64,000 bases of DNA from Anaerolineales bacterium. Lineage in GTDB: Bacteria; Chloroflexota; Anaerolineae; Anaerolineales; DRKV01. The stretch covers positions 3,693 to 67,692 of the forward strand of contig DAOUFY010000090.1 of the NCBI GenBank assembly GCA_034429745.1, in the 5' to 3' direction. Of this stretch, positions 1-64,000 are shown piece after piece; positions within the stretch are counted from its first letter, which is position 1; the number at the start of each line of letters is the position of its first letter. The translations under genes were made by a program, and so were the position numbers. The notes under the pieces are model-generated. The model was not told the DNA's origin. It saw only the letters and a program-made list of their open reading frames with translations, and did no database searches.

Positions 1-498
1 CGAGCGCGCTTGCTGCGGGAATATGGCTGGCGCGAGCGGTATATCAGTGAAATTACAGGTTGGAATAGCCGCTTGGATGAAATTCAGGCGGCTGTTTTGC
101 GCGTGAAATTAAAATATTTGGATGATGACAACGCTCGACGTGTGCACTTAGCTGAGATATATGCCCGCGAGCTGCAGGACTATCCTGACTTGCTGCCGAA
201 AACTCGAGAAGGTGCTTACCACGTGTTTCACCTTTATGTGATCCGTGCGCCTCGCCGCGATGAACTGCAAACTTTCTTGACTCAGAGAGGGATAGGCTGT
301 TTGGTGCATTATCCGCAGCCAATCCATCTGCAGCCGGCGTATCTAAATCGTCTCAAAGGGTCGGAGCTTTTACCGCAAACTGAAAGAGCAGCCCGCGAGG
401 TACTTTCCCTGCCAATGTACCCCGAATTGGAGCCTCAGTCTGTGCTGCAGGTTTGTGAGGCAGTCCGAGAGTTCTTAAGCGGGGTAGGGGTGAAGTGA
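1..498 (+). CDS. DegT/DnrJ/EryC1/StrS-family PLP-dependent sugar aminotransferase, C-terminal part (5' end lies outside the window)
   Basis: The frame is open from nt 1. The translation ...WNSRLDEIQAAVLRVKLKYLD...YHVFHLYVIRAP...LVHYPQPIHLQPAY...LSLPMYPEL matches the conserved C-terminal half of DegT-type aminotransferases. The Met at nt 10 is probably internal. Confidence 0.8.
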   Translation, partial: RARLLREYGWRERYISEITGWNSRLDEIQAAVLRVKLKYLDDDNARRVHLAEIYARELQDYPDLLPKTREGAYHVFHLYVIRAPRRDELQTFLTQRGIGCLVHYPQPIHLQPAYLNRLKGSELLPQTERAAREVLSLPMYPELEPQSVLQVCEAVREFLSGVGVK

Positions 499-805
499 TC
501 GCAATAAAACCATTTCCTCCTTTATCAAAAGTTGCAAAGAAATGTCTTCAAACGTTTGCCGAAGTGGATCTTAATTATTTGTTTTCATTGGGGCATTAGG
601 CTTTAGTTCTTATTGCTATCACTTAACGATTGCTTTCGATCAACAAAACGTTCTGCTCCAATGCATGGGCTGGAGTACAGGTCAGGTGGTTGGATTTTTT
701 GAATGCCATGTTGAGAGCAAGATAGTCTCATCGGTGGTGCAGGGATCATCCCTTGAATTTTCGGAATATTTATAATGATGTGTAACTAAAAAAGAGGTGA
801 ACCCA

Positions 806-1468
806 ATGAATAAGGAAAATAACCTTGAGGTTTCGGTGAATGTTTTTGTTCAAGCGCGGATGAGCTCTCAACGGTTTCCTGGTAAAGTGCTTGCACCATT
901 AAGAGGGAAACCAATTTTATTGCATGTACTGGAACGGATCATGCACGTGCTACCAAAGGAGAAAATTATCGTGCTGACCAGCGAACTTACCTCCGATGAT
1001 CCGCTTGCCTGCTATGCTGAATGGCTGGGGTTTAAGGTGTTTCGCGGTAATTTGAATGATGTTTTTTCACGTTTTAGAGCATGTTTGCAGCATTACCCGT
1101 GTGAATGGTTTTTTAGAATCAGTGCTGATAGCCCAGTGCTGGATGTTACTGTGATGAAACGCATGTTGAAGTATATACAAACACCTGCGTTTGATATTAT
1201 TACCAATGTATTTCCGCGTACTTATCCGCGGGGACAAAGTGCAGAGTTGATATGGGCATCCCGTTTTCTCCAAATAAACCCTAATCAGCTATCGGATGAA
1301 GAAAAAGAACATGTAACGAAAGTCTATTATCATCACCCACAGGATTTTCGTATTCTTAACCTTGAGGCAGAAAATCCGATAACAGATTATCCGCATTTAG
1401 CCATAGATACCATCGAAGACCTGCAATTTGTTGAGCAGTGGTTATGCTCTGAAGAGGCAAAAGTTTGA
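806..1468 (+). CDS. SpsF/FlmC-type cytidylyltransferase (CMP-sugar forming, acylneuraminate cytidylyltransferase superfamily)
   Basis: The N-terminal motif VFVQARMSSQRFPGKVL..L.GKPIL is typical of SpsF-like cytidylyltransferases. AGAGGTG precedes the ATG at 806, and the ORF track starts at a GTG at 797. Confidence 0.7.
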   Translation: MNKENNLEVSVNVFVQARMSSQRFPGKVLAPLRGKPILLHVLERIMHVLPKEKIIVLTSELTSDDPLACYAEWLGFKVFRGNLNDVFSRFRACLQHYPCEWFFRISADSPVLDVTVMKRMLKYIQTPAFDIITNVFPRTYPRGQSAELIWASRFLQINPNQLSDEEKEHVTKVYYHHPQDFRILNLEAENPITDYPHLAIDTIEDLQFVEQWLCSEEAKV

Positions 1469-2499
1469 GCAAGAGTGGTATTCATTCTCAGACCAAACAA
1501 GTTGGTGCTGCCGTCATTGGTTTAGGAGTGGGCGAGCAGCATGCCCGTATGCTAGCTAGCTTGCCTTCTTGCGGACTGTTGTGGCTGTTTGATATTGATC
1601 ACTTGAAAGTGGAACGAGCCTTAACGTCCATTGGACAAGGTAAAGCTGCAGCAAGCTACGAACAGATTCTCAATGATGAGCGGGTAAATTTGGTAGTGAT
1701 TGCCAGTTATGACGATGCTCATTATGAACAAACAGTTGCAGCTTTAGAAGCAGGAAAACATGTCTTTGTTGAGAAACCGCTTTGCCGCAGCATAACAGAA
1801 CTGCAAGTGATCAAAGATAAATGGTTGCAGCAGAAAGGCAAGGTTCAGCTTACCTCAAATTTGGTTTTGCGCGCTGCCCCTTTATATCAATGGTTGGAAA
1901 AACAACTCGTTAAAGGGAATCTGGGTGTACCTTATGCGTTGGATGGTGAGTACCTTTATGGCAGATTGGAAAAGATTACCCGAGGCTGGCGCAAGGATGT
2001 GGCGGAATATTCTGTGATGTTTGGGGGAGGAATTCATTTGGTGGATTTGATGCTTTGGCTGTTAAAGGACAGACCACAAACCGTGTTTGCTAGAGGCAAT
2101 CGGATATGCACAGAAGGAACGGAGTTTCGTTACCCCGATTTTATAACGTCAGTGATGACTTTTCCTAACGGTTGTATTAGCCGAATAACCGCAAATTTTG
2201 GTTGTGTGCATCGTCATCAGCACGTATTACGCATTTATGGTACGCAAGCTACATTTATGTATGATGATGCCGGCGCGCGCTGGCATTTTACTCGCGACGA
2301 AAATGTTTCTGCTAGCCCTATCACTGCTTCACCTTTGCCGGCACATAAGGGCGAGCTGCTCCCCATTTTTATAGAAGCTATTATTGACCAACAAGATTTG
2401 ACAACTCATACTCAGCAAATGTTTGATGCCATCAGTGTTTGCGCAGCTAGTGATGAAGCTGTACGAACTCAACGTGTTGTGGAGGTTAAATACGTATGA
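1465..2499 (+). CDS. Gfo/Idh/MocA-family NAD(P)-dependent sugar oxidoreductase
   Basis: There is an N-terminal Rossmann motif (VGAAVIGLGVGEQH) and an EKPL motif (HVFVEKPLCRS). The TTG start overlaps the upstream stop (TTGA). Confidence 0.75.
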   Translation: MSKSGIHSQTKQVGAAVIGLGVGEQHARMLASLPSCGLLWLFDIDHLKVERALTSIGQGKAAASYEQILNDERVNLVVIASYDDAHYEQTVAALEAGKHVFVEKPLCRSITELQVIKDKWLQQKGKVQLTSNLVLRAAPLYQWLEKQLVKGNLGVPYALDGEYLYGRLEKITRGWRKDVAEYSVMFGGGIHLVDLMLWLLKDRPQTVFARGNRICTEGTEFRYPDFITSVMTFPNGCISRITANFGCVHRHQHVLRIYGTQATFMYDDAGARWHFTRDENVSASPITASPLPAHKGELLPIFIEAIIDQQDLTTHTQQMFDAISVCAASDEAVRTQRVVEVKYV

Positions 2500-3668
2500 A
2501 CGAAACGCGCCATATCCCTTTTGGCAAGCCTTGGATTACTGATGAAGACAGGCAGGCGGTAATGGAAGTTCTCCAAGGGTCGATTCTGACCCATGGACCT
2601 CAAGGCAAGTTATTTGAGGAAGAGTTTGCAGTTTTCATTGAAGGCGAGAACCAAACCACTGAAGCCTATTGTGTAACGGTCAGTTCAGGAATGGCTGCCT
2701 TGCATATGGCTTATTGGCAGTTAGGGATAGGAACCGGCGATGAGGTGATCGTAACGGCACAAACGCACAATGCTACAGCCCATGCTATAGAGATATTGGG
2801 TGCAAAGCCGGTATTTATAGACTGTCGTCTGGATACTGGAAATATTGATGTACAGCAGATCGAACAAGCCATAACGCCGCGCACAAAAGCTATAAGTCTG
2901 GTTCACTTTATCGGCATACCTTGTGAGATGGATGGTATTCTTGATATAGCCCAACGGCATGGGCTCAAAGTCATTGAGGATTGTGCTATTGCGCTTGGTG
3001 CCCGCTTTCGCGGTGTACATGTTGGCTTGTTGGGGGATGCAGGATGCTTTTCCTTTTACCCTGTTAAGCATATTACCAGCGGAGAGGGCGGCATGTTCAT
3101 TACAAGGCACGTCAACCTTGCTCAGCGGGTGGCGCATGGGCGCGCCTTTGGTGTGGATCGGACGCATGCGGAGCGAGCCATACCTGGCTTTTACGATGTT
3201 ACTGCCGTGGGCTTGAATTACCGGATGAGTGAAATGCAGGCGGCGTTGGGCAGGCAGCAGCTTAAGCGCATTGATGAAATTCTTGCCCGGCGCAAAGCAA
3301 ACTTCAGTTTATTGAAAACTTTATTAAGTGAACTTGATGAAATCACTATTCTGGATTCGGTAACTGAGCAGCAGCAAAGCAGCCATTATTGCCTTAGTCT
3401 GCTATTGAAAGGCGACTTGGGAAAGAAACGCAATGAAATAGTCTTGGAACTCAATCGGGCAGGGGTTGGAACAAGCATTTACTATCCTCACCCTGTTCCA
3501 TTGCTCACTTACTATCGTCAGAAGTATGGTTATCGCGAACAAGATTTTCCAAATGCGCTGACAATAAGTGATACCTCAATTGCTTTACCGGTAGCGCCCC
3601 ACGTAAGCGAAGAGGATATTCGGTATATGGCTGCGCACTTGAAACAAATTATTTGGGAGGTGAAATAA
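2496..3668 (+). CDS. DegT/DnrJ/EryC1/StrS-family PLP-dependent sugar aminotransferase (PseC/LegC-like)
   Basis: This is a full-length 390-aa protein. It starts IPFGKPWITDEDRQAVMEVLQGSILTHGP and has FSFYPVKHITSGEGGM around the PLP lysine. It overlaps the upstream gene by ATGA. Confidence 0.85.
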   Translation: MNETRHIPFGKPWITDEDRQAVMEVLQGSILTHGPQGKLFEEEFAVFIEGENQTTEAYCVTVSSGMAALHMAYWQLGIGTGDEVIVTAQTHNATAHAIEILGAKPVFIDCRLDTGNIDVQQIEQAITPRTKAISLVHFIGIPCEMDGILDIAQRHGLKVIEDCAIALGARFRGVHVGLLGDAGCFSFYPVKHITSGEGGMFITRHVNLAQRVAHGRAFGVDRTHAERAIPGFYDVTAVGLNYRMSEMQAALGRQQLKRIDEILARRKANFSLLKTLLSELDEITILDSVTEQQQSSHYCLSLLLKGDLGKKRNEIVLELNRAGVGTSIYYPHPVPLLTYYRQKYGYREQDFPNALTISDTSIALPVAPHVSEEDIRYMAAHLKQIIWEVK

Positions 3669-4714
3669 TGGCTTATCCCATTGCTGGAAGGAGAATTGCG
3701 CTGATTGGTGGTGCAGGATTTATTGGACATCATTTGGCATTGGCGTTAGCGAAAGCCAAGGCTGAAGTACATGTTGTTGATGGCTTAGAAGTGAATAATT
3801 TTCTTGCTTTTGCCGCAACAACGAAAGATATTCCCAGCCGCGATTTGTATTTACGGATCATCAATCAGCGGCTGGATTTGCTCAAGCAGGCCGGAGTTCC
3901 GCTGCATGTGCAGGACGCGCGCGATTATCACATGCTGAGCAAAGTGTTGGGGCAAATACGCCCTCAAGTGATCGTTCATCTTGCTGCGGTTGCTCATGCT
4001 GGCCGGGCAAATAAAGATCCTTACAGCACCTTTGATCACAGTTTGCGCACTTTAGAAAATGCTTTAGATAATGCGCAAAATAATGTGGAGCACTTTGTTT
4101 ATTTTTCTTCCAGCATGGTATATGGAGACTTTTTAACTCCAGAAGTTGATGAGGAACATCCTCTTAACCCGATTGGGATCTATGGTGCGTTGAAAGTAGC
4201 CGGGGAAAAAATGGTTATTGCTTACCATCAGGTTTATGGTCTGCCTTATACCATTGTGCGTCCTTCGGCATTGTACGGTCCACGATGTGTTAGTCGTCGT
4301 GTTGGGCAGATCTTTATTGAAAGCGCTCTCGAGGGAAATACTCTGCGAGTAGATGGGGATGGCAATGAAAAGCTCGATTTTACTTATATTGATGACTTAG
4401 TCAGTGGAATATTATTAATTCTTGAAAAAGAGGAAGCTCGCAATCAGATTTTTAACCTCACTTATGGGCAATCGCGCAGTATCAATGAGTTGGTAGCTAT
4501 TATTCAACAGCATTTTCACGAATCTAAAGTTACTTATGTAGAAAGAGATCGGCTGATGCCCCATCGCGGTACATTAAGCATTGAAAAAGCGAAACGGTTG
4601 TTGGGTTATGCGCCGCAAAATCCAATTGAGGTTGGTTTTCCCAAGTATATACAGTGGTATAAGGAACTTGATCCGAGCGGCCGGTTTTGGATAGACATTA
4701 AAATCAATCAATAA
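3668..4714 (+). CDS. NAD-dependent epimerase/dehydratase (extended SDR)
   Basis: It has a GGAGFIGHHL Rossmann motif and YGALK (YxxxK). GGGAGGTG precedes the ATG at 3668, and the ORF track start at 3653 is probably too early. Confidence 0.8.
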   Translation: MAYPIAGRRIALIGGAGFIGHHLALALAKAKAEVHVVDGLEVNNFLAFAATTKDIPSRDLYLRIINQRLDLLKQAGVPLHVQDARDYHMLSKVLGQIRPQVIVHLAAVAHAGRANKDPYSTFDHSLRTLENALDNAQNNVEHFVYFSSSMVYGDFLTPEVDEEHPLNPIGIYGALKVAGEKMVIAYHQVYGLPYTIVRPSALYGPRCVSRRVGQIFIESALEGNTLRVDGDGNEKLDFTYIDDLVSGILLILEKEEARNQIFNLTYGQSRSINELVAIIQQHFHESKVTYVERDRLMPHRGTLSIEKAKRLLGYAPQNPIEVGFPKYIQWYKELDPSGRFWIDIKINQ

Positions 4715-5469
4715 TGGTTATGAGTGAATTTCTTCAGAAAGATGAATGGTTGTCTGACGTGCTGGAGCGGCAGACATTTAAGCTCACTGTAAAGGAAGAG
4801 CTTCTTGCAGTTTGGCAAGGTTGGAAAAGCGAAATGCGGCTTAGTCAATGGCAGGTTAGTTTGCCAGCATATTCTTTTGTTTATACAAAAATACCAGCAC
4901 TTGCTGTGCATACTGCAAAAATACTGCAAGAGCTGGGTTTTTTCTTGGTGGATACCCAAGTAAGCTTTGAAAAAACCATTTCTGCTCAAAACCTCTCAGC
5001 TCCAGCAAGCGTAGAGGTGCGGTTGGCTCAGCCGAACGATGAACAAGGAGCATGCTCGCTAGCTGCTAGCGCGTTTCGTTATTCTCGCTTTCACCTAGAC
5101 CCTTTGATTCCTCGTCAGCTCGCTGACCGGGTGAAAGCGGAATGGGTAACAAACTATTTTCGCGGAAAACGCGGGGATGCTTTAGTCGTTGCTCTTTATG
5201 AAAAAAAGGTTGTTGGTTTTTTGCAGTTGCTGTTTAATGAAATTAATAAAGAGGTAGTGATTGATTTAATTGCAGTTGATGAAAGCCTGCGCGGTAAGGG
5301 TATTGCCGCGGCAATGATCTATTATGCAGAGCATAGTTTTTCATCTTATCAGCAAATGGTTGTAGGTACTCAAATTGCCAATACTCCATCGGTTCGGCTG
5401 TATGAAAAATTGGGTTTCCGGCTGCGTTCGGCGCATTATGTTTATCATTATCATCATCAATTACCGTGA
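4714..5469 (+). CDS. GNAT-family N-acetyltransferase (amino-sugar N-acetyltransferase, WecD/PseH-like role)
   Basis: The C-terminal GNAT core is VIDLIAVDESLRGKGIAAAMIYYAE...RLYEKLGF. The start overlaps the upstream stop (TAATG). Confidence 0.7.
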   Translation: MVMSEFLQKDEWLSDVLERQTFKLTVKEELLAVWQGWKSEMRLSQWQVSLPAYSFVYTKIPALAVHTAKILQELGFFLVDTQVSFEKTISAQNLSAPASVEVRLAQPNDEQGACSLAASAFRYSRFHLDPLIPRQLADRVKAEWVTNYFRGKRGDALVVALYEKKVVGFLQLLFNEINKEVVIDLIAVDESLRGKGIAAAMIYYAEHSFSSYQQMVVGTQIANTPSVRLYEKLGFRLRSAHYVYHYHHQLP

Positions 5470-5489
5470 GTTAGAGTTTTGGAGAATAG

Positions 5490-6500
5490 ATGGACAACAA
5501 TCACATAATTTCTTCCAATAAAACCATGATTGTGGCTGAAATCGGTAACAACCACGAAGGGGATTTTGCGTGTGCCCAACAGCTAGTGCGCGAAGCAGCA
5601 GCTTGCGGGGTGGACGCGGTGAAGTTCCAGGTGTTTAGAAGTGAGCATTATGTTAGCCAAAAAGATACAGCACGTTTCCAGCGTTTGAAGTCGTTTGAGT
5701 TATCCTATGCTCAATTTGAGCAGTTGGCGCAGTTAGCTCACTCATTGAACGTGCTGTTTATTGCAACACCATTTGATTTGGTGAGTGCAGAATTTTTAAT
5801 GCACACTGCAGATTATATAAAAGTAGCTTCTGGCGATAATAATTTTTATCCAATGCTGCGCAAGCTGACTGAGGCAGACAAGCCGTTGATTATCTCTACT
5901 GGTGTAAGCGACGAAGTGCAGGTAGGACAGACAGTGGATTTCATTAGGAGTTGTTGGCTAAAACAGGGTAAACATGGGAGCTTGGTTTTATTACATTGTG
6001 TAAGCGCATATCCCGCACCGCTTTCTCAAGTTAACCTGCGCTCTATTCCTTTCTTAGCCCAAAGATTTGGGCTACCCGTGGGCTATTCTGACCATACCTT
6101 AGGCATAGAAGCCTCTCTGCTGGCAGCCGCTTTGGGAGCTGTAATGATTGAAAAACATTTTACATTGGATAAAAATTTTTCGGAATTTCATGACCATCAG
6201 CTTTCAGCTGAACCAGCTGAGATGAGGCGGTTAGTCGAATGTGTTAGGGAACTGCCAAAAATGTTAGGTGAATTCAATAAAAAAATTCAACCCTGTGAAG
6301 AACCTATGCTGCCAGCTATTCGACGTTCTATCGCAGCCGCCAAAGACTTGGCCGTTGGGCAAAAAATCAGCGAAGAAGACCTAACTTGGATTAGGCCTGC
6401 TGTTGGTTTAGCGCCGGGGAGTGAGCACCTGATTGTAGGGAAAACCTTAAAGCGTTCCATAGGTTTTGGAGAATTAATACTCGAAAAAGATTGTGAGTGA
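5490..6500 (+). CDS. NeuB-family nonulosonic acid synthase (N-acetylneuraminate/pseudaminate/legionaminate synthase type) with a C-terminal SAF domain
   Basis: It has the NeuB signatures IVAEIGNNHEGDF..A..L...A...G.DAVKFQ and YSDHTLG. The C-terminal tail (RSIAAAKDLAVGQKISEEDLTWIRP) is SAF-like. Confidence 0.88.
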   Translation: MDNNHIISSNKTMIVAEIGNNHEGDFACAQQLVREAAACGVDAVKFQVFRSEHYVSQKDTARFQRLKSFELSYAQFEQLAQLAHSLNVLFIATPFDLVSAEFLMHTADYIKVASGDNNFYPMLRKLTEADKPLIISTGVSDEVQVGQTVDFIRSCWLKQGKHGSLVLLHCVSAYPAPLSQVNLRSIPFLAQRFGLPVGYSDHTLGIEASLLAAALGAVMIEKHFTLDKNFSEFHDHQLSAEPAEMRRLVECVRELPKMLGEFNKKIQPCEEPMLPAIRRSIAAAKDLAVGQKISEEDLTWIRPAVGLAPGSEHLIVGKTLKRSIGFGELILEKDCE

Positions 6501-6506
6501 TAACAG

Positions 6507-7217
6507 ATGCGTACCGTCTTGCTAACTACCGATACTCCTCATCATACCTTTTTCGCTTGGAAGATTCATGAGGTGTTCCCATGGGAAGCCATTGTGTTAG
6601 AGAGTCGTGTTTTGCGACCGCCATTTAACATTTTTCATCCTTTTGAGCAACAGCGAGATGAATATGAAAAAAGCGAGCTGCTTAAGAACTTTAAAGGAGA
6701 CATAACACAACTTGCGAACTCCTTAACCGCGGCAAGTGTTAATGACCCCGAATGCGTGGAATATCTGAAGTCAATTAATCCTGATGTAATCATTGTTTTT
6801 GGAACAGGAAAAATTAATTCAAGTTTGATACAAATTCCTCGGCTAGGTTGCCTGAACCTACATGGTGGTGATCCCGAAAGATATCGAGGTTTGGATACAC
6901 ACTTATGGGCAATTTATCATCAGGAATTTGACCAACTGATTACAACATTGCATTACATTGATGAAACATTAGATACAGGTGATGTGGTGTTCAAAGCAAC
7001 GTTGCCTATAAGCCGTGGACTTCAACTACATCAACTCAGAGCTGTGAACACTCAAGTATGCGTTAAGTTATCATTATTAGCTTTAATGGGCTTGCATAAA
7101 AATGAGTGGCTGCCTTCGATGAAGCAGTTGCAGATTGGACGTTATTATTCCTTTATGCCGGCTGAACTTAAAGAGATTTGTTTGAAACGGTTTAACAAAT
7201 TTACGCAAGGGTTATAA
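6507..7217 (+). CDS. Formyltransferase-domain protein (Fmt/ArnA N-terminal-like)
   Basis: The LNLHGGDPERYRGLDTHLWAI segment resembles the formyltransferase N.H.SLLP.YRG catalytic segment, and VIIVFGTGKI precedes it. Confidence 0.6.
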   Translation: MRTVLLTTDTPHHTFFAWKIHEVFPWEAIVLESRVLRPPFNIFHPFEQQRDEYEKSELLKNFKGDITQLANSLTAASVNDPECVEYLKSINPDVIIVFGTGKINSSLIQIPRLGCLNLHGGDPERYRGLDTHLWAIYHQEFDQLITTLHYIDETLDTGDVVFKATLPISRGLQLHQLRAVNTQVCVKLSLLALMGLHKNEWLPSMKQLQIGRYYSFMPAELKEICLKRFNKFTQGL

Positions 7218-7240
7218 AGGTCGAGGAAAGCGTTTATATC

Positions 7241-8152
7241 ATGAATGAAGAAGTAACCAAATGGCTTAAGGAAGATAAAGGTTTTGTGATTTTTTTATTT
7301 CATGGTGTTATCCGTGAGCAAAAGTATAAAGTAAGAAATTATACCTGCAAGCATATGCTGCTTGAACGATTTATAGATGTTCTGACTTGTTTGCGGAGAC
7401 ACGGGAATCCGATTTCTCTTCCTCAGATTGTAGCGGCAACAGAACAAAATGAGACTCTGCCAGAGCGTGCCTTTGCTATTACGTTTGATGATGGTTTTGC
7501 AAACAATGAGCGTTTGGCTGCTCCCCTGCTAGTGGATTTTGGCTTTCCGGCTACTTTTTATTTAACCACATCGTTTATCTCTTCTCAGGAGAGCTCTTGG
7601 ATTGATAAAATTGAATATGCTTTTGAAGTTGTTCCCCATATCAAGCTGAACCTTTCTCGTTGGGGAGTGGAAGCAACCTTAACGAACCCTCAAGAAAAGA
7701 TAAATTTTTTGGATAAGTTAAGGGGGTGGGTGAAAAATGATCCCACCATTAATCCTGATGAGGTAGTTGATGATATTTGGAGACAAGTGGGAATTAAACA
7801 GTGGGAACCTGATGAAGAGTTAGATAAGAAAATGACATGGAAAGAGGTACAAAAACTAGCTCAGGAGGAGTTGTTTACGATTGGTGGCCACAGTCATACA
7901 CATCGAATTTTATCTTTTCTCCCTCAATCTCAATTAGAAGTGGAAATTACGACAAGTTTGACTCTTTTAAAAACTCATTTAGGAAAGGATATCATTCATT
8001 ACTCTTATCCAGAAGGAATGGCGCATTGTTATTCTGAGTTAGTGATCCAAACTTTAAAGCAAAATGGCGTTGTTTGTTCGCCGACGGCGATCGCAGGAAA
8101 AAATGTTGTGGGTGATGATTTATTTCACCTAAAACGGGTAATGTTGAATTGA
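7241..8152 (+). CDS. Polysaccharide deacetylase (NodB homology, CE4) family protein
   Basis: It has NodB motif 1 (FAITFDDGFANN) and a later His cluster (GGHSHTHR). Confidence 0.75.
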   Translation: MNEEVTKWLKEDKGFVIFLFHGVIREQKYKVRNYTCKHMLLERFIDVLTCLRRHGNPISLPQIVAATEQNETLPERAFAITFDDGFANNERLAAPLLVDFGFPATFYLTTSFISSQESSWIDKIEYAFEVVPHIKLNLSRWGVEATLTNPQEKINFLDKLRGWVKNDPTINPDEVVDDIWRQVGIKQWEPDEELDKKMTWKEVQKLAQEELFTIGGHSHTHRILSFLPQSQLEVEITTSLTLLKTHLGKDIIHYSYPEGMAHCYSELVIQTLKQNGVVCSPTAIAGKNVVGDDLFHLKRVMLN

Positions 8153-8159
8153 AATAATT

Positions 8160-9989
8160 ATGTGTGGAATTGCAGGATACATAGGTACGCGTCAGTTTTC
8201 TCATGAGGTAATTCAGCATTGTCTGCGTCTGATGCACCATCGCGGACCTGATCACGCGGCGTATTACACGACATCTTTTTCTCCGCAGTGCCACGTAACT
8301 TTGTTGAATACCCGCCTTAGTATTATTGATCTAGATGAGCGCTCTAATCCACCTTTCCGCATTGGCTCAAAAGTTATGGTCTATAACGGAGAATTGTATA
8401 ACTATCTAGAATTACGCAGCAAAATGGAAAAAGAAGTGGACTTTCGCACCCAATCCGATACTGAAGTGCTGCTGCAAACGATTATACAACATGGCTGGCA
8501 GGGTCTAGATGCTTGTGAAGGTATGTGGGCATTTGCTGTATTTGATGAAAAAGATGGTTCGCTTTTGTTGAGCCGTGATCGTTTTGGAGAAAAACCACTT
8601 TATTTGTATCGAGATGCCTCAGGAATGTATTTTGCTTCGGAGGTGAAATTCATCTTTGCTTTATTGGGGCATTCTCTGCCAATCAACACATCTCATCTTT
8701 ATCGCTATTTGATGAATGGCTACAAGGCATTAAATAAAGTGAAGGAAACTTTTTTTATAGGAATAGAGGAACTGCCGCCGGCATATGTCAGCTTGATTGA
8801 TGCTGAAGGCAACGAGAAACGTTGGCGGTATTGGCAGCCTTCATATCAGCAAGACGATAGCATGTCATTAGAGGAAGCTATTGATAAGGCAAAACAAGCC
8901 TTGCTGCGAGCGGTGCAGCTGCGTTTGCGAGCGGATGTACCATTAGCTTTTTGTTTGAGCGGAGGTATCGATTCAAATACGCTAATCAGTATTGCTAAGC
9001 GGGTATTTAATTATGATGTCCATGGGTTTACGATTGTGAACACGGATAAACGCTATGAAGAACAGGAAATGGTTCAGACTAGTGTACGAGAATTAGGCAT
9101 CCGGCATACTCAAATCTCAGCTGATACGCGGGAATTCTTGCCAAAGCTGCGGCAGCTGGTACGGCAGCATGATGGTCCGGTCTATACTATTAACTATTAT
9201 GCTCATTGGCTATTGATGCAAAGTGTTGCTGCCCACGGTTATAAAATTTCCTTAAGCGGTACAGGAGCAGATGAACTTTTCAGTGGTTATTATGACCATC
9301 ATCTGTTTTATCTTTATGAGGTCCGGAATAATCCTGTTCTTTTTCAACAATCACTAGAACTGTGGCGGAAAAATATTTTGCCTTATGTTCAAAATCCATT
9401 CCTTAAAAATCCTTTTGTGTTCATAGAGAATCCACAGTTTCGCGATCACATCTATTTGGATTCACAGGTTTTTGCTTCTTATTTGCATAAGCCTTGGCAG
9501 GAGACATTTGTGGAAGAAAAGTACAGCGAAAGCCTAATGCGCAATCGTATGTTGAATGAAGTATTTCATGAGGCGGTGCCGGTTTTGCTTCATCAGGATG
9601 ATCACAATGCTATGGCATGTTCTATAGAAAACCGATCGCCATTTTTGGACCGCCAATTGTTTGAGATAAGTATGACAATTCCTACCCGCTATTTGATTGG
9701 CGAGGGCAAGGCGAAGTACATCCTGCGGCAGGCTATGAGGGGGATTGTGCCTCAGGCTATTTTAGACAACCCGCGTAAAGTGGGTTTCAATGCACCGATT
9801 TTTTCTTACTTGGATGTAAAAGATGAGGCAGTAAAAAATGAGGTGCTTAGTCAAAGTCCGATTTATGATCATGTGAGGCGAGAGAAAATTCAGCTTTTGA
9901 TGGAAAAGCCGTATTTAGAGAATCATGAAAGCAAGTTTTTGTTTTCTTTTCTAACAAGCAAAATGTTTTTAGAGGAGTTAGGGCGATGA
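8160..9989 (+). CDS. asnB: Asparagine synthase (glutamine-hydrolysing) family amidotransferase
   Basis: It has an N-terminal nucleophile (MCGIAGY) and a PP-loop (SGGIDS, nt 8958-8975). At 609 aa, its size and layout fit AsnB-type enzymes. Confidence 0.85.
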   Translation: MCGIAGYIGTRQFSHEVIQHCLRLMHHRGPDHAAYYTTSFSPQCHVTLLNTRLSIIDLDERSNPPFRIGSKVMVYNGELYNYLELRSKMEKEVDFRTQSDTEVLLQTIIQHGWQGLDACEGMWAFAVFDEKDGSLLLSRDRFGEKPLYLYRDASGMYFASEVKFIFALLGHSLPINTSHLYRYLMNGYKALNKVKETFFIGIEELPPAYVSLIDAEGNEKRWRYWQPSYQQDDSMSLEEAIDKAKQALLRAVQLRLRADVPLAFCLSGGIDSNTLISIAKRVFNYDVHGFTIVNTDKRYEEQEMVQTSVRELGIRHTQISADTREFLPKLRQLVRQHDGPVYTINYYAHWLLMQSVAAHGYKISLSGTGADELFSGYYDHHLFYLYEVRNNPVLFQQSLELWRKNILPYVQNPFLKNPFVFIENPQFRDHIYLDSQVFASYLHKPWQETFVEEKYSESLMRNRMLNEVFHEAVPVLLHQDDHNAMACSIENRSPFLDRQLFEISMTIPTRYLIGEGKAKYILRQAMRGIVPQAILDNPRKVGFNAPIFSYLDVKDEAVKNEVLSQSPIYDHVRREKIQLLMEKPYLENHESKFLFSFLTSKMFLEELGR

Positions 9990-11104
9990 GGTACTGTCAA
10001 GAATGTATTTTGCCGGATACGCGCCCAAACTTGGTCCTGAATGAAAAGGGCGTATGCAATGCTTGTGAAACACATAAGCGGCGCGCGGCCATTGATTGGA
10101 ACGCCCGCGAGCAGGCTTTTCAAAAAGTGGTGGAACATGCCAAATCGCGCAGTAAAGGCTATGATTGCCTTATCCCCGTTAGTGGGGGTAAGGACAGCAC
10201 TTGGCAAGTAGTAAAATGTCTGGAATATGGATTAAATCCTCTGGCAGTAACTTGGAAACCTCCGGCAAGAACAGAGCTTGGCCGTAGGAATCTTGAAAAT
10301 TTAATTCAGTTAGGTGTTGACCATATAGATTATCAGGTGAACCCCAACGTGGAGCGTAAATTCCTCTATCAAGCCTTAGCTCGATTTGGTGCGCCGGGGC
10401 TCCCCATGCATATGGCTTTATTCAATATTCCGCTGAAACTCGCTGTTAAGTTTAATATCCCTTTGGTGGTATGGGGGGAAAATTCAGCTTTTGAATATGG
10501 AAGCCCGGATGAATCCTATATGGGCTTTCAATTGGACAGTCGCTGGCTGCGTCAGTTCGGTGTGATGCATGGGACAACAGCAAAGGATTGGATATCTGAA
10601 TCCCTAACGGAAAAAGAACTGACCCCTTATTTTGGACCTTCTGATGAAGAATTGGAAAAAGCGGGAGTATTGGCAATCTTTTTAGGGTATTATTTTCCAT
10701 GGGATCCTTATCAGACCTACCAAGTGGCAAAACAGCATGGTTTTCAAACGAGCAAAGAAGGAGCGAAAGTAGGATATTATGATTTCGCGGATTTGGATGA
10801 TGACTTTATCTCTGTTCATCATTACTTGAAATGGTATAAGTATGGATTTACGCGTAGTTTTGATAACCTTTCTTTGGAAATAAGGTTTGGTAGGTTGACG
10901 CGACAGCAGGCAATAGAGATATTGAGTGAACGAGGAGATGAAACTCCTTATGCAGATATAGACGTGTTTTGTCAATTTCTCGGAATTTCTGTTCGGCAAT
11001 TCTTTGAGCTTATTGAAAGGTTTCGCAATCTTGAGATCTGGAAAAAGAAAAATGGGAAGTGGGTTATTGAAGATTTTCTTATTCCTCATTGGCATTGGGA
11101 GTAG
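9986..11104 (+). CDS. N-acetyl sugar amidotransferase (PP-loop ATPase; PseA/WbuX-like)
   Basis: It has an N-terminal Cys-rich segment (CQECILPDTRPN...GVCNAC) and a PP-loop (SGGKDS, nt 10181-10198). It overlaps asnB by ATGA. Confidence 0.75.
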   Translation: MRYCQECILPDTRPNLVLNEKGVCNACETHKRRAAIDWNAREQAFQKVVEHAKSRSKGYDCLIPVSGGKDSTWQVVKCLEYGLNPLAVTWKPPARTELGRRNLENLIQLGVDHIDYQVNPNVERKFLYQALARFGAPGLPMHMALFNIPLKLAVKFNIPLVVWGENSAFEYGSPDESYMGFQLDSRWLRQFGVMHGTTAKDWISESLTEKELTPYFGPSDEELEKAGVLAIFLGYYFPWDPYQTYQVAKQHGFQTSKEGAKVGYYDFADLDDDFISVHHYLKWYKYGFTRSFDNLSLEIRFGRLTRQQAIEILSERGDETPYADIDVFCQFLGISVRQFFELIERFRNLEIWKKKNGKWVIEDFLIPHWHWE

Positions 11105-11107
11105 TGG

Positions 11108-11452
11108 ATGAAAGTTGTGTGTAATGATCCGCCGCGTCGTTTTGTCGTTGGAAGAAATGCTTCTATCGAAATGAAGGATTGTGGGCAGATTCTGCTTGAA
11201 GCTGACGAACAAGTTACCTTTATTACCGCTCTAGGGGCTGAATACGATGTGGCGCGCAAGGAATGGGGGTTTTATGCCACGCCGTCAGTGAATGGCAGGT
11301 TAAAAGCTATGGGTTTTAAAACTGCCTTGGTAAAGAACCCACATCATCGCTATTATGTGTTATTGGTAGAGCAGGATAAAATTGAACAGTTTTTAGCCTA
11401 TCTTCAACAGGAGGAAAGTGAAATAGTTGAGTGGCTTGATGAACGATCATGA
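11108..11452 (+). CDS. Hypothetical small protein (114 aa), co-transcribed with the amidotransferases
   Basis: The ORF sits 3 nt after the upstream stop and overlaps the next gene. I recognise no family. Confidence 0.5.
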   Translation: MKVVCNDPPRRFVVGRNASIEMKDCGQILLEADEQVTFITALGAEYDVARKEWGFYATPSVNGRLKAMGFKTALVKNPHHRYYVLLVEQDKIEQFLAYLQQEESEIVEWLDERS

Positions 11453-14102
11453 AGTTTCAACGCGGAGATCATTTCGGAGCGAGTTGCTGCGGATTCATGC
11501 TCAAGCACCGCAGCAGCAGTGGCTTACACTGCTGCGATCTGCTGATGAGCATGAATATACCATAGAACAGCTTATCGCCCGGGTTGGGGATTATGCGGAG
11601 TTTTATTACAACGTAGGTATTCAGCCCAACGATTTGATCTTAATCATCTTAAAAGAATCACTGGATTTGTTTGCTTCATTTTTCGCAGCCATCATTATTG
11701 GGGCGTTGCCGGCTTACTATGCTTACCCTTCTCCCAAGCATTCGGTGGAATCATTTATTGAGTCAGTTGAAAACCTTATTCGCTATAACGAGATTAAGCT
11801 CGTCATTAGTTTCAAGGAAGTGATCCATGTCCTAAATCAAATAGACAGACAGCTATTCCCAAGCTGTATAGGATTTTATGATCATCACGCAGTGCAAGAA
11901 CAGGGAAACACAAATTTAGAGCGTTTTCCAATACCCGCCAATGAGGCTTTTTTACAGTTCTCCTCCGGTACGACAGGGGCAAAAAAAGGAGTAAAGATAT
12001 CCATTGACTCTTTATTTAACCAAATTGAGGCTTACAGCCCTTATGTCAATTATTCTTCGCAAAGCAAAGTTGTCTCTTGGCTGCCCCATTATCATGATAT
12101 GGGTTTGATCGCTTGCATGCTGATGCCTTTTTTAAAGTCGGTGCCAATTGTGATGATGTCGCCATTTGAATGGGTAAGCAACCCAAAAATGCTGTTTGAA
12201 GCAATAACGAAAGTTCGCGGCACCCATGTATGGCTGCCTAATTTTGCTTTAGGACACTTAACCAACACGATACCTGAGAGTGAGTTGGGAGTTTATGACT
12301 TAAGCTGCCTAAGTCAGTTGGTGTGCTGCTCAGAACCACTGCTTTATGAGACAGTAAAGGCTTTTTTACGGCGCTTTAAGCCTTGCGGTATTAAGGAGGA
12401 ACAGTTTTACAATTGCTACGCTATGGCAGAAAACACCTTTGCTGTAACTTCGACTAGACAAGGCGGCTTATCTTTCCTTCAGGTGGACGCGCAGGCGCTG
12501 CAGCATGATCGCATTGTGCCGGTTTTTGAAGGAGGAAGAACGATTGCCAGCGCAGGTTTTCCATTGGATAATGTTCAGCTGAGGATTGTTGATTCCAGTG
12601 GTTCCGATCTGGAAGAAAATGCAGTCGGCGAGGTGTGGTTGAAAAGCAATTGTATGCTTGAAGGTTATCATAATAATCCGCTTGAGACTCAATCTGCCTT
12701 TGCTGATGGCTGGTACAAAACCGGAGATTTAGGGTTTATCCATCATGGGGAGTTGTATATCACTGGCCGCAAGAAAGACATGATGATCATCGGAGGTGTG
12801 AACATATACCCCCAAGATGTGGAGCTGATATTAAATGCAGAATCGCCCTTAATACCTGGCCGCAATGTGGTGTTTGGGGTGAACGATGAGCGGCTTGGCA
12901 CAGAACGTGTGGTCGTGCTGGCAGAGGTAAAGGAGGAGGATAAAGAAAAAGTTGACTCATTTTCCATAACACAAAAGATATTTCAAGCTTTAGATATTTC
13001 AGTTTCTGAATTTGTTTTGCTTCCGCCGATGACTTTGAAAAAAGGTACAGCTGGTAAAATTTCTCGATATTTGAATAAAAAGCTCTATCTGCAGGGAATG
13101 TTTGACCATTATTGTAACAAAGAAAAGGCTGCTGCAACAATAAAAGATGAACAAAACGAATTAAGCGAATTGGTAAGCAGGGTGATATCTTACAGCCAGA
13201 AGCCACCGCTTGAAGCAAATACCCCCTTATTTGTCTCAGGGCTGATCGACTCTTTTGGGTTTGCCGAATTGCTACTGCTGTTAGAAAAGCACTATCAGGT
13301 TACCATTCCAGATTCAATCAAGCAAGTAAAGTATTTCCAAACTCTGGCAGAGATAAGCAAAACGCTCGAAGCGCTGAAAAAGAAACAATTGCCTTCACAT
13401 GAGGAAGATGAGTCATTAATAAAAGCAAGGCAAGAGAGTTTTTTACGGCTTAGTCATCCTTCTTCAAAACGCAGGGCGGATACAACCATGTTTGAGTGGT
13501 GGATTATCCATTTTCCGCTGCGCAACACGCCATTTTATCGCTGGTTATTGAGGATGAGTGGGGTTGTTTTAGGAGAGCGAGTTGTTTTTTTAGGAAGATT
13601 TCGAGTGAAAATGCGCGGACAACGCGGCAGCATTGTGATTGGCAATGATGTCGTGTTGGGTGATGGAGTAGATTTGCGCACTAGGGAAAATGGTAAAATC
13701 ATTTTATCGGATAACGTTTATTTAGATAGCAATGTGCGCATCGTAGCAGCAAGAGAAGGAATGGTGCAAATAGGAACTGATACGGAAATTGGATTTAATA
13801 CTGTTATTAACTCTGGCGGTATTACTCGCATTGGTAAGTTTTGCATGATTGCCGGTAATGTGAATATCAATTCCTCTAGTCATGGGGTTAAACGGGATAC
13901 ATACATAAAAGAACAACCTCATTCACATGGCATTGTCGAGATTGGAGATGACGTATGGATTGGTGCTGGAGTTTCAATTGTTATGAATGCTAAGATAGGT
14001 GAGGGGGCGGTGATCTCTTCCAACTCTTTGGTCAGTGGGGAAATACCGCCTTTTGGGATTTGTGCCGGCGTGCCGGCTAAAGTAATTCGATATCGATCAT
14101 AG
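11427..14102 (+). CDS. Tri-domain fusion: acyl-AMP ligase (FAAL/AMP-binding) - acyl carrier protein - left-handed beta-helix (hexapeptide) acyltransferase
   Basis: The AMP-binding core is SSGTTGAKKGV (nt 11961-11990), with YKTGDLG and GRKKDMMIIGGVNIYP. The carrier-domain motif GLIDSFGF puts a Ser codon at 13251-13253. The C-terminal ~190 aa carry hexapeptide repeats (IGNDVVLGDGVDL...IGDDVWIGAGVSI). The start is TTG 11427 or ATG 11439. Confidence 0.8.
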   Translation: MSGLMNDHEVSTRRSFRSELLRIHAQAPQQQWLTLLRSADEHEYTIEQLIARVGDYAEFYYNVGIQPNDLILIILKESLDLFASFFAAIIIGALPAYYAYPSPKHSVESFIESVENLIRYNEIKLVISFKEVIHVLNQIDRQLFPSCIGFYDHHAVQEQGNTNLERFPIPANEAFLQFSSGTTGAKKGVKISIDSLFNQIEAYSPYVNYSSQSKVVSWLPHYHDMGLIACMLMPFLKSVPIVMMSPFEWVSNPKMLFEAITKVRGTHVWLPNFALGHLTNTIPESELGVYDLSCLSQLVCCSEPLLYETVKAFLRRFKPCGIKEEQFYNCYAMAENTFAVTSTRQGGLSFLQVDAQALQHDRIVPVFEGGRTIASAGFPLDNVQLRIVDSSGSDLEENAVGEVWLKSNCMLEGYHNNPLETQSAFADGWYKTGDLGFIHHGELYITGRKKDMMIIGGVNIYPQDVELILNAESPLIPGRNVVFGVNDERLGTERVVVLAEVKEEDKEKVDSFSITQKIFQALDISVSEFVLLPPMTLKKGTAGKISRYLNKKLYLQGMFDHYCNKEKAAATIKDEQNELSELVSRVISYSQKPPLEANTPLFVSGLIDSFGFAELLLLLEKHYQVTIPDSIKQVKYFQTLAEISKTLEALKKKQLPSHEEDESLIKARQESFLRLSHPSSKRRADTTMFEWWIIHFPLRNTPFYRWLLRMSGVVLGERVVFLGRFRVKMRGQRGSIVIGNDVVLGDGVDLRTRENGKIILSDNVYLDSNVRIVAAREGMVQIGTDTEIGFNTVINSGGITRIGKFCMIAGNVNINSSSHGVKRDTYIKEQPHSHGIVEIGDDVWIGAGVSIVMNAKIGEGAVISSNSLVSGEIPPFGICAGVPAKVIRYRS

Positions 14103-14113
14103 GAAAGTGAGTA

Positions 14114-16360
14114 ATGCACAAAAAAATTGTTGCTTTTGCACCTTACGGCAATTGGTTGGTTCATCATCAAGTAGATGCAGTGCTAGGTAAAGCTTTAGAA
14201 CTTCGCGGGGCGTCATTTTTTACAATACTATGTGATGGTGTGTTTGAAAATTGCCCCAATGCCGGCATACCTTATCAGATTGAAGCGTGCCGCAGTTGCG
14301 CGAACGCCGGTCGGCAATGGTTTGCTAAATTTGGTTTGAATACTATTCCACTTAGCAGTTTAATTACTCAGCGGGATGTAGAAGAGTGTCAGGAATGGGC
14401 TTTGCAGCTTCGGGAAGAGAATTTCCTGCAGGCAACTTTTGAAGGCGGCGAATTAGGAAAATGGGTTTATGCCGGGGTGTGCTCCTATTTTTTCATGGGC
14501 AAACCGCCTCTTTCTGACCCGCGAGTGGCATTGGCTTATCGTGTATTTTTGTATAATGCGGCTTTGCTTCAAAGGGCGATACAACGCGGCTTAGACGTTT
14601 TACAGCCCCAGCATGCAGTTTGTTATGCAGGTACGCTAGCCGCTTACCGAGTCTTTTTAGAAACTTGCCGTCAGCGAGGTATTCCGGTTCTTGTACATGA
14701 ACGCGGTCCATTGGATGATACCTTTATTTTTGCGGATAGCGATTATTATGGACGCATGGCGGGCAGAGAAGAATCGCTTAAAGCTTGGGAAAGCGTACCT
14801 CTGAGTGATGAAGAATATCAAGCAGCAAAATGGCATATTCTTGAACGAGAGTTAGGGAAAAATTTGAATCGCGACCATTTTTATCGCATGCCTCCTGTGA
14901 AGGGCAGCTTGCGTTACGCTCTGAGAATTCCATACGATGCTTCCATTATCGCAGTATTTACCCAAAGTGATTGGGAATTAGGTATGGCGCGCGGTTATGT
15001 TGATAGGTTGTTTGATCAAGCCATAGATGGAGTAAAGCAAATTTTAGATAATCTAATAGCTAATAATTCAGCAGATATCTATTGGGTTTTTCGGCTCCAT
15101 CCTAATATGATAGGTCCTACATGGACAGATTTTGTTTTCTTAGAGCAAATGATCGCTCAAGGGCTGCTTATGCCTCATAACGTGCGCGTGATTATGCCAA
15201 CCGAACGAATAACTTCATATCAATTAATATGGGAAGCTGACGCGGCTCTTTCCTTTGGCAGCACTGTTGGAGCAGAGGCATTGGTGCGCGGCTTGTCGGT
15301 TGCTAGCAGTGTGGATAATCTAACTGTAAAGATTAATGGTGTGGAAAAAATCCATTCTATTGAAGATTACTCCAACGCTTTATCCAGAGTGATGCAGAAA
15401 ACCAAACAGCTTTCGTTAGAAGATATGCGATCAGCCTACCGTCGTTTTTATTATTACTTCTTTAGGCTAAGTTACCGGTTTAAGTCTTTTGGCATTCGCG
15501 AGTTTTATCAGCCGGAACTTCGTTTTACCAGCCTAGAGGAGTTAAAAGAAGGTAAGGACGAAAAATTGGACGTTCTCTGCAACCATATTATGAATAGTCA
15601 GCCGCTGTATCCATTTCCAAATCAAGCAGAACAAGAGCGTTCTGACGAAGAAGAGACGCAGTTCTTGATGCAAGTGATTGAAGACATAAAGACACGCCGA
15701 GCAGAAGCCAAAGAACAGGATTTTTTGATGAAGGATGTGAAAGAGCCTTTAATAAGCACCGTATGTATGCTGCGGGATCGATCATCACAAACTGTTGAGG
15801 AGGTAGAAAACACGCGTTTTCAGCGCAGCTTGCAACGTTCCCGCCATAAAACCATAGAGGTGCAGACTCTGCGTTTATCTGCAACGGTAACTGCACAGCA
15901 GTTCCTTCAACAATTGATAGAGACAGCCAAAAATGCTCATGGTGAGTATATCTATGTTGGGGCAGCCGAAGTGCAGTTGGATGAAGCTTTGTTTTCCACG
16001 GCGATAGACTACTTAGAGGAAGAGGAGCACAAGTTGTTGTCAGCAGTGATGACGGGAGCTTGGATTCTTACTGCAGAAGGGCATTTTTCCGGCGACATTT
16101 TTACTTTGCGGAAAGAACCGAGAGACTATGTGGAAGCTCAGCAATGGCTTCCTCTGCTGAGAGATCCACTCTATTTGCTTTCTTGTTTCGTATGGCGAAG
16201 AGAAGCTTTTATTGATTTATTCTCTTCTCTTCAAGTAAGCACAACTCTGCTTAGCGGGATCTCTTCAGCATTGTTTGCTGATATAACAGAAAAAGCAGCA
16301 AAAGGTTTGATGGATAAACTAAAAGTACCATTTATTACTTTTTATCTTCCTGGCACATAA
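14114..16360 (+). CDS. Hypothetical 748-aa protein; possible GT-B-like keto-acid-sugar (capsule-synthesis/sialyl-type) transferase with an acidic C-terminal extension
   Basis: This is a long ORF in the operon with no confident family match by eye. An RLHPN motif (nt 15091-15105) resembles the HP motif of CMP-keto-acid sugar transferases. The assignment is speculative. Confidence 0.4.
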   Translation: MHKKIVAFAPYGNWLVHHQVDAVLGKALELRGASFFTILCDGVFENCPNAGIPYQIEACRSCANAGRQWFAKFGLNTIPLSSLITQRDVEECQEWALQLREENFLQATFEGGELGKWVYAGVCSYFFMGKPPLSDPRVALAYRVFLYNAALLQRAIQRGLDVLQPQHAVCYAGTLAAYRVFLETCRQRGIPVLVHERGPLDDTFIFADSDYYGRMAGREESLKAWESVPLSDEEYQAAKWHILERELGKNLNRDHFYRMPPVKGSLRYALRIPYDASIIAVFTQSDWELGMARGYVDRLFDQAIDGVKQILDNLIANNSADIYWVFRLHPNMIGPTWTDFVFLEQMIAQGLLMPHNVRVIMPTERITSYQLIWEADAALSFGSTVGAEALVRGLSVASSVDNLTVKINGVEKIHSIEDYSNALSRVMQKTKQLSLEDMRSAYRRFYYYFFRLSYRFKSFGIREFYQPELRFTSLEELKEGKDEKLDVLCNHIMNSQPLYPFPNQAEQERSDEEETQFLMQVIEDIKTRRAEAKEQDFLMKDVKEPLISTVCMLRDRSSQTVEEVENTRFQRSLQRSRHKTIEVQTLRLSATVTAQQFLQQLIETAKNAHGEYIYVGAAEVQLDEALFSTAIDYLEEEEHKLLSAVMTGAWILTAEGHFSGDIFTLRKEPRDYVEAQQWLPLLRDPLYLLSCFVWRREAFIDLFSSLQVSTTLLSGISSALFADITEKAAKGLMDKLKVPFITFYLPGT

Positions 16361-16520
16361 TTTGCTTATCTAGATTAGGAAGGTTTAGTGATTAGTTGAA
16401 CCATTACCAGGATTGGCTGGCTTAAGCTGAAAGAGTATGGACAAAGCTTCACTAGACTTGCGTTATGAATACTGGGAATGGGCGTGTTTTACTATACATC
16501 GAGCAGCCGAAAGGTATTAA

Positions 16521-16778
16521 GTGCTGCAAGAGAAATTATTCGCTTCAGTAAAGTCGCTTGTGCTTAATCGTGAGCAAGTATTGGATAAATTGATCTAAAT
16601 TATCCATCAGCTTGTTAGCCAACTTCAGGAAGTATTAAAAGCAATGCTATTGGGGTGTTTGAAGCGGAGTGATCATGTAAGGACAAGCGGTGTAGATATT
16701 GCTATGATGGTTACAGAAAAAAATCCGCTAATCCTTTTTAGAAGGAAAGTTGAGGAAGAAGGAATAATCTTAATGTGA
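16521..16778 (+). pseudogene. Decayed MNT/NTP_transf_2-type nucleotidyltransferase remnant (in-frame stop, degenerate active site)
   Basis: One reading frame gives VLQEKLFASVKSLVLNREQVLDKLI*IIHQLVSQLQEVLKAMLLGCLKRSDHVRTSGVDIAMMV.... This resembles the LFGSxARGDxxxxSDVDIAV pattern but has TAA at 16596-16598 and GS->GC and SD->SG substitutions. Confidence 0.35.
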
Positions 16779-16848
16779 TATTTGTCAGGAGCAAGGTTAT
16801 ACGTGCAAGCGTATTATTCAACGCGTTTTATCCCTAAAGGTTAAATTT

Positions 16849-18639
16849 ATGAGCCCAAAAAAATGTCTATTTCTTAATACTTATTATCCTAAATTTCTGG
16901 CAGAGTTTTACCGCGAAAATATTCATCTTATCTCGAAGAGTTATCAGGAACAGAAAGCTGTTTTGCAAGCCCAATGTTTTGGTGACAGCGATTTTTACTC
17001 ACATGGGCTTAGACAAGCTGGCTGGGAAGCAGACGAGCTTATTGTTAATGACAATAATCTACAACAGGCATGGGCACGTCAAGTGGGCTTTGGCAGTTAT
17101 CAAAAGGTTACGGATATTGCCCTCGAGCAAATTAGGCGTTTCAAACCGGACGTACTTTACTTTCAGGATTTATCCTTAGCCACAGGCAGCTTTATTGCAG
17201 CGGTGCGCCCTCTTACTTCACTCATTGTGGGTCAAATTGCTTCTCCTATTCCTGCAGGCATTGACTTGCGCAGTTTTGACATACTTATTTCATCGTTTCC
17301 CCATTATGTTGAAGAATTTCGCCGCTTGGGCATAACCGCTTACTATCAACCTTTAGCCTTTGATGAACGCATTTTGGAACGTGTATCTTCTTCTCATCGA
17401 AAACATTTATTGACCTTTGTAGGCGGCCTATCAGCTGCCCATAGTGAACGCACAGAATTCTTAGAGAAGATTGCCCAACAGCTGCCGATAGATTTTTGGG
17501 GATATGGAGTGGAGTTGCTGCCACAGGAATCGGCATTGAGAAAGAATTACCATGGGGAAGCTTGGGGAATTCGGATGTTTGAGATATTGGCTCAATCATA
17601 TATAACATTAAACTTCCATATCAATGTTGCGGGAAACTATGCGAATAATATGCGTTTGTATGAGGCAAGCGGATGTGGGGCACTACTGATAACGGATTAT
17701 AAAGATAACCTCAACGAGTTATTCACCATTGGCAAGGAGGTTGTTGCCTATCGTTCGGTGGATGAAGCAATTTCATTGGTGAAGTATTATCTTCGCTATG
17801 TTCGGGAAGGAGAAGTAATTGCTCAAGCTGGACAACAGCGTACACTGCGTGAGCACACCTATACAAAACGAATGGAACAAACAGCAGAAATACTTGAACG
17901 TCATCTGCGCTATCAACACGAAAAACAATATTTTGGTCCGGTGGATTTATCCAAAATATCTTATGGTCATACACCAATTGCTAAAACGGCGATTACACCC
18001 CAAATGACAACGGCGTGGCAGAGTGAACTAATTCCCGCTAGGCAACGCGCTTTGGTGCGGCAAGAATTGGAGCAAATGCTGCATGGCAATCCTCCTGTGG
18101 TCTATCGGGTGCTGGCAGAACTCTTACGTCCTTATGTTACCAATAGTATGTCTATCCTGGAAATAGGCTGCAGCAGCGGTTATTATTATGAAGTATTGTC
18201 TTATCTTTTGAATAAAAGGCTGAATTATCATGGCGTGGACTATTCAACGGCATTGATAAAAATGGCGAAGGATTACTATCCACAAGAAGCATTTACGGTT
18301 GCAGATGGTTCTCGCTTGCCATATCAGAATGGAGCTTTTCCTCTAGTGATCTCCGGCGGCATATTACTTCATGTGCCTAACTACCCCGATCATATTGCTG
18401 ATACAGTGCGGGTGGCGAGCCGCTATGTTGCAGTTCATCGTACGCCAATTTGCCGCAGGAGAGAGACTCAATACATAAAAAAGTTCGCTTATGGGGTCGA
18501 AACCGTTGAACTGCGATTTAACGAGCAGGAATTGTTGGGAGAGTTTTACAAGCATGCACTCAAGCTGATTTCTGCAATCACATACTATAGTGATGAGGAC
18601 AAAGATGAATATGAAGCTTCGTACTTGTTCAGCAGGTAA
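16849..18639 (+). CDS. Fusion of a CgeB/DUF3880-like glycosyltransferase domain and a class I SAM-dependent methyltransferase
   Basis: The N-terminal 350 aa contain RLYEASGCGALLITDYKDNLNELF..GKEVVAY, which is CgeB-like GT-B C-terminal sequence. The C-terminal domain has SAM motif I (ILEIGCSSGYY, nt 18154-18180) and GVDYS...FPLVISGGILLHV. Confidence 0.7.
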   Translation: MSPKKCLFLNTYYPKFLAEFYRENIHLISKSYQEQKAVLQAQCFGDSDFYSHGLRQAGWEADELIVNDNNLQQAWARQVGFGSYQKVTDIALEQIRRFKPDVLYFQDLSLATGSFIAAVRPLTSLIVGQIASPIPAGIDLRSFDILISSFPHYVEEFRRLGITAYYQPLAFDERILERVSSSHRKHLLTFVGGLSAAHSERTEFLEKIAQQLPIDFWGYGVELLPQESALRKNYHGEAWGIRMFEILAQSYITLNFHINVAGNYANNMRLYEASGCGALLITDYKDNLNELFTIGKEVVAYRSVDEAISLVKYYLRYVREGEVIAQAGQQRTLREHTYTKRMEQTAEILERHLRYQHEKQYFGPVDLSKISYGHTPIAKTAITPQMTTAWQSELIPARQRALVRQELEQMLHGNPPVVYRVLAELLRPYVTNSMSILEIGCSSGYYYEVLSYLLNKRLNYHGVDYSTALIKMAKDYYPQEAFTVADGSRLPYQNGAFPLVISGGILLHVPNYPDHIADTVRVASRYVAVHRTPICRRRETQYIKKFAYGVETVELRFNEQELLGEFYKHALKLISAITYYSDEDKDEYEASYLFSR

Positions 18640-18643
18640 TGCG

Positions 18644-20593
18644 ATGATAGTTTTAATTCAGCCGTCAGAGCCATTCGGCAAGATGGCAGAGGTGCCTGTA
18701 TCTATTATTGGCATTGCGGCAGTGCTGAAGCAAGCAGGTTATATGGTGAGAATCTTGGATGCGCGCTTGGATGATTTAAGTATCATGCAAGTGATGCGCA
18801 AGTTTAAACAAGATCCGCCTCAGGTAGTGGGGATTACTGGATTAAATAACGCTTATCGTTTTATCAAAGATTTTTGTTTTGAGTTTAAGCGAGTGTTTCC
18901 ACACACACCTTTGATTGCTGGTGGGCAATTCATCCAAACTCAACCCGAACTGCTTTTGCAGCGTTTGCCCATTGATGCGGCTTGTATTGGGGAAGGAGAG
19001 GAGATCGTCGTTGAATTGGTGGAAAAATTATTAACTGGTGAAGACTTGTCCGCAGTACCAAATATTGCGTATAAAAAAGGTGATCAGATAATCAAAACTC
19101 CTCTCAAGCTTATTGAAGACTTTGACGCACTGCCCCTTCCGGCTTATGATCTTATAGATGTTGAGCGTTATATCAATGAATACCGTGTGCCTTCATATTG
19201 GTATAAGAATTATTTTCCTATCACTACTGGCAGAGGATGTGTGCACCATTGTTATTTCTGTGGGCGTCCTTTTTCTAAAGTTCGCCGCCAATCACCTCAA
19301 CGTTTATTAGAACATATGGATTTTCTCCACCACACTTACGGCATTGATGCCTTTCTTTTTTCAGAGGATAGTGCCTTATACCCTAAAGAATGGATCCTTC
19401 AAGTGCTCAATCTGTTAATCGAACGAGGAAGCCCTTATTATCTAAATCTTTGCGGTTGTCCAGAACAAATAACTGAAGATATTGTTTCTCTTTTTGAGAA
19501 AGCTAAGGTGATGAACAGCGCGATTGCTGTAGAACATTGGGACCCGTTAATCCAAAAGAAATTTTTTAGAATCGGTCAAAGCAAGTATTTAATAAGAGCT
19601 TTTGAGCTCTTCAAAAAATATCGGGTGCGAAATGATGGTTTTGCTTTGTTATGGGGCCACCCTGAAGATAACTTGACAACATATCGAGAAGCTTATAAAA
19701 AAGCGATAGAAATTGCTGAACAATATCAAGTGCCTCACGTATGGCTGACAAGTTTGGTTATCTACCCAAACAGCAAATTGCAGGAGGATGCACTGAAAAT
19801 GGGGCGCATCCTTGATTATGAGTCTTACATGTATGCTTTAGGTGGATATGCCCCGCATGTTAATCTAACCGAGGAGGATGATGATTGTTACCGCGGCTTT
19901 TTCGTGGAACAAACTCTCTTAAATGAGATTCAATTGGTGTTAGAGGGACTAAATACCTTGCATGTTGACAATCAACCATTTCCTATAGAGCATGTTAACG
20001 ATTACCGAGCCCATCTAACTTCGTTAATCGAACAATTATTGGTGTTACGAGCACTTCTTTCTATGCCTAAAGAGGAACGTGAACAATACCGCTCTCTATT
20101 GGAGCAAATTCTTGGAGTTCCTATGTATGATCCGCATAAAAATTATTACCACGAAATTGGCTGTTTTAAAGAAGTTTTAGCTCTCAAGCCCGGTTGGCGG
20201 ATTGCGGCTTATGGTACATCCTCATTTAGCGATCGGAATCTTATTCGCCTTTTTAACAGTGTACGAGAATCAAAAGTAACTTTTGTGGGATTTGTTGATT
20301 TAAGTGCAACAGCTGAAGCTTATGAAGATCATCCTCTGGTGGCTCTGGCGAATTTGGATAAACTAAAACCTCAAGTGCTGTTGCTGCCCATGGGACGCGA
20401 AGATAGTGCTGCGGTTGCAAAACTGATGGATGCCCGCTGGGAAAAAGTATTTGTTGTTCCAATCAGTGAGCAAAGCCTACAAGAAAAACCATGGTTTGTG
20501 AAAGCTGCCAATAGCGCTTACTATAACCCAAAGTTATATCAGATAATGTTAGAGAATGGTAAATTTGTACGCAGAGTTGTTTATCCTTACTGA
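18644..20593 (+). CDS. B12-binding-domain radical SAM enzyme (class B radical SAM, likely methyltransferase-type)
   Basis: The N-terminal part is cobalamin-binding-like (IVLIQPSEP...VGITG). The CxxxCxxC cluster CVHHCYFC lies at nt 19238-19261. ATG 18644 sits 5 nt after the upstream stop, and the ORF track start at 18590 overlaps that gene. Confidence 0.8.
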   Translation: MIVLIQPSEPFGKMAEVPVSIIGIAAVLKQAGYMVRILDARLDDLSIMQVMRKFKQDPPQVVGITGLNNAYRFIKDFCFEFKRVFPHTPLIAGGQFIQTQPELLLQRLPIDAACIGEGEEIVVELVEKLLTGEDLSAVPNIAYKKGDQIIKTPLKLIEDFDALPLPAYDLIDVERYINEYRVPSYWYKNYFPITTGRGCVHHCYFCGRPFSKVRRQSPQRLLEHMDFLHHTYGIDAFLFSEDSALYPKEWILQVLNLLIERGSPYYLNLCGCPEQITEDIVSLFEKAKVMNSAIAVEHWDPLIQKKFFRIGQSKYLIRAFELFKKYRVRNDGFALLWGHPEDNLTTYREAYKKAIEIAEQYQVPHVWLTSLVIYPNSKLQEDALKMGRILDYESYMYALGGYAPHVNLTEEDDDCYRGFFVEQTLLNEIQLVLEGLNTLHVDNQPFPIEHVNDYRAHLTSLIEQLLVLRALLSMPKEEREQYRSLLEQILGVPMYDPHKNYYHEIGCFKEVLALKPGWRIAAYGTSSFSDRNLIRLFNSVRESKVTFVGFVDLSATAEAYEDHPLVALANLDKLKPQVLLLPMGREDSAAVAKLMDARWEKVFVVPISEQSLQEKPWFVKAANSAYYNPKLYQIMLENGKFVRRVVYPY

Positions 20594-20602
20594 AAGATTT
20601 GT

Positions 20603-21421
20603 ATGGTGTATGCTTTGCTATGCGCTATAATGAAAGACGAGCACCCTGAATACGTTCAGGAATGGATTGATTATCATTTGGCTATTGGTTTTGATGCCAT
20701 TCTCATTTACGATAATGGGAGTTTGCCGCCTATCTCAGATTGCATTCCTCATCATCCAGCGGTAAATATTATTCCAGCACCAGGGTTAAAAATGCAAATA
20801 CCAGCTTATAATCACTGCCTAAAGCATGCCAAAGAGAACCATTGGGCGCGATGGATTGGTTTTATTGATGCGGATGAGTTCCTGGTACCAATGCAGAAGA
20901 ATGATATTCGAGAAGTGCTGGAAGAATACGAGGCGTTTGGTGGTTTGAGTGCAAATTGGGCAGTGTTTGGGCCTAATGGACATCGTCAGCGACCTGCTAT
21001 ACCTCAGTTATATGCTTATACTAAGCGTTTTGATCCACATGCTGAGTTTGCAGAAGTTAGACGGTGGTGTGGTCATGTGAAGTGTATTGTTAATCCACGT
21101 TTAGTAAAAGCAGCAATAAATGCACATTCTTTTGAATTTGAAGACAATAAATTTTGTGTTGATGAACATTTTCATCCAATTCATAAGCCTATTAGGGAAG
21201 AAATAACATATGACGTGCTGCGCGTTAATCATTACTGGACGCGGTCTCTTGAAGATCTTAAGGAAAAAATGATGAAAACGCGGGCTGATAGTGGTGTTCT
21301 TCGGAATAGTTCCGCAATAGAAGAGTATGAACGATTCATGGAGCTTTGTACTGTTGACGATAACAAAATAATTGAGGTATGGGAGCAAGTTAAACCGCGA
21401 CTTAACAAGGAAAGAATATGA
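20603..21421 (+). CDS. Glycosyltransferase family 92 / GT2-like (DUF23-type) protein
   Basis: AIMKDEHPEYVQEWIDYHLAIGFDAILIYDN and the DxD-like FIDADEF are typical of this GT-A family. Confidence 0.6.
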   Translation: MVYALLCAIMKDEHPEYVQEWIDYHLAIGFDAILIYDNGSLPPISDCIPHHPAVNIIPAPGLKMQIPAYNHCLKHAKENHWARWIGFIDADEFLVPMQKNDIREVLEEYEAFGGLSANWAVFGPNGHRQRPAIPQLYAYTKRFDPHAEFAEVRRWCGHVKCIVNPRLVKAAINAHSFEFEDNKFCVDEHFHPIHKPIREEITYDVLRVNHYWTRSLEDLKEKMMKTRADSGVLRNSSAIEEYERFMELCTVDDNKIIEVWEQVKPRLNKERI

Positions 21422-22437
21422 AAAGAATGCAAGATGTACTAGAAATATTCCGCTCCAAAAAAGTTTTAATTACCGGTGGGCTTGGTTTTATTGGATCCAA
21501 TTTAGCCATCCGCTTAGCATCTGTGGGTGCTCAGCTGACTTTGGTGGATAGCCTGATCCCAGAATATGGGGGAAATTTGTTTAACATTGAGCCCATTAAG
21601 CATGTGGTGCGTGTGAATATTTCGGATGTACGAGATGAACATGCAATGAAATACTTGGTTCAAGGGCAAGATGTTTTGTTCAATTTAGCGGGGCAAACTA
21701 GTCATCTTGATTCTATGCAGAACCCATATCCGGATTTGGAAATCAACGCGCGGGCTCAGCTTTCAATTTTAGAGGCATGCCGGCGATATAACCCGCAAAT
21801 AAAAATCATTTTTGCTGGAACTCGTCAGGTATATGGGAAACCTCAATATTTGCCAGTGGATGAACGGCATCCTGTTGCGCCGGTAGATGTGAATGGCATC
21901 AACAAACTAGCCGGAGAATGGTACCATCTTGTTTATCATAAGGTATATGGCATTCGTTCAAGTGTGCTGCGGCTGACCAATACTTATGGACCGCGCATGC
22001 GCGTTAAAGATGCCCGCCAAACATTTTTAGGAATATGGATACGCCGTCTCATTGAAGGGAAACCACTGCTTGTTTTCGGAGAAGGCAAGCAAGTACGCGA
22101 TTTTAACTATGTAGATGATGTCATTGATGCTTTGCTTTTGGCTGCTGTTTCCGACGAAGCAGATGGTGAAATTTTCAACTTAGGCTCAGATGATCCGATA
22201 AATTTATTAGACACTGCTCATTTGCTTGTTCAGGTTTTTGGCGGGGGGAGCGTCGAAATAGTGCCTTTTCCTGAGGATAGAAAGGCAATTGATATTGGTG
22301 ATTACTATGGGGACTATCGCAAACTGCGTGCGCGTTTAGGGTGGAAGCCAGTTACATCGCTTGAAGAAGGCTTAGCTCAAACATGCGCCTATTATAAAAG
22401 GTTTCATCAATTTTACTGGGATAAGGAAGAAGAATAA
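21418..22437 (+). CDS. NAD-dependent epimerase/dehydratase family protein (extended SDR) with an atypical active-site segment
   Basis: It has a Rossmann motif (ITGGLGFIGSNL) and RLTNTYGP. NGINK (nt 21892-21906) appears where YxxxK is expected. It overlaps the upstream gene by ATGA. Confidence 0.75.
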   Translation: MKRMQDVLEIFRSKKVLITGGLGFIGSNLAIRLASVGAQLTLVDSLIPEYGGNLFNIEPIKHVVRVNISDVRDEHAMKYLVQGQDVLFNLAGQTSHLDSMQNPYPDLEINARAQLSILEACRRYNPQIKIIFAGTRQVYGKPQYLPVDERHPVAPVDVNGINKLAGEWYHLVYHKVYGIRSSVLRLTNTYGPRMRVKDARQTFLGIWIRRLIEGKPLLVFGEGKQVRDFNYVDDVIDALLLAAVSDEADGEIFNLGSDDPINLLDTAHLLVQVFGGGSVEIVPFPEDRKAIDIGDYYGDYRKLRARLGWKPVTSLEEGLAQTCAYYKRFHQFYWDKEEE

Positions 22438-25400
22438 TGAAAAAGTATTATTGTACTTATTTCGATCGCAATTATGTGTATAAAGCATTAGCGCTGATCG
22501 ATTCGCTTAGACAACATGAAGAAGACGATTTTGAGTTTTTTGCGATATGTATGGATGAAATTAGCCGTTTGATTTTGGAAAAATTGGCTCTTCCTCATGT
22601 TATTCCTATCCCATTCCACATGATTGAAGAACGAGATGATGCTTTACTTGCAACAAAGAAAGATCGCACGCTCGTTGAGTATTATTGGACAACTACGCCA
22701 ATTAACATTCTATGGCTGCTAGAAAATTACCCTCACATAGATGTATTAACGTATCTTGATGCAGATTTGTATTTTTATTCTTCGCCTGCACCAATATTTG
22801 AGGAATTAGGCGATCAATCCATTCTAATCCACGAGCACAGGTTTTCTCCTAGCATGGCTTATTTAGCCGCAAATAATGGGCGGTACAATGTGGGTTTGCT
22901 TTGTTTTCGCAATGATGAGGTCGGTCTGAAGGCTTTACGCTGGTGGCGCGAGAGAACCATTGAATGGTGCTACTTGCGCTGGGAAGATGGCAAAATGGGT
23001 GACCAAATGTATTTGAATGACTGGCAAACCCGCTTTGAACGAGTGGTTGTATTGCAGCATATTGGTGCTGGCGTAGCTCCTTGGAATCACGATCAATACC
23101 ATTTGAAGGTTGATGGACAACAAAATATTTGGGTAAATGATGTTCCGTTGGTTTTTTTTCATTTTCACTCGTTGACCTTTGTCAGTCCTGGGCTTGTTGT
23201 TGTTGCTCATCCTCATTACCCCATGAACGAAGAAGTATTGCGTTATTGTTATTTCCCTTATATCAAGAAAATATTATCTTTTATCCCTTGTGTGCAGGAG
23301 TTAATACCTGATTTTAACTATGGACTATATACTCAAGATATGTCCTTAAAGGACCGCACATTTTTTGCGCGTTCGCATCTGGCATTAAAGCTTAAACAGG
23401 CCGGCTGTCTGATTTCGCCCTTTTCAATTGATGATGAATGGGATGTTTATCTTGCTCCTCAAGAGCAACAAGTCTTAGATAAGCTTCCTACAGACTCCAT
23501 CCAGAAAGCCCAATCTCAGGAAGATTTGATGCTCTGGCACCCTCAACGAGTGGTGGTTACCCCTAATGATTTACTATTAACCCTGCGAGAACGCGAGATT
23601 CGTTTCTCTATTCGAGTGCTTTATGTGGTAGGTGCTTTTCTGTTTGAAGAACGCGAACTGCTTTTTGAACTATTCCCAAATTTAGAAAAAGTGGTTCTCT
23701 TTGAACCTGTACCAGAAGTATATCAGCAATTACTAATCATTACCAAAAACGACCCGCGAATTGTGGTTTTTCCTTATGCGATCGGTGATACAGATGAACG
23801 GCGGGATTTTTATATCACCAATAATTATCAATCCAGTTCTATTTTGCCATTGGGCAAGCATAGGGAACTGTTCCCACAAGTTGAACATACTCGTACAGTA
23901 ACTGTAGAATGTTACCGTTTAGATAGTGTTATACAGCTTCATCACCTGCCATTGCCAGATATGCTTTTTCTGGATGTTCAAGGAGCTGAATATCAAGTGT
24001 TGGCAGCGCTATCGTCAACATTGCGTCAGCGAATACGTTTGATTTATACTGAAGTGAGTACAGAACCTCTCTATCAAGGTTCAAAACCTTTAGCGGAAGT
24101 TACAGAACTGTTACGCTCCGATTTTCTATTTTTAGGGTATGCTCCAACCCGTCAAGAATTACCTGTCCATGGCAATGCTGTTTATGTTAATCACCGATGT
24201 TTGGAAGAAGTAAAAAGTAAACCGTTGGCTATGGGAGGTGAGGCTAATTATCGTGTCTCTGTTATTGTTTCTGCATATAAATCGGAAGCATTCATGCGCG
24301 AATGTTTGACAGATTTAGTCAACCAAACCATTGCAAATCAATCGGAAATTATTATTGTGGATGCTAATTCACCAGAAAATGAGCGCGCTATTGTAGAGGA
24401 GTTCCAACGTCAATACAAGCAGATCACCTATATCCGTACTGGAGAGAGGATTGGGGTATATGCGGCTTGGAATTTGGCAATAAAGATAGCAAAAGGAAAA
24501 TATATCACGCCATTTAGCACAAATGACCGCTTGCGGAAAGATGCGCATGAGATTTTAGCAAAAGCTTTAGATGAAAACCCACAGGTGATGTTAGTTTATG
24601 GCGATACTTATATGACTGCCATTCCCCATGAAACCTTTGAAAAACACACTCGTATCAGTTCCATGATTTGGCCGCCCTATTCATATGAAGATTTGCTCAT
24701 GAACAACCGTGTGGGACCGCACCCCATGTGGCGTAAAAGTGTACATCAGGAAGTAGGATACTTTGATGAAACTTTTTATGCAATAGGTGATCAAGAATTT
24801 TGGCTGCGGATAGGGGAGCACTTTCCCTTGCTGCATATTCCTGTGTTCACCGGCTTATATTGGACAACGCCGGAAGCTCTTTCGAATAGAGAGGAATATG
24901 CAAAATCAGAATTTATCAAAGCTCGCCAACCATATCAAGCGCGGTATCGAAGTGAGCGCTTAGATCGTTGGCGCAGCGCAGAGGAGAAATTATCTCAAGC
25001 AGCAGCAGCCATTGAACGAAATCATTTGTTAAGAGCTGAAGAGTTGTTGAAAGAAGCAGCAAGTATTGCGCCGGATAATTCGAATGTATTATCTGCGGTA
25101 GGACGTTGGTATTTGGCAATTCAAAAGCCTGATGAAGCAATTTCTTGGTTGAATAAAGCTATTCAGTACGGTCCAGCACGCTGGAATGATCATTTACATC
25201 TGATTGAAGCTCTGATAGCTGTTGGAAATCTTCAAGAAGCTGCCAAAGAAGTCAGTTGGTTAAGAACTTACATACCAATATTTGATGAAGTCAAAAAATT
25301 TGAACATCTTTTATTGAGTATGGGAGTTGAAGTTATGCCAGATCGTGAAATGCCTTATGGAAAACTTGAATCTCAAAGTGAAAAAGAAGAACTTCAAGAA

Positions 25401-28400
25401 AGAGCAAAACAGACATTGCAAAGATTGTTAGAAGCGGAGGATATTCTCCAGGCGTTGGATGAGCACGAGGAGCTGCTGGATGAAGAACTATTGGCTTTAG
25501 TGCGGCGAGATGCAGAAACTGCGCGTCTATCAGGAGAGGGTGATTTAGCCGAAGGATTGGAAGCTCTTGCCGAGACAATTGAAGAACGGCTTAAAGCAAA
25601 GCCTCAAGTTGAGGTGCAAACGCAGCCGAATCAGGGACAAATGCAACCAAAACAGAGAGAGCAGGCGGCAGAGACCCTGCGTCGGCTTTTGGATGCGGAG
25701 GATATTCTGCAGGCGTTGGATGAGCACGAGGAGCTGCTGGATGAGGAACTTCTGGCTTTAGTGCGGCGGGATGCAGAAACTGCGCGTCTATCAGGAGAGG
25801 ATGATTTAGCCGAAGGATTGGAAGCTCTTGCCGAGACAATTGAAGAGCGGCTTAAAGAAAAACTGCAAGTCAAAGTGCAAACGCGGGCAGAAAGGAAGGA
25901 ACCAGCAGCAGAGACACTGCGTCGGCTTTTAGAAGCGGAGGATATTCTGCAGGCGTTGGATGAGTATGAGGAGCTGCTGGATGAGGAACTGCTGGCTTTA
26001 GTGCGGCGGGATGCAGAAGCGGCGCGTCAAGCCGGAGAGGATGATTTAGCCGAAGGATTGGAAGCTTTAGCTGAGACAATTGAAGAACGGTTAAAGAATA
26101 AAATTCCTTCCCAATCAGTATATAACAAATCTTCTTCAACAGGGCAAAACTCACAAATAAAGCATCAACAAAGACAAGCCGGGGAATACATTCCAGCACA
26201 AAACGGCATCCCCGCGGGGTATGTAAAGCAGCGAGCTGTTATTAAGGATGCACTCGTTGATATTGTTATACCGATTTACGGGCAGGGGGAATTATTAAGA
26301 CTTTGTGTAGAGTCGGTGCTTGCAACTACGAAGGATGTGCATTTGATATTAGTTGATGATTGCTCACCTTTGGGAGCTATTGAGGCGATCTTCAATTTGT
26401 GGGAAGGACATCCTCAAATAACCCTTGCCCGAACTGAAGAAAATCAAGGGTTTATCGGCACAACGTGCTTGGGCGCGACATTGGGCAAGGCACCTTATAT
26501 CCTTTTCCTTAACTCAGATACTGAAGCGATCCAAAAAGGTTGGCTTGAAGCATTGCTGCCGCAGGAAGACGACATTGCAATAAGTGGAGCAAAATTGCTT
26601 TACCCTCCTTATACTTCCCCCTACAAAGCTTTTAGAATACAACATGCAGGTGTTGCCCGTAAGGATGATCTGATGCCCTATCATATATTCCATGGTTTAG
26701 AAAGAGATCATCCTAGCGCTAATGTAGCGAGAGATGTTAATGCTGTTACGGGGGCTTGTTTTTTAGTCAGACGATCAATATGGGAAAAACTACATGGTTG
26801 GGATAGAAACTTTGGACGAGGCGTTTATGAAGATGTAGATTTTTGTTGGCAGGTACGTGAACTCGGTTACCGTGTGCGTTATGAACCCAAAGCAGAATTG
26901 TTCCATGCTTCAAGTGCAAGCGAATTCATTTTTAACGAACATTTGCTTTACAATAAAAAGGAAGAGAATCTAAACTATTTACAAAGCAAATGGAAGTACT
27001 TGGAAAGAGATGAGGAGCTCTTTTGGGAAAAGGAAGTGATTGAGCGCTGGAAGAAAGGTAGGAAAGCGCTGAAGAGGGGGGAAGTTTTTAAAGCCCGCGG
27101 TGAATATAAAGAAGCATTCAAAGAAATAAGAAACGCTTATAGAATTGCAGCGGATGATCCTCAGATAGCTTTTGCTTATGGAACGTTGCTGCTAATCAGA
27201 GAAAAATTTTTAGAAGCTGTGGAGATATTTGAAAAAGTTAAGGAGTCACTTCCTTTATCTTCTGAGACTCATTTTAGTTTGTTGGCTGCATATCTTGGGA
27301 CGAAAAATTTATCAAAAGCAGAGGAAGAATATTTGCTAGTTGCTGAACTCTTCCCATATCATCCTCAGATAGAGGAAATAAAAGAAAAGATTGAAGAGTT
27401 GAAAAAAAGTGCTGGGTATTCCTCTGAGAAAGGTAGTATTGTAGGTGGGCATACGAAAGAAGCAGTTGGCATTGTGCTTAAGCAAGCAAAACCTGGTTCA
27501 TATAAAGTGGATATTATTATTCCCATTTATGGACAGGTTAAGTTAACTTATGATTGTCTGATTTCTGTGTTGGAAACAACACAAGATGTTCATGTTATTA
27601 TGGTGGATGATTGTTCGCCAGGCAAAGAAATTGAAGATCTTTTTGCTCGGATAGATACTCCAAATGTTACTCTTGCGCGTACCATAAAAAATATGGGTTT
27701 CTTGGGTACAAGTAAGTTTGGAGCTAGTTTAGGCAAATCACCTTTTATTCTTCACTTGAATTCCGATATTGTTGCTATCCAAAGCGGCTGGCTGGAGCAC
27801 CTGTTACCTAAATCCGAAGATGTGGCAGTGTGCGGTGCAAAGTTGTTGTACCCCCCCAAATCGCCGCGCTTGCTAGCAAATCGCATTCAGCATGCTGGTG
27901 TATGTATGCGCGATGAGGTTGATTGTTTGCGAATTTTTCACCCCTACCAAGGATATGAGGCAGATTTTCCGGCGGCTAATGTACCACGTTATGTTAACGC
28001 AGTTACAGGGGGGTGCTTGTTGACTCGCCGCACTGTTTGGGAAGAATTGGGAGGCTGGGATGAACACTTGGGGCGCGGCGTATTTGAAGATGTGGATTAC
28101 TGCTGGCGGGTGCGCAAGCGCGGTTACCGTATTGCATATGTACCGCAAGCGGTTCTTTACCATTACGAAAGTCAAAGCGTTTCAGAAAATGGTGAGCATT
28201 CTTTGCATAAGTACAGTACACAAAATTTGAATTACCTCTTATCTCGATATGGCAGAGAACAATGTGACGAGGAGCTTTATTTTGAAAGCGAATTGATAAA
28301 GCGCTGGATGAAAGGAAGACACCTTGCTGCTGATGCTAGAAAGGCTTTTCTAAAAGGAGATTCGAAAACAGCCCATTCCTTATTCACCCAAGCCTTAAAG

Positions 28401-28667
28401 TTGGCTGCCGATGATGTGGTTACGCTTGTTCGATACAACGAGTTTTTGCATGGAGAAAAACAATATTTGACTTTAATTGAAAGCATTCCAAAACTATTAG
28501 CGCTATCTCCATTGGAATGGCAGACGCGTGTACAATGGATTGACACGTTGATGAAATTGAACAAACTCGAGCAGGCTGCTGAAGAGTTAGAATTGTTATG
28601 GGAGGTATTTCCAAAATCACCGCTCTTGGTTGGGTTGAAAAAAGAGTTGGAAAAAGCAATGCAATGA
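22437..28667 (+). CDS. Giant 2076-aa multi-domain glycan-assembly protein: N-terminal GT-A-like domain, FkbM-type methyltransferase, GT2-TPR, triple acidic repeat, GT2-TPR, GT2-TPR
   Basis: The N-terminal domain has YCTYFDRNY...YLDADLYFY. The FkbM-like segment spans about nt 23610-24210 (VVLFEPVPEVYQQL...FPYAIGD...FLDVQGAEYQVL). GT2 #1 starts at about 24249 (VSVIVSAYKSE...IIIVDANSPENE). GT2 #2 starts at 26256 (VDIVIPIYGQ...LILVDDCSP). GT2 #3 starts at 27508 (VDIIIPIYGQ...VIMVDDCSP). TPR-like helical repeats follow each GT2 domain. Confidence 0.85.
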   Translation: MKKYYCTYFDRNYVYKALALIDSLRQHEEDDFEFFAICMDEISRLILEKLALPHVIPIPFHMIEERDDALLATKKDRTLVEYYWTTTPINILWLLENYPHIDVLTYLDADLYFYSSPAPIFEELGDQSILIHEHRFSPSMAYLAANNGRYNVGLLCFRNDEVGLKALRWWRERTIEWCYLRWEDGKMGDQMYLNDWQTRFERVVVLQHIGAGVAPWNHDQYHLKVDGQQNIWVNDVPLVFFHFHSLTFVSPGLVVVAHPHYPMNEEVLRYCYFPYIKKILSFIPCVQELIPDFNYGLYTQDMSLKDRTFFARSHLALKLKQAGCLISPFSIDDEWDVYLAPQEQQVLDKLPTDSIQKAQSQEDLMLWHPQRVVVTPNDLLLTLREREIRFSIRVLYVVGAFLFEERELLFELFPNLEKVVLFEPVPEVYQQLLIITKNDPRIVVFPYAIGDTDERRDFYITNNYQSSSILPLGKHRELFPQVEHTRTVTVECYRLDSVIQLHHLPLPDMLFLDVQGAEYQVLAALSSTLRQRIRLIYTEVSTEPLYQGSKPLAEVTELLRSDFLFLGYAPTRQELPVHGNAVYVNHRCLEEVKSKPLAMGGEANYRVSVIVSAYKSEAFMRECLTDLVNQTIANQSEIIIVDANSPENERAIVEEFQRQYKQITYIRTGERIGVYAAWNLAIKIAKGKYITPFSTNDRLRKDAHEILAKALDENPQVMLVYGDTYMTAIPHETFEKHTRISSMIWPPYSYEDLLMNNRVGPHPMWRKSVHQEVGYFDETFYAIGDQEFWLRIGEHFPLLHIPVFTGLYWTTPEALSNREEYAKSEFIKARQPYQARYRSERLDRWRSAEEKLSQAAAAIERNHLLRAEELLKEAASIAPDNSNVLSAVGRWYLAIQKPDEAISWLNKAIQYGPARWNDHLHLIEALIAVGNLQEAAKEVSWLRTYIPIFDEVKKFEHLLLSMGVEVMPDREMPYGKLESQSEKEELQERAKQTLQRLLEAEDILQALDEHEELLDEELLALVRRDAETARLSGEGDLAEGLEALAETIEERLKAKPQVEVQTQPNQGQMQPKQREQAAETLRRLLDAEDILQALDEHEELLDEELLALVRRDAETARLSGEDDLAEGLEALAETIEERLKEKLQVKVQTRAERKEPAAETLRRLLEAEDILQALDEYEELLDEELLALVRRDAEAARQAGEDDLAEGLEALAETIEERLKNKIPSQSVYNKSSSTGQNSQIKHQQRQAGEYIPAQNGIPAGYVKQRAVIKDALVDIVIPIYGQGELLRLCVESVLATTKDVHLILVDDCSPLGAIEAIFNLWEGHPQITLARTEENQGFIGTTCLGATLGKAPYILFLNSDTEAIQKGWLEALLPQEDDIAISGAKLLYPPYTSPYKAFRIQHAGVARKDDLMPYHIFHGLERDHPSANVARDVNAVTGACFLVRRSIWEKLHGWDRNFGRGVYEDVDFCWQVRELGYRVRYEPKAELFHASSASEFIFNEHLLYNKKEENLNYLQSKWKYLERDEELFWEKEVIERWKKGRKALKRGEVFKARGEYKEAFKEIRNAYRIAADDPQIAFAYGTLLLIREKFLEAVEIFEKVKESLPLSSETHFSLLAAYLGTKNLSKAEEEYLLVAELFPYHPQIEEIKEKIEELKKSAGYSSEKGSIVGGHTKEAVGIVLKQAKPGSYKVDIIIPIYGQVKLTYDCLISVLETTQDVHVIMVDDCSPGKEIEDLFARIDTPNVTLARTIKNMGFLGTSKFGASLGKSPFILHLNSDIVAIQSGWLEHLLPKSEDVAVCGAKLLYPPKSPRLLANRIQHAGVCMRDEVDCLRIFHPYQGYEADFPAANVPRYVNAVTGGCLLTRRTVWEELGGWDEHLGRGVFEDVDYCWRVRKRGYRIAYVPQAVLYHYESQSVSENGEHSLHKYSTQNLNYLLSRYGREQCDEELYFESELIKRWMKGRHLAADARKAFLKGDSKTAHSLFTQALKLAADDVVTLVRYNEFLHGEKQYLTLIESIPKLLALSPLEWQTRVQWIDTLMKLNKLEQAAEELELLWEVFPKSPLLVGLKKELEKAMQ
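25410..26096 (+). repeat. Three near-identical in-frame tandem repeats (about 189-nt core; unit starts about 25410, 25668, 25908) inside the giant CDS
   Basis: The core peptide (A)ETLRRLLEAEDILQALDEHEELLDEELLALVRRDAETARLSGEDDLAEGLEALAETIEERLK occurs three times with only a few substitutions. Long stretches of the DNA are identical. The linkers are 70 and 51 nt. Confidence 0.95.
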
Positions 28668-28689
28668 AATTTTTGGATCAATTAGTATT

Positions 28690-29847
28690 ATGCCAACTCC
28701 TACGCTTTCTTTGTGCATGATTGTTAAGAATGAAGAGGCAAATCTCAAGCGCTGTCTTGATTCAGTGATTGGGGTAGTGGATGAATTGATCATCGTTGAC
28801 ACTGGCTCTACTGACCGCACGCCGGAAATTGCTCGGGCTTATCAAGCCAAGCTTTATCATCACGAATGGAATAATGATTTTTCTGAAGCGCGCAACGTAA
28901 GCTTAGAAAAAGCAACAGGCGAGTGGATTTTAGTGTTGGATGGAGATGAAATGCTAACTCCCGAATCACGTCAGCATCTCAAACCAATTTTGGCAACTAC
29001 AGCGGCGGAGGGAGTATTGTTTACGGTGCGCAACTTTAACCCGCCGGATGCTTTGGCAGAATATAACGATTCTCCGCAAATTCGCGCCTTCCGGAATCGT
29101 CCGCAGTATCGTTATCAGCAAAGAGTACATAATCAGATTGGAATAGCTATTGCAGCCCATGGGGGGGTAATAGCAAATCATATACAGGAGCTGATGATCT
29201 GGCACTATGGGTATTTGCAACGCACCGTTCAAGGCAATCAGGATCGGCTTGAGCGTAGTCTGCGGATGCTCGAAGCCGCTGTGAACGAGGATCCGCAGAA
29301 TATTTACTTAAATGCCAAACTAGCTGTAATTTATTTCCACTTAGGAGAGCATTCGCTGGCATATACCTATGCCTATCGAGTGCTGACTGAGATGGACCAC
29401 AGTCAACTAACGATTGAAAATCTACGCGATATTCTGCGGATTGTTTCCAATATTTCTATTCAACGCGGTCATTATGATTTAGCTGTCCAGACTGCTCAAG
29501 CTTGTTTGGATCTATCTCGAGATGATACTGATGCGCTGCTCTCGGCGCTGGATTTGTTGGGAGTGGCTTATGGGGCACAGGCAGAGCTTTTTATAAAACG
29601 CGCCGTTGCCATGGAGCATCAATTGGTAAAGATGGAAGAGGCGCACGCCAAAGCAGCCCTCAACGAGCAGCGAATGGAGTGGCTAACGCAAGGAAAAGCA
29701 GCAGCCACTCATTCCGAAAATGCTTTTGAAACTTTGCTTGCGCACCCTCAACTGCGCATCTCTCATAAAGAACGGGTGCAACATTTTCTAGATCAATCGC
29801 GTACTCTTCTTCACTATATAGAGACGCGGATGGCTTGGCAGCCGTGA
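28690..29847 (+). CDS. GT2-family glycosyltransferase with C-terminal TPR-like domain
   Basis: LSLCMIVKNEEANLKRCLDSV...IIVDTGSTDRT...ARN...VLDGDE is the classic GT2 (SpsA-like) N-terminus. The helical repeat region follows (YLNAKLAVIYFHLGEHSLAYTYAYRVL). Confidence 0.8.
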   Translation: MPTPTLSLCMIVKNEEANLKRCLDSVIGVVDELIIVDTGSTDRTPEIARAYQAKLYHHEWNNDFSEARNVSLEKATGEWILVLDGDEMLTPESRQHLKPILATTAAEGVLFTVRNFNPPDALAEYNDSPQIRAFRNRPQYRYQQRVHNQIGIAIAAHGGVIANHIQELMIWHYGYLQRTVQGNQDRLERSLRMLEAAVNEDPQNIYLNAKLAVIYFHLGEHSLAYTYAYRVLTEMDHSQLTIENLRDILRIVSNISIQRGHYDLAVQTAQACLDLSRDDTDALLSALDLLGVAYGAQAELFIKRAVAMEHQLVKMEEAHAKAALNEQRMEWLTQGKAAATHSENAFETLLAHPQLRISHKERVQHFLDQSRTLLHYIETRMAWQP

Positions 29848-29857
29848 GCGGTAAATG

Positions 29858-29971
29858 TGCTCTGACGAAACAGCTGTTGCCCAAAAAGTGAACCGCAGGT
29901 TCGTAGGTATTGATATATCGCCAGAGTATTGTAACATAGCAAAACAACGACTTGCTGGCAGGTTATTCTAG
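29858..29971 (+). pseudogene. C-terminal remnant of an N4/N6 DNA methyltransferase
   Basis: The translation CSDETAVAQKVNRRFVGIDISPEYCNIAKQRLAGRLF* mirrors the conserved C-terminus GSGTTAVAA.KL.R.FIGIE....Y..IA..R of DNA methylases. It has no start codon and no upstream catalytic domain. Confidence 0.55.
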
Positions 29972-30133
29972 GATGTAGATATGCCTATCTAATTATCAGA
30001 TATTCAGAAAGCTTATAACTTATTGGTCAGTGAAATTGATGAAAAAGCGCATGAAAGTAAAGAAAGCAGGGTTGCAAAAAGCGGTTGAGATGTTTAAGTA
30101 TTTATTAGTAGAATTTGTGTAAGGCAGACAAAC

Positions 30134-30565
30134 ATGAAACAGGTTGATGAACTTGAAAGGTTTCTGCAGGCACAGGAGGGGGTGTTCGAGGAGGCGCTGC
30201 AAGAAATTAAACAAGGCAGGAAACGTACTCATTGGATGTGGTTTATTTTTCCGCAGGTTGAGGGCTTGGGCAGTAGTGCAACTGCTCATTATTATGCTAT
30301 CAAAAGCAAGGAGGAAGCTCGTCAATACCTTTCACACCCAGTCTTAGGAAAGCGGTTAAGGGAGTGTGCACAAGCGCTGCTTGATCTCCCTGACCATACT
30401 ACTGCGGTAGGGGTTTTTGGGTTTCCAGATGTGCTAAAACTCAGATCCTCCATGACGTTGTTTGCAGAGGTGTCGGAAGAAAAGGATAATGTATTTGCTC
30501 AGGTGTTGGAGCGGTTTTACCACGGTGAAAAGGATGAGAAAACTATAGCTTTTTTGAATCAATAA
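30134..30565 (+). CDS. DUF1810-family protein
   Basis: FL.AQ....EALQEIKQGRKRTHWMWFIFPQ..GLG.S..A..YAI....EA..YL.HP.LG.RL is the characteristic DUF1810 core. Confidence 0.75.
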   Translation: MKQVDELERFLQAQEGVFEEALQEIKQGRKRTHWMWFIFPQVEGLGSSATAHYYAIKSKEEARQYLSHPVLGKRLRECAQALLDLPDHTTAVGVFGFPDVLKLRSSMTLFAEVSEEKDNVFAQVLERFYHGEKDEKTIAFLNQ

Positions 30566-30668
30566 ATCAAAATAAAACGAGTTGGCGTGGTTGGACAACC
30601 GACTTCGGTTGGTGGATGCTATTTCTTTTTTCTCATACAGGTGCGGGTTATTGGAGCAGAGCTGATTG

Positions 30669-30677
30669 TGTTATAAT
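30669..30677 (+). promoter_or_regulatory. Extended -10 promoter element (TGTTATAAT) upstream of the amidotransferase gene
   Basis: There is an exact TGnTATAAT match 57 nt upstream of the ATG at 30734. Confidence 0.4.
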
Positions 30678-30733
30678 ACTTACTTATTGGTTTTAGGAAG
30701 ATTTAGTACTAAGGATGCTTACAGAGGAAAATT

Positions 30734-31468
30734 ATGGTAGTCATTGGTGTATCATCACAAGCCTTGAAGGATGCTTTGCCGCAAAAACAACCCATGTATG
30801 GGGCATGGAAGGATGATGTTCAGGCGGTGCTGCAAACGGGCGCGCTGCCTCTAATCATTCCATCAATACTTCAGTCAAAAGAACAAGCAGAAGAGATCCT
30901 TTCTCGCGTGGATGGGCTTTTGCTTACTGGCGGCGGGGATGTAGATGGCAAGTTTTATGGACAGCCTAACCATCCATTGCAGCGTAATGTAAATGAAGCC
31001 CGCGATCAGGATGAATTTTTATTAATTCAAACTGCCTTGGAACAGCAAAAACCAATCTTGGCTATCTGCCGCGGTATTCAGGTGCTTAACGTAGCGCTTG
31101 GGGGCACGCTGATTATAGATATACCAACTGAGGTGCCCAACTCACTGCAGCATCGCCCATCCGAAAGTGGCCATGAGAACGCGATTTCTCATGTCGTGAA
31201 TCTTCAAGCAGGTACAAAGCTATTCGATATTTTTTTCAGAACCGAAAAACTGCAAGTGAATAGCTTCCATCATCAAGCGGTTAAGACGTTAGGCAAAGGG
31301 CTGCGGATTAATGCTATTGCTGACGATGGAATTATTGAGGGAGTGGAGTTAGAGGGGCACCGCTTTTGCATTGGCGTTCAATGGCACCCTGAAGTGAAAG
31401 CCGGTAATCGGGAAGCGATGATACCCCTCTTTCAATCTTTTGTTGAAGCGGCAGCTAGGGTTTACTAG
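30734..31468 (+). CDS. Class I glutamine amidotransferase / gamma-glutamyl-GABA hydrolase-like (peptidase C26, PuuD family)
   Basis: It has the nucleophile elbow AICRGIQVLNVALGG and a catalytic His segment (GVQWHPE). Confidence 0.8.
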   Translation: MVVIGVSSQALKDALPQKQPMYGAWKDDVQAVLQTGALPLIIPSILQSKEQAEEILSRVDGLLLTGGGDVDGKFYGQPNHPLQRNVNEARDQDEFLLIQTALEQQKPILAICRGIQVLNVALGGTLIIDIPTEVPNSLQHRPSESGHENAISHVVNLQAGTKLFDIFFRTEKLQVNSFHHQAVKTLGKGLRINAIADDGIIEGVELEGHRFCIGVQWHPEVKAGNREAMIPLFQSFVEAAARVY

Positions 31469-32456
31469 CTGCCTCAAGAAGCTGTGTAGTAAATGCTTTG
31501 GTTACATCAACCGCCGGCATGGCATCATATTCCTGAAGCATGTTGGCTAAAGCTTCCCATTGTTCTTTAGTTTGCCAACCGATCCCATGCGATTGGGTGA
31601 TTTCATTTTGTGCATCGGCTAATTCAGTTTCCAACATATAGCGTTGATGGTCTGGGTCTGCTTCAGGGCCGGCGTATTTCATTGTAATCTCAATGGCTTC
31701 TTGGGGGTGTTCGCGAGCATAGGAGATTCCTTTTAAGGCTGCTCTTAAAAATTTGGTAAGCATTTGCGGCTGTTTGGAAAGAATTTCTTCGCTGGTTACA
31801 TAGCATAAGCCCAAACTGGGTACACCAAATTGTTCTGCTTCCCAGAGATTGAGATCAAATCCCCATTTTTTTAATAGAAATGGTTCGTTGGATTTGAAAA
31901 TGGATAGCACATCCACCTTTTTTTCTGTGAGCACGCGCACATCAAAGCCGGCATTGACGAGCTGCATTTTGTTAATATCTGCCTGAACGGCTTTGGCAAT
32001 GGCAAATAGATCAGGGGGAGGGGTACCCCGATAACCGATGATCTTGCCTTCCCAATCTTTAGGGGTTTGGATGCCGCTGTCTTTTAGAGCAGCAAATGCT
32101 TGCTGACCGCGCTGCCCAATCAATGCGATGGAGACCAATGGCAAGCCGGGATCTGCTCGGCGCTTTAGCAATACAGCTGCGTCTTGGGTGGTTACTTGAA
32201 TTTTCCCGGTTGCAAGAAGTTGCAAGTGTTCACCTTTACCCGGGGAATGCTGGATGGTTACGTCTAAGCCCTCAGCGTCAAAATAACCTTTTTCTTTCGC
32301 TACATAAACACCTACAAAGGGCAAATTTGCTTGTGGTTTATAGCCGGCCATGAATGTCATAGGTAGTTTATAAGAGGGAACTGATGCTTGAGGGCTGCAA
32401 GCAGATAGAATGAAAAAACAAACTGATAGAAGAAACAACCCGAAAATTTTTCTCAT
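31455..32456 (-). CDS. ABC transporter substrate-binding lipoprotein, NMT1/THI5-like (nitrate/sulfonate/bicarbonate family)
   Basis: It has a signal peptide with a lipobox (FILSAC). The body resembles SsuA/THI5-type binding proteins, and the gene is adjacent to the cognate permease and ATPase. Confidence 0.7.
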   Translation of the reverse strand: MRKIFGLFLLSVCFFILSACSPQASVPSYKLPMTFMAGYKPQANLPFVGVYVAKEKGYFDAEGLDVTIQHSPGKGEHLQLLATGKIQVTTQDAAVLLKRRADPGLPLVSIALIGQRGQQAFAALKDSGIQTPKDWEGKIIGYRGTPPPDLFAIAKAVQADINKMQLVNAGFDVRVLTEKKVDVLSIFKSNEPFLLKKWGFDLNLWEAEQFGVPSLGLCYVTSEEILSKQPQMLTKFLRAALKGISYAREHPQEAIEITMKYAGPEADPDHQRYMLETELADAQNEITQSHGIGWQTKEQWEALANMLQEYDAMPAVDVTKAFTTQLLEAASKP

Positions 32457-32524
32457 AGAATAATTGGTCCTTTCTTTTCCTTAATCAATGAATTGTGTGC
32501 ACGTAATGATATATTAGGGTGATA

Positions 32525-33319
32525 TTAGTTTTCATTCATCCAAAACACCACTTTCTTTTCGAGCCAATTTAAGAGAAGGTAGATGAAAATGCCCATAAAA
32601 GCAAGAATGAAGATGACAGCAAATAAATAAGGCAGATTGAGATTGCTGTAAGCAAGCCACATGATGCGCCCTAATCCGCCGGAGGCGCCGGTCCATTCTG
32701 CGACAACTGCACCGATTAAGGCTAAAGGGGTGCTGACTTTAAATGCGGCAAAGAGATAGGGTAAAGCATTAGGCAGACGTGCATGATAAAATATCTCCCA
32801 TTGATTAGCATGCCAAGAGCGAAGTGTTTTTAAAATCTCGTCGTCCAAAGCATGGAAGCCACTGACAGCATTGATCAGCACTGGAAAGAACGCCAATAGA
32901 GCAGTAATGATAATTTTTGGCAGCATACCAAACCCAAGCCAAATTGTGAGCAGCGGTGCGATGGCAACCATTGGAGTGGACTTTATTAAAAGTGCGATAG
33001 TCATAACGCCTTCTTCAAAGCGCGGCAGGAAGTGAATCAGCAGAGCAATAGAAATCCCCAGCATAGTTCCGAGCAGCAAACCAACAGCAGCTTCAGTGAA
33101 AGTTAGGAGGCTTGCTTCAACGTAGAGGTTGATATTGGCAAAAAAGGTGTTGAGAATTAACGATGGGGCTGGCAGAATATAGGTTGGTAAATGATAGATA
33201 ATACACATCCATTCCCAAACCAACATAAGGACAACAATAACAGCCAAGGCAAGAAGCAACCGTATTGGTAGAGCCCGGCATTGATCTTCGGCAAGGTAAA
33301 TTTCAAGTTTTAAATTCAT
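32525..33319 (-). CDS. ABC transporter permease (SsuC/TauC-type, binding-protein-dependent inner membrane component)
   Basis: It is a multi-TM protein with an EAA-like loop (KTLRSWHANQWEIFYHARLPNALPY). The Met at 33319 lies just after the ATPase stop at 33327, and the longer ORF to 33451 overlaps that gene. Confidence 0.75.
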   Translation of the reverse strand: MNLKLEIYLAEDQCRALPIRLLLALAVIVVLMLVWEWMCIIYHLPTYILPAPSLILNTFFANINLYVEASLLTFTEAAVGLLLGTMLGISIALLIHFLPRFEEGVMTIALLIKSTPMVAIAPLLTIWLGFGMLPKIIITALLAFFPVLINAVSGFHALDDEILKTLRSWHANQWEIFYHARLPNALPYLFAAFKVSTPLALIGAVVAEWTGASGGLGRIMWLAYSNLNLPYLFAVIFILAFMGIFIYLLLNWLEKKVVFWMNEN

Positions 33320-33326
33320 TGGGAAA

Positions 33327-34070
33327 TTATCCTTTAAGCTGCAAAGCCTTGCGAATGGTTGGGGCAATTTTTGCATAAAACATTTCATCACGCGGTTCGT
33401 CGGGAAGTGTAAATTCAGCTTGAATAGCAGCTGGTCTCTGACTAAGGACAATAACCCGCTGGGCTAACTTTATAGCTTCAGCAATATTGTGAGTTACCCA
33501 AATCACGGTAGGCCGAAATCGGTGAATAAGCGCCAACGTTTGCTCTTGGAGTTCCTCGCGGGTGATTTCGTCCAACGCTGCGAAAGGTTCATCCATCAGC
33601 CATAATAGCGCATTGAGAGAGAGCGTGCGGGCTAAAGCTGCTCGCTGCTGCATGCCTCCCGAAAGAGTAAATGGAAAAGCATCCGCAAAGTCCTGCAAGC
33701 CCACAAGAGAAATCAGTTCTGTTACCGGAAGAAGTGTTCTGCCGTTTTGAGGATTCACTTTCTGAGCAAGGGCAACATTCTGGAAAACAGTTTTCCAGGG
33801 CAATAGGGCAGGTTTTTGTGCCATCCAGGCAACCTGTTTACGCGTTTGAGAGACGAGAGGGGGTTCATTATCTAGGAGGATTTCACCTTGACAAGGAGAG
33901 ATTAAGCCGGCAAGAAGCTGCAGAAGAGTTGATTTGCCACAGCCGCTAGGACCCAGAAGTACAACGAATTCACCTGAATCTACCTTGAGTGAAAAATTTT
34001 TAAAGACCCACAAAGGTTCTTTATTACGGTGATAAAAACAGTGAGACAGATCGTGAATGGTTACCTTCAT
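33327..34070 (-). CDS. ABC transporter ATP-binding protein (SsuB/TauB-type)
   Basis: It has Walker A (GPSGCGKST), the signature LSGGMQQR and Walker B (LLWLMDEPF). The likely start is MKVTIHDL at 34070, and the ORF track extends to 34178. Confidence 0.8.
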   Translation of the reverse strand: MKVTIHDLSHCFYHRNKEPLWVFKNFSLKVDSGEFVVLLGPSGCGKSTLLQLLAGLISPCQGEILLDNEPPLVSQTRKQVAWMAQKPALLPWKTVFQNVALAQKVNPQNGRTLLPVTELISLVGLQDFADAFPFTLSGGMQQRAALARTLSLNALLWLMDEPFAALDEITREELQEQTLALIHRFRPTVIWVTHNIAEAIKLAQRVIVLSQRPAAIQAEFTLPDEPRDEMFYAKIAPTIRKALQLKG

Positions 34071-34270
34071 AGTGTGTATAAAGAAGAGTATAATATTTCC
34101 TTCGATTGTCAGAAAAACGATGGGCGTGTATGCAATGATTGGCGTTTTAACAAGTTTTCGTTTTATTTTATCATACACGGGGATGAATTACAGAACACTG
34201 AAAAAATGAGATAAGTGGTCATGGATCATTTATTTACACAAATTTTACGCATAATTTACATAAGAAAGCC

Positions 34271-34297
34271 TAAAGCCTGCATAAGGAAATCCGATAA
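34271..34297 (+). promoter_or_regulatory. Sigma-28 (FliA)-type promoter of flagellin gene 1
   Basis: TAAA (34271-34274), a 15-nt spacer, then TCCGATAA (34290-34297). The consensus is TAAA-N15-GCCGATAA. Confidence 0.75.
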
Positions 34298-34355
34298 GAG
34301 GAGTGTAATCAAGTTTGCAGGTTTGGTGTTTTTGCAAACGAATAAAAAAATCAAT

Positions 34356-34390
34356 GGGGAAGGAAAACCCCACAAAGTTAAACAAGGAGG
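34356..34390 (+). promoter_or_regulatory. Flagellin 1 leader: GGGG-AAGGAAAA-CCCC hairpin presenting GGA, plus a GGA-containing SD (candidate CsrA sites)
   Basis: The hairpin is at 34356-34371 with GGA in the loop. The SD AAGGAGG is at 34384-34390, 6 nt before the ATG. The same architecture occurs upstream of flagellin 2. Confidence 0.5.
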
Positions 34391-34396
34391 TTTAAA

Positions 34397-35299
34397 ATGG
34401 CAAGTGTAGATGTAACTCGTGTAGCGGGAAATATTGGTGCTCTCAATGCGTTGAACTCATTGAACTATGTGAATGGTGAGCTGGCATTGCACCAAACTCG
34501 ACTGGCGACGGGCAAGCGCATTAACTATGCGTATGAGGACCCGGCGGGATTGAACTTAGCGACGACCTTTGATGTACGTCGGCAAGGGCTGCAGGTAGCG
34601 TTGAATAGCATTGGAGACTCAAAGAACATGCTAGCGACAGCAGAAGGTGGGTTGCGCAAGATTCAAGACATATTGGTGAAGATGAAGAACAAGGCAATGG
34701 AAGCCATTGGCGACACCATCGGTCAAAGCGAGCGCGATGCTATTGTGGCTCAGCTTAAGGACTATGCCAATGAAATTAACAACATTGCTGGTCAAACTCA
34801 ATGGAATGGGCGCCACCTTATCAGTGGGTCGGGCACGAGCGGAGCCGGCGATGGAACAACAACCGAGGCTTTATCCTTCTTGGTGGACTCGTCTGGAGGC
34901 AGTGTTGGGTTTAGCTTCACTAGCAATCGCGGTTTCGTAGTCGTTGGTTCATCTGGTACAAGTGCAGAGGGTTTAGGCTTCAAGACTTCAGATTTATCAG
35001 CAGCAAGCGCTGGTGGAACTTCAGCAAAAGCAGTAGCTGATCAAATTGACTCGGCGCTCAATCGTGTCAAGCAAGGTGTTCGCGAAGTTGGTTCCTTCAT
35101 GGCAAGACTGACCTTCAAAGAGGATTCTTTAACGGTTCAATATACCAACACAGAAGCAGCCTACAACCGTATTATGAATGCCAACATGGCAGAAGAACAA
35201 GTGAACGCCAGCAAGTACGCTATCCTGCAGCAAACGGCTACTGCAATGCTCTCGCAAGCAAATGTGGCACCGCAGTTTATCCTCTCGCTGTTTAGATAA
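34397..35299 (+). CDS. fliC: Flagellin (short, 300 aa)
   Basis: The N-terminal domain is LATGKRINYAYEDPAGLNLATTF and the C-terminal domain is NRIMNANMAEEQVNASKYAILQQTATAMLSQANVAPQFILSLFR. The central region is short and Ser/Thr/Gly-rich. Confidence 0.9.
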   Translation: MASVDVTRVAGNIGALNALNSLNYVNGELALHQTRLATGKRINYAYEDPAGLNLATTFDVRRQGLQVALNSIGDSKNMLATAEGGLRKIQDILVKMKNKAMEAIGDTIGQSERDAIVAQLKDYANEINNIAGQTQWNGRHLISGSGTSGAGDGTTTEALSFLVDSSGGSVGFSFTSNRGFVVVGSSGTSAEGLGFKTSDLSAASAGGTSAKAVADQIDSALNRVKQGVREVGSFMARLTFKEDSLTVQYTNTEAAYNRIMNANMAEEQVNASKYAILQQTATAMLSQANVAPQFILSLFR

Positions 35300-35324
35300 G
35301 TCTTATCCAAGTTGTAGTTCAGCA

Positions 35325-35358
35325 TATAGGCGCAATTTTCTTTTGCGCCTATATTTTT
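35325..35358 (+). terminator. Rho-independent terminator after flagellin 1
   Basis: The stem TATAGGCGC (35325-35333) pairs with GCGCCTATA (35345-35353) and is followed by TTTTT. Confidence 0.75.
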
Positions 35359-35442
35359 ACTTAAAAAACCATAAAAAAATGATGAATTTGCCGAAGAGTG
35401 CTTAATGTTTCCGTAAAGTTTCGTTATAATAATAAAAGAGTT

Positions 35443-35469
35443 TAAAGAAAATTTGATTTTTGGCGATAA
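35443..35469 (+). promoter_or_regulatory. Sigma-28 (FliA)-type promoter of flagellin gene 2
   Basis: TAAA (35443-35446), a 15-nt spacer, then GGCGATAA (35462-35469). Confidence 0.75.
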
Positions 35470-35488
35470 GGATAATTAAGTACTTTAA

Positions 35489-35520
35489 GGGGAAGGAGCC
35501 CCTATAATCAAACAAGGAGG
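35489..35520 (+). promoter_or_regulatory. Flagellin 2 leader: GGGG-AAGGAG-CCCC hairpin plus GGA-containing SD (candidate CsrA sites)
   Basis: The hairpin is at 35489-35502 with GGA in the loop. The SD AAGGAGG ends at 35520 and the ATG is at 35527. Confidence 0.5.
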
Positions 35521-35526
35521 TATAGT

Positions 35527-36402
35527 ATGGCAGGAAATGTAGATGTAACAAGAATTGCTGGAAATATTGGAGCTCTCAATGCGTTGAATTCATTAGCATA
35601 TGTCAACCAAAATTTGGCAATGCATCAAACGCGGTTGGCAACAGGCAAGCGCATCAATTATGCCTATGAAGATCCGGCGGGCTTAAACTTGGCAACCACT
35701 TTTGATGTTCGACGTCAAGGGTTGGAAGTCGTGCTCAAAGCCATGGGAGATGCGAACAACTTGCTTTCAAATATGGAAGGCGGGCTGCGTAAAATTCAAG
35801 ATATTCTTGTAAAAATGCGTGCCAAAACCCTTGAAGCTATTGGAGATACGATTGGATCTGCTGAAAGGGAAGCGGTTAGCGCTCAACTTAAGGATTACGC
35901 GGCGGAAATTGATCAAATTGTCTCCCAGACGCAATGGAATAATAAGCTGTTGCTTAGTGGGTCAGCCGGCTGGGGAGCAGATCAGTTGTACTTCTTAGTA
36001 GATTCGGACGGTGGCAGTGTAGGCTTTAAGTTCTCTACTAGTGCTGGTGGAAGTGCAGGCTTTAATGTAGCTTATTTGAACAGTCAGCTTACAGGAGCTT
36101 CGGTTGCCGTTTCGGATAGCGCAATGGCAAGGGCTTACATGGATGTGATTGAAGATGCCCTCAATAAAGTACGGCGCGGCGTTATGGATGTAGGATCGTT
36201 CCAAGCCCGGTTGATGTTCAAAGAGGAAACTCTTAATGTTCAATACACCAACACAGAATCGGCCTACAACCGTATTATGAATGCCAACATGGCACAGGAA
36301 CAAGTAGAAGCAAGCAAGTTTGCTATCCTGCAACAGACTGCTACAGCAATGCTTGCACAAGCTAATGTGGCACCACAGTTTATCCTGTCTCTATTCCGCT
36401 AA
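35527..36402 (+). CDS. fliC: Flagellin paralog (291 aa)
   Basis: Its N- and C-terminal domains are the same as in flagellin 1, including a 32-nt identical run (gcctacaaccgtattatgaatgccaacatggca). The central segment is divergent. Confidence 0.9.
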   Translation: MAGNVDVTRIAGNIGALNALNSLAYVNQNLAMHQTRLATGKRINYAYEDPAGLNLATTFDVRRQGLEVVLKAMGDANNLLSNMEGGLRKIQDILVKMRAKTLEAIGDTIGSAEREAVSAQLKDYAAEIDQIVSQTQWNNKLLLSGSAGWGADQLYFLVDSDGGSVGFKFSTSAGGSAGFNVAYLNSQLTGASVAVSDSAMARAYMDVIEDALNKVRRGVMDVGSFQARLMFKEETLNVQYTNTESAYNRIMNANMAQEQVEASKFAILQQTATAMLAQANVAPQFILSLFR

Positions 36403-36450
36403 GTGCTTACACTTATGTGCTATTGATGACTTTCTTAATACTAAATTCAT

Positions 36451-36476
36451 TTCGAGGGGCTTTACCGCCCCTCGAA
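36451..36476 (+). terminator. Stem-loop after flagellin 2 (probable terminator or attenuating hairpin)
   Basis: A perfect 10-bp stem, TTCGAGGGGC/GCCCCTCGAA, has a 6-nt loop. The trailing sequence (AAAGGTTT) is not a clean U-tract. Confidence 0.5.
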
Positions 36477-36509
36477 AAGGTTTAGGTCATATATACTTTG
36501 GCAAAAGCC

Positions 36510-36536
36510 TAAAGATTTTATAAATGATGACGACAA
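36510..36536 (+). promoter_or_regulatory. Weaker sigma-28-like promoter upstream of fliD
   Basis: TAAA, a 15-nt spacer, then GACGACAA, which matches GCCGATAA at 6 of 8 positions. Confidence 0.35.
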
Positions 36537-36589
36537 TAACATTGTGAAGTCTTTGATAGAAGTTGCTGAATGTTTTCTGGAGGTGCAAA

Positions 36590-38434
36590 ATGGGCACAAT
36601 TAGCGGGTTAGATCCTTACTTTCAAAATATAATCAATATCTCAATGCGGTATGAAAGACAAAAACTTGATCGTCTTGAAACGCAACAAACTACCTTAAAC
36701 ACCCAGAAAAAGTTATACACTAGCCTGCAGACGATGTTCTCTGATCTTCAGAAGCTTACTCAAGCTCTCATTACGAAAGATTCTTTCTATGCGATAAAAG
36801 CTGGACGCAGCAGCACAATTACCCCACACGGTACAACAGCCATCATCAATGCCTCGGTGTCTTCCAGCGCGATCCCCGGCGAGTATTCAATATCAGTGAA
36901 CCGTTTGGCTACAGCTCATGTAGCCCGCAGCGCCCAGCAAGCCAGTGTTGCCACTCCGATGAACTTGAGCGGAGAGTTTTATGTAGGTGGACGAAGCGAG
37001 GGACCGTTAGCTACGGAAGTGTCGCGTAATGCCAACGTCGTAACAGCTTTTGAGACCGTGGCTGACACAACTGTAAGTGGAGCAATTGACGCAGATAAAA
37101 AGCAATTAGGCAGCAATAATTACCGCGTGGAAGTACGCAAATCGGATGGAACGTGGCAGTTTCGCTTGGTTGATGCTGATAGCGGCGAAGCTGTAAGCAT
37201 ACGCAGCGGCACTGATACAACAACTCACACTACTGTGTGGCAGAATATTACAGCTGGCACCTACGATACTGGACGCGGTCTGAAGATTACTTTTGCTGAC
37301 CCAGCCACGTATGATGACTCCGATCAAGGAGTTGCAGGAGAGGTTACTTATACAGCTCAAGGAACAAAAATTACTGTGACCAGCACCATGACACTGGCGG
37401 ATATAGCATCGCAAATTAATTCTGCCAAATATGCTGATGGAAATGAAGTGCTTGCTAGCATTGTTGATCGGCGGCTGATTCTTACAGCTAAATACACTGG
37501 TCGTGAAATGCTTGTCAGTGAAACATCTGCTACTCCAGATACTAACAATGTCCTGCGCAAATTGGATTTGCTTAGCGGTGATGACAGCGCTACAGGAACA
37601 TTCAGTACTTTTCTTGATGCTACAGTACCCCAAACAGCCCAATTTAAAGTGAATGGGCTAACCTTGGAGCGCAAGTCGAATACTGGACTGACGAGTGTTA
37701 TTGCAGGGGTTACATTGAACTTGACCGGTGTCCATACCGATTGGACAACACAGAGCGATAAAATTACCGTAACCGAGAACATGGATGGTGCCAATAAAGC
37801 TATCACTGATTTCTTAACAAAGCTCAATGAAATGCTCATCTTTCTTGATGAGAATACAGGCGTTACTAAGATCGCTGAGAATCAATATACTCGCGGCGGC
37901 TTAGCAGACGATACTATCTTCAGTGATTTACGTTCACAACTATTTTCTTTGTTCTCGGCTCAGCACAGTACAACATATCAGCGGGCGAACCGACCAGATG
38001 GAGGCGCTGGAGATCTGATTACCTTAGGAGCATACAAGAGTTTGCGTGAAATTGGCATTGGCTTAGATGATAACCTTACACCAACCGTATTGGATCAGGA
38101 TAAATTGAATACCGCGTTGACCAACAATTTAGATGATGTGAAAAAATTATTTGATGCCGTCATGGGTTCAATTGATGATTTGCTTGGCAGGTTCACTGGT
38201 GTTTGGGGAGACTATGGTTCCTCAACTACAGGCTATATTACTACTGCAAATACGAACATTGATAACGAGATAAAACAACTGAACTATGATATAAAAGATG
38301 AAAACCAACGCTTAAGTGATAAACAAGCATCTTTAGTACAGCAGTACGCTCAATTGCAGTCGCAACTACTTAGCTTGCAGTATATGCAGCAAAGCTGGTC
38401 ATCCATTTATGGAGGCATGAGTAGAATATTCTAA
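36590..38434 (+). CDS. fliD: Flagellar filament capping protein FliD (hook-associated protein 2)
   Basis: The N-terminal segment ISGLD...YERQKLDRLETQQTTLNTQKKLYTSLQ, the C-terminal coiled coil (QRLSDKQASLVQQYAQLQSQLLSLQYMQ) and the genomic context all fit FliD. GGAGGTG precedes the ATG at 36590. Confidence 0.85.
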   Translation: MGTISGLDPYFQNIINISMRYERQKLDRLETQQTTLNTQKKLYTSLQTMFSDLQKLTQALITKDSFYAIKAGRSSTITPHGTTAIINASVSSSAIPGEYSISVNRLATAHVARSAQQASVATPMNLSGEFYVGGRSEGPLATEVSRNANVVTAFETVADTTVSGAIDADKKQLGSNNYRVEVRKSDGTWQFRLVDADSGEAVSIRSGTDTTTHTTVWQNITAGTYDTGRGLKITFADPATYDDSDQGVAGEVTYTAQGTKITVTSTMTLADIASQINSAKYADGNEVLASIVDRRLILTAKYTGREMLVSETSATPDTNNVLRKLDLLSGDDSATGTFSTFLDATVPQTAQFKVNGLTLERKSNTGLTSVIAGVTLNLTGVHTDWTTQSDKITVTENMDGANKAITDFLTKLNEMLIFLDENTGVTKIAENQYTRGGLADDTIFSDLRSQLFSLFSAQHSTTYQRANRPDGGAGDLITLGAYKSLREIGIGLDDNLTPTVLDQDKLNTALTNNLDDVKKLFDAVMGSIDDLLGRFTGVWGDYGSSTTGYITTANTNIDNEIKQLNYDIKDENQRLSDKQASLVQQYAQLQSQLLSLQYMQQSWSSIYGGMSRIF

Positions 38435-38488
38435 TCATTAGATAATTATTGCTTGGATAAGCAAATAAGAAGAGTGAGGAGGTGTGCT

Positions 38489-38845
38489 ATGACAGATCAA
38501 ATGAATGTAAACCGAATTGGAGGGGTTACAAATCCCCAGCAGGAGATAAACTTTCAGGTGCTTCAAGCACAACAGAACGCTGCAGCGGCGGCAGCTACGA
38601 TTAAGAACGTTGAACAGCCCGATAAAAAAGCAGAGGCTAAAGAGCAGTCTGAAGAAGGGCGCAAGCAAGAGCAAAAAGCATTTAAGCAGCTTAATGCTGT
38701 CGAGATGCAGTTTGAAATTGACCGCGAAACAAATGAGATTACATTGAAGATCATGGATAAAGAGACTAAAGAGATCATTCGCACCATCCCTGAACGAGCA
38801 TGGAGTGATCTCAGCGTGGCTGAGTTATTCAAGATTACAGCCTAG
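38489..38845 (+). CDS. flaG: FlaG-family flagellar protein
   Basis: The C-terminal motif LNAVEMQFEIDRETNEITLKIMDKETKEIIRTIP is typical of FlaG. GAGGAGG precedes the ATG at 38489. Confidence 0.75.
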   Translation: MTDQMNVNRIGGVTNPQQEINFQVLQAQQNAAAAAATIKNVEQPDKKAEAKEQSEEGRKQEQKAFKQLNAVEMQFEIDRETNEITLKIMDKETKEIIRTIPERAWSDLSVAELFKITA

Positions 38846-38965
38846 GAAATAGCCGCTTTATACCTCATCTTCTGTATTTCACTTGGCGGTAAGCTTGCTT
38901 CTGCGAAAGAGTGTAGTAGTTTGCTGCCGAGGGGTGGTTTATCTCTTGAGAGGGATAGGTTTTTG

Positions 38966-38974
38966 TGGTAAAAT
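38966..38974 (+). promoter_or_regulatory. Extended -10-like element (TGGTAAAAT) upstream of fliS
   Basis: A TGnTAAAAT match lies 46 nt upstream of the fliS ATG. Confidence 0.3.
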
Positions 38975-39019
38975 GAGATTATACGGACTATTGAAGTCAG
39001 AGAACAGGAAGGAGTACTT

Positions 39020-39406
39020 ATGATGCAAAACACGTACCAAGCAAAATATCGAGAAATTGATATCATGAATGCTAGCCCCATTCACTTGGTGGTGATGGTG
39101 TATGATGTAGCCATTGCGGCGGCTGAAGAAAAGGATCTTACTCGCGCAACAAGAGCAGTCAGTGTGCTACGCGATGCGTTGAATTTTGATTATCCAGAAG
39201 CTGCTGGACTATTCCGATTGTATCAATGGGTTATGGAATGCATGCGAGAGGGTGACTATGATAATGCTCTCTCGGTGCTGCGAGAACTACGCGATTCATG
39301 GGCTACAGTCGAAGCACGCCTCTCGGGTTCCATTCCGGCCACGAGCACAACTGCAGGGCAACCTTCAGCGGAAGTACCTGCTTCAGAAGAAGCTAAAAAA
39401 GAGTAA
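39020..39406 (+). CDS. fliS: Flagellar export chaperone FliS
   Basis: YREIDIMNASPIHLVVMVYDVAIAA, followed by the four-helix-bundle-like remainder, fits FliS. The gene sits after fliD/flaG. Confidence 0.85.
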   Translation: MMQNTYQAKYREIDIMNASPIHLVVMVYDVAIAAAEEKDLTRATRAVSVLRDALNFDYPEAAGLFRLYQWVMECMREGDYDNALSVLRELRDSWATVEARLSGSIPATSTTAGQPSAEVPASEEAKKE

Positions 39407-39450
39407 CAGCTTTGTGTTTCTCCGCCCCTGTTCTTTGAAAGGACATCGAA

Positions 39451-39477
39451 CCCTCACCCTTTTTATAGGGGTGAGGG
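39451..39477 (+). terminator. Stem-loop after fliS (probable terminator)
   Basis: A 9-bp stem, CCCTCACCC/GGGTGAGGG, has a 9-nt loop and is followed by A/T-rich sequence. Confidence 0.5.
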
Positions 39478-39497
39478 ATTATTATCCAATTTGGAGA

Positions 39498-40187
39498 GTG
39501 TTAGCATGCCTATGTAGCTTGGTTTGTTTTGCATGCAATCCATTTGCTTTACCGCCGAAAACCCCACAAAATAAAATTGAAACAACAAGCGAAGCAACAG
39601 CAAATCAGCCGACATCTTTTTTTTCAATACCGCTGTTGGAGGGAAAACTCAATCCTTTTCTGACGGAAACACCTTCACCCACTCAAACTGCAACGCTAAC
39701 GCTTTCCCCCACCAATACACCTACAATGACATTGACTCCTTCAGCTACTTATACAGCAACCTTCACTCCTACTCCAACAGCAACTAAAATGCCAAAGCTC
39801 AATGTATTGTTTCAAACCTGTGATACAGGGATTGATATTTTCTCCGGGCTAGGCGAAGTAACAAATGCGTATATAACCGTTCAAAATATTGGCAATCAAG
39901 ATGCCGAAAATGTGCGCATTACCTTAGCTGCGAGTGATGAAGAAAAACCCCACCGTGATCGTCAGTATATTGTTCCTCATTTACCTCCTCAGTACGAAAT
40001 CTCTGTAAAGTTAACCGTAGATACGCAAAGTCGGCAGGATACAGTGCTAACTGTACATGTTTCTGCGGAAAATGCTGTCAGTGAAGCTGTTACAAAAGAA
40101 AACTGTAGCAGTCGCTTTGCCGATAAAGAAAGAATTGAAGCCTTGGGTTCATTATTTAAGGTGCTTCCCATGGCTGCTGAACACTAA
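39498..40187 (+). CDS. Hypothetical exported protein with Thr/Pro-rich linker and a CARDB-like beta domain
   Basis: It has a hydrophobic N-terminus (LACLCSLVCFAC), a PT-rich linker (TPSPTQTATLTLSPTNTPTMTLTPSATYTATFTPTPTAT) and YITVQNIGNQDAENVRITL. The start is uncertain (GTG 39498 or 39471). The ORF-track start at 39186 overlaps fliS out of frame. Confidence 0.5.
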   Translation: MLACLCSLVCFACNPFALPPKTPQNKIETTSEATANQPTSFFSIPLLEGKLNPFLTETPSPTQTATLTLSPTNTPTMTLTPSATYTATFTPTPTATKMPKLNVLFQTCDTGIDIFSGLGEVTNAYITVQNIGNQDAENVRITLAASDEEKPHRDRQYIVPHLPPQYEISVKLTVDTQSRQDTVLTVHVSAENAVSEAVTKENCSSRFADKERIEALGSLFKVLPMAAEH

Positions 40188-40196
40188 ACCTGTCGT

Positions 40197-40772
40197 ATGG
40201 AAAATTCCAGCTTGTATATTCTTACTGGAAGCATGAATGCTGGAAAGACCATGTTTTGCATGCGGTTCGTGAACGAAGCGCGGCGCAGGAAGATAGATGT
40301 AGCCGGCGTTCTTTCACCGCCTGTGATATGCCGGAAACGAAAAATTGCTATTGAAGTAGAAGATATTCGCAGCGGAGAAAAAAGGACATTAGCTCAACAA
40401 CAAGCACATAATGAACCGGGACCTCAAATAGGCCAGTGGTTTTTTTATGCAGATGCCTTGCAGTGGGGGAATGAAATTTTGCGTCGTTCTGTACCTTGTG
40501 ATGTGCTGATAATAGATGAGATTGGTCCTTTGGAATTAATACGCCACGAAGGATGGCAAGCTGGGGTAGAAGCTATAGATTCGAGACAATATTGCATTGG
40601 GCTAGTTGTCATTCGTCCATCCTTGCTGCAGGAAGCAAAAAAACGTTGGAAAGGGGCGCAAGTGATCCTGCTTAACCCATGGATCAGAAATATCCAAAGA
40701 TGGTTATGGAATCAAAAGCTATTATTAGAACTTGAGGCACAGTTAATGAAAAAACCTGCAAGCAGCGTTTGA
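40197..40772 (+). CDS. P-loop NTPase (THEP1/DUF2478-like)
   Basis: It has a Walker A-like motif (LTGSMNAGKT) and a Walker B-like motif (VLIIDEIGPLE). Confidence 0.5.
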   Translation: MENSSLYILTGSMNAGKTMFCMRFVNEARRRKIDVAGVLSPPVICRKRKIAIEVEDIRSGEKRTLAQQQAHNEPGPQIGQWFFYADALQWGNEILRRSVPCDVLIIDEIGPLELIRHEGWQAGVEAIDSRQYCIGLVVIRPSLLQEAKKRWKGAQVILLNPWIRNIQRWLWNQKLLLELEAQLMKKPASSV

Positions 40773-40807
40773 CATTTTAACGTGTTCTGTGTATAATACA
40801 AATGCAG

Positions 40808-40881
40808 GGGCGGTTAGCTCAGTTGGTCAGAGCGTTGCGTTGACATCGCAAAGGTCGTTGGTTCAAGTCCAATACCGCCCA
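40808..40881 (+). tRNA. tRNA-Val (anticodon GAC)
   Basis: The cloverleaf folds by eye. The acceptor is GGGCGGT/ACCGCCC and the D arm is GCTC-AGTTGGTCA-GAGC. The anticodon stem is TTGCG/CGCAA with loop TTGACAT. The T arm is GTTGG-TTCAAGT-CCAAT and the discriminator is A. No CCA is encoded. Confidence 0.9.
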
Positions 40882-40902
40882 TTACTATTTTTTATATATG
40901 AA

Positions 40903-41150
40903 AAAGCGCTGATTGGGACGAGTAACAGTATCAGCACAACAGAGAGAAGCTGTGTAGGGCTGAGAACGGCTTTGGTGATATTGATGCTGCGAAAACCCCC
41001 CAGGAGCTTGACCTGGAACGGCTGTTCAGCTTAGTAAGGGAAACGGATAAGCCCCGTTATTGGCTTGTGAAGAGTGCCGATTTTTTCGGTGAAATTGGGT
41101 GGAACCGCGTGAGAACCTCTCGCCCCATAGGTGAGGGGTTTTATTTTTAA
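40903..41150 (+). promoter_or_regulatory. T-box leader (tRNA-sensing riboswitch) controlling thrS
   Basis: Stem I elements are GACGAGTA, the AGAGA box (cagagagaag) and GCTGAGA. The T-box sequence AAATTGGGTGGAACCGCG is at 41091-41108. It is followed by a GC hairpin and TTTTATTTTT (about 41115-41147). ACC triplets at 40995 and 41011 are candidate Thr specifiers. Confidence 0.7.
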
Positions 41151-41165
41151 ATTGAGGAGGTTTTT

Positions 41166-42962
41166 ATGTCTGCCGAACGTTATGAAGATTCTGAACTTTT
41201 TCGCATACGCCATTCGGCCGCACATGTCATGGCACAGGCGGTGCTGGAAATGTTCCCGGATGCACAAATCACCATTGGACCAGCTATAGAAGATGGTTTT
41301 TATTACGATTTTGATTTGCCGCGCCCCTTAACACCGCAGGATCTCGAGAAAATTGAAGAGCGAATGAAAAGCATTATTAAGGGGAATCATCCTTTTGTGA
41401 GAAGGGTTGTCAGTGAAGAGGAAGCGCGCCGAATCTTTGAAAAGCAAACTTATAAACTTGAACTGATTGATGATTTGCTGAAAGGTGGAACAGATGAACA
41501 TGGTGAGCCGCTGCAGGGCAAACCAGAACTTTCCATTTACACTCACGATAAGTTTACGGACTTATGCCGCGGACCTCATGTAGAAAATACAAGTCAAATC
41601 AATCCAGATGCAATAAAACTTCTGTATGTTGCAGGAGCATATTGGCGCGGTGATGAACGCCGCCCGATGCTGCAGCGTATTTATGGTACAGCCTGGCGGT
41701 CAGCTGAGGAGCTTCAAGATTACCTTTGGCGCATGGAGGAAGCGCGTAAGCGCGATCACCGCAAGTTGGGCAGAGAATTGGATTTGTTTAGTGTATCTGA
41801 CGAAGTGGGGCAAGGTCTCATATTATGGCATCCGAAAGGGGGAATGGTACGCAATTTAGCCGAAAATTTCTGGTCAAAAGAGCATGAAAAGGCCGGCTAT
41901 TCTTTTGTATATACCCCCCACATCGGCAAAGCTCAATTGTGGGAAACAAGCGGTCATCTGGTTTCGTATGCTGAAAACATGTATTCCCCAATAGACATTG
42001 AAGGGCAGAAATACTACATCAAACCCATGAATTGTCCTTTTCATATTGCTATTTATAAAAGTAAGATGCGATCATATCGCGAAATGCCTTTGCGATTTGC
42101 GGAGAAAGGGACGGTCTATCGTTACGAGCGCAGTGGAGTGCTGCATGGATTGCTGCGGGTACGCGGTTTTACACAAGACGATGCGCACCATTTTTGCCGT
42201 CCGGATCAAATGCCAGCTGAGATTGATTTTGTGTTAAATTTTTGCTTGCATATCCTTAAATCCTTTGGTTTTACAGAATTTAAAGCCTATTTAAGCACTA
42301 TGCCTGAGAAACGCATTGGCAGTGAGGAACAATGGCACGAAGCTGAAGCAGCTCTCGAAGCTGCATTAAAGCGGGCTGCCCTAAGTTATGATGTGGATGA
42401 GGGCGGCGGCGCTTTTTATGGCCCTAAAATAGACCTAAAGATAAAGGATGCTATTGGGCGCGAATGGCAGCTTTCTACGATACAGTTTGATTTCAACCTT
42501 TCGGAACGATTTGACCTCACCTATATTGGGGAAGATGGACAGCCTCACCGACCTTATATGATCCACCGCGCTTTGCTGGGCAGCATGGAGCGCTTTTTTG
42601 GAGTACTCATTGAACATTATGGCGGAGCATTTCCAGTTTGGCTGGCACCGGTGCAGGCCGTGATTATCCCGATCGCTGATCGGCACTTAGATTATGCCTA
42701 TCAACTTAGAAAGCGTATTAAAGCTGAACAAGTACGAGTTGAGGTAGATGACCGACCGGAACGCATGAATGCAAAGATCCGCGATGCGCAGACTCAAAAA
42801 GTCCCTTATATGCTAATTGTTGGAGATAAAGAAATGAATGAGGGTAAAGCAGCTTTACGGTTGCGCAGCGGAGAAGACCTTGGTGCGATTACGCTGGAAG
42901 AATTCTTTGAGAAAGTTCGCCAAGATACGAGCAGTTTGAGCACTTGGGAAACAGATGATTAA
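41166..42962 (+). CDS. thrS: Threonine--tRNA ligase (598 aa; starts at the editing/SAD domain and lacks an N-terminal TGS domain)
   Basis: It has HSAAHVMAQAV (editing-domain HxxxH), the class II core (RVRGFTQDDAHHFC, GGGAFYGPKID) and an anticodon-binding C-terminus (VPYMLIVGDKE). A strong SD (GAGGAGG) precedes the ATG. Confidence 0.92.
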   Translation: MSAERYEDSELFRIRHSAAHVMAQAVLEMFPDAQITIGPAIEDGFYYDFDLPRPLTPQDLEKIEERMKSIIKGNHPFVRRVVSEEEARRIFEKQTYKLELIDDLLKGGTDEHGEPLQGKPELSIYTHDKFTDLCRGPHVENTSQINPDAIKLLYVAGAYWRGDERRPMLQRIYGTAWRSAEELQDYLWRMEEARKRDHRKLGRELDLFSVSDEVGQGLILWHPKGGMVRNLAENFWSKEHEKAGYSFVYTPHIGKAQLWETSGHLVSYAENMYSPIDIEGQKYYIKPMNCPFHIAIYKSKMRSYREMPLRFAEKGTVYRYERSGVLHGLLRVRGFTQDDAHHFCRPDQMPAEIDFVLNFCLHILKSFGFTEFKAYLSTMPEKRIGSEEQWHEAEAALEAALKRAALSYDVDEGGGAFYGPKIDLKIKDAIGREWQLSTIQFDFNLSERFDLTYIGEDGQPHRPYMIHRALLGSMERFFGVLIEHYGGAFPVWLAPVQAVIIPIADRHLDYAYQLRKRIKAEQVRVEVDDRPERMNAKIRDAQTQKVPYMLIVGDKEMNEGKAALRLRSGEDLGAITLEEFFEKVRQDTSSLSTWETDD

Positions 42963-42977
42963 TAAACAGCAAGGGGA

Positions 42978-43730
42978 TTATATTTCCCCTTGCAAATATG
43001 CTTTTGTGCGCGCTTCTTGCGGATTTTCAAAGAATTGCTTTGCAGTCCCATGTTCTATCAGCTCGCCCAAGTACATGAAGACGACGTAATCGGCAAGACG
43101 TTTGGCTTGGCGTAGAATATGGGTTACGAGAATAACGGTGTATTTTTCTTTGAGGTCCAACAATCGTTTTTCAATGTGCTGAGCAGAAATGGGGTCGAGG
43201 GCAGAGGTAGGCTCATCACCAAGCAGCAAGTGCGGTTCTACAGCTAAACCGCGGGCTAAACATAGGCGCTGACGTTGTCCAATGGATAAATCATTGGCAG
43301 GTGCATGCAAACGATCTTTTACTTCATCCCATAAACCGGCTTGTTCAAGATAGTGGCGGACGATGTGATCCAAATTTTTACCCTTTAACATATTGTGGAC
43401 TCGCAAGCCGTAAGCCACGTTATCGTAAATAGACATAGGAAGAGGATAGGGTTGTTGAGCTAACAGCCCTACCTTTTTACGTACTTCGGTTACATCCACG
43501 GAGGGATCGTAGATATCCTGCCCCTCAATGAGAACTGTGCCATGGATTTTAGCACCTTTTTGGAGCTCGACAAAGCGGTTGAGGCTTTTAAGAAGGGTAG
43601 ATTTTCCACAACCTGAAGGTCCGATGATGACAGTGATCTGGTTTTTGGGTATTTGCAGGTTGATATCTTTTAAGGCATGGTTATTTCCATAAAAAACGTT
43701 AAGGTTGCGAATGGTAACGTGTGATTGCAT
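42978..43730 (-). CDS. pstB: Phosphate ABC transporter ATP-binding protein PstB
   Basis: NLNVFYG...AL..I.L.I..N.ITVIIGPSGCGKSTLL, LSIGQRQRLCLARGLAV and LLGDEPTSALDP fit PstB. The likely start is MQSHVTI at 43730, and the ORF track extends to 43811, overlapping pstA. Confidence 0.9.
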   Translation of the reverse strand: MQSHVTIRNLNVFYGNNHALKDINLQIPKNQITVIIGPSGCGKSTLLKSLNRFVELQKGAKIHGTVLIEGQDIYDPSVDVTEVRKKVGLLAQQPYPLPMSIYDNVAYGLRVHNMLKGKNLDHIVRHYLEQAGLWDEVKDRLHAPANDLSIGQRQRLCLARGLAVEPHLLLGDEPTSALDPISAQHIEKRLLDLKEKYTVILVTHILRQAKRLADYVVFMYLGELIEHGTAKQFFENPQEARTKAYLQGEI

Positions 43731-43743
43731 TTTTTCTACCTCG

Positions 43744-44607
43744 TTACTTGATAGAGTAGCGCCCCAAATAGGCGGAAAGCCAGCGTGAAAGCAAGCTAAT
43801 AAACAACACAATGATAGTCAGGATTAAAGCCGAGGCATAAGCACGTTGCTGCACTTCGGGATAAGGGGTACCTAATTGAAAGAATACTGCAAGCGGAAGC
43901 GAAGCTGCTTGGCTGTTGAGTGAAGTGGGAATACGATCAGAGTAACCTGCAGTGAAAAGTACCGAAGCAGCATCGCCTATACCTCTTCCAAAAGCGAGCA
44001 AGGCAGCAGTGGCTATAGTTGGCAGAATTTGGCGTGTTATCACCTTTAGAGCAGTTTCCATACGGTTAGCTCCCAGGGCGTATGAGGCTTCCTCTAGTTC
44101 TTTTGGAATATTGCGAAGGGTTTCATCTATAGTGCGTACGATGATTGGCAGTTCCAATAGAGCTAATACAATGATGCCTGCAAGCAATGAGGCTTTCATT
44201 CCCAACGCAAGCATGATGATAAACCCAAAGGAGCCATAAACAATGGAGGGAATTCCCCACATCACATCCAAAGACAAACGGGTAACATGCTGCCATTTTG
44301 TGCCTTTTGCGTAGGTGTTTATCCCAAATACAATAGGAAAACTTATCAGCACGGCAAGCAAAGTTCCACCGCCTGCAAGGTACAAAGAGCCAATGATAGC
44401 ATTAAGGATGCCACCTTTTTTACCCAAATAGTATCCTCCTTGGGGTACATTAGAAATCATTTCCCAAGTCAATGCCGGCAAGCCTTTGGTGATAATGGTT
44501 AGCAGAATAGCTCCTAAGCTGGCTGCAATGATCAGAAATGAAAGGATCATGACAGCGCGAATAAAGGTTTCTTCAAGAAGGCGGAAAGAAAAGACATTTT
44601 TCTTCAT
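43744..44607 (-). CDS. pstA: Phosphate ABC transporter permease PstA
   Basis: It is a six-TM permease with ELEEASYALGANRMETALKVI (EAA loop). It sits between pstC and pstB and overlaps pstC by 4 nt. Confidence 0.85.
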   Translation of the reverse strand: MKKNVFSFRLLEETFIRAVMILSFLIIAASLGAILLTIITKGLPALTWEMISNVPQGGYYLGKKGGILNAIIGSLYLAGGGTLLAVLISFPIVFGINTYAKGTKWQHVTRLSLDVMWGIPSIVYGSFGFIIMLALGMKASLLAGIIVLALLELPIIVRTIDETLRNIPKELEEASYALGANRMETALKVITRQILPTIATAALLAFGRGIGDAASVLFTAGYSDRIPTSLNSQAASLPLAVFFQLGTPYPEVQQRAYASALILTIIVLFISLLSRWLSAYLGRYSIK

Positions 44608-45569
44608 AGGTAAGTATATTTAGTTGTGGTATTGTGAAGAATAAGCGTTGCAGCGATATTAAAACCAAGTACGACAAGCAGCAGCAGCAAAGAAGCACCC
44701 ATGAGTGCAGCATCATAGAGGGGAATAGACATCATTTCTCCATAATTGTTGGCGATTAAAGCAGGCAGTGGATAGGCAGGGTCAAAGATGGATTTGGGTA
44801 CAATGGGTACATTGCCAACTACCATCAGTACAGCCATCGTTTCACCAAAAGCCCGCGAGAACCCTAAAACAATACTGGCAAATATACCAGCCGCAGCTTT
44901 AGGCAGGACGGTATAACGTACGGTTTGCCAGCGAGTTGCGCCGACAGCTAGCGAGGCAAGCCGAATACCTTGAGGAATTGATTCCATGACTTCACTAGAG
45001 ACGGAAATGATTAATGGAGCCACCATTACTGCTAGTACAATCCCTCCAGCAAGAACGCTGAAACCAGTGGGATTAGTGATGGATAACCCAAACCATTTTT
45101 CTGCATAAGGGATGATGGATTGAACCCAGGGTACTATGGTGATCATTCCCCACACGCCATAAACAACAGATGGTATGCTGGCTAATAAGTCCAAAATGGG
45201 TTTAAGTAAGCCACGGGTAGTAGGATGAGCATATTCGGAAAGATAAATGGCGGAAAGCAAGCAAGGCGGCACTGCCATTACCATCGCCAATAAGGTAACC
45301 CACAAAGTACCCATGATGAATGGGTAAAAGCCAAATAGCCCTTGACTAGGACGCCATATTTCACCTAGCAGCAACTCACCTATTGGTTTTAGGAAAAGAA
45401 TGGGCGCAGTACGCCTCAACAACACCACCACCATAGCAATGATGACGATTAGAGGAATAGCTGAAGTGAATAAGAATAGCTTTCCCCCAATAACTTCAGC
45501 TAACGCTCGGCGGGAAATGGCAGGTTTTAGATGAGTGGAATGGTCAGAGCTCATTGGATTGCTTGTCAT
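44604..45569 (-). CDS. pstC: Phosphate ABC transporter permease PstC
   Basis: It is a permease with GIRLASLAVGATRWQTVRYTVLP (EAA loop) and it precedes pstA-pstB. Confidence 0.85.
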   Translation of the reverse strand: MTSNPMSSDHSTHLKPAISRRALAEVIGGKLFLFTSAIPLIVIIAMVVVLLRRTAPILFLKPIGELLLGEIWRPSQGLFGFYPFIMGTLWVTLLAMVMAVPPCLLSAIYLSEYAHPTTRGLLKPILDLLASIPSVVYGVWGMITIVPWVQSIIPYAEKWFGLSITNPTGFSVLAGGIVLAVMVAPLIISVSSEVMESIPQGIRLASLAVGATRWQTVRYTVLPKAAAGIFASIVLGFSRAFGETMAVLMVVGNVPIVPKSIFDPAYPLPALIANNYGEMMSIPLYDAALMGASLLLLLVVLGFNIAATLILHNTTTKYTYL

Positions 45570-45676
45570 GGATGCAAAATGATTAATTAATCTAATTATT
45601 TGATAGGATTAGTATTATAACAAATTATCATTATTGCTGGATTAATATTTTTTAATAGATGGGAAAACCTCATTCT

Positions 45677-46321
45677 CTAATTATCCAAACGGTACCCGAG
45701 ACCGCGCAAAGTGATGATATAACGGGGGTGCTTTGGGTCAGGTTCAATGGCTTTCCGCAGCCAGTTGATGTGTACATCCAACGATCGGGTATCACCGTCA
45801 TAGGCAGTATTCCAAACCATTCCGAAAAGCTCTTTTCGCTCAACAACCTCACCTGCATGCTGCATAAGAATGGAAAGCAAGCGAGTCATACGCGGTGTAA
45901 GTGAGATATCCCGTCCTTCACAAGTAAGTAAATTTTTATTTAAGTCAAGCTTAAGATTGCCGGCTTCTAATAGAGTCGGCAGAAGCATTTTCACTGCCGC
46001 AGTCAACTTTTTTACTGAACAAGGAACCGGGATTACGTGCAATCCATTTTGTGAAAAATCATCCTTTCTTTCCGGAGGACAAAGCACAATCATTGGGGTG
46101 CCTTTAAGGTGCATATTAATGCTTGCTAGCGATTCATATGTCATAACCCTGAGTGAAGGAAGATGGGCAATGGTTAAATCTGGACGGTGCAATTGGGCAT
46201 ACATAATAGCTTGCCGAATACTTCCAACAATTTCAGTATGATGCCCATGCTTTTTTAGTGCGTTGATCAAGGACGCATTAGAGGCTTTTTTACCTTCAAT
46301 CCATAAAATATTTGCTTTCAC
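45677..46321 (-). CDS. OmpR/PhoB-family winged-helix transcriptional regulator with a degenerate (pseudo-)receiver domain
   Basis: The C-terminal trans_reg_C domain is LTPRMTRLLSILMQHAGEVVERKELF...SLDVHINWLRKAIE...IITLRGLGYRL. In the receiver, the acidic pair reads EG (ILWIEGKK), the phospho-Asp position reads H (DLTIAHLPS), T/S reads C, and K reads V (IPVPCS). Confidence 0.8.
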   Translation of the reverse strand: MKANILWIEGKKASNASLINALKKHGHHTEIVGSIRQAIMYAQLHRPDLTIAHLPSLRVMTYESLASINMHLKGTPMIVLCPPERKDDFSQNGLHVIPVPCSVKKLTAAVKMLLPTLLEAGNLKLDLNKNLLTCEGRDISLTPRMTRLLSILMQHAGEVVERKELFGMVWNTAYDGDTRSLDVHINWLRKAIEPDPKHPRYIITLRGLGYRLDN

Positions 46322-46617
46322 AGCGACCCTTTCCCTATTGCAACTAATATCCTGACACCAGTCTTAAAAGTACACGGATTATAATCGCATTTAGCTGTTC
46401 TTTCTATAGTACTTATGTCGTATTTTAAAATTTCTAATCTTGGTTATCATTCTTTATTATTTGCAAATTTGCCAGCAGCATAAATGATTGGAAGTGGGAA
46501 ATGTGAACCTATTGCGCGCAATAAACCTTCATGAGGAAGAACATTTGCACTTTGAAAGGTTTTGTTATAGAATCAAATTGAGGAACGGGATGGCGATAAC
46601 ACTAACGGAGGTAAATA

Positions 46618-47802
46618 ATGGCGCAAAAGATGAGAAAGGTTATTATAAGTATTTTAATTGGGTTGTTGATCATTGCTAGTTCTGCTTGCCAAAACAATCC
46701 TCCAGAAGTAAAAACCTCATTACGAGAAACTGCTGCAGCGGTAACTGTAGCTGCTATGGTTCGCGCTTTAGGTGTGCCATATACACAGACAGCTATTGTG
46801 AAAACTGTCATATCCCAGATGACTCAAACGGCAGAGGCAACTCGCACTCAACAGGCGAGGACAACAAGCAGCCAATTATCGCCTTCTCCATCTAGCGGGA
46901 CAATATTGCCATCACCAGCGTACACAATTCAGCCGGGAATTTGCAATTGGGTGGGTTATATTGCAGATGTAACTTATCCCGATGGCTCTCAAGTGGAAGC
47001 AGGTACCCGGTTTCGAAAGACATGGCGCATTCAGAACTTGGGCAATTGTACCTGGAACTCATCCTATTGGCTGACATTTGACAGCGGCACACAAATGGGG
47101 GCGCCGGCATATACCCCCTTAACCCTTTCGACAGTGCCTCCGGGTGGAGTTGTAGATGTATCGGTAGATATGTATGCTCCAACAACCGCAGGTACGTATC
47201 AAGCTGTTTTCCGCATCCGAGCACCTGACGGCAGCATTGTACCCGTCAATAATCATGGAGATGGCAGTTTGTGGGCATTAATTGTTGTGGACGTTCCGCA
47301 GCCTTGCAATTGGGCTGGCTTTATTGCCGATATTACCTATCCCGACTATACTCGAGTACAACCGAATGAAATTTTCAATAAGGTATGGCGCATACAAAAC
47401 ATTGGTACATGCACGTGGAATACGAATTATAAGTTGGTCTTCAGCGGCGGAGATCGCTTGGGTGCGCCAGACTTCACTCAGCTTTCACGGTATTCAGTTC
47501 CACCAGGATCCGTCGTGGACGTGTCAATAAAGCTGACTGCACCGAATGCTTGGGGTACTTATCAAGCCTTCTTTACTTTTCAAGCGGCAGATGGAACTAT
47601 TTTTGGGACGGGCAGCAATGCCAACAACCCTATTTGGGTAAAAATTGTGGTGGCTCCAACGCCAACACCTACCGCTACTCCGGTACCCACCTCTAGCCCT
47701 ACGTCAACACCTAGCAGCACGCCAACGCCGACTGCAACATATACTCCAACGCCAACCTTTACACCTACTGATACGGATACCCCATCACCAACCCCAACTT
47801 AA
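46618..47802 (+). CDS. Secreted lipoprotein with two tandem Nbr1-FW-like Ig-fold domains and a Pro/Thr-rich C-terminal tail
   Basis: It has a lipobox (IIASSAC). The duplicated module reads CNW(V/A)G(Y/F)IADVTYPD...W(R)IQN(L/I)G(N/T)CTWN..Y.L.F..G...GAP. The tail is PTPTPTATPVPTSSPTSTPSSTPTPTATYTPTPTFTPTDTDTPSPTPT. Confidence 0.7.
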   Translation: MAQKMRKVIISILIGLLIIASSACQNNPPEVKTSLRETAAAVTVAAMVRALGVPYTQTAIVKTVISQMTQTAEATRTQQARTTSSQLSPSPSSGTILPSPAYTIQPGICNWVGYIADVTYPDGSQVEAGTRFRKTWRIQNLGNCTWNSSYWLTFDSGTQMGAPAYTPLTLSTVPPGGVVDVSVDMYAPTTAGTYQAVFRIRAPDGSIVPVNNHGDGSLWALIVVDVPQPCNWAGFIADITYPDYTRVQPNEIFNKVWRIQNIGTCTWNTNYKLVFSGGDRLGAPDFTQLSRYSVPPGSVVDVSIKLTAPNAWGTYQAFFTFQAADGTIFGTGSNANNPIWVKIVVAPTPTPTATPVPTSSPTSTPSSTPTPTATYTPTPTFTPTDTDTPSPTPT

Positions 47803-47813
47803 GAGAGGAAGGA

Positions 47814-49880
47814 ATGCGTTTGCGGCAGTGGATCGCAGTAAACAGCCTGAATTGCTTTGTCGGCGTGCTTGTCTTATCAGCATGTGCGCCGCAGAAAAAC
47901 GCGTTCCTGAATTTGACAAATCCGGCTACATCGGAAACTAAAGATGTGTATTTTAAAGAAATTGAATGCAGCACGTTAAGCACATCATTACCGGTGGATG
48001 AAGGGACACGCTGCGGCTATCTCACTGTACCCCAGGAGCATGGAAAAAAAAGCAGCAGCACAAAAAAGCTGCGGTTGGCAGTTGTCATCTACAAAAGCAA
48101 AGTTGAACCTGCCCAACCAGACCCTTTATTTATTGCTCAAGGGGGTCCAGGAGGTTCAACGATTGATACATACGCTCCCATATTAATGGAAAGCTCCATT
48201 CGCAATGGGCGAGATATTGTTTTGTTCGATCAACGCGGTACTATGCATTCCGACCCCCAATTAACTTGCCCAGAGTTCTCGCTTGAATCGCTCACTGCTC
48301 TCCAAACCAATCAAACAAAAGAAAAGAGACAGCAGCTCTCCCTTGAAGCAGCAAAAGCTTGCTACGATCGGCTTGTTGCTCAAGGAATTGATCTTTCGGC
48401 GTTTAATAGCCGTGAAAATGCAGCTGATATAGAGGCGTTGAGGCAGGCCTTAGGTTATCAACGCATTAATTTGTATGGGGTGTCATATGGCACGTTATTG
48501 GCTTTGCATACTATGCGGTACTTTCCTTCAAGTTTGCGCAGTGTTGTGTTGGACGCAGTAGCTCCACTCCAAACCAATTATATTGCCGAATCGCCGCGTT
48601 CTGCGCATAATGCCTTTGAAAAGTTGTTCAAGTCATGTCAAGCGGATGAGGCATGCCGTCAAGCATACCCAGATTTAAAGCAGGTGTATTTAAATACAGT
48701 AACATACTTAAATGAGCTGCCGATTACCATTCAGCTAACTCATCCTAAGACACAGCAGAAAATTCAGGTGCTGCTCGATGGAGATACTTTTCAGAATACT
48801 TTGTTTCGTTTGTTGTATATTTCGCCTTTTTTGCCTGCTTTGCCAAAACTGATTCAAGATGTAGCAGACGGCAATTATGATTTGCTTTCACTGTTTCTTT
48901 CTTTGCTGGTGTTTGATGATTCTACGAGTTTAGGGATGTTTTTCTCGGTGGTGTGCACAGAATATGATCAATTCACCCCTTCAGATTCAGCGACGCCGCA
49001 ATCTCCCATTGCCCTGCAAAAGTATTGGGAAACGGAAAACATAGAGAAGGTATGTGGATTATGGAAAGTAAAGCAAACTGTTACAAACCATACACCAGTA
49101 AAGAGTGATATTCCCACCTTAGTCCTTTCAGGAGCTTTTGATCCTATTACGCCTGAAACTTTCGCACTCATGACAGCTAAAACTCTAAGCCGCAGCTATA
49201 GCTTTACATTTCCCAACGTTGGACATGGAGTAATGTTCACTGGGGAATGCCAAGATCAGATCCTCGAAGAATTTTTGCAAAATCCACTAAAACCACCTCA
49301 GGCAAGCTGTTTGAGCTCTTTAAACCCGCCCCAGTTCTATACCTCCGCAACGGTCATCCATTTGCCGGTTTTCATTCGGCTGCTTAATTTGCAAGCCGCA
49401 GCATGGCTGCAAGTGATTTTTTATTGGATATGTTTATTGGTGATGCTATCTGCAGCCGGTATTCTTCTTTCACCACGTTTAGCACAGCTGTGGAATAATG
49501 AGATAGTGTTACACGTCTCATGGGCATCTTTCAAATCGCTCATTAAAGACAGTTTGCTTGCCGCAAAAGTTTTAGCTGCGCTTAATAGTGCTGCTGTTTT
49601 GTTGTTCACTATCTTATTTGTGATCATTGTTAGTTATTTATTTTCCACCAACGACATTCGACTGTACTTCGGTTTACCGGTTCAATATAAACCGTTGTTT
49701 GTTATTCCTTTGCTTAATCTAGTAATAACTTTCTTTATGGGATTCCTTGTCCTGAGAGCTTGGCTGCTTTCTAAGTGGAATCGGCTTTGGCGGATATATT
49801 ACACTGTGATGACTTTGGCGGCTGTTTTTCTCATTTCCATTTGGCATGTCTGGGGTATATTGGGCGCATGGATCAATTAA
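47814..49880 (+). CDS. Alpha/beta hydrolase (S33 prolyl/tripeptidyl aminopeptidase-like) lipoprotein fused to a C-terminal multi-TM domain
   Basis: It has a lipobox (VLSAC), the oxyanion region LFIAQGGPGGS and the nucleophile elbow LYGVSYGT. The last ~190 aa form about 5-6 hydrophobic helices. Confidence 0.7.
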   Translation: MRLRQWIAVNSLNCFVGVLVLSACAPQKNAFLNLTNPATSETKDVYFKEIECSTLSTSLPVDEGTRCGYLTVPQEHGKKSSSTKKLRLAVVIYKSKVEPAQPDPLFIAQGGPGGSTIDTYAPILMESSIRNGRDIVLFDQRGTMHSDPQLTCPEFSLESLTALQTNQTKEKRQQLSLEAAKACYDRLVAQGIDLSAFNSRENAADIEALRQALGYQRINLYGVSYGTLLALHTMRYFPSSLRSVVLDAVAPLQTNYIAESPRSAHNAFEKLFKSCQADEACRQAYPDLKQVYLNTVTYLNELPITIQLTHPKTQQKIQVLLDGDTFQNTLFRLLYISPFLPALPKLIQDVADGNYDLLSLFLSLLVFDDSTSLGMFFSVVCTEYDQFTPSDSATPQSPIALQKYWETENIEKVCGLWKVKQTVTNHTPVKSDIPTLVLSGAFDPITPETFALMTAKTLSRSYSFTFPNVGHGVMFTGECQDQILEEFLQNPLKPPQASCLSSLNPPQFYTSATVIHLPVFIRLLNLQAAAWLQVIFYWICLLVMLSAAGILLSPRLAQLWNNEIVLHVSWASFKSLIKDSLLAAKVLAALNSAAVLLFTILFVIIVSYLFSTNDIRLYFGLPVQYKPLFVIPLLNLVITFFMGFLVLRAWLLSKWNRLWRIYYTVMTLAAVFLISIWHVWGILGAWIN

Positions 49881-50719
49881 GGAAAGATTTTGTCTTTAAC
49901 CCGAGCAATCTGCAGAATTATGTTGACTGCCCGTATCGGTTTTATCTTAAGCACGTGCTTAACCTTGCTTGGCCGGCACCCTTGACTGATGATTATCTTC
50001 TGTTAGAAAAAACCTTAAAGCACGGACAGGCTCTTCATCAGTTGATATTTCAGCAGAGTATAGGTATGCCAATTGAGTGGTTGTATGTGTGCGCTGAACA
50101 AGAAGGCGTTACAGAATGGTGGAAAAATTTTCACGATTTTGGAATGAAAGCCGTCGAAAAGGAAGCTCAAGGGTTTGAAGATATTCATTATTATTATGAA
50201 ATTCCTCTCCAAGTTGAACTGAACGGATTTCGCTTAAGCGGTGTATTGGACTTGCTGCTTGTTGGTATGGGGGAGAAAGCATGCATATTTGATTGGAAAA
50301 GCGGCGGCAAAACAGCGTATCCTAAGCTAAGAGAGCAGTTAGCCGCACGTATCCAAACCCAATGCTATCCTCTGTTAGTGTATTTAGCACGGCATTTACC
50401 GCTGGATTCTCATAAAATCGAAACAGTCGGCATGATATATTGGTTTGCCGGAAACCCGCAGCTGCCAATTGAATTTAAGTATGATAAAAAAGAGTTGGAA
50501 GCATTACAGGATAAATTCTCTTGCCTGCTTCAGCAAATTTCACAGGATGTAGATTTCGAGAAAACTGCACAGACTCGACATTGCATTACATGCAGCTATC
50601 GGACGTATTGTGAAAGAATAGATCTAGCGGTTGCAGAAGAAGATCGTGATCTTGATGAAGCTGTTATTGAGAGCCTAGAGGATGATTATAATAAGAGTGG
50701 GGATATATTAGAACAATAG
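49868..50719 (+). CDS. PD-(D/E)XK nuclease, Cas4/AddB-like with four-Cys cluster
   Basis: It has an N-terminal Cys (YVDCPYRFYL), a nuclease core (SGVLDLLLV...IFDWKSG) and a C-terminal CITCSYRTYC (Cx2Cx5C). The ATG at 49868 overlaps the upstream gene by 13 nt, and the ORF-track start at 49775 is inside that gene. Confidence 0.65.
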   Translation: MDQLRKDFVFNPSNLQNYVDCPYRFYLKHVLNLAWPAPLTDDYLLLEKTLKHGQALHQLIFQQSIGMPIEWLYVCAEQEGVTEWWKNFHDFGMKAVEKEAQGFEDIHYYYEIPLQVELNGFRLSGVLDLLLVGMGEKACIFDWKSGGKTAYPKLREQLAARIQTQCYPLLVYLARHLPLDSHKIETVGMIYWFAGNPQLPIEFKYDKKELEALQDKFSCLLQQISQDVDFEKTAQTRHCITCSYRTYCERIDLAVAEEDRDLDEAVIESLEDDYNKSGDILEQ

Positions 50720-50809
50720 TTCGGTTGTAGAAGAATAGAGAGTATGATGTTCTGTTTTAAGATAGGGAGTACTATAAATTTAGCTCAACAAATTTAAGGA
50801 GGTGAAACT

Positions 50810-51208
50810 ATGGCAATGTTGACATGGAATGATTCATTTTCTGTTCAAGTAGAAGAGTTGGATAACCAACACAAACGCTTAATTAACTTAATCAACCAGC
50901 TTCATGATGCGATGATCGAAGGCAAGGGACGCAGCATATTAGCTCCAATTCTAGATGAATTGGTTGATTATACCCAAACTCATTTTACTGCCGAAGAAGT
51001 AATGATGAAGAAATGTGATTTTCCGGGTTTAGCGGAACATAAAAAAGCGCATGAAGAGCTTACCCAACAAGTTAAGGATTTTCAGGAACGCTACAGCAGA
51101 GGGCAGATATCTATTACTGTAGAGTTATTGAATTTTCTGCATGATTGGCTTGTAAACCATGTTCTTTCGATGGATAAACGTTACGCGCCTTATCTGGCGA
51201 AATCCTAA
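50810..51208 (+). CDS. Bacteriohemerythrin
   Basis: W.DSFSV.V.ELD.QHK.LI.LIN.L, HF..EE..M....FPG...HK..HEE and FL.DWL.NH....D fit hemerythrin. The pattern of iron-ligating His, Glu and Asp residues is present. Confidence 0.88.
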   Translation: MAMLTWNDSFSVQVEELDNQHKRLINLINQLHDAMIEGKGRSILAPILDELVDYTQTHFTAEEVMMKKCDFPGLAEHKKAHEELTQQVKDFQERYSRGQISITVELLNFLHDWLVNHVLSMDKRYAPYLAKS

Positions 51209-51284
51209 ATATTGCAAAGTATGTTGGTGTGCGAGCCAGTGAGTATAATAGAGCAATAAACATAAACAAGTAAGGAGAATTCTT

Positions 51285-51842
51285 ATGCCTCAAACACGTG
51301 AAACCTACAAAGTTGAAATCAGCGGAGTTGTTCGCCATCTTCCCCTGTTTGAAGTAGCAGCGGGGTTGAGAATAGCCGTATTAAATATCTTAGGTGATAC
51401 AGAATTAGTTCGAGCTGCCTCAAAAGCTTTAGCGAAAAAACTAGCTGAGTTGGAGTATGACACGTTGGTTACGGCCGAAGCAAAGAGCATTCCCCTCATT
51501 CATGTGCTTTCGGAAGAAACCCAAAAACCGTATGTAGTTCTGCGAAAGAGCTATAAACCGTATATGGGAGAAAGTCTATCGGCAGAGACTCTCTCTATTA
51601 CTACAGGCAAACCGCAAAAGTTGTACCTTGATGAGAAGGATCGGCCATTGTTGGAGGGTAAAAGGGTGATTTTAGTGGATGACGTAATCAGTACAGGCTC
51701 TACATTGGATGGCATGAAGAAAGTGGTGGAAAATGCCGGCGGGATTATAACTGCAAAGGCAGCAATTTTCACGGAAGGTGATGATCCCCAAGAGTGGAAG
51801 GAGGTAATTGCTTTAGGCAACTTGCCGCTTTTTCGTTCATAA
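51285..51842 (+). CDS. Phosphoribosyltransferase (adenine/purine PRTase-like)
   Basis: It has the PRPP-binding loop VILVDDVISTGSTL. Confidence 0.7.
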   Translation: MPQTRETYKVEISGVVRHLPLFEVAAGLRIAVLNILGDTELVRAASKALAKKLAELEYDTLVTAEAKSIPLIHVLSEETQKPYVVLRKSYKPYMGESLSAETLSITTGKPQKLYLDEKDRPLLEGKRVILVDDVISTGSTLDGMKKVVENAGGIITAKAAIFTEGDDPQEWKEVIALGNLPLFRS

Positions 51843-51976
51843 AGGCGATTAACACTAATTTTAGAGAGTTATCAATACTGATTATGACAAATATTATAAT
51901 AATGGTATAATAAATTATTATAAAATCCTTTGCACTTCTTCCTCAGAGCAATGACTATTTATTAAGGAGTGATAGC

Positions 51977-54091
51977 ATGAAAATAAAAGCCTTTTTTGAA
52001 CGCAGCATAATCTATAAAATTGGGGCAATCTTAGCGGTTTTTGAATTACTGCTTGTGGGATCAGTATTGGTAGTCATTAGCATGCTGAAACAGCTTGAAG
52101 CTGATACGTTAGTTGTTAATGTGGCAGGGCGGCAGCGCATGCTATCGCAAAGGATGACAAAAAATGCATTAATTATTGCCAGAACCCAGAATGATCAAGC
52201 ACGCACAGCATTGCAAAACGACAAAAAGCTGTTTGAACGATCATTAAATGGGCTGCTTCAGGGCGATATGGAGATGAAGCTGCCAGCAGCTTCATCTCTA
52301 ATGCAGGCGAAAGTCAATGGACTGATAAGTGCTTATCAGCCCTTGAAGCAAGCATTTGACTCAGTATTGACTTATCCGCCCCATAATACGGAATTTGTAA
52401 GTGCAATGGAAGCCATTCTAGAAAACAATGAGGTTGTCTTAAAAAAAGCGGATGAGGTAACTGCTGCTTTTCAGAATGAATCCGAAGCAAAAAGCCGGCA
52501 GTTGTTATGGGTGCTATATGGAGTTGGATTTATAGGGTTGATTATCTTTGTTGTTTCGCTCTTTCTGATCAAGCGTACATTAGAACCTTTAAAAGCGGTT
52601 GTAGATGCAGCACATGGCATAGCATATGATGATCTAGCGTCTATGGCACAAGTGGCTCAAGCTATATCGGAGGGCGATTTACGCCATCAGGTTGTAATAA
52701 AAGTACAGCCCATCTCCATTGACTCTAAGGATGAAATAGGAAGGTTAGCTGAAGCATTCAATCAAATGATTGATAGTCTTTGGAGAGTTGGAAAAGCCTT
52801 TGGGGATATGAACGAGAAATGGAAAGGAATGCTGCAACAAATTGCCCATGATGTTGCCCAATTGAATGAAGCTTCTCGCAACATGAGTGAGGCTGCTGGG
52901 CAGTCGAAGGAAGCAACTCAACAAATTAGTATAACGATCATGGAAATTTCAAAAGGCATTCTTCAGCAAACAGAAGCTGTTACACGCACAAGCGAAGCAA
53001 TGCAGCAATTAGAAAGTGCCATAGAAGAGGTAGAAATGGGAGCTCGCAACCAGAGTGAAACAGTACTCAGTTCTCGCCCAATGATGGAAGAGCTGATGCA
53101 AACTTCTTCTGATATTCAGAATGGTGTCAATGAGCAAGCCCAAAGCCTCGATCATGCGGTTAAGGTAAGCCAGAATGTTTCTTCTGTCATCCATGAAACT
53201 ATCTCATATTCTGAACAGGTTACCGAGAAATCGCAGGAGTCGGCTCAAGCAGCTGTTCAGGGTGCGCGAATGGCAAGCGACATTTCGCAGGGAGTGATGC
53301 AGGTGAAAAATGCAGCTGAAGCCTTAGCGCAGCGCATTCATGATTTAAGCGATAATGTGAGCAAAATTAATGTGGTGATTGATACGATTGAAGACGTAGC
53401 TAATCAGACTAATTTGCTGGCATTAAATGCGGCGATTGAAGCAGCTAGAGCAGGAACGTATGGGCGCGGCTTTGCTGTTGTAGCTGATGAAGTACGCAAG
53501 CTGGCGGAACGAACGAGCTCGGCAACACAGGAAGTTGGAGAAATGATCCGCAACATACAAATACGCTCAGGCGAGGCAGTTGCCACAATGAATAGGGCAG
53601 CCAAGGAAGTTCAGGAAGTGGTGGATTTAACCTTTCAAGCTAAACAGCAGTTTGAGGGAATTGCCAGCACCACTCAAACTTCAGCTGAAACGGTTCAGAC
53701 AATTCGCACCTCGTTAAAATTGGTGTTGGACGCACAAAACCAATTAGAACAAGCGATCCAACAGGCGATGGGAGTAGCTGAAAGAAATCGTCATGTAGCC
53801 GAACAGATGAGCATAAATGCTGTTCAATTGATGGAAAAAAGCCAGCAGGTAGGAGCAATAAGCCAAGAAAACTTAAACATAACTCAGGAGATGACGAATA
53901 ATGCTCACCAAGTAAGTGAGATGATAGAACAGGTGGCAAGTGTAAGTGAACAAACAAGTGCGGCGGCAGAAGAAGTCTCTGCTTCCGCAAGTGAAGTAAG
54001 TGGTCAGGCAAACCAAGTTTCCCAGGCAGCAGAAAGCTTGCGATTCTTAGCGGAATCGCTGCAGCAGTTATTCCAAGGGTTTAAAGTGTGA
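51977..54091 (+). CDS. Methyl-accepting chemotaxis protein with PilJ/NarX-type N-terminal sensor, HAMP and MCP signalling domains
   Basis: It has a P-box-like [16 protein letters not shown], two TM segments, a HAMP domain ([13 protein letters not shown]) and the highly conserved hairpin tip [40 protein letters not shown]. Confidence 0.88.
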
Positions 54092-54114
54092 ATAGTTCAA
54101 GTTACTTATGGGGT

Positions 54115-56544
54115 TTATCCGGCAGAAATTGGCGGAAAGAAAACTTGAAATGTTGTACCTTGAGCTGGGTGACTGGTGAAAGTAATATCTCCGTTATGAC
54201 TCTTTATGATGCCCTTTATAATGGCTAATCCTAGCCCTGTGCCAACACCGACGGGTTTTGTGGTAAAGAAGGGGTCAAAAATTTTGCTCTGCAGTTCATA
54301 GGGTATGCCTTTGCCACTGTCGGCGACTTCCAGGCAAACCATTTCTATGACCTGGGATTCTTCTCCTGAAACAGTAAGCAATTTGTGAGGGGCAGTATAG
54401 GTGCGGATGTGAATTGTTCCGTTTTCTTCAATGGCATCGCGCGCGTTGGTCAGCAGATTGAGAATTACTTGTCCAAGTTGTCCCTTATTTGCTGCAATGG
54501 GGGGTAAGTTTTCGCAGAGTTCCGTGAAAAATTCAATATGAGAAAGCTTTTTCAGCTGCGGCTCGAATAGGAGCAAGGTTTCGTGGACCACTTCGTTTAA
54601 ATTGATTGGTTCAAGATGTATGTCATCAACATGAGCATAAATGTTTAACGATTTGACAATATCCACTACCCTCCAGGCGTTTCGCTCAAGCATTTGAAGG
54701 TAGCGCTGTAAGTCCTCGACTTGCACTTCACCTTTGTCTAGGCGGGCTAATAGGCTTTGGCAAACCCCGGTAATGACTTGCATTGGGTTATTAATCTCAT
54801 GGGCTACGCCAGCCGCCATCATGCCAAGAGAAGCCATCTTTTCGGTTTGCATCATGGTTTCTTGGAGACGTTTGCGCTCGGTAATATCGCGCATAACAAA
54901 TAAAATGAAATTTTCTTCAATAATCGTGTAAGGAGAGATGGTAGCTTCTAAGAGTATTTCATTGCCGGCTTTGGTATGCATGAGTATTTCCGGTATGATT
55001 ACACCTTTGGTTGGCTCAAGTTCTGCTAAATGCTCAATTAAACAATCGGAATGATTGGGGTGAACGAGGGCACAGAGGGTAGTCCCGATCAATTCGTTTT
55101 TGTTGTACCCTAAAGCAGTACAGGCGGCTGGATTGACTTCATAAATGATACGATGTTGATCTACGACAAAGATCATCTCTGCTGCAGCGTTGAAGATGGC
55201 GCGAAAATGCGCCTCAGAAGCGATGCGCGCTTGTTCGGTTTTTTTACGCTCATTAATGTCTATAGCAACCCCAAGCACACGGAGAGGTTTTCCCTCAGGA
55301 TCGCGTTCAACGACTTTACCGCTGCTGAGTATCCATTTCCAAGCGCCGTTTTTAGTGCGTAGGCGATATTCCATTTGGTGAGAGGAGATGTTACCAGCGA
55401 TGTAATCCTGCAGCAGCTGATTAACCTGCGGTTGGTCGTCAGGATGGATGGAATTTTTCATACTAATTATGTCGATCTGCTGGGCTTCGTCAGGAGAATA
55501 GCCTAACATGGCTGCCCAGCGTTGGTCGGTTGTACGCTTACCGCTGGGAATATCCCATGAATAAATACCTATATTGCCTGCATCTAGGGCTTGTTCCAGC
55601 CAGGCTTCTTTTTCACGCAGTTCCTTTTCAATAAGCTTAAGTTGAGTTATATCATTGAATAGGGTAGCAAAATGGCGCGGTGCTGGGCTGTAAGCCCGTA
55701 CCAAATAATATTTGCCTAATTCCTTAGAGTAGTTAGCGATTGTAGTGGGTTTGCCACTTAAGGCTACCTGCCCATAAGTCTCAATCCAGTATGGTTCAAG
55801 TTGGGGCAGCACTTCTAAGACTGTCTTACCGATAAGCTGTTCGCGCTTTAAACCAGTTAATTCCTCGAAGGCTGGATTGATTTCGAGAAAGCGATAGTCG
55901 CATGGTTTTCCATTATCATCAAGAATAATCTCATGCAGCGCAAAGCCTTCCTGGATAAATTCAAATAGGTTGCGATAGCGCTGTTCGCTTTCGCGAATGG
56001 CTATATCAGCAGCTTTTTGGCTGGTGATATCTTGGGTGAGCACTAAAACGCGCTCGAATGTTTGCTCATAGCCCGGTAGTACGGTCCAGTAGAGGTGAAT
56101 ATGGATAATTTCACCTTGCAAGTTATAATTGGTTGTCTCGAAGGAAAAATTTGTTTGACCTTGGGCAATATTCACCAGCTCCTGCTGAAAGGTTTGCATA
56201 CCTTCGCGGGTGAGGTATTGAGTGAGATGATCATATAGTTCTTGAGGTGATGAAGCAGAATACATTTTGGCTGCTGCCTGATTGATTTGTGAGACTTGAA
56301 CTTTGTTGGCTAACTCAGCAACAGCCTCAGGATGTTCGTTAAAGTAGGCTTCAAAATCTGTTATGCCTTTGAGTTTCAGCTCTTCGATAGCTTTTTTGAC
56401 AGCTGAAAAATCCTGTTCCCAAAGACCAACCGGCATGCTGTTAAAGATCAGGCGATAACGTGCTTCATCAGCTTGCAAAGCGGCTATTTGTATTTTAACT
56501 TCTTCGGAAAGCTGATCGTCAAATAATGGAAATTGGTTTTTCAA
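54115..56544 (-). CDS. Multi-PAS sensor histidine kinase (no TM segments evident)
   Basis: It has at least four PAS/PAC-like repeats, an H-box (GVAHEINNPMQ), an N-box (LLTNARDAI) and G-boxes (DSGKGIP, GTGLGLAI). Confidence 0.88.
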   Translation of the reverse strand: MKNQFPLFDDQLSEEVKIQIAALQADEARYRLIFNSMPVGLWEQDFSAVKKAIEELKLKGITDFEAYFNEHPEAVAELANKVQVSQINQAAAKMYSASSPQELYDHLTQYLTREGMQTFQQELVNIAQGQTNFSFETTNYNLQGEIIHIHLYWTVLPGYEQTFERVLVLTQDITSQKAADIAIRESEQRYRNLFEFIQEGFALHEIILDDNGKPCDYRFLEINPAFEELTGLKREQLIGKTVLEVLPQLEPYWIETYGQVALSGKPTTIANYSKELGKYYLVRAYSPAPRHFATLFNDITQLKLIEKELREKEAWLEQALDAGNIGIYSWDIPSGKRTTDQRWAAMLGYSPDEAQQIDIISMKNSIHPDDQPQVNQLLQDYIAGNISSHQMEYRLRTKNGAWKWILSSGKVVERDPEGKPLRVLGVAIDINERKKTEQARIASEAHFRAIFNAAAEMIFVVDQHRIIYEVNPAACTALGYNKNELIGTTLCALVHPNHSDCLIEHLAELEPTKGVIIPEILMHTKAGNEILLEATISPYTIIEENFILFVMRDITERKRLQETMMQTEKMASLGMMAAGVAHEINNPMQVITGVCQSLLARLDKGEVQVEDLQRYLQMLERNAWRVVDIVKSLNIYAHVDDIHLEPINLNEVVHETLLLFEPQLKKLSHIEFFTELCENLPPIAANKGQLGQVILNLLTNARDAIEENGTIHIRTYTAPHKLLTVSGEESQVIEMVCLEVADSGKGIPYELQSKIFDPFFTTKPVGVGTGLGLAIIKGIIKSHNGDITFTSHPAQGTTFQVFFPPISAG

Positions 56545-56575
56545 AACATCTCCCTATTGCTTCCCAAACAAGCGT

Positions 56576-57673
56576 TTAATAAATGCCATGTTTTTTCACA
56601 GCGTTGATAAACGCTTCTACGTTTTCCATCGGAGTGTCAGCTTGGATGATATGAGCTGGGGCACACATATAGCCGCCGCCTTCACCGAGAATGCGGATTT
56701 TTTCTGCAACATCTGCTTCAATTTCAGCAGGCGAGCCTTGCGGCAGCAGCTGCTGTTGATCTATCGCTCCCCAAAAAGACAAGCGGTTACCAAATTTTGT
56801 TTTGAGTTCTTTCGCGTCATGACCGGGAACATTTGGCTGAACTGGGTTAAAGACTTCCAACCCAACTTCGATCCAATCATCTAAAATGGGAGCAACTGCG
56901 CCATCGCAATGCTGCATAATGATTATGTTGGGGTTGGCAGCTTTTAGCTCAGCATAAATTTGGCGATAGCGTTCTTTGAAATAGCGGCGCCACATGCGCG
57001 GTGAAATGATCATACCGTGCTGAGCTCCAAAATCGTCTCCACACCAAATGCCATCCACGCCCAAGGAAATTAGTTTTTTCCCGACAGCTAAAGCAAAGTC
57101 CTTCGTTTTATCCATCAGGGCTTCAACATACGGCTTTCCTTCTGCCATGTCTTCCAGCAGTTTTTGAGTTCCAACAAGCTGCTGCATCATGTCGTACATG
57201 GTTAATTCCATATCCCCAATAATAAAGTACTCATCCTTGTATTTTTTTATCAGAGCTTCGGCGTCGTCGTACCGTCCGTCGGCTAATGGATCGGGGAAGG
57301 GGAAGTCAAGCACTTCTTGAACCTCATTGACATGAGCCATGGGGTGCTTAATTACTTCCATATAGAGGAAACCTTGGCGCATGACCATGCCAAACTCGTT
57401 GGTCAAATTACCGTCTTTGTCAATATGGGGGGTGTAGCCGCGCGGCAAGCTTCCTCCAACAATGACACAATCGCTGCCCATGGCAATGCGCAGCTCATTA
57501 GCAGAAATGCGGTAAGTTACATCCTCGTAGTAAGATGGAGTGTAATGGGCTGGAATGCCGTATTTTTTGCTAAAGGCGTCGGTCAACGAACGGCATAGGT
57601 CAAATTGAAGCGGGACTCGATCGGGCAATTCCTTGCGAGTAAGTGCAGCAAAGACGCGTTGTTTTGAGTTCAT
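56576..57673 (-). CDS. Uroporphyrinogen decarboxylase (URO-D) superfamily protein, MtaA/CmuA-like
   Basis: R...AL..E..DRVP...D and the C-terminal GGGYMCAPAHIIQADTPMENVEAF resemble URO-D-fold proteins. AAGGAG precedes the ATG at 57673, and the ORF track extends to 57715, overlapping rhaM. Confidence 0.65.
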   Translation of the reverse strand: MNSKQRVFAALTRKELPDRVPLQFDLCRSLTDAFSKKYGIPAHYTPSYYEDVTYRISANELRIAMGSDCVIVGGSLPRGYTPHIDKDGNLTNEFGMVMRQGFLYMEVIKHPMAHVNEVQEVLDFPFPDPLADGRYDDAEALIKKYKDEYFIIGDMELTMYDMMQQLVGTQKLLEDMAEGKPYVEALMDKTKDFALAVGKKLISLGVDGIWCGDDFGAQHGMIISPRMWRRYFKERYRQIYAELKAANPNIIIMQHCDGAVAPILDDWIEVGLEVFNPVQPNVPGHDAKELKTKFGNRLSFWGAIDQQQLLPQGSPAEIEADVAEKIRILGEGGGYMCAPAHIIQADTPMENVEAFINAVKKHGIY

Positions 57674-57683
57674 TTTGTACTCC

Positions 57684-58007
57684 TTAATCCAAGTGAAATA
57701 CTTCTTCGAGCTCAATCATGCTCTCATCGGCGTGTGCTCCCCCTAAATTTTCAAAATAAGGCGCCATAAAGTCTTGCCATTTGGCATTAATCTCTTCTTT
57801 TGCCATGCCGGCTAAAGCTTCTTGAAAGCTGTGAGGGGTTTCAAAATATCCAAAGAGTAAGCCGTCTTCACGCATGAAGAGAGAATAATTATGCCAGCCA
57901 TTGCGTCTAAGGGCGTCTAGCATTTCTGGCCAGACAGCTTGATGATGTTTTTTATATTCTTCAATTTTATCTTGCTTTACTTTTAAAACAAATCCGACTC
58001 GTTTCAT
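57684..58007 (-). CDS. rhaM: L-rhamnose mutarotase
   Basis: MKR.GF.LKVK.DKIEEYKK.H..VWPEM.DAL...G..NYSLF...DGLLFGY.E is the RhaM/YiiL signature. Its size of 107 aa also fits. Confidence 0.85.
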   Translation of the reverse strand: MKRVGFVLKVKQDKIEEYKKHHQAVWPEMLDALRRNGWHNYSLFMREDGLLFGYFETPHSFQEALAGMAKEEINAKWQDFMAPYFENLGGAHADESMIELEEVFHLD

Positions 58008-58042
58008 GGTGGCTCCTGAGTGATCAAATTGCTGTAGTAAAG

Positions 58043-58099
58043 AAGCTCCCTAGCACGATATTTCTAGGAAAGATATTTCTGATTCGTGCAAGGGAGCTT
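58043..58099 (-). other. Long intercistronic stem-loop between the binding-protein gene and rhaM
   Basis: A 16-bp stem, AAGCTCCCTAGCACGA (58043-58058) with TCGTGCAAGGGAGCTT (58084-58099), has one mismatch. The 25-nt loop carries a direct repeat, GATATTTCT x2. Confidence 0.6.
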
Positions 58100-58131
58100 G
58101 GTGAACAATAAGTTAAGTTACTACACTATGG

Positions 58132-60264
58132 TTACTGCACTTCAGCTTCGATATTATCCTTATTATAGACCGAGAACGGACCCATCAAAACGCGCAAGCC
58201 TTTCTCGCGAGTAGGATCTTTTTCGATGGTGTAGGTGCCCATGCGACCGGCTTCAAAAGTTTCACCAGCTTCGCCCTTGAGAGCACCGCTTGCAATCAAG
58301 TAGGTAACGTAGTAGGTCAAGTATCCTAGGTCTTTGAAGCTCCATAGGGCAAATTCTGGAGCGCAGCCATTGCGGGTAAATTCTACCATCTCAGAAGGCA
58401 AGCCAAGACCAGAAACCTTGACTTTGTCGCATAAGCCTTCATCCTGCATGGCTTTGGCAGCGGCGTTAATACCGATAGTCGTTGGTGCCATGATTACCTT
58501 GAGGTCTGGATATTTATCCACGAGGGCTAAGGCTTGATTGTAGCTGTCTTCAGACTGATCATTGCCATAGACAATGTCAACCAGTTCGAGTTTGGCGTAT
58601 TTCGGGTCTTTTAGGGCTTCTTTCAAAGCAGCAATCCAAGCGTTTTGGTTGGCAGCATCTGGAGAAGCAGAAAGAACAGCGAACTTGCCGCCTTCTTCGC
58701 CCATGATGGAAAGCGCCATATCTGCCATCACTTTGCCGGTTTCGTTGAAGTCAACTTGAGCTACGAAGACTTGCTCACCTTCAGCTGAGGGGATGGGTGA
58801 ATCCCAAGTAACGACGGTAACGCCTGCCTCACGGGCTTTCTTGGCTGGTTCAGCTATTTGATCGCCAGCGTTGTTGGAGATCATGATGGCATTGACCTTC
58901 TGGGTTGTGGCGCTGGTTACAATTTCAATTTGTCCGGCAACGCTGTTGTCAGCGGTTGGACCAAGAAAATCAAGTTTGCCTTTGTTTTCCAATTCAGCAT
59001 GCGCTTCTTGTGCCCCTTGGTAAGCCTGCTCAAAGACCATGTTGCCCATGAATTTCGGCAGAAGCACCATGTTCAGGGTCTTGCCTTTTTCAGCTTTGAC
59101 CACTGGTCCTGCTTCAGCGGCGGGAGCAGCGCCGGCGAGTTTATCGCATTTCCAATCAGAAAGTGGCTTGGTGAAGTCGTTGGATTCCCAAGCTTTAGCC
59201 ATTTCATCCACGTTGCAGATGGTAACGATATCCATGCCGGAGTTGGTGAATGGCTCAAATTCCTTACCGTTGACGATCTTGTCATAGATCATCTGGACGG
59301 TGTCATAGCCCCAACCGAAGTATTTCTGTCCGACTAAGCCGTAGAGCATGCCTTTCTTGACCCAATCGAGCTCGACGGGTAGGGTGTCAAAAGCGACGCT
59401 CTTCATGCCTTTCTTGGTGGCTTCTTCCCACTTGGGCATAGCGCCTTCACCGGCGAAAATGGGCCACAGACCGACGAAGAACCAGCCGTTGAGGTCTGGG
59501 TACTTGGTCATGGTCTCTTCGACAACTTGGACACCTTTTTGGATGTCATCATTGCAGGCGACAATATCAACGATTTCGATGTTGCTGCCCTCAACGCCTT
59601 CTTTGAAGCCGGCGATGCGTGCTTCGAGGTTGGCAGCGCCTGGGACGCCGGTGAGGAGAGCAACTTTACCGCCATTGGGCAAAGCCATTTTGAGGAGTTC
59701 AGCAGCGGCTTTACCGCCTTCTTTGTTGTCAACGCCGAGGTAAGTGAAGCGCTTGCTGTTGGGGGAGTCGGAGTCCCAAGTCATAACGGGGATGCCGGCT
59801 TCGACAGCTTTGTTGATGGGGTCAACGCAGCCTTCGGGCTCGTTGCAGGAGACACCGATGGCATCTACGCCTTTAGCGATGACGCCTTCCATCACAGCAG
59901 CTTGTTCAGCGATGTCGGATTTAGTGGGGGCAGTGTAAAGGATTTCGACTTTGATTTTGCCCTGTTCAGAAAGCTCTTTGGCTTTCAGCTCAGCGCCGAC
60001 GCGGCCGGTTTCGAAGACGGGGTTATTGAGGGCTTTAGGGATCCAAGCGATGGTAAGGACGCCGTCCTCGATGCCTGGTTTAGCAGCGGCGGGCTGTTCT
60101 TCTTTAGGCTGTTCAGCTTCAGCGGGTTGTTCGGCGGGTTTCTCCTCCTTGGGCTGCTCGGCAACGGGAGTGGGTGCCGGCTGACAGGCAGAGAGAAGCA
60201 TACTAGCAATCATCAATAGGGATAGAATGACTACTGAAATTCGTCTCATTTTCTTTTCCTCCAA
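58132..60264 (-). CDS. Sugar ABC transporter substrate-binding lipoprotein with two tandem type I periplasmic-binding-protein domains
   Basis: It has a lipobox (LLSAC) and a Pro/Glu/Ala-rich tether. The first PBP domain spans about aa 63-385 ([13 protein letters not shown]...). After an AAPAAEAGP linker, the second PBP domain spans about aa 397-710 ([17 protein letters not shown]..., LsrB/RhaS-like). An alternative start is at 60249. Confidence 0.8.
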
Positions 60265-60508
60265 AAAATGTATTAATTGTTATAAAAAGTTATACCTGCA
60301 CCAATAGTATATTCCCCCTGAATTGATATAAACAGCTTATTGTTCCCGATAATCACCACCTCCTTTGTACCCAATAGCCAATTTATACAATCATCCTGAA
60401 AAGTGAACAAAGTATTTATTATTCATTATAAATGATAAACCGTTTTCGTCAACATTCTGCCCATTACTCTTGCCCTCATTAGGCCATTATGAGCACGACA
60501 CTAATCGT

Positions 60509-61534
60509 TTAGGATTCGTGTGCTTCATTTAGGGCAGCTTTTGATGCAGATTGACGCTGCTGTAAGGAGCTGCGGATCCCGCGTATAGCATTGGGGATCA
60601 ATACCGAAAAGATCAGTAAGAGACCAATAACACCAGTTTGAAGATGCCCAGTTAAATTAGCTAAGGACATTCCATTACGCAAATTCAGCACGATAAGAAT
60701 AGAAAGTAAAACGCCAAAAATTGAACCGGAACCCCCAAAAATGCTGACACCTCCTAGCAGGACCATGGTAATAATTTCCAATTCAAAGCCATAAGCGGTA
60801 TCACCGCGTACTGCCCCTAAGCGAGCTGCGATTAATAATCCCGCTAAAGCTGAGACAAAACCTGAAGCGATGTAAAGGATCATTTTTACTTGTTCCACGT
60901 TAATACCTGCATAGCGGGCTACATCTTTATTGTTTCCAATGACATACACATACCTGCCAAAAGCTGAATATTGCAGAATAATTATGGCTAGAATGAGCAA
61001 AATAAAGAAGATGACCAAAGAGAGAGGAAATGGACCCAGAAAAGGTTTTTGACCAAGGTTGACGAACCACTCTGGGAAACCGGTGATAGATTTATCCTCG
61101 AGGAAGACGCGCGCGAGCCCGCGATAGCCGATCAGCATGGCTAAAGTAACCACCAATGAAGAGAGTTTGGCATAAGCGATCCAAATTCCATTGAATATAC
61201 CGCAAAGCACTCCTACGGCAAGGCAAATAAGCAATGCTGTCTCAAGTGCAACACCATTGGTGTACAACCATGCCATCAAGCAAGCGGCTAAACCCATAAC
61301 TGATGGCACAGAAAGATCAATTTCTCCATTGATGATGAGAAATGTCATAGTAACAACAGCGATGATCCGTTCAATGTAGAGGGTAAATAAGTTGATTTGG
61401 TTCTGAAGTGTCAAATAAGCTGGAGCTTGTTGGGTGTTGATGAAAAAGATAGCCGCCAGGATGACCAACAGTAAGCCTTCCCAGCTTTTCAATCTTGCGA
61501 CCGCATTAGTAAACAAATTACGACCCTGTGGCAT
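60509..61534 (-). CDS. Sugar ABC transporter permease (RbsC/RhaQ-type)
   Basis: It is a ~10-TM protein of the branched-chain/monosaccharide permease (BPD_transp_2) type and overlaps the upstream permease gene. Confidence 0.8.
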
Positions 61535-62582
61535 GTTCTTGACCCTCCTTTTCTTCTATGATTGATTCTTCCAGCATCAGCTCGCTGTGTGCCCAAACGT
61601 TGCGCAGACGACTAATAATCAATTGATCAAAAGCAACAGCTAATAAGATGAGCAAACCCATGATTGCATCGCGCCAAAACTCGCTGATTACCGTCCAGCG
61701 AATAAGACTGTTTTCGAGCAAGTCAATGATAATGGAGCCTAGCAGAGCGCCGAACACTGTGCCGGAGCCACCGTTATTGCTCACTCCACCGACGACAATG
61801 GCAGCAATTGCGGCAAATTCTAAGCCCTGACCAGCAATGACTGTGATGTTTCCAAAGCGGGCTAAGAAGAGGAAACCAGCTAACCCGCCTAAGGCTCCAC
61901 TAAGCATGAAAGCGGTTAATACAATTCGCTGTGAAGGAAAGCCAGCAATACGAGCGGCTTCGGGGTTGCTGCCAATGGCGTAGAGCCGTCTGCCAAACGG
62001 CAGGTAGTTCAGCACTAGATGAAAAATGATTACGACCAACAGCATTACCCCTACAATGAGGCGAATATCAATCTCACCTATAGAAAAGAGGTTTGCCCGT
62101 GAGAAGTTCACTACCCACTGCGGCAGCTTTGCTGTTACTATGACTTTTGACTCTGAATATTCGATCAAGAGTGAGCGGTAAATGGCTAAAGTGCTGATGG
62201 TGGTGATGATAGAAGGGACGCGCCCATAAGCAATGATAACGCCGTTGATGGCTCCCATAAGCATGCCAAACCCTACGGCAATGAGCACAACTACCGCTGG
62301 GGGTATATCGTTGTTGAGGGTTAATTGCTTGCCGACAAAGAAAGCTGTAAACCCTACGATGGAACCAAGAGAAAGATCAAAATTGCGCGTAAGGAAAACG
62401 AGGGTTTGGGCAACAGCTAATATAGCCGTGATGGCTACACTGGTTGAAACGCGGGTAAAGAAGCGGAAGTTGAGATAATCCTTAACTTGAGTACTGAAAA
62501 AAGCCAGCATGAGAGCAATGATAAGAAGAAGCACTAATTCGCGGATTTGTTCAGGATGAATTTTGCGGATTATTTTGTTCAT
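61518..62582 (-). CDS. Sugar ABC transporter permease (RbsC/RhaP-type)
   Basis: It is a multi-TM BPD_transp_2-type permease located between the ATPase and the second permease. Confidence 0.8.
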
Positions 62583-62595
62583 TTTTTACCCCTTG

Positions 62596-64000
62596 TTACC
62601 CCTGTGTGAGATTAAGTTGACCCATAGCAGCCATCATGACTTTTTCTTCTGTTGCTTCACTTTTATTGAAGAGAGCCATTTGGCGTCCTTCACGCATCAC
62701 CAGAACTCGATCGCTCATTGCCAGCACTTCAGGCAGATCAGAAGATACAAGAATAATAGCAATGCCGCGCTGGGTGAGGTCATTGATCATGTGATGGACT
62801 TCGACTTTAGCACCAACATCAATGCCGCGGGTTGGTTCATCAAGGATTAAAAGCTTAGGGTTTGTGTTCAGCCATTTACTCAGCATAACTTTTTGCTGAT
62901 TGCCGCCGGAAAGTTTTTCAACAGCTACATCTACTGAAGGGGTGCGAATGTTCAAGCGCTCACGAAATTCTTCTGCTGTCTTCCGTTCGCGCCCTTTGTA
63001 AATTAAACCAAGTGCGTTGCTGTACCGCTTAAGGATGGGCAAAGAGATATTGGCGCTAATTGACATAGGCATGCATAGTCCTAAGTTGCGGCGGTCTTCT
63101 GAGGCATAAGCAATACCTAACTCTAATGCTTGTTGAGGAGAGTTAATTTGATAAGATTTTCCTTCCAGAATGATTTCACCGCTGGTAGCTGGGGCGATAC
63201 CGAATAAAGAGAGGCAAACATCTGTCCGCCGCGAGCCAATTAAGCCAGCAAAGCCAAGCACCTCACCTCGATACACATCAAAATTGATGTTTTCATATAC
63301 GCCCTCTAAACTTAGCTGACGGACAGAAAGCAGCAGATCACCGCGTTGGGTTTGGGTTTTGTAGAAGAAGTCAGTTACTTCTCTGCCGACCATATCGCAA
63401 ATTACACCATCACAGGTTACTTCACTGGCAAGCTTTGAAGCTACTTTCTTGCCGTCTCGCAGGATGGTAATTCGATCGGCAATGTCAAAGACTTCTTCCA
63501 GGCGGTGCCCAATGAAAAGAATAGCTACACCTTGATTACGGAGGGAGCGCACGAGTTTGAAAAGCTGGGCAACTTCATGTGCGGAAAGGGAAGCCGTTGG
63601 TTCATCCATGATTAACACCCGGGCTTTTAGGGAGATCGCTTTTGCAATTTCCACAGCTTGCTGAGCGGCCAATGTTAAACCTCGAGCCGGACTGCGTACA
63701 TTGATTTTCACGTCCAATTTAGCAAGAACTTCATTGGCGTCCTTGTACATTTTGTTCCAATTGACGAATGCGCCGCGGTCGCGGTGGCTGATGAAGATAT
63801 TTTCAGCTACATTCAAATCGGGATACACCATTGGTTCTTGGTAAATTGCGGCTATGCCATAAGTTTGGGCATCTTGAGAGTTGCGGATTTGAACTGGCTT
63901 GCCATCAATGAGAATTTCACCTTCATCGGGACGGTGAACGCCAGTGAGTATCTTTATCAGCGTGGATTTTCCAGCACCGTTTTCTCCTACGACGGCATGT
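62596..64000 (-). CDS. Sugar ABC transporter ATP-binding protein with duplicated ATPase domains (RbsA/RhaT-type), N-terminus outside the window
   Basis: The frame stays open to nt 64000, where the minus-strand translation reads [14 protein letters not shown] (Walker A of domain 1). It also has the LSGGNQQK signature and [12 protein letters not shown] of domain 2. The Met at 63831 in the ORF track is internal. Confidence 0.85.

What the first reader, a model, noticed from the sequence alone, without database searches (positions are those of the whole stretch)
1..29847. A ~30-kb single-strand nonulosonic-acid glycan island 4.5 kb upstream of the flagellin genes, a candidate flagellin glycosylation system
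Seen in the sequence:
- About 22 ORFs lie on the plus strand with minimal spacing.
- Start/stop overlaps are frequent: TTGA at 1465, ATGA at 2496, 9986 and 21418, and TAATG at 4714 and 22437.
- The only break is one 0.49-kb gap at 16.36-16.85 kb.

The core set (two DegT aminotransferases, two extended SDRs, a GNAT, a NeuB-family synthase and an SpsF-type cytidylyltransferase) is the established toolkit for CMP-pseudaminic or CMP-legionaminic-type sugars.

The tailoring load is unusually heavy: formyltransferase, CE4 deacetylase, AsnB-like and PP-loop amidotransferases, an acyl-AMP-ligase-ACP-acyltransferase fusion, a B12 radical SAM enzyme, three methyltransferase domains and at least seven glycosyltransferase domains.

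GT2-TPR proteins and nonulosonate clusters next to flagellins are known hallmarks of flagellin O-glycosylation in Campylobacter, Clostridia, Listeria (GmaR) and Geobacillus. Here both flagellins have Ser/Thr-rich cores.

No Maf/DUF115 transferase and no PseG/NeuC-type hydrolase is recognisable, so the transfer chemistry may be non-canonical. The island is cut by the window edge at its 5' end.
Basis: partly seen in the sequence, partly recalled or inferred. Interest (0 to 1): 0.78.

Follow-up and report, generated by a model that had tools for sequence, protein, structure and literature searches.

The report
Maf-less nonulosonic-acid protein glycosylation island beside flagellins
This is a real 30-kb operon-like block of soluble sugar-making and sugar-transferring enzymes, most likely used to decorate the neighbouring flagellins with a heavily modified sialic-acid-like glycan, and it appears to use a KpsC/KpsS-like transferase in place of the usual Maf enzyme.

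Summary
There are 20 plus-strand genes (19 complete, one cut) with the stated start/stop overlaps, and nearly every domain call is confirmed by Pfam/NCBIfam.

Corrections:
- There is a second gap of about 0.3 kb at 499-805.
- Only two classical SAM-methyltransferase domains are found, plus the B12-radical-SAM enzyme.
- Only 615 bp of the island lies outside the window. Upstream are infA-like, rpsU and an MTTB gene.

The flagellin reading is strengthened but not proven:
- No island protein has a transmembrane segment, exporter or priming transferase.
- The last gene's GT2 domain is most similar to Listeria GmaR, a flagellin O-glycosyltransferase (E 2.8e-33).
- In an unrelated genome, a homologue of the unannotated 748-aa protein sits directly after two flagellin genes and next to a NeuB cluster.

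That 748-aa protein is a Cys4 + GT-B + GT-A enzyme. It is distantly related to KpsC/KpsS (PF05159) and carries the CMP-binding HP motif. Its family is large (2,349 clusters at E<=1e-30) and usually lies next to nonulosonate genes. It is the best candidate for the "missing" nonulosonate transferase.

The sugar itself (Pse-like or Leg-like) cannot be assigned. No PseB/PglF-type dehydratase, LegX or PseG/NeuC is present. Verdict: a new variant of a known kind.

The parts
1..498 (+). 3' part of the first island gene, a DegT aminotransferase (370 aa in full; starts 615 nt before the window)
   Evidence: PF01041 E 1e-36. The full gene is seen in L001 3696-4808, preceded by an infA-like gene, rpsU, a terminator-like hairpin and a TATAAT box. 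PseC model 248 bits, below the 423.5 cutoff.
797..1468 (+). CMP-sugar synthetase (CTP_transf_3, SpsF/NeuA/KdsB-like); the gene caller starts it at 806
   Evidence: PF02348 E 2.5e-18. Only weak KdsB-family NCBIfam hits. Gene-caller start.
1465..2499 (+). Gfo/Idh/MocA NAD-dependent sugar oxidoreductase, translationally coupled to the next DegT
   Evidence: PF01408/PF22725. Weak hit to the archaeal UDP-GlcNAc 3-dehydrogenase model, 8e-15. Only generic inositol-dehydrogenase-like PDB hits. ATGA overlap at 2496.
2496..3668 (+). DegT aminotransferase 2 (PseC/LegC-like); part of a module conserved in other phyla
   Evidence: PF01041 E 6.9e-109. PseC 301 bits, below the 423.5 cutoff. 51% identical homologues lie next to SDR1/GNAT/NeuB homologues in L007 and L011.
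3653..4714 (+). Extended SDR 1 (RmlB/LegB/Pal-like), putative NDP-HexNAc 4,6-dehydratase; the gene caller starts it at 3668
   Evidence: PF01370 E 1.8e-45. LegB model 106 bits, below the 475 cutoff. PDB: UDP-glucose 4-epimerase, then Pal 3.5e-27. 58% identical homologues in L007 and L011.
4714..5469 (+). GNAT N-acetyltransferase with an N-terminal extension (WecD-like)
   Evidence: PF00583 E 9.5e-15. WecD model 2e-24, below cutoff.
5490..6500 (+). NeuB-family nonulosonic acid synthase (NeuB + SAF)
   Evidence: PF03102 E 1.6e-69. NeuB_NnaB 291 bits and PseI 231 bits, both below cutoff. PDB: PseI 1.6e-43, NeuB 1.1e-40, SpsE 8e-34.
6507..7217 (+). Sugar N-formyltransferase-like protein
   Evidence: PF00551 E 8.7e-16.
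7241..8152 (+). CE4 (polysaccharide deacetylase family) N-deacetylase
   Evidence: PF01522 E 1.1e-16.
8160..9989 (+). AsnB-type glutamine amidotransferase, translationally coupled to WbuX
   Evidence: TIGR01536 394.8 bits, above the 267 cutoff. ATGA overlap at 9986. AsnB + WbuX + 748-aa homologues co-occur in L006 and L007.
9986..11104 (+). WbuX-family PP-loop N-acetyl-sugar amidotransferase (acetamidino formation)
   Evidence: TIGR03573 343 bits, above the 203 cutoff.
11108..11452 (+). 114-aa protein of unknown function, conserved next to WbuX
   Evidence: No Pfam or NCBIfam hit. A 48% identical homologue sits directly after WbuX in L024.
11427..14102 (+). Fatty-acyl-AMP ligase + carrier protein + hexapeptide acyltransferase fusion (putative N-acylation of an amino sugar)
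   Evidence: PF00501 3e-45, PF00550 2.3e-4, PF00132 4.8e-10. FAAL models.
14114..16360 (+). 748-aa two-domain glycosyltransferase. Residues 1-~520: Cys4 + KpsC/KpsS-like GT-B with HERG, R-x-H-P and S-T-x-G-x-E motifs. Residues 540-745: GT-A (GT2-like) domain. Candidate CMP-nonulosonate transferase.
   Evidence: No Pfam hit of its own. 5/10 and 4/31 family members hit PF05159. Profile against PDB: KpsC 2.8e-6. AF2 pLDDT 86.8. Foldseek shows a GT-B fold, with best target-normalised TM-scores (TMt) for KpsC 0.51 and WbbB 0.46. C-terminal domain has a GT-A fold, query-normalised TM-score (TMq) 0.60. Neighbourhoods.
16361..16848 (.). 488-bp non-coding gap. In the closest related island this position is an in-frame TPR + methyltransferase linker that fuses the two flanking glycosyltransferases.
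   Evidence: No ORF longer than 44 aa. L024 9995-16288 is one 2097-aa ORF covering both homologues. A weak sigma-70-like site lies at 16680-16708.
16849..18639 (+). CgeB-type GT-B glycosyltransferase (Glyco_trans_1_2) fused to a SAM methyltransferase
   Evidence: PF13524 5.3e-30 and PF08241 3.1e-10. 27% identity (E 1e-11) to the 624-aa Glyco_trans_1_2 protein beside fliW in L012. 58% identity to the fused L024 protein.
18590..20593 (+). B12-binding radical SAM enzyme (probable C-methyltransferase)
   Evidence: PF02310 6.7e-15 and PF04055 1.7e-12. B12+rSAM domains are fused to 748-aa-family members elsewhere.
20603..21421 (+). Small GT2/GT92-like glycosyltransferase
   Evidence: PF13704 1.4e-16 and PF01697 6.6e-16.
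21418..22437 (+). Extended SDR 2 (GalE/UXS/RmlB-like)
   Evidence: PF01370 3.6e-49. PDB: UDP-glucose 4-epimerase 1.6e-39, UDP-GlcA decarboxylase 1e-37. 76% identical in L024.
22437..28667 (+). 2076-aa multi-domain protein: GT8-like (weak) N-terminus, FkbM methyltransferase, GT2, TPR, three ~87-aa acidic helical repeats, then GT2-TPR twice
   Evidence: Pfam. PDB: the first GT2 resembles SpsA/chondroitin synthase, and the later GT2s weakly resemble polypeptide GalNAc-transferases. DNA tandem repeat 25434-26098, period 261. 1989-aa variants occur in other assemblies.
28690..29847 (+). GmaR/SunS-like GT2-TPR protein glycosyltransferase; the last island gene and the one nearest the flagellins
   Evidence: PDB: GmaR GT domain E 2.8e-33, 35% identity over 189 aa and 54% over the first 90 aa; SunS 2.7e-18. 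PF00535 3.2e-26, TPR_19 2.9e-4.
34271..36402 (+). Two flagellin genes (34397-35299 and 35527-36402), each preceded by a sigma-28/SigD-like promoter match; presumed acceptors
   Evidence: Flagellin_N/C. TAAA-N-CCGATAA-type matches at 34271-34297 and 35443-35469, with none in the island. Terminator at 35324-35354. Central S+T 34% and 21%.

Best explanation
The island is a self-contained, entirely cytoplasmic protein O-glycosylation system. Its most likely substrates are the two flagellins 4.5 kb downstream.

1. Sugar synthesis (inferred).
- A conserved module turns an NDP-HexNAc into a CMP-activated 5,7-diamino nonulosonic acid. The module is SDR1, DegT2, GNAT, NeuB-family synthase and CTP_transf_3 cytidylyltransferase.
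- The nucleotide-removal step has no recognisable gene here and must be encoded elsewhere or done by an unrecognised enzyme.

2. Tailoring (inferred from family chemistry).
- WbuX, fed by the coupled AsnB-type amidotransferase, converts an N-acetyl group into an acetamidino group.
- The CE4 deacetylase frees an amine for re-acylation, either by the formyltransferase or by the acyl-AMP-ligase/carrier/hexapeptide acyltransferase.
- The B12-radical-SAM enzyme and the SAM methyltransferases add methyl groups.
- Gfo/Idh/MocA + DegT1 and SDR2 probably make a second amino or deoxy sugar.

3. Transfer (inferred).
- The GmaR-like GT2-TPR protein, and/or the TPR-bearing GT2 modules of the 2076-aa protein, bind the flagellin and start O-linked glycans on Ser/Thr of its central region.
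- The remaining GT domains extend the glycan.
- The 748-aa KpsC/KpsS-like GT-B domain uses the CMP-nonulosonate to add the acidic sugar. It thus replaces Maf.

What is shown is the gene content, the folds, the motifs and the comparative neighbourhoods. No step is shown biochemically.
For: Enzyme families.

Soluble, export-free system:
- No predicted transmembrane segment was found in any of the 20 proteins.
- There is no Wzx/Wzy/ABC exporter and no polyprenyl-phosphate priming transferase.

Links to protein glycosylation:
- The GT2-TPR gene's best solved relative is the Listeria flagellin glycosyltransferase GmaR (E 2.8e-33). The next best is the peptide glycosyltransferase SunS.
- The GT1 domain is CgeB-type. 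CgeB is a putative protein O-glycosyltransferase (PMC13577073).

The 748-aa protein:
- It has invariant Cys4, HERG, RxHP and STxGxE motifs.
- Its family profile hits KpsC at 2.8e-6 with the HP motif aligned.
- Family members hit PF05159.
- The model shows a GT-B fold closest by TM-score to KpsC and WbbB, plus a GT-A domain.
- PF05159 members Gtr59, KpsS1 and KpsS2 are the predicted NulO transferases of Acinetobacter K loci and lie next to NulO modules (PMC4487303).

Neighbourhoods:
- At least 13 independent loci place family members beside NeuB, CTP_transf_3 or WbuX genes.
- L012/L013 place one directly after fliW-csrA-flagellin-flagellin, next to a NeuB cluster, with a Glyco_trans_1_2 protein on the other side.

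Fusions tie the 748-aa gene to its downstream neighbours:
- Glyco_trans_1_2, TPR, methyltransferase and B12-rSAM domains are fused to family members elsewhere.
- The two window genes are one 2097-aa ORF in L024.

The same gene order from the island to thrS occurs on 6-7 independent contigs.
Against: - No flagellar sigma-28-type promoter was found in or before the island, although both flagellin genes have one.
- Four unrelated genes separate the island from the flagellins: DUF1810, a C26 peptidase and an opposite-strand ABC transporter.
- Most 748-aa-family loci show no flagellin within 10 kb, and one is in a cyanobacterium (Limnothrix). The family is therefore NulO-linked, not flagellin-specific.
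- The window member itself has no Pfam hit, and the KpsC relationship is remote.
- The NulO pathway is incomplete as seen. There is no PseB/PglF-type dehydratase, no LegX and no PseG/NeuC, and no enzyme reaches an equivalog cutoff.
- The second flagellin is only moderately Ser/Thr-rich.
Confidence: 0.6

Rival explanations
1. The same soluble machinery glycosylates another protein or surface layer, such as a spore crust or exosporium protein, an S-layer protein or pilin. The flagellin neighbourhood would then be coincidental.
For: [quoted passage not shown]
- There is no flagellar promoter in the island, and unrelated genes lie between it and the flagellins.
- 748-aa-family members occur in a cyanobacterium (Limnothrix) and mostly without nearby flagellins.
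Against: - The GmaR-like GT2-TPR is the gene closest to the flagellins.
- An independent lineage has the family member inside a flagellin locus.
- No sporulation, S-layer or pilin gene is seen anywhere in the 64-kb window.
Confidence: 0.2
2. The island makes a lipid-linked surface polysaccharide (capsule, O-antigen-like polymer or cell-wall glycopolymer). The priming and export genes would be encoded elsewhere.
For: - PF05159 relatives (KpsC/KpsS, Gtr59, KpsS1) act in capsule synthesis (PMC4487303).
- The large number of glycosyltransferase domains would suit a repeat-unit polymer.
Against: - There is no transmembrane protein, no initiating phosphoglycosyl transferase, no flippase, polymerase or ABC exporter in 30 kb.
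- Several glycosyltransferases carry TPR protein-binding modules, and their nearest relatives modify proteins or peptides (GmaR, SunS, CgeB).
Confidence: 0.1
3. The 748-aa GT-B protein is not a transferase. It would be the missing nucleotide-sugar hydrolase or 2-epimerase (PseG/LegG/NeuC equivalent) of the pathway.
For: - The lowest Foldseek E-values for the full model are to UDP-GlcNAc 2-epimerases, including hydrolysing NeuC (2.6e-8 to 1e-6).
- The island otherwise lacks this step.
Against: - Sequence profiles hit KpsC (2.8e-6 and 7e-4). Epimerases are not significant, with E of 0.38 or higher.
- Target-normalised TM-scores (TMt) are higher for KpsC and WbbB (0.46-0.51) than for the epimerases (about 0.33).
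- The HP motif is aligned with that of KpsC.
- Family members coexist with separate PseG-like genes in L008 and L029.
- Family members are fused to TPR, glycosyltransferase and sugar-methyltransferase domains, and the window protein carries its own GT-A domain.
Confidence: 0.1

Closest known systems
Maf-type flagellar glycosylation islands (Campylobacter, Helicobacter, Aeromonas, Clostridium, Geobacillus)
   Same: A NulO biosynthesis cluster (NeuB-family synthase, cytidylyltransferase, DegT, WbuX/PseA/PtmG-type amidotransferase, methyltransferases) lies close to flagellin, fliD and fliS genes. Glycosylation of flagellin is cytoplasmic (PMC13317340, PMC4065374).
   Different: No Maf (PF01973) is present. 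The canonical PseB/PseG or LegX/LegG enzymes are absent. There are many more glycosyltransferase domains and a heavier tailoring set.
Listeria monocytogenes GmaR (GT2-TPR flagellin O-GlcNAc transferase) and the GT2-TPR flagellin glycosyltransferases predicted in Clostridium
   Same: The last island gene has a GT2 domain 35% identical to the GmaR GT domain (E 2.8e-33), with the DxD region conserved, followed by TPR-like repeats. GT2+TPR is used as the criterion for flagellin glycosyltransferases in PMC13317340.
   Different: The protein is shorter (385 aa). No MogR-type regulatory context is seen. It is embedded in a NulO island rather than acting alone.
PF05159 Capsule_synth enzymes: KpsC/KpsS beta-Kdo transferases and the predicted NulO transferases Gtr59, KpsS1 and KpsS2 of Acinetobacter baumannii K loci
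   Same: Both have a GT-B fold, an HP motif and an S-x-G-x-E segment aligned with KpsC. Both are placed next to a NulO synthesis module (PMC4487303).
   Different: The relationship is very remote, and the window protein gets no Pfam hit of its own. It has an extra Cys4 cluster and a fused GT-A domain. The context is soluble, with no export genes, and in two lineages flagellin-linked rather than a capsule locus.
Bacillus subtilis sps/cge spore-crust legionaminic acid system
   Same: Both have SpsE-like synthase, SpsF-like cytidylyltransferase, DegT and GNAT enzymes. Both have a CgeB-type glycosyltransferase that modifies a protein inside the producing cell (PMC7439481, PMC13577073).
   Different: No SpsM/PglF-type dehydratase and no SpsG is present. 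The island is next to flagellins rather than under sporulation control as far as can be seen. The tailoring is far heavier.
Caulobacter/Brevundimonas FlmG (TPR + GT-B flagellin Pse/Leg transferase)
   Same: Both follow a Maf-independent logic in which a TPR module binds flagellin and a GT-B domain uses the CMP-NulO (PMC7591256; 10.1101/2022.03.25.485807). Relatives of the 748-aa protein carry TPR modules.
   Different: In the window, neither GT-B protein carries a TPR domain; the TPRs sit on the GT2 proteins. Homology to FlmG could not be tested because no FlmG sequence was available.

Membership tests
Canonical CMP-pseudaminic acid pathway (PseB-C-H-G-I-F) | PseB: Polysacc_synt_2-type inverting UDP-GlcNAc 4,6-dehydratase/5-epimerase | tested here: not met
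   Both SDRs are Epimerase/RmlB-type. Polysacc_synt_2 appears only as a marginal secondary hit (3.9e-7 and 7.9e-6), and the PseB model is not among the NCBIfam hits.
Canonical CMP-pseudaminic acid pathway (PseB-C-H-G-I-F) | PseG: UDP-sugar hydrolase | tested here: not met
   No TIGR03590 hit in any island protein. The same model does detect PseG-like genes in related loci L008 and L029.
Canonical CMP-pseudaminic acid pathway (PseB-C-H-G-I-F) | PseI synthase and PseC aminotransferase at equivalog level | tested here: inconclusive
   PseI 230.7 bits (cutoff 340), while NeuB_NnaB scores higher at 291 bits (cutoff 400). PseC 301 and 248 bits (cutoff 423.5). The best PDB match of the synthase is nevertheless PseI.
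Canonical CMP-legionaminic acid pathway (LegX/PtmE, LegB-C-H-G-I-F) | LegX/PtmE: CBS + nucleotidyltransferase that makes GDP-GlcNAc, the proposed marker of Leg clusters | tested here: not met
   No CBS/NTP_transferase protein is found in the island. The marker is defined in 10.1101/2022.03.25.485807.
Canonical CMP-legionaminic acid pathway (LegX/PtmE, LegB-C-H-G-I-F) | LegG/NeuC: hydrolysing 2-epimerase (Epimerase_2) | tested here: not met
   No PF02350 hit is found in the island. One of ten 748-aa-family members has a non-significant hit at 0.079.
Maf-type flagellin NulO glycosylation | Maf / MAF_flag10 (PF01973, DUF115) transferase | tested here: not met
   No hit in any ORF of 100 aa or more in 1-40 kb.
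GmaR-type GT2-TPR flagellin glycosyltransferases | N-terminal GT2 catalytic domain homologous to GmaR, with a DxD motif | tested here: met
   E 2.8e-33; 35% identity over 189 aa. The window's 'LDGDE' aligns with GmaR's 'IDADE'.
GmaR-type GT2-TPR flagellin glycosyltransferases | C-terminal TPR domain, and glycosylation of flagellin Ser/Thr | tested here: inconclusive
   TPR_19 E 2.9e-4 and PEP_TPR/MamA-like weak hits. Activity on flagellin is not testable in silico.
PF05159 Capsule_synth (KpsC/KpsS/Gtr59/KpsS1) CMP-ulosonic acid transferases | A match to the Pfam model by the protein itself | tested here: not met
   The window protein gets 0 families at E<=1. 5/10 and 4/31 relatives match, with best E 1.3e-8.
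PF05159 Capsule_synth (KpsC/KpsS/Gtr59/KpsS1) CMP-ulosonic acid transferases | GT-B fold with the HP motif and C-terminal S-x-G-x-E nucleotide-binding segment aligned to KpsC | tested here: met
   The family profile hits KpsC 6mgd at 2.8e-6 with 'RhHP' aligned to 'KPHP' and 'StvGlEAl' aligned to 'SlfGfEAl'. H329/P330 are invariant. Foldseek target-normalised TM-score (TMt): KpsC 0.51, WbbB 0.46.
PF05159 Capsule_synth (KpsC/KpsS/Gtr59/KpsS1) CMP-ulosonic acid transferases | Gene adjacent to a nonulosonic or octulosonic acid synthesis module | tested here: met
   This holds in the window and in at least 12 other loci.
FlmG-type flagellin NulO transferases | Homology of a GT-B domain to FlmG, with a TPR flagellin-binding domain on the same protein | not tested
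Neither window GT-B protein contains TPRs, although relatives do.

The most novel reading that the evidence does not exclude
The 748-aa protein represents a third class of nonulosonic-acid protein glycosyltransferases, independent of Maf and FlmG. Its architecture is Cys4 + KpsC-like GT-B + GT-A, and relatives often carry fused TPR, methyltransferase, CgeB-type GT or B12-radical-SAM modules. Under this reading it sialylates flagellin, or the glycan on flagellin, in the cytoplasm. The family is large (thousands of clusters), has no Pfam or NCBIfam model, and would explain Maf-less flagellar glycosylation islands across several phyla.
Probability: 0.3. Interest if true: 0.75.

Novelty: new variant of a known kind. 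Interest (0 to 1): 0.55.

Why it matters
Enzymes that transfer pseudaminic or legionaminic-type sugars are poorly known. Maf and FlmG are the only experimentally supported flagellin classes, and the KpsS/Gtr59-type enzymes of capsules are still only predictions.

This island gives a concrete, testable candidate for how Maf-less bacteria attach such sugars. It defines conserved motifs to mutate: Cys4, HERG, RxHP and the D-E of the GT-A domain. It also shows by gene fusion which partners work together: the CgeB-type glycosyltransferase, methyltransferases and the B12-radical-SAM enzyme.

The tailoring set predicts a nonulosonate with unusual N-acyl, amidino and C-methyl decoration. That is of interest for glycan chemistry and for flagellin immune recognition.

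If flagellin turns out not to be the target, the island is still a compact example of soluble, export-free protein glycosylation with NulO sugars.

Tried and rejected
1. The 748-aa protein as the missing PseG/NeuC-type enzyme. This is disfavoured:
- Profile hits go to KpsC, not to epimerases.
- PseG-like genes coexist with family members.
- Family members are fused to TPR, GT and methyltransferase domains.

2. A flagellar sigma-28/SigD promoter in or upstream of the island. None was found, only the ones before the two flagellin genes. No regulatory link can be claimed.

3. A decayed coding remnant in the 488-bp gap. tblastn with the L024 linker found nothing at E 1e-3, and there is no ORF longer than 44 aa.

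4. Exporters or membrane anchors in the island. None were found by Pfam or by a hydropathy scan.

5. Assigning the sugar as Pse or Leg. The signals conflict: NCBIfam favours NeuB/LegI-type and the PDB search favours PseI. No marker enzyme is present, so this is left open.

6. Identifying the organism.
- The source genome was not among the GTDB representatives scanned.
- Cluster look-ups carry no taxon names.
- The only hints are a T-box leader on thrS, an upstream MTTB gene (in L001) and a URO-D-type gene in the window, and about 44% GC. These point to an anaerobic Bacillota-like organism.

7. Testing the relationship of the CgeB-type glycosyltransferase to FlmG. No FlmG sequence was available, and literature searches for PF13524/CgeB with flagellin found nothing.

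8. Compositional evidence for horizontal acquisition. The island's GC (0.41-0.47) is not distinct from the rest of the window.

9. The first word-indexed homologue search suggested the 748-aa family is rare, with 11 hits. The exhaustive profile search showed that this was an artefact of the index.

Full report
**Observation**

The region 1-29847 carries 20 plus-strand ORFs: 19 complete, and one cut by the window start. The stated overlaps were verified base by base:
- TTGA at 1465.
- ATGA at 2496, 9986 and 21418.
- TAATG at 4714 and 22437.

The 488-bp gap at 16361-16848 is real and holds no ORF longer than 44 aa. GC content (0.41-0.47) does not differ from the rest of the window.

**Gene content**

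Pfam and NCBIfam confirm nearly every domain call. In gene order:
- DegT (partial).
- CTP_transf_3 cytidylyltransferase.
- Gfo/Idh/MocA oxidoreductase.
- DegT.
- Extended SDR.
- WecD-like GNAT.
- NeuB+SAF synthase.
- Formyltransferase.
- CE4 deacetylase.
- AsnB-type amidotransferase (above the TIGR01536 cutoff).
- WbuX amidotransferase (above the TIGR03573 cutoff).
- A 114-aa unknown protein.
- Acyl-AMP ligase + carrier + hexapeptide acyltransferase.
- A 748-aa protein with no hit.
- Glyco_trans_1_2 + methyltransferase.
- B12-radical SAM.
- GT2/GT92.
- Extended SDR.
- A 2076-aa protein with FkbM methyltransferase, three GT2 domains and TPRs.
- GT2-TPR.

Two SAM-methyltransferase domains were found, not three.

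Downstream lie DUF1810, a C26 peptidase and an ABC transporter on the opposite strand. Then come two flagellins (34397-35299 and 35527-36402), fliD, flaG and fliS.

**Boundaries**

A contig carrying the identical DegT2 protein shows that only the first 615 nt of the first DegT gene are missing from the window (L001). Upstream of it lie an infA-like gene, rpsU and an MTTB gene. A terminator-like hairpin and a TATAAT box sit just before the DegT gene.

No PseB or PseG is therefore hiding upstream. The same gene order, from the island to thrS, is present on 6-7 independent contigs up to 79 kb long. The arrangement is not an assembly artefact.

**Which sugar**

The NulO call is sound at family level, from the NeuB-family synthase and the CTP_transf_3 enzyme. 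The pathway is not canonical, however.

- No enzyme reaches a Pse or Leg equivalog cutoff:

| Model | Score (bits) | Cutoff (bits) |
|---|---|---|
| PseI | 231 | 340 |
| NeuB_NnaB | 291 | 400 |
| PseC | 301 and 248 | 423.5 |
| LegB | 106 and 132 | 475 |

- There is no Polysacc_synt_2-type dehydratase.
- There is no LegX/PtmE, the marker of Leg clusters proposed in 10.1101/2022.03.25.485807.
- There is no PseG/LegG/NeuC.
- The best solved relative of the synthase is PseI (1.6e-43), closely followed by NeuB and SpsE.

Pse-type versus Leg-type stereochemistry therefore cannot be assigned.

The module SDR1-DegT2-GNAT-NeuB(-cytidylyltransferase) is conserved at 38-63% identity in a Bdellovibrionota genome and in unrelated metagenome contigs. 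It is evidently a working unit.

**The 748-aa ORF**

This protein has no Pfam, NCBIfam or direct PDB sequence match.

Conserved motifs. Alignment with homologues shows these invariant positions:
- C40, C47, C59 and C62.
- An HERG motif at 195-198.
- R327-x-H329-P330.
- S383-T384-x-G-x-E388.

Relationship to KpsC/KpsS:
- The family profile matches the beta-Kdo transferase KpsC at E 2.8e-6, with the HP motif and the S-x-G-x-E-A segment aligned. It also matches WbbB weakly.
- A GT-B-only profile again ranks KpsC first, and epimerases are not significant.
- Five of ten relatives, and four of thirty-one, hit PF05159 Capsule_synth.

Structure:
- An AlphaFold model has pLDDT 86.8 and pTM 0.86. It shows a GT-B fold.
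- The lowest Foldseek E-values go to UDP-GlcNAc 2-epimerases and GT1 enzymes.
- The best target-normalised TM-scores go to KpsC (0.50-0.51) and WbbB (0.46).
- Residues 540-745 form a GT-A (GT2-like) domain, modelled at pLDDT 90.6 with a query-normalised TM-score of 0.60 to SpsA and other GT2 enzymes. A conserved D-E sits at the DxD position.

Literature:
- HP motifs are hallmarks of CMP-sugar-using bacterial sialyltransferases (PMC5420450).
- PF05159 members Gtr59, KpsS1 and KpsS2 are the predicted acinetaminic and pseudaminic acid transferases of Acinetobacter capsule loci. They always lie next to the NulO module (PMC4487303).

**Family size and neighbourhoods**

An exhaustive profile search finds 2,349 cluster representatives at E<=1e-30 and 6,162 at E<=1e-10. 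The family is large, and the protein itself matches no Pfam or NCBIfam model.

In the loci inspected (L004-L030 plus two places without DNA), at least 13 distinct places put a member beside NeuB, CTP_transf_3 or WbuX genes.

Two of these loci also contain a separate PseG-like gene. That argues against the family being the missing hydrolase.

In L012/L013 the homologue is extended by a C-terminal TPR-like stretch and a methyltransferase-like domain (seen in alignment with P0003 and P0005). Its setting is as follows:
- It follows fliW-csrA-flagellin-flagellin directly and precedes a NeuB cluster.
- A Glyco_trans_1_2 protein lies on the other side.
- Those flagellins are only 25-29% identical to the window's, so this is an independent lineage.
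- They share the short length and the Ser/Thr-rich centre.

Other loci, including one in the cyanobacterium Limnothrix, show no flagellin within 10 kb. The family is therefore NulO-linked rather than flagellin-specific.

**Fusions**

Long family members are fused to:
- Methyltransf_24 (20 of 31).
- Glyco_trans_1_2 (6).
- TPR (6).
- GT41 (3).
- B12-binding + radical SAM (2).
- TylF, sulfotransferase and other glycosyltransferase domains.

These are the same functions that lie just downstream in the window.

In the closest syntenic island (L024), the homologues of the 748-aa protein (38% identity) and of the CgeB-type GT/methyltransferase (58% identity) are one 2097-aa ORF, joined by a TPR + methyltransferase linker. 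The window's 488-bp gap is exactly at that junction. It is thus a split site between two proteins that work together, not a boundary between unrelated operons.

**Evidence for a protein, and specifically a flagellin, target**

- A hydropathy scan finds no convincing transmembrane segment in any island protein. There is no flippase, polymerase, ABC exporter or priming phosphoglycosyl transferase. This fits cytoplasmic protein glycosylation and argues against a surface polysaccharide.
- The last gene's GT2 domain is most similar to the Listeria flagellin glycosyltransferase GmaR. The match has E 2.8e-33, 35% identity over 189 residues and 54% over the first 90. The next best is the peptide S-glycosyltransferase SunS.
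- The Glyco_trans_1_2 domain is of the CgeB type, a putative protein O-glycosyltransferase of the spore crust (PMC13577073).
- The later GT2 domains of the giant protein weakly resemble polypeptide GalNAc-transferases and are each followed by TPRs.
- TPR modules bind flagellin in both Maf-1 and FlmG (10.1101/2023.12.03.569772; PMC7591256).

Against this:
- Sigma-28-type promoter matches precede both flagellin genes, but none occurs in the island.
- Unrelated genes separate the island from the flagellins.

**Proposed mechanism (inferred)**

1. The core module makes a CMP-5,7-diamino-NulO. The nucleotide-removal step is unassigned.
2. WbuX with AsnB forms an acetamidino group.
3. CE4 frees an amine, which is re-acylated by the formyltransferase or by the acyl-AMP-ligase/carrier/acyltransferase.
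4. The radical-SAM and SAM methyltransferases add methyl groups.
5. Gfo/Idh/MocA + DegT1 and SDR2 supply a second modified sugar.
6. The GmaR-like and TPR-bearing GT2 modules start and extend O-glycans on flagellin.
7. The KpsC-like GT-B adds the NulO.

**Verdict**

This is a genuine Maf-less NulO protein-glycosylation island, and flagellin is the most likely target (about 0.6). It is a new variant of a known kind. The most interesting element is the uncharacterised KpsC-like GT-B/GT-A family.

Noticed in passing
window 25434-26098 (inside the 2076-aa gene): A 261-bp DNA tandem repeat (2.6 copies, 86% matches) encodes three ~87-aa acidic helical repeats between the first GT2-TPR and the later GT2 modules. 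Other assemblies carry 1989-aa and 1996-aa versions of the same protein. The 1989-aa form is exactly one repeat unit (87 aa) shorter, which suggests copy-number polymorphism of a spacer.
   Followed up: partly
L024 9995-16288 (metagenome contig Ga0208901_1000008): One 2097-aa ORF fuses a 748-aa-type GT-B/GT-A, a TPR, a Methyltransf_24-like domain, a second TPR, a CgeB-type GT, a Methyltransf_11 domain and a further methyltransferase. It lies in an island syntenic with the window (WbuX 45%, 114-aa protein 48%, SDR2 76%, giant N-terminus 52%).
   Followed up: yes
window 11108-11452: A 114-aa protein without any family match sits directly after WbuX, both here and in L024 (48% identity). It may be an accessory subunit of the amidotransferase step.
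   Followed up: partly
window 40808-41130: A tRNA-Val(GAC) gene is immediately followed by a T-box leader (107 bits) in front of a threonyl-tRNA synthetase gene (41166-42962). T-box control hints at a Bacillota-type host.
   Followed up: no
window 30734-31468: The C26 peptidase / class-I glutamine amidotransferase-like gene just downstream of the island has a 27% identical homologue inside another 748-aa-family cluster (L015 5747-6385). It may belong functionally to the glycan system rather than being a bystander.
   Followed up: no
window 39186-40187 and 46618-47802: A CARDB-domain protein overlaps the end of fliS, and a protein with two N_BRCA1_IG Ig-like domains lies further downstream. Both are unusual companions of a late flagellar gene cluster.
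   Followed up: no
window 56576-57715 (minus strand) and L001 1230-2666 (minus strand): A URO-D-family (MtaA/MtbA-like) gene lies in the window and an MTTB trimethylamine-methyltransferase-family gene lies just upstream of the island. This suggests a methylotrophic anaerobe. A hemerythrin gene, an MCP with a PilJ domain and a PAS histidine kinase are also present.
   Followed up: no
window 14114-16360 versus cluster members P0001 and P0162: In another assembly the 748-aa gene is called as a 630-aa and a 71-aa fragment on one contig. This is either a frameshifted allele or a sequencing error.
   Followed up: no
L028 874-3167 (TARA metagenome scaffold): A distant 748-aa-family member (23% identity) lies directly next to a GmaR/GT2-TPR-like gene (28% identity to the window's GT2-TPR). 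This is a second case of these two transferase types being neighbours.
   Followed up: no

What the first reader, a model, noticed from the sequence alone, without database searches (positions are those of the whole stretch)
11427..14102. Self-contained acylation module: acyl-AMP ligase, carrier protein and hexapeptide acyltransferase in one 891-aa protein
The AMP-binding signatures are SSGTTGAKKGV, YKTGDLG and GRKKDMMIIGGVNIYP. They are followed by a carrier-domain motif, GLIDSFGF (Ser codon 13251-13253), and then a left-handed beta-helix acyltransferase.

Established knowledge: FAAL-type ligases load acids onto a phosphopantetheinyl carrier, and LbH enzymes N- or O-acylate sugars. Examples include PglD and WlbB, which act on amino sugars.

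Fusing all three implies that a non-acetyl acyl group is activated, tethered and transferred onto the amino sugar without coenzyme A. This would explain why a de-N-acetylase is also encoded. I do not recognise this fusion as described in nonulosonate pathways.
Basis: partly seen in the sequence, partly recalled or inferred. Interest (0 to 1): 0.72.

Follow-up and report, generated by a model that had tools for sequence, protein, structure and literature searches.

The report
Ligase–carrier–acyltransferase fusion in a flagellar sugar cluster
One 887-891-residue protein joins an acid-activating enzyme, a carrier domain and a sugar acyltransferase; it belongs to an unstudied family found in many phyla inside clusters for sialic-acid-like sugars, and probably decorates that sugar with an acyl group without using coenzyme A.

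Summary
[quoted passage not shown] Every quoted motif and the Ser609 codon sit at the stated coordinates.

More than 100 full-length homologues (34-57% identity) occur in several phyla, all without a functional name. Ser609 and the FAAL hallmark residues are invariant in 48/48 aligned sequences; His819 is kept in 47/48.

The gene lies in a NeuB-type nonulosonate cluster, about 20 kb upstream of two flagellin genes. The fusion recurs beside the same AsnB-like, WbuX-like and 114-aa genes.

- The LbH domain belongs with LacA/NeuO/WbbJ/WcaF-type O-acetyltransferases, not PglD/WlbB N-acetyltransferases.
- A standalone ~200-aa LbH orthologue fills the same slot in other loci, and one locus has a carrier-LbH didomain.
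- The deacetylase is absent from the other loci examined.

Best reading (confidence 0.5): a CoA-independent module in which FAAL loads the carrier and LbH passes the acyl group to the nonulosonate glycan, more likely onto a hydroxyl. The acid and the acceptor are unknown. I rate it a new variant of a known kind.

The parts
11427..14102 (+). Whole gene for the FAAL-carrier-LbH tri-domain protein. It is 891 aa from TTG 11427, or 887 aa from ATG 11439 as called in public assemblies.
11541..13106 (+). FAAL (fatty-acyl-AMP ligase) domain, residues ~39-560. Core motifs are A3 SSGTTGAKKGV, A5 YAMAENT, A7 YKTGDLG, A8 GRKKDMMIIGG and A10 GTAGKISR (Lys544). FAAL hallmarks are P101, W218, P220, M225, F273, the helix region 246-252 and the insertion ~338-375.
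   Evidence: hallmark residues taken from PMC8460268
13149..13376 (+). Carrier (PP-binding) domain, residues ~575-650. The predicted phosphopantetheine attachment site is Ser609 (codon 13251-13253) in GLIDSFGF.
   Evidence: Pfam 21.8 bits against GA 20.8. Ser609 48/48 and Asp608 47/48. Foldseek matches to PltL, PigG, DltC and VinL with TMt 0.6-0.75 and prob 1.0.
13377..13526 (+). Poorly conserved linker, residues ~651-700, with 17% mean pairwise identity.
   Evidence: low pLDDT in the model
13527..14099 (+). Left-handed beta-helix acyltransferase domain, residues ~701-891. It carries the family motif DLR(T/N)RENGKI, Ser817 and His819 (codon 13881-13883, aligned to LacA His115), and His834.
8160..9989 (+). 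AsnB-like glutamine-dependent amidotransferase. A homologue lies near the fusion in all 7 homologous loci.
9986..11104 (+). WbuX-family N-acetyl sugar amidotransferase (TIGR03573, 343 bits, above the cut-off of 203).
11108..11452 (+). Conserved 114-aa protein of unknown fold. It partners the AsnB/WbuX pair and also occurs without the fusion.
14114..16360 (+). 748-aa protein with no family match, 11 nt downstream of the fusion. An unannotated protein of ~540-750 aa lies next to the LbH gene in most related loci.
797..6500 (+). Core nonulosonate pathway genes: cytidylyltransferase, Gfo/Idh/MocA oxidoreductase, PseC-like aminotransferase, dehydratase/epimerase, GNAT and a NeuB-family synthase.
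34397..36402 (+). Two flagellin genes, followed by fliD, flaG and fliS. They are the likely glycosylation target of the cluster.

Best explanation
The protein is a self-contained, CoA-independent acyl-transfer module that decorates the nonulosonic-acid glycan made by the surrounding cluster. That glycan is probably destined for the flagellins encoded about 20 kb downstream.

Proposed steps:
1. The FAAL domain adenylates a free carboxylic acid. Its identity is unknown; a fatty or other non-acetyl acid is expected from the FAAL class.
2. The acyl group is passed to the phosphopantetheine arm on Ser609 of the in-cis carrier domain.
3. A flexible linker of about 50 residues delivers the acyl-thioester to the C-terminal LbH domain.
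4. The LbH domain uses His819 as general base and transfers the acyl group to the sugar. A hydroxyl is the more likely acceptor, because the domain groups with O-acetyltransferases. An amine is not excluded.

What is shown: the domain identities, conservation of the catalytic residues, and the genomic association.

What is inferred: that the carrier-bound acyl group is the LbH donor, which acid is used, which acceptor atom is acylated, and whether the enzyme acts on the nucleotide sugar or on the finished glycan.
For: 1. All three domains carry intact, conserved catalytic residues: Lys544 48/48, Ser609 48/48, His819 47/48. Mean pairwise identity is 46% (FAAL), 32% (carrier) and 48% (LbH), against 17% for the linker.

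2. The ligase has the features that make FAALs reject CoA and use holo-carrier proteins. The EcFAAL residues P107, W224, P226, M231 and F279 map to P101, W218, P220, M225 and F273. The helix region and the insertion are collinear with EcFAAL and LpFAAL.

3. The only fused downstream domain is an acyltransferase. LbH enzymes that take acyl-ACP donors exist (LpxA and LpxD, from established knowledge). Both appear among the weaker matches.

4. Context is specific. Generic FAAL relatives in L001-L080 lack nonulosonate neighbours. All 7 loci with the fusion or its carrier-LbH part have an AsnB-like gene. Six of 7 have a WbuX-like gene and 6 of 7 the 114-aa gene. NeuB-pathway genes are present in four of them.

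5. A standalone ~200-aa LbH orthologue (37-38% identity, same RENGK motif and catalytic His) fills the same slot in L089, L090 and L096. L087 has a carrier-LbH didomain without FAAL, in a locus that also encodes a homologue of amino acid-[carrier protein] ligase. This suggests the LbH and its acceptor stay constant while the donor-loading part is modular.

6. The best full-length LbH alignment includes NeuO, a sialic-acid O-acetyltransferase (2.8e-11, 163 residues).
Against: - No biochemical data exist for any member.
- The PP-binding score is only just above threshold. The structural model of the C-terminal 307 residues is mediocre (pLDDT 71), and its LbH part found no Foldseek match.
- Standalone orthologues of the LbH domain have no carrier domain attached and so may use acyl-CoA. 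The fused domain might therefore still use acetyl-CoA.
- LacA/WbbJ-type LbH enzymes are not known to accept carrier-bound donors.
- No phosphopantetheinyl transferase lies in the window.
- The fusion is absent from otherwise similar clusters such as L172, so it is an optional add-on whose product cannot be read from the core pathway.
- The aa:CP-ligase homologue in L087 scores below its family cut-off, lies 6 kb away and is on the opposite strand.
Confidence: 0.5

Rival explanations
1. The LbH domain N-acylates an amino group of the diamino sugar with the carrier-bound acyl group, after the neighbouring polysaccharide deacetylase has removed an N-acetyl group.
For: - The window encodes a Polysacc_deac_1 protein at 7241-8152, three genes upstream.
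- Non-acetyl N-acyl groups on Pse/Leg-type sugars are well known (own knowledge).
- Some LbH enzymes near this clade N-acetylate. DapH and ApmA score E 2e-9 to 2e-8.
- L084 shows no recognisable N-acetyltransferase in its cluster.
Against: - tblastn finds the deacetylase in no other locus with the fusion or its LbH orthologue.
- The LbH domain fails the NeuD/PglB/VioB model (44.8 against 160.8 bits). PglD and WlbB are not among its 60 best PDB matches.
- Its best matches are O-acetyltransferases.
- A GNAT or formyltransferase is present in most loci where the core genes are visible.
Confidence: 0.17
2. Two coupled but separate activities. The LbH domain is an ordinary acetyl-CoA-dependent acetyltransferase, acting either on the sugar or on the carrier-tethered intermediate. 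The FAAL-carrier half supplies an acyl group to some other transferase in the cluster.
For: - Close standalone LbH orthologues of ~200 aa have no carrier attached and sit in the same slot.
- All characterised members of the LacA/MAT/NeuO/Vat clade use acyl-CoA (own knowledge).
- Carrier-tethered substrates are tailored by acetyltransferases in other pathways, for example the SbzI-SbzG complex 8ZT4 listed.
Against: - No other obvious acyl-carrier-dependent transferase is conserved beside the fusion.
- The carrier-LbH pair stays fused even where the FAAL is missing (L087).
- In other FAAL-carrier fusions the downstream domain is described as the consumer of the acyl-carrier, for example PKS, NRPS and lysophospholipid acyltransferase fusions (PMC8460268).
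Confidence: 0.22
3. The protein belongs to lipid, lipopeptide or polyketide metabolism and only happens to lie next to sugar genes.
For: FAALs are classically associated with PKS/NRPS clusters (PMC8460268). The closest standalone FAALs (55% identity, P0069 and P0098) lie in unrelated contexts.
Against: - No PKS or NRPS gene is in the window or in L081-L087.
- Linkage to AsnB, WbuX and NeuB-pathway genes is conserved in loci named as Deltaproteobacteria and Thermoleophilaceae MAGs, in a locus whose protein is named from a Phycisphaerae MAG, and in this Anaerolineae window.
- Genes from 797 to 16360 are packed with gaps of -26 to +23 nt.
Confidence: 0.05
4. The LbH domain is a non-catalytic or gamma-carbonic-anhydrase-like beta-helix that only trimerises the FAAL-carrier unit.
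For: Gamma-carbonic-anhydrase-family chains appear among the PDB matches (9QEV, 7.7e-10).
Against: - Acetyltransferases score better in both PDB and NCBIfam searches.
- The loop carrying the catalytic His aligns to LacA His115 and is conserved 47/48, together with Ser817 48/48.
- The gamma-CA NCBIfam model scores 40.5 against a cut-off of 250.
Confidence: 0.03

Closest known systems
Fatty acyl-AMP ligases with cognate or fused carrier proteins (EcFAAL 3PBK, L. pneumophila FAAL 3KXW, FadD32/Pks13)
   Same: The adenylation core is the same, as are the FAAL-specific insertion and the CoA-excluding residues. A carrier domain follows directly, so loading of a phosphopantetheine arm instead of CoA is expected.
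   Different: The described downstream partners are PKS, NRPS, lysophospholipid acyltransferase or reductase modules (PMC8460268, PMC12820801). Here the partner is a hexapeptide sugar-type acyltransferase, in a glycan cluster with no PKS or NRPS.
LacA / maltose O-acetyltransferase / polysialic-acid O-acetyltransferases NeuO and OatWY / WbbJ-WcaF polysaccharide O-acetyltransferases
   Same: These are the best sequence matches of the C-terminal domain. The catalytic His aligns and the extended loop is present. NeuO and OatWY also act on a nonulosonic acid.
   Different: All of these are free-standing and use acetyl-CoA. The domain here scores far below every curated family cut-off, for example WbbJ at 63.5 against 243 bits. 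It is also tethered to its own loading machinery.
LpxA and LpxD (lipid A pathway)
   Same: They are LbH acyltransferases that take the acyl group from acyl-ACP and put it on a nucleotide sugar, at O (LpxA) or N (LpxD). This shows the fold can use carrier-bound donors.
   Different: The similarity is distant (E 1e-4 to 6e-6). They use the housekeeping ACP in trans, loaded by fatty-acid synthesis rather than by a dedicated ligase.
DltABCD (D-alanylation of teichoic acids) and AlmEFG (glycine on Vibrio lipid A)
   Same: The logic is the same. A dedicated adenylating enzyme loads a dedicated carrier protein, and a transferase esterifies a surface glycoconjugate without CoA. DltC is among the structural matches of the carrier domain.
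   Different: The components are separate proteins. The transferases are of the MBOAT/DltD or LpxL type, not LbH. The substrates are amino acids, and the targets are not nonulosonates.
Carrier-protein and AMP-dependent-synthetase genes in flagellin glycosylation islands (Aeromonas group II islands, PMC7874193; a similar gene set in the Campylobacter jejuni flagellar glycosylation locus, from my own recollection)
   Same: An ACP gene and an AMP-dependent synthetase gene sit among pseudaminic-acid genes near flagellins. The Aeromonas authors suggest a lipid-carrying sugar.
   Different: The genes are separate and come with luxC/luxE and a ketoreductase. No LbH fusion is described, and function is untested there as well.
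   Same: They share the LbH fold and act on amino sugars.
   Different: The model TIGR03570 is not met. These proteins are not among the best 60 PDB matches. Helices of the linker precede the LbH part rather than a recognisable N-terminal nucleotide-binding domain (domain feature from own knowledge; helices).

Membership tests
FAAL (fatty acyl-AMP ligase) clade of ANL adenylating enzymes | ANL core motifs, including the A10 catalytic lysine | tested here: met
   A3, A5, A7, A8 and A10 are present. K187, E335, D434, R448 and K544 are invariant in 48/48 sequences. Pfam AMP-binding scores 3e-45.
FAAL (fatty acyl-AMP ligase) clade of ANL adenylating enzymes | FAAL-specific insertion in the N-terminal domain | tested here: met
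   Residues ~338-375 align collinearly with the insertion region of LpFAAL 3KXW and EcFAAL 3PBK, with only gaps of 1-5 residues. The A5-to-A6 spacing is 66 residues, which is also the family median. Acyl-CoA ligase models match in two separate stretches that restart at about residue 371-376.
FAAL (fatty acyl-AMP ligase) clade of ANL adenylating enzymes | Blocked canonical CoA pocket and proline-lined alternative pocket (EcFAAL W224, M231, F279, P107, P226, helix T252-R258; PMC8460268) | tested here: met
   These map through the 3PBK alignment to W218, M225, F273, P101, P220 and the ungapped region 246-252. The five named residues are invariant in 48/48 sequences.
FAAL (fatty acyl-AMP ligase) clade of ANL adenylating enzymes | Makes acyl-AMP and transfers it to a holo-carrier protein but not to CoA | not testable with these tools
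   This needs enzyme assays. Note that no curated NCBIfam FAAL model reaches its cut-off; the best scores 295.9 against 600 bits.
Phosphopantetheine-binding carrier domain (PF00550) | Profile match above the gathering score, with the (D/N)S attachment motif at the start of helix II | tested here: met
   The score is 21.8 bits against 20.8, which is marginal. Ser609 is 48/48 and Asp608 is 47/48. In the model a helix starts directly after the Ser.
Phosphopantetheine-binding carrier domain (PF00550) | Four-helix carrier fold | tested here: inconclusive
   Foldseek places PltL, PigG, DltC, VinL and ACPs on top, with TMt 0.6-0.75, rmsd 1.5-2.4 and prob 1.0. However, E-values are 0.08-0.7, and the modelled fragment started at residue 585, so helix I was cut off.
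Phosphopantetheine-binding carrier domain (PF00550) | Ser is phosphopantetheinylated by a PPTase | not testable with these tools
   No PF01648-type PPTase is found among the window ORFs of 120 aa or more that were scanned. The enzyme may be encoded elsewhere in the genome.
LbH acyltransferases of the LacA/MAT/NeuO/WbbJ/WcaF type | Hexapeptide repeats, plus a loop carrying the catalytic histidine | tested here: met
   Pfam Hexapep scores 4.8e-10. LacA 1KQA scores 5.7e-12 with query His819 opposite His115, and NeuO 3JQY scores 2.8e-11. His819 is 47/48 and Ser817 is 48/48.
LbH acyltransferases of the LacA/MAT/NeuO/WbbJ/WcaF type | Reaches the curated score of a named family (WbbJ, WcaF, LacA, MAT, Vat) | tested here: not met
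   Scores are WbbJ 63.5 against 243, WcaF family 59.3 against 192, and LacA 52.7 against 347. The domain resembles this clade but is not a member of any named equivalog.
LbH acyltransferases of the LacA/MAT/NeuO/WbbJ/WcaF type | Left-handed beta-helix structure, trimeric, with the donor site between subunits | tested here: inconclusive
   The model shows regular short strands with pLDDT 75-89 over the repeat region, but Foldseek returned no LbH match. The oligomeric state cannot be tested here.
NeuD/PglB/VioB sugar N-acetyltransferases (PglD, WlbB) | Match to TIGR03570 | tested here: not met
   The score is 44.8 bits against a cut-off of 160.8. PglD and WlbB are absent from the 60 best PDB matches, and VioB scores only 9e-6. 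Helices of the linker precede the repeats.
Gamma-carbonic-anhydrase-like LbH proteins | Match to a gamma-CA model and a zinc-binding histidine triad | tested here: not met
   The NCBIfam gamma-CA model scores 40.5 against 250 bits. PDB gamma-CA chains score below the acetyltransferases. The zinc ligands were not checked residue by residue.

The most novel reading that the evidence does not exclude
This is a previously unrecognised class of glycan acyltransferase. An LbH sugar O-acyltransferase has captured its own FAAL and carrier domains. In one related locus the loader may instead be an aminoacyl-carrier ligase. Bacteria from several phyla could then esterify flagellin- or surface-linked nonulosonic acids with fatty or other unusual acyl groups independently of the CoA pool. 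That would give lipid-bearing or otherwise non-acetyl-acylated sialic-acid-like sugars.
Probability: 0.35. Interest if true: 0.72.

Novelty: new variant of a known kind. Interest (0 to 1): 0.57.

Why it matters
Nonulosonic acids on flagella, capsules and lipopolysaccharides carry many acyl groups that shape motility, immune recognition and phage attachment. For most non-acetyl substituents the enzymes are unknown.

A ligase-carrier-acyltransferase fusion would be a compact route for attaching such groups, and it could be recognised from genome sequence alone. It would also extend FAAL biology beyond polyketide and lipopeptide assembly. The LacA/NeuO-type beta-helix enzymes would gain a carrier-bound donor.

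Standalone, didomain and tridomain forms occupy the same genomic slot. That gives a natural experiment for testing how a donor switch evolves.

Tried and rejected
- **Genome-contig scan with the full-length alignment.** It returned mainly generic standalone FAALs at 29-41% identity. These served only as a negative control for context.
- **Metagenome-contig scan with the carrier-LbH alignment.** It did yield L087, L089, L090 and L096.
- **Foldseek of the C-terminal model.** It confirmed only the carrier part. The LbH part matched nothing useful, so clade assignment rests on sequence searches.
- **P0251 and similar 300-480-aa 'didomain' hits.** P0251 is a fragment at a contig end, so such hits cannot be counted as true didomains. 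Only L087 is internal to its contig.
- **Exact look-up of the 891-aa translation.** It failed because public gene calls start at ATG 11439.
- **Literature searches.** Searches for the fusion, and for carrier-dependent acylation of nonulosonates, found no description. The Campylobacter locus-tag search was unproductive.
- **Sequence searches of the 748-aa and 114-aa neighbours against PDB, Pfam and NCBIfam.** They gave nothing.
- **Identity of the acid.** I considered predicting it from the FAAL pocket. No coordinates or specificity predictor were available, so it was left open.
- **MbtH-like partner.** I considered the small ORF as an MbtH-like partner of the ligase and rejected this. It has no Pfam match, and it travels with WbuX/AsnB even where the fusion is absent.


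Full report

Yes. One search lists ORF 11427..14102 on the + strand as 891 aa from a TTG start. All four quoted motifs are at the stated residues and nucleotides, and Ser609 is codon TCT at 13251-13253. Public gene calls for the identical sequence begin at ATG 11439, giving 887 aa (P0241). Either start overlaps the preceding 114-aa ORF.

Pfam finds three domains:
- AMP-binding, residues 39-415, E 3e-45
- PP-binding, residues 578-645, 21.8 bits against a gathering score of 20.8
- Hexapep, residues 837-871, E 4.8e-10

**2. The ligase domain is FAAL-type.**

The best NCBIfam models are FAAL models (4.8e-88), although none reaches its curated cut-off. The best solved structures are all FAAL-type: L. 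pneumophila FAAL 3KXW (1.9e-65), a PKS loading domain 7R7E-G, E. coli FAAL 3PBK, McyG and FadD32.

The eLife 2021 study (PMC8460268) names the features that make FAALs reject CoA. They are the bulky residues W224, M231 and F279, the prolines P107 and P226, a FAAL-specific helix T252-R258 (E. coli numbering), and the FAAL-specific insertion.

In the residue-level alignment to 3PBK the SEQRES index is one less than the paper's numbering. The features map to W218, M225, F273, P101 and P220, and to an ungapped stretch 246-252. All five residues are invariant in a 48-sequence family alignment.

The segment between motifs A5 and A6 is 66 residues and aligns collinearly with the insertion of the two bacterial FAAL structures. 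The A10 lysine (K544) is invariant.

**3. The carrier domain.**

The Pfam score is marginal. However, the attachment Ser is invariant (48/48) and the preceding Asp is 47/48.

An AlphaFold2 model of residues 585-891 (11 sequences, mean pLDDT 71) has pLDDT 73-92 over the carrier part. Foldseek against the PDB returns carrier proteins as the top matches: PltL, PigG, DltC, VinL and several ACPs, with TMt 0.6-0.75, rmsd 1.5-2.4 Å and probability 1.0. The E-values are weak (0.08 and above), because a 60-residue domain sits in a 307-residue query and helix I was cut off. I count the fold as likely rather than proven.

**4. The LbH domain is an acyltransferase, but not of the cited type.**

Searched alone, the C-terminal 233 residues match these structures best:
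- galactoside O-acetyltransferase LacA (5.7e-12)
- polysialic-acid O-acetyltransferase NeuO (2.8e-11, over 163 residues)
- Vat streptogramin acetyltransferases
- maltose O-acetyltransferases

His819 lies opposite the LacA catalytic His115. It is conserved in 47/48 sequences, and Ser817 in 48/48.

NCBIfam ranks a phosphonate-cluster hexapeptide transferase, WbbJ, the WcaF family, LacA and Vat first. The NeuD/PglB/VioB model, which covers PglD, scores 44.8 against a cut-off of 160.8. PglD and WlbB are not among the 60 best PDB matches. Gamma-carbonic-anhydrase-like proteins score lower than the acetyltransferases and fail their model (40.5 against 250 bits).

The refutation criterion 'carbonic-anhydrase-like' is therefore not met. 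The resemblance is to O-acetyltransferases, one of which acts on a nonulosonic acid. No named family cut-off is reached, so I do not file the domain under any of them.

**5. The surroundings.**

Genes from 797 to 16360 lie on one strand with gaps of -26 to +23 nt. In order they encode:
1. a cytidylyltransferase
2. a Gfo/Idh/MocA oxidoreductase
3. a PseC-like aminotransferase
4. a dehydratase/epimerase
5. a GNAT
6. a NeuB-family synthase
7. a formyltransferase-like protein
8. a polysaccharide deacetylase
9. an AsnB-like amidotransferase
10. a WbuX-family N-acetyl sugar amidotransferase (343 bits, above its cut-off)
11. a 114-aa protein
12. the fusion
13. a 748-aa protein with no family match

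Glycosyltransferases, methyltransferases and a B12-binding radical SAM protein follow. At 34397-39406 there are two flagellins, then FliD, FlaG and FliS. The region therefore looks like a flagellin glycosylation island built around a diamino-type nonulosonate of undefined stereochemistry.

The threonyl-tRNA synthetase in the window is 73-78% identical to those of Anaerolineales/Chloroflexota MAGs. No phosphopantetheinyl transferase was found among the window ORFs of 120 aa or more that were scanned.

**6. The family and its context elsewhere.**

The homology search found more than 100 full-length proteins with the same architecture at 34-57% identity. Named sources include Deltaproteobacteria, Vicinamibacterales, Verrucomicrobia, Dependentiae, Phycisphaerae and Thermoleophilaceae MAGs. 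They are named only 'AMP-binding protein' or by generic labels such as 'fatty-acyl-CoA synthase' or 'acyl-CoA synthetase/acetyltransferase-like enzyme'.

A profile of the carrier-LbH part, run against 1.84 billion cluster representatives, gives 155 hits at E ≤ 1e-30. About 25 of them are 850-950-aa fusions.

Gene neighbourhoods of five homologues (L081-L086) repeat the association. I ran tblastn with the window's proteins against all fetched loci:
- All 7 loci with the fusion or its carrier-LbH part have an AsnB-like gene.
- Six have a WbuX-like gene and six have the 114-aa gene.
- NeuB, DegT, Gfo and epimerase genes appear in four of them (L081, L083, L084, L086).
- The 80 loci with generic FAAL relatives (29-41% identity) almost never have these genes.

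The nearest standalone FAALs (549 aa, ~55% identity) lie in unrelated contexts. One full-length-type hit, L043, has the FAAL and LbH parts as adjacent separate ORFs beside a dTDP-sugar epimerase. The pair is therefore not strictly confined to nonulosonate clusters.

**7. Modularity, the most informative result.**

The AsnB-WbuX-114-aa trio also occurs without the fusion (L171, L172). The fusion is therefore an optional add-on.

In L090 the order is AsnB, WbuX, small protein, then a standalone 209-aa LbH, then an unannotated 606-aa protein. That is the window's arrangement minus the FAAL-carrier part. L089 and L096 are similar. These standalone LbH proteins are 37-38% identical to the fused domain. 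They share its DLRNRENGKI motif and the catalytic His.

L087 has an internal 322-aa carrier-LbH didomain after AsnB, WbuX and a methyltransferase, with no FAAL. The same locus encodes a class-II aaRS-like protein whose best model is amino acid-[acyl-carrier-protein] ligase (168 bits, below the cut-off of 357). It lies 6 kb away on the other strand.

The simplest reading is that the LbH enzyme and its acceptor are the constant element of this sub-module. The donor side varies: nothing (presumably acyl-CoA), a carrier served in trans, or a carrier plus FAAL in cis.

**8. Mechanism.**

I propose that FAAL adenylates a free acid and loads Ser609-Ppant. The loaded arm then swings on the ~50-residue linker (17% pairwise identity) to the LbH active site. 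There His819 activates a sugar hydroxyl, or less likely an amine, for acyl transfer.

- Shown: domain identities, catalytic residues, conservation and context.
- Inferred by analogy: donor channelling. The analogies are FAAL-carrier-X fusions, LpxA/LpxD as ACP-dependent LbH enzymes, and the Dlt and Alm systems (established knowledge).
- Unknown: the acid, the acceptor atom, and whether the enzyme acts before or after glycan transfer.

The main rival is that the LbH domain still uses acetyl-CoA, as its standalone orthologues may.

**9.

The architecture and the CoA-independent logic are reasonable. The N-acylation and deacetylase story is not supported:
- tblastn detects the deacetylase in no other locus carrying the fusion or its LbH orthologue.
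- Most loci where the core genes are visible already have a GNAT or formyltransferase.
- The LbH clade points to O-acylation.

**10. Novelty.**

Two FAAL surveys list fusions to PKS, NRPS, lysophospholipid acyltransferase and reductase modules, but no hexapeptide transferase. Full-text searches for the domain trio, or for carrier-dependent acylation of nonulosonates, found nothing relevant.

The nearest published idea concerns separate ACP and AMP-dependent-synthetase genes in Aeromonas flagellin glycosylation islands. The authors there suggest a lipid-bearing sugar, untested (PMC7874193).

Every part is of a known kind and the logic has precedents. I therefore rate it a new variant of a known kind: an uncharacterised family spread across several phyla, with a specific and testable predicted role.

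Noticed in passing
window 11108-11452 (+): A 114-aa protein lies directly upstream of the fusion. It has 749 homologues, all unnamed or 'hypothetical', and no Pfam, NCBIfam or PDB sequence match. AlphaFold2 with 39 sequences gives pLDDT 94 and pTM 0.80 (mostly beta strands plus one long helix). Foldseek finds no PDB match with E below 0.9. It travels with the WbuX/AsnB pair even where the fusion is absent.
   Followed up: yes
window 34397-39406 (+): Two ~300-aa flagellin genes, then fliD, flaG and fliS, lie about 20 kb downstream of the sugar cluster. The ThrRS at 41166-42962 places the window in Anaerolineae/Chloroflexota, so this looks like a flagellin glycosylation island in a Chloroflexota MAG.
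   Followed up: partly
window 14114-16360 (+); L081 14511-16346; L083 12607-14457; L085 12898-14529; L086 18755-20578; L089 13744-15486; L090 3714-5534; L096 1317-3098: An unannotated protein of ~540-750 aa lies next to the LbH gene, fused or standalone, in most loci. By BLASTP these fall into at least three groups that do not match each other. One carries the new Pfam family PF27859 (LIC12162). They might be the nonulosonate transferases, but nothing identifies them.
   Followed up: partly
L087 2657-3880 (-) and 9890-10858 (+): A homologue of amino acid-[acyl-carrier-protein] ligase (SerRS-like, 168 bits, below cut-off) shares a locus with a standalone carrier-LbH didomain and AsnB/WbuX genes. 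This hints at aminoacyl rather than fatty-acyl decoration in that organism.
   Followed up: partly
L081 6713-8533 and 12710-14524; L089 7055-8731 and 10831-12687: Two AsnB-like paralogues are present in the module in some loci. In L081 they flank the fusion together with the WbuX-like and small genes. In L089 they flank the standalone LbH, WbuX and small genes. Their substrate is unknown; candidates are ammonia supply to WbuX or amidation of a carboxylate.
   Followed up: no
window 18590-20593 (+): A B12-binding radical SAM protein (667 aa) sits inside the glycan cluster. The call starts at a GTG that overlaps the preceding gene by 50 nt. Its best models are C- and P-methyltransferases and BchE, all far below cut-off. 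It might methylate an unactivated carbon of the glycan or its acyl group.
   Followed up: no
window 22437-28667 (+): A 2076-aa protein combines an FkbM-type methyltransferase, TPR repeats and several GT2 glycosyltransferase domains. Three stretches match the Glycos_transf_2 model, and further GT2-type families also match.
   Followed up: no
window 10-498 (+): The C-terminal part of a second DegT-type aminotransferase is cut by the window start. The sugar cluster therefore extends upstream of the window.
   Followed up: no
L087 4460-5833; L096 4482-5777: A DUF4910/DUF2172/HTH_47 (aminopeptidase-like) protein recurs in two loci that carry the LbH sub-module.
   Followed up: no
L167, L168 (P0098, P0069): Standalone 549-aa FAALs about 55% identical to the fused ligase domain lie in unrelated contexts. 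In L167 the gene follows a GNAT gene and a 78-aa ORF that could be a carrier protein.
   Followed up: no

What the first reader, a model, noticed from the sequence alone, without database searches (positions are those of the whole stretch)
22437..28667. A 2076-aa single-polypeptide glycan assembly line with three GT2-TPR modules
One uninterrupted ORF strings together the following domains:
- a GT-A-like N-terminal domain (nt 22437 to about 23340);
- an FkbM-type methyltransferase (about 23610-24210);
- GT2 #1 (about 24249-24900) with a TPR region;
- a triple acidic helical repeat (25410-26096);
- GT2 #2 (from 26256) with TPR;
- GT2 #3 (from 27508) with TPR.

GT2 #2 and #3 are clear paralogs (VDIVIPIYGQ..LILVDDCSP..LNSDTEAIQKGWLEALLP..GAKLLYPP versus VDIIIPIYGQ..VIMVDDCSP..LNSDIVAIQSGWLEHLLP..GAKLLYPP).

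The downstream stand-alone gene (28690-29847) is a fourth GT2-TPR unit. This suggests repeated module duplication followed by gene fusion.

TPR domains attached to glycosyltransferases are used for protein-substrate recognition in OGT and GmaR. A fused multi-GT enzyme would therefore be a processive protein-glycan builder. I do not recognise this architecture as a described enzyme.
Basis: partly seen in the sequence, partly recalled or inferred. Interest (0 to 1): 0.82.

Follow-up and report, generated by a model that had tools for sequence, protein, structure and literature searches.

The report
Giant flagellin-glycosylating multi-enzyme fusion protein
The 2076-residue gene is real and fuses four sugar-adding enzymes and one methyl-adding enzyme into one protein, but it belongs to a widespread, unstudied family encoded next to flagellin genes, so it most likely decorates the flagellar filament with a sugar chain and is not an unprecedented machine.

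Summary
ORF 22437-28667 is uninterrupted and is recovered in four full-length forms in public assemblies. It encodes a GT8-like GT-A domain, an FkbM methyltransferase, three GT2 domains each with a TPR tail, and three acidic helical repeats.

Three corrections apply:
- The downstream 385-aa gene is not a duplicated fourth module. It is a GmaR/SunS-type enzyme, GmaR being the Listeria flagellin O-GlcNAc transferase.
- The repeat copy number, 2 or 3, differs among near-identical assemblies.
- The architecture is not unique: more than 120 relatives of 1200-3400 aa exist, mostly without a functional name; the named ones are called 'FkbM family methyltransferase' or 'glycosyltransferase'.

The gene sits in a flagellin glycosylation island. 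A nonulosonic-acid and deoxy-sugar pathway lies upstream. Two flagellins, FliD and FlaG lie 5.7 kb downstream. Relatives sharing the N-domain/FkbM/GT2 core lie beside flagellin in 12 of 14 loci from four phyla.

Best explanation: a soluble cytoplasmic enzyme that extends and methylates an O-linked flagellin glycan started by the GmaR-like neighbour. This parallels Clostridioides difficile type B GT1/GT2. No member has been tested.

Verdict: a new fused variant of a known kind, of moderate interest.

The parts
22437..28667 (+). Whole 2076-aa ORF (multi-glycosyltransferase/methyltransferase fusion)
   Evidence: full-length forms in independent assemblies
22437..23471 (+). N-domain (aa 1-345): GT8-like retaining-type GT-A fold with invariant D108xD110. 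The family has no Pfam model of its own.
   Evidence: AlphaFold2 pLDDT 95.6; Foldseek hits to LARGE1, glycogenin, XXYLT1, LgtC, GlyE; invariant columns; more than 2000 homologues
23682..24116 (+). FkbM-type SAM methyltransferase (aa 416-560)
   Evidence: PF05050 62.6 bits (cutoff 22.7); TIGR01444 73.3 bits (cutoff 37.7)
24258..24842 (+). GT2 domain #1 (aa 608-802), SpsA/chondroitin-synthase-like
24948..25316 (+). TPR tail 1 (aa ~838-960)
   Evidence: TPR_19 32.5 bits, above cutoff; MamA TPR matches
25392..26186 (+). Three tandem acidic helical units (~62-aa core, 87-aa period). Copy number is 2 or 3 among near-identical assemblies.
26256..27026 (+). GT2 domain #2 (aa ~1274-1530), ppGalNAc-T/chondroitin-synthase-like
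26994..27386 (+). TPR tail 2 (aa ~1520-1650)
   Evidence: designed TPR proteins, E 8.6e-12; NCBIfam MamA, 2.7e-11
27507..28256 (+). GT2 domain #3 (aa ~1691-1940), paralogue of #2 (46% identity)
28269..28664 (+). Helical tail 3 (aa ~1945-2076), TPR-like through homology to tail 2
   Evidence: 30% identity over 128 aa, E 1.3e-15; no direct PDB hit
28690..29847 (+). Separate 385-aa GmaR/SunS-type GT2 with a helical tail; candidate initiating flagellin O-glycosyltransferase
   Evidence: PDB GmaR 22ao, E 2.8e-33; SunS, E 2.7e-18; TPR Pfam hits below cutoff
21418..22437 (+). NDP-sugar 4,6-dehydratase/epimerase. Its stop codon overlaps the giant ORF's start codon. It is a conserved upstream partner in related loci.
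16849..18639 (+). Glyco_trans_1_2 (GT-B-like) + SAM methyltransferase protein, a conserved partner in related flagellin loci
20603..21421 (+). GT92/Glyco_tranf_2_4-like glycosyltransferase
797..11104 (+). Nonulosonic-acid and amino-deoxy-sugar biosynthesis genes: cytidylyltransferase, PseC/LegC-like aminotransferase, dehydratase, GNAT, NeuB/PseI-like synthase, formyltransferase, deacetylase, AsnB-like enzyme, WbuX
34397..35299 (+). Flagellin 1 (300 aa) with a Ser/Thr/Gly-rich central segment; presumed acceptor
35527..36402 (+). Flagellin 2 (291 aa, 67% identical to flagellin 1)
36563..38845 (+). FliD filament cap and FlaG

Best explanation
The ORF encodes a soluble, cytoplasmic, five-enzyme fusion of a flagellin glycosylation island in an uncultured Anaerolineae-like (Chloroflexota) bacterium.

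Proposed mechanism, all of it inferred:
1. Nucleotide sugars are made by the upstream genes.
2. The neighbouring GmaR-like GT2 (28690-29847) puts the first sugar on Ser/Thr residues of the Ser/Thr/Gly-rich central segment of the two flagellins, before export.
3. The giant protein extends that primer. One retaining GT8-like domain and three inverting GT2 domains each add a sugar (or a few).
4. The FkbM domain O-methylates a sugar, possibly as a cap.
5. The TPR tails hold the flagellin, or partner enzymes, so that successive steps occur without release.
6. The acidic helical units are a family-specific tail element, serving as a docking/oligomerisation element or a spacer.

Shown here: the domain identities, the soluble nature of the protein, the conserved flagellin neighbourhood and the family distribution.
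Inferred: the acceptor, the order of steps, the sugars, and the roles of the TPR tails and the acidic units.
For: Gene context in the window:
- Two flagellins, FliD and FlaG lie downstream.
- A nonulosonic-acid/deoxy-sugar pathway lies upstream.
- All island genes are on the same strand, and the giant ORF's start overlaps the stop of the dehydratase gene.

Conserved neighbourhood:
- Relatives in Nitrospira sp. KM1, Iodobacter ciconiae and two metagenome contigs all sit just upstream of flagellin-FlaG-FliD-FliS. They are preceded by the same Glyco_trans_1_2+methyltransferase and dehydratase genes, and in three of the four also by a DegT aminotransferase gene.
- In species-representative genomes, loci with the N-domain+FkbM+GT2#1 core have a flagellin in the flank in 12 of 14 cases. 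N-domain-only loci with full flanks have one in 0 of 25 (Fisher p = 2e-8).
- Proteins carrying the acidic unit lie in flagellar or chemotaxis loci. One further locus shares the same gene block, but its contig ends before any flagellar gene.

Not an envelope-polysaccharide machine: the giant protein and the island genes have no membrane-spanning segments. There is no flippase, polymerase, ABC-2 exporter or polyprenyl-phosphate transferase.

The neighbour's GT domain matches GmaR, the Listeria flagellin O-GlcNAc transferase (E 2.8e-33; PMC9638930).

Experimental precedents:
- C. difficile type B: GT1 adds GlcNAc to flagellin. GT2, a GT2 domain fused to a methyltransferase domain, adds two rhamnoses and is proposed to methylate them (PMC5207246).
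- The FlmG TPR domain binds flagellins (PMC7591256).
- P. syringae Fgt1 transfers rhamnose to flagellin Ser, and VioT (1173 aa) is assigned as the modified-viosamine transferase (PMC3927599).

The flagellin central segments are Ser/Thr-rich.
Against: - No member of the family has been tested, and glycosylation of these flagellins has not been observed.
- Three unrelated genes (a DUF1810 gene, a C26 peptidase gene and a divergently transcribed ABC-uptake operon) lie between the island and the flagellin genes.
- 2 of 14 core-bearing loci, and most N+GT2 loci, have no flagellin within the flank. Most flagellin-positive loci are Nitrospira, so they are not independent observations.
- The N-domain alone is common in non-flagellar contexts.
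- TPR tail 3 is supported only by homology to tail 2.
- Nothing shows sequential action, processivity, or which domain acts first.
Confidence: 0.65

Rival explanations
1. A polymerase-terminator with a ruler, acting on flagellin. The two C-terminal GT2 modules co-polymerise a repeating glycan on the flagellin primer. The N-terminal methyltransferase block caps the chain. The helical repeats set the distance between the two blocks and hence the chain length, as in WbdD or K. pneumoniae O7 ORF6.
For: - The layout resembles K. pneumoniae O7 ORF6, which has an N-terminal methyltransferase, a central coiled coil and two C-terminal GT2 modules (PMC11231755). It also resembles WsaE, which has a methyltransferase plus two rhamnosyltransferase domains and a methyl cap that terminates the chain (PMC2943079).
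- The helical repeat lies exactly between the methyltransferase-bearing half and the paralogous GT2 pair.
- Repeat number is 2 or 3 among near-identical assemblies.
- In C. difficile, methylation was suggested to block further extension (PMC5207246).
Against: - In most relatives the unit is a single ~60-aa copy at the extreme C-terminus (25 of 38 long proteins). In P0266 the units follow the third module instead of separating the halves. Neither fits a general ruler role.
- Each unit has a conserved Gly-containing break, which suggests a helix-turn-helix and not one long coiled coil.
- The AlphaFold2 model of the repeats is of low confidence (pTM 0.29).
- The 2-versus-3 difference could be an assembly collapse.
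Confidence: 0.1
2. An enzyme of envelope polysaccharide synthesis (O-antigen, S-layer glycan or exopolysaccharide) that builds a lipid-linked glycan and only happens to be encoded near flagellar genes.
For: - GT2, FkbM and GT8-like domains are typical of polysaccharide clusters.
- The N-domain alone occurs in many non-flagellar loci.
- The closest multi-domain enzymes with solved mechanisms (WbdA/WbdD, WsaE, O7 ORF6, WbbM) act on lipid-linked glycans (PMC11231755, PMC2943079).
Against: - The first 30 kb of the window, which holds the island, has no Wzm/Wzt, Wzx/Wzy, oligosaccharyltransferase or initiating phosphoglycosyltransferase, and the island has no membrane proteins.
- Flagellin adjacency of the core is conserved across Nitrospirota, Proteobacteria, Acidobacteriota and Chloroflexota.
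- A GmaR-like protein glycosyltransferase is the immediate neighbour.
Confidence: 0.1
3. The enzyme glycosylates another protein or peptide, such as a pilin, the FliD cap, a hook protein or a ribosomal peptide, and not flagellin.
For: - The neighbour also resembles SunS-type peptide S-glycosyltransferases.
- A B12-radical SAM enzyme with weak RiPP-methyltransferase similarity is in the island.
- TPR tails are generic protein-binding modules.
Against: - No precursor peptide, pilin or RiPP machinery was seen in the island.
- The match to GmaR (E 2.8e-33) is much stronger than the match to SunS (E 2.7e-18).
- The conserved partner across phyla is flagellin itself.
Confidence: 0.07
4. The long ORF is an assembly chimera, or several genes wrongly joined.
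For: - It contains a 261-nt tandem repeat, at which several public assemblies break.
- One low-quality 3.5-kb contig carries short fragments.
Against: - Four full-length versions (2076, 1996, 1989 and 1989 aa) in separate assemblies keep one frame and differ essentially only in repeat number.
- The same module order is found in distant relatives at 42-49% identity.
Confidence: 0.02

Closest known systems
Clostridioides difficile type B flagellin system (GT1 = CD0240-like, GT2 = GT2 domain + methyltransferase, GT3), PMC5207246
   Same: - An initiating GmaR/CD0240-type GT2 sits next to a fused glycosyltransferase-methyltransferase that extends the flagellin O-glycan and is proposed to methylate it.
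- All enzymes are cytoplasmic, and the genes lie beside the flagellin gene.
   Different: - The enzyme here has five catalytic domains, not two.
- It uses an FkbM-type methyltransferase, not the PF08241 type.
- It has TPR tails, a GT8-like domain and acidic helical units.
GmaR (Listeria monocytogenes flagellin O-GlcNAc transferase; PDB 22ao; PMC9638930)
   Same: The downstream 385-aa gene matches the GmaR glycosyltransferase domain (E 2.8e-33) and, like GmaR, has a helical tail after the GT2 domain.
   Different: - The giant ORF's own GT2 modules are not GmaR-like at BLAST level.
- The neighbour lacks GmaR's linker and antirepressor domains (385 versus 637 aa).
FlmG (Caulobacter flagellin pseudaminyltransferase), PMC7591256
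   Same: It is a modular TPR + glycosyltransferase enzyme. Its TPR part was shown experimentally to bind flagellins, and it acts in the cytoplasm.
   Different: - FlmG has an N-terminal TPR domain and a GT-B catalytic domain. Here the domains are GT-A with C-terminal TPR tails.
- FlmG transfers a single sugar.
Klebsiella pneumoniae O7 ORF6, WbdD/WbdA and Geobacillus WsaE (ABC-transporter-dependent glycan polymerase/terminators), PMC11231755, PMC3482155, PMC2943079
   Same: They are large soluble multi-module proteins that combine a methyltransferase with GT2 modules. ORF6 and WbdD also have a helical spacer. The methyl group acts as a chain cap.
   Different: - Those enzymes act on lipid-linked glycans and are encoded with Wzm/Wzt exporters. 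Neither feature is present here.
- Here the helical element is a repeated ~62-aa unit that is usually C-terminal in relatives, not a continuous coiled coil.
Pseudomonas syringae/aeruginosa flagellin glycosyltransferases Fgt1, Fgt2 and VioT/OrfN (VioT is 1173 aa), PMC3927599
   Same: - They include at least one large (>1000 aa) flagellin glycosyltransferase (VioT).
- They build a short methylated O-glycan containing a 4-amino-4,6-dideoxyhexose.
- They have dehydratase and aminotransferase partners, like those conserved next to this family.
   Different: - The domain composition of the Pseudomonas enzymes was not compared here.
- Their methyltransferase (VioM) is a separate protein.

Membership tests
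Glycosyltransferase family 2 (Pfam PF00535 / PF13641), three copies | Profile match above the curated threshold at each of three positions | tested here: met
   PF00535: 160 bits, three stretches. PF13641: 91.5 bits, three stretches. PDB relatives: chondroitin synthase, SpsA, ppGalNAc-transferases. Module 3 alone gives no PDB sequence hit, but it is 46% identical to module 2.
Glycosyltransferase family 2 | Conserved acidic motifs (nucleotide/metal-binding Asp residues and the ED catalytic region) are retained | tested here: inconclusive
   - VDD, SD and ED motifs are present in modules 2 and 3 at equivalent positions and match the consensus of relatives.
- In module 1, D642, D697 and D785 are invariant or nearly so across 36 homologues.
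- No structural or biochemical check was made.
FkbM methyltransferase (PF05050 / TIGR01444) | Profile match above the curated thresholds | tested here: met
   62.6 bits versus cutoff 22.7. 73.3 bits versus cutoff 37.7. The DVQGAE motif is invariant in homologues.
Glycosyltransferase family 8 (PF01501) | Sequence profile match above the gathering threshold | tested here: not met
   16.4 bits versus cutoff 24.3. No PDB sequence hit at E<=1.
Glycosyltransferase family 8 (fold level) | GT-A fold resembling GT8 enzymes, with a DxD motif | tested here: met
   AlphaFold2 pLDDT 95.6. Foldseek top hits are LARGE1, glycogenin, XXYLT1, LgtC and GlyE, with probability 1.0 and TM-scores 0.4-0.6. D108 and D110 are invariant in 66 sequences. 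The domain works like a GT8 enzyme; it is not filed as a Pfam GT8 member.
TPR repeat tails | TPR profile or structure-sequence match after each GT2 domain | tested here: met
   - Tail 1: TPR_19, 32.5 bits, above cutoff 25.
- Tail 2: designed TPR proteins, E 8.6e-12.
- Tail 3: only through homology to tail 2, E 1.3e-15, so this one is weaker.
Flagellin glycosylation island enzyme (functional class) | Encoded next to flagellin and sugar-nucleotide genes, with this neighbourhood conserved in relatives | tested here: met
   Window. Relatives. 12 of 14 core-bearing loci versus 0 of 25 controls.
Flagellin glycosylation island enzyme (functional class) | Flagellin is actually glycosylated, and the modification depends on the gene | not testable with these tools
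   Needs mass spectrometry and genetics.
ABC-transporter-dependent glycan polymerase/terminator (WbdD, O7 ORF6, WsaE type) | Cluster encodes a Wzm/Wzt exporter and a lipid-carrier initiating transferase | tested here: not met
   None is present in the first 30 kb of the window, which holds the island. The only ABC systems in the window are binding-protein-dependent uptake types. The island has no membrane proteins.
ABC-transporter-dependent glycan polymerase/terminator | A continuous coiled-coil ruler lies between the terminator and polymerase modules | tested here: inconclusive
   A helical repeat lies between the two halves. However, the units have a conserved turn, the linkers are disordered, pTM is 0.29, and the units are C-terminal in most relatives.
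GmaR-type flagellin O-GlcNAc transferase (applies to the neighbour gene 28690-29847, not to the giant ORF) | GT domain homologous to GmaR; TPR domain; antirepressor domain | tested here: inconclusive
   - GT domain: met (E 2.8e-33).
- TPR: only sub-threshold Pfam hits.
- Antirepressor domain: absent, judged from length (385 versus 637 aa; PMC9638930).
   All catalytic domains here are GT-A (GT2 or GT8-like) with C-terminal TPR tails.

The most novel reading that the evidence does not exclude
The protein is a protein-directed counterpart of the O-antigen polymerase/terminator machines. The paralogous GT2 pair polymerises a repeating glycan directly on flagellin. The N-terminal methyltransferase block caps the chain. 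The acidic helical units act as a length-setting spacer or docking element. On this reading the copy number (2 or 3 among near-identical assemblies) tunes the glycan length on the filament.
Probability: 0.1. Interest if true: 0.8.

Novelty: new variant of a known kind. Interest (0 to 1): 0.45.

Why it matters
Flagellin glycosylation is known mainly from a few pathogens, where separate, mostly single-function enzymes do the work.

This locus shows that environmental bacteria (Anaerolineae-like Chloroflexota, Nitrospira, Methylomonas, Iodobacter, Acidobacteriota) carry a large, untested family of 1400-3400-aa fusion enzymes beside their flagellin genes. Up to five catalytic domains are strung together with TPR tails.

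If the function is confirmed, the family would offer three things:
- a compact, soluble system for building defined O-glycans on a protein;
- a test of whether fusing domains channels intermediates between them;
- two unannotated building blocks: a GT8-like domain with more than 2000 homologues but no Pfam model, and a rare ~62-aa acidic helical unit found almost only in multi-glycosyltransferase proteins.

Cultured carriers (Nitrospira sp. KM1, Iodobacter ciconiae) make the question experimentally accessible.

Tried and rejected
- BLASTP of the downstream 385-aa gene against every module gave no hit at E<0.01. The 'fourth duplicated unit' idea was rejected.
- A PDB sequence search with the N-domain found nothing at E<=1. 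The domain was resolved only by structure prediction plus Foldseek.
- A PDB sequence search with module 3 alone found nothing.
- Pfam and NCBIfam give nothing for the acidic unit apart from a spurious sub-threshold COG2_N hit.
- Single-sequence AlphaFold2 on the repeats gave only a low-confidence all-helical model (pLDDT 70, pTM 0.29). It cannot distinguish hairpins from a coiled coil.
- The 748-aa neighbour (14114-16360) has no Pfam, NCBIfam or PDB match. A Maf-like assignment could not be made.
- The promoter/terminator scan of 16-35 kb found terminator-like sites at chance level and promoter-like sites only modestly above the shuffles. It gave no operon boundaries.
- Literature searches for 'flagellin glycosylation' plus FkbM, Nitrospira or fgt1/TPR found general island surveys but no paper on this protein family.
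- Context look-ups for P0259 and P0262 were uninformative: the P0259 contig was too short and P0262 was not on record.

Full report

Yes. ORF 22437..28667 (+) is uninterrupted and encodes 2076 aa. Its ATG overlaps the stop codon of the upstream dehydratase gene. Its first residues (MKKYYCTYFDRNY) match the consensus N-terminus of homologues, so the start codon is right.

- a weak GT8 signal at aa 9-121;
- an FkbM methyltransferase at aa 416-560, above both curated cutoffs;
- three GT2 matches at about aa 608-802, 1274-1530 and 1691-1940;
- a TPR_19 match above cutoff at aa 860-913.

PDB sequence searches confirm the tails. Tail 2 matches designed consensus TPR proteins (E 8.6e-12). Tail 1 matches the TPR protein MamA. 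Tail 3 has no direct hit but is homologous to tail 2 (30% identity over 128 aa, E 1.3e-15).

Tandem Repeats Finder reports the acidic repeat at 25434-26098: period 261 nt, 2.6 copies, 86% matches.

The GT2#2 and GT2#3 modules are clear paralogues (46% identity over 384 aa, E 3e-118). GT2#1 is only distantly related to them (19%).

**2. Is it an assembly artefact?**

No. The exact 2076-aa protein is on record. Its cluster also holds full-length forms of 1996 and 1989 (x2) aa. These differ essentially only by lacking one 80-87-aa repeat. Fragments of 983, 1018 and 1096 aa start or end inside or just before the repeat, which is typical of contig breaks at repeats. Contig L001, from another metagenome, is 99.6-99.9% identical over 26 kb and keeps the single frame. 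So the single ORF is solid. The repeat number (2 or 3) is either polymorphic or sensitive to assembly.

**3. The N-terminal domain**

Sequence methods fail on it (Pfam below cutoff; no PDB hit). A 66-sequence alignment gave an AlphaFold2 model with mean pLDDT 95.6.

Foldseek against the PDB returns GT8-type retaining GT-A enzymes: LARGE1, glycogenin, XXYLT1, LgtC and GlyE, plus the bifunctional O-antigen enzyme WbbM. E-values run from 4e-10 to 1e-7 and TM-scores from 0.4 to 0.6. D108xD110, H134 and H242 are invariant, and H132 nearly so.

The protein therefore has four GT-A domains (one retaining-type, three inverting-type) and one methyltransferase.

The N-domain family is large, with more than 2000 homologues. 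It occurs alone (~345 aa), with a TPR tail (~480 aa) or with FkbM (~585 aa).

**4. Gene context**

- The window comes from an Anaerolineae-like Chloroflexota bacterium. The ThrRS gene's best named hits are Chloroflexota/Anaerolineales at 72-78% identity.
- Upstream (797-11104) lie the genes for a nonulosonic acid and amino-deoxy sugars: cytidylyltransferase, PseC/LegC-like aminotransferase, dehydratases, GNAT, NeuB/PseI-like synthase, formyltransferase, and WbuX above its cutoff.
- Next come a fatty-acyl-AMP ligase/carrier/acyltransferase protein, an unknown 748-aa protein, a Glyco_trans_1_2+methyltransferase protein, a B12-radical SAM enzyme, a GT92-like enzyme and a dehydratase. Then comes the giant ORF.
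- Downstream lie a 385-aa GT2 gene, three unrelated genes plus an uptake ABC operon, and then two flagellins (300 and 291 aa, 67% identical), FliD and FlaG.
- The flagellins' central segments are rich in Ser/Thr/Gly.
- Neither the giant protein nor any other island gene has a convincing membrane-spanning segment.
- No exporter, flippase, polymerase or polyprenyl-phosphate transferase is present.

**5. The downstream gene is not a fourth copy**

It has no BLASTP similarity to any module. Its GT domain matches GmaR, the Listeria flagellin O-GlcNAc transferase (PDB 22ao, E 2.8e-33). The next-best match is the peptide S-glycosyltransferase SunS (E 2.7e-18). It is the natural candidate for the initiating enzyme.

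**6. Relatives**

A search of 5.8 billion proteins found 127 hits at E<=1e-10.
- About 40 are ~1400-aa proteins. Those that carry a name are Nitrospira proteins called 'FkbM family methyltransferase'. They share aa 1-~830 (N-domain, FkbM, GT2#1) at about 50% identity and add one further GT2-TPR module.
- The others are 1500-3400 aa long, with extra GT1/GT4 and methyltransferase domains.

In every context examined, the gene sits just upstream of flagellin-FlaG-FliD-FliS (FliD before FlaG in one locus). These are Nitrospira sp. KM1, Iodobacter ciconiae and two metagenome contigs. In each it is preceded by the same Glyco_trans_1_2+methyltransferase and dehydratase genes, and in three of the four also by a DegT aminotransferase gene.

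A scan of one genome per species found at least 582 loci with a relative, mostly of the N-domain alone. I classified the 80 loci retrieved:
- loci with the N+FkbM+GT2#1 core have a flagellin in the flank in 12 of 14 cases;
- N-domain-only loci have one in 0 of 49 cases (0 of 25 counting only loci with full flanks);
- Fisher p = 2e-8.

The positive loci include Nitrospirota, Methylomonas and Acidobacteriota. They are dominated by Nitrospira, so they are not independent observations.

**7. The acidic unit**

Each unit has a ~62-aa core with the consensus ETLxxLLxAxDxLxALxxHxxLLDxxLLxLVRxxAxxARxxGExxLAEGLxxLAxxI.

It is a real and rare domain. An exhaustive HMMER search of 1.84 billion representatives found only 87 proteins at E<=1e-3. 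In 25 of the 38 that are at least 800 aa long, the best copy ends within 20 residues of the C-terminus. Of 30 such proteins scanned, 27 have GT2 domains, 20 have GT1/GT4 domains, 15 have Glyco_trans_1_2 domains and 4 have the Maf-type MptE-like domain.

Their loci tell the same story:
- P0007 lies before flagellin.
- P0261 lies before FlbD-MotAB-FliLMNOP.
- P0263 lies after a CheA-CheX chemotaxis cluster.
- P0266 shares the same downstream gene block, but its contig ends before any flagellar gene.

P0007 carries one internal copy and four diverged C-terminal copies. In the window the three copies are about 78-94% identical, which points to recent amplification.

The single-sequence AlphaFold2 model is all-helical with disordered Q/P-rich linkers, but its confidence is low (pLDDT 70, pTM 0.29).

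**8. Evolution**

- GT2#2 and GT2#3 are as similar to modules of other unit-bearing giant proteins (41-50%) as to each other. They are only ~35% identical to the second GT2 of the Nitrospira proteins.
- P0259 contains the same tandem GT2b-GT2c block (43% identity over 792 aa).
- P0266 has GT2#1-TPR, GT2#2-TPR and GT2#3-TPR in the same order (42-49% identity), with the units at the C-terminus.

The protein is therefore a mosaic. A Nitrospira-like N-domain/FkbM/GT2#1 core is joined to Anaerolineae-type GT2-TPR modules. The pattern is one of ancient paralogy and module shuffling, not of recent duplications.

**9. Mechanism**

The best-supported model is cytoplasmic O-glycosylation of flagellin before export:
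1. The GmaR-like neighbour primes Ser/Thr residues.
2. The giant protein's four GT domains extend the chain, using the locally encoded nucleotide sugars.
3. FkbM methylates a sugar.
4. The TPR tails tether the substrate or partner enzymes.

This mirrors the experimentally dissected C. difficile type B pathway. There, GT1 adds GlcNAc. GT2, a GT2 domain fused to a methyltransferase domain, adds two rhamnoses and is proposed to methylate them. GT3 adds the terminal sugar (PMC5207246). Two other precedents fit: FlmG's TPR domain binds flagellins (PMC7591256), and P. syringae Fgt1 and VioT are flagellin glycosyltransferases (PMC3927599).

A rival mechanism, and the most novel reading, borrows from the O-antigen polymerase/terminators, where a methyltransferase and GT2 modules are separated by a helical ruler. 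Examples are K. pneumoniae O7 ORF6, WbdD and WsaE (PMC11231755, PMC3482155, PMC2943079). The layout here is suggestive. However, the usual C-terminal position of the unit in relatives, and the lack of exporter genes, argue against a simple transfer of that model.

**10. Verdict**

This is a five-enzyme fusion of a flagellin glycosylation island. It belongs to a sizeable but experimentally untouched family. It is a new fused variant of a known kind of system, not a new kind. Interest is moderate. The main value lies in the family-level picture, the two unannotated domains, and the existence of cultured organisms in which the function can be tested.

Noticed in passing
window 14114-16360 (+): A 748-aa protein in the middle of the glycosylation island has no Pfam, NCBIfam or PDB sequence match. 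It is conserved in the near-identical contig L001. It may be an unrecognised glycosylation component, for example the nonulosonate transferase.
   Followed up: partly
window 25392-26186; also L006 11021-11596 and 15278-16153, L087, L088, L089: The ~62-aa acidic helical unit is a rare domain: 87 hits in 1.84 billion representative proteins. It is found almost only in multi-glycosyltransferase proteins, usually as the extreme C-terminal tail. No Pfam model covers it.
   Followed up: yes
window 22437-23471; proteins P0139-P0258: The GT8-like N-domain defines a family of more than 2000 proteins with no Pfam or NCBIfam model of its own. Members are stand-alone, fused to TPR repeats, or fused to FkbM. 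Many are named 'hypothetical' or 'TPR repeat protein'.
   Followed up: partly
window 11427-14102 (+): One protein combines a fatty-acyl-AMP ligase, a phosphopantetheine carrier domain and a hexapeptide acyltransferase, inside the sugar-biosynthesis cluster. This suggests N-acylation of an amino sugar with an activated acyl group.
   Followed up: no
window 18590-20593 (+): A B12-binding radical SAM enzyme lies inside the island. It has weak similarity to C- and P-methyltransferases and might C-methylate a sugar.
   Followed up: no
window 40808-41130 (+): A tRNA-Val(GAC) gene is followed by a T-box leader (107 bits, above the gathering score) directly upstream of the threonyl-tRNA synthetase gene (41166-42962).
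   Followed up: no
L006 16358-19953; L088 15846-19516; L089 13250-16887: Related loci share a conserved block after the giant glycosyltransferase gene: a ~555-aa TPR protein, a ~370-aa GT1_4 enzyme and a ~270-aa FGE-sulfatase-like protein. Flagellin or flagellar motor genes follow the block. A formylglycine-generating-enzyme-like protein beside flagellin is unexplained.
   Followed up: no
L088 1-15619: Four consecutive giant glycosyltransferase genes (>1267, 1054, 1084 and 1872 aa) lie upstream of FlbD-MotAB-FliLMNOP. This would be an unfused multi-protein version of the same kind of assembly line.
   Followed up: no
window 34397-38845 and 51977-54091: By its ThrRS gene the organism is Anaerolineae-like (Chloroflexota). 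Yet the window carries two flagellins with an unusual N-terminus (MASVDVTRVAGNIGALNAL...), FliD, FlaG and a PilJ-type chemoreceptor. As far as I recall (not checked here), cultured Anaerolineae are mostly described as non-motile.
   Followed up: partly
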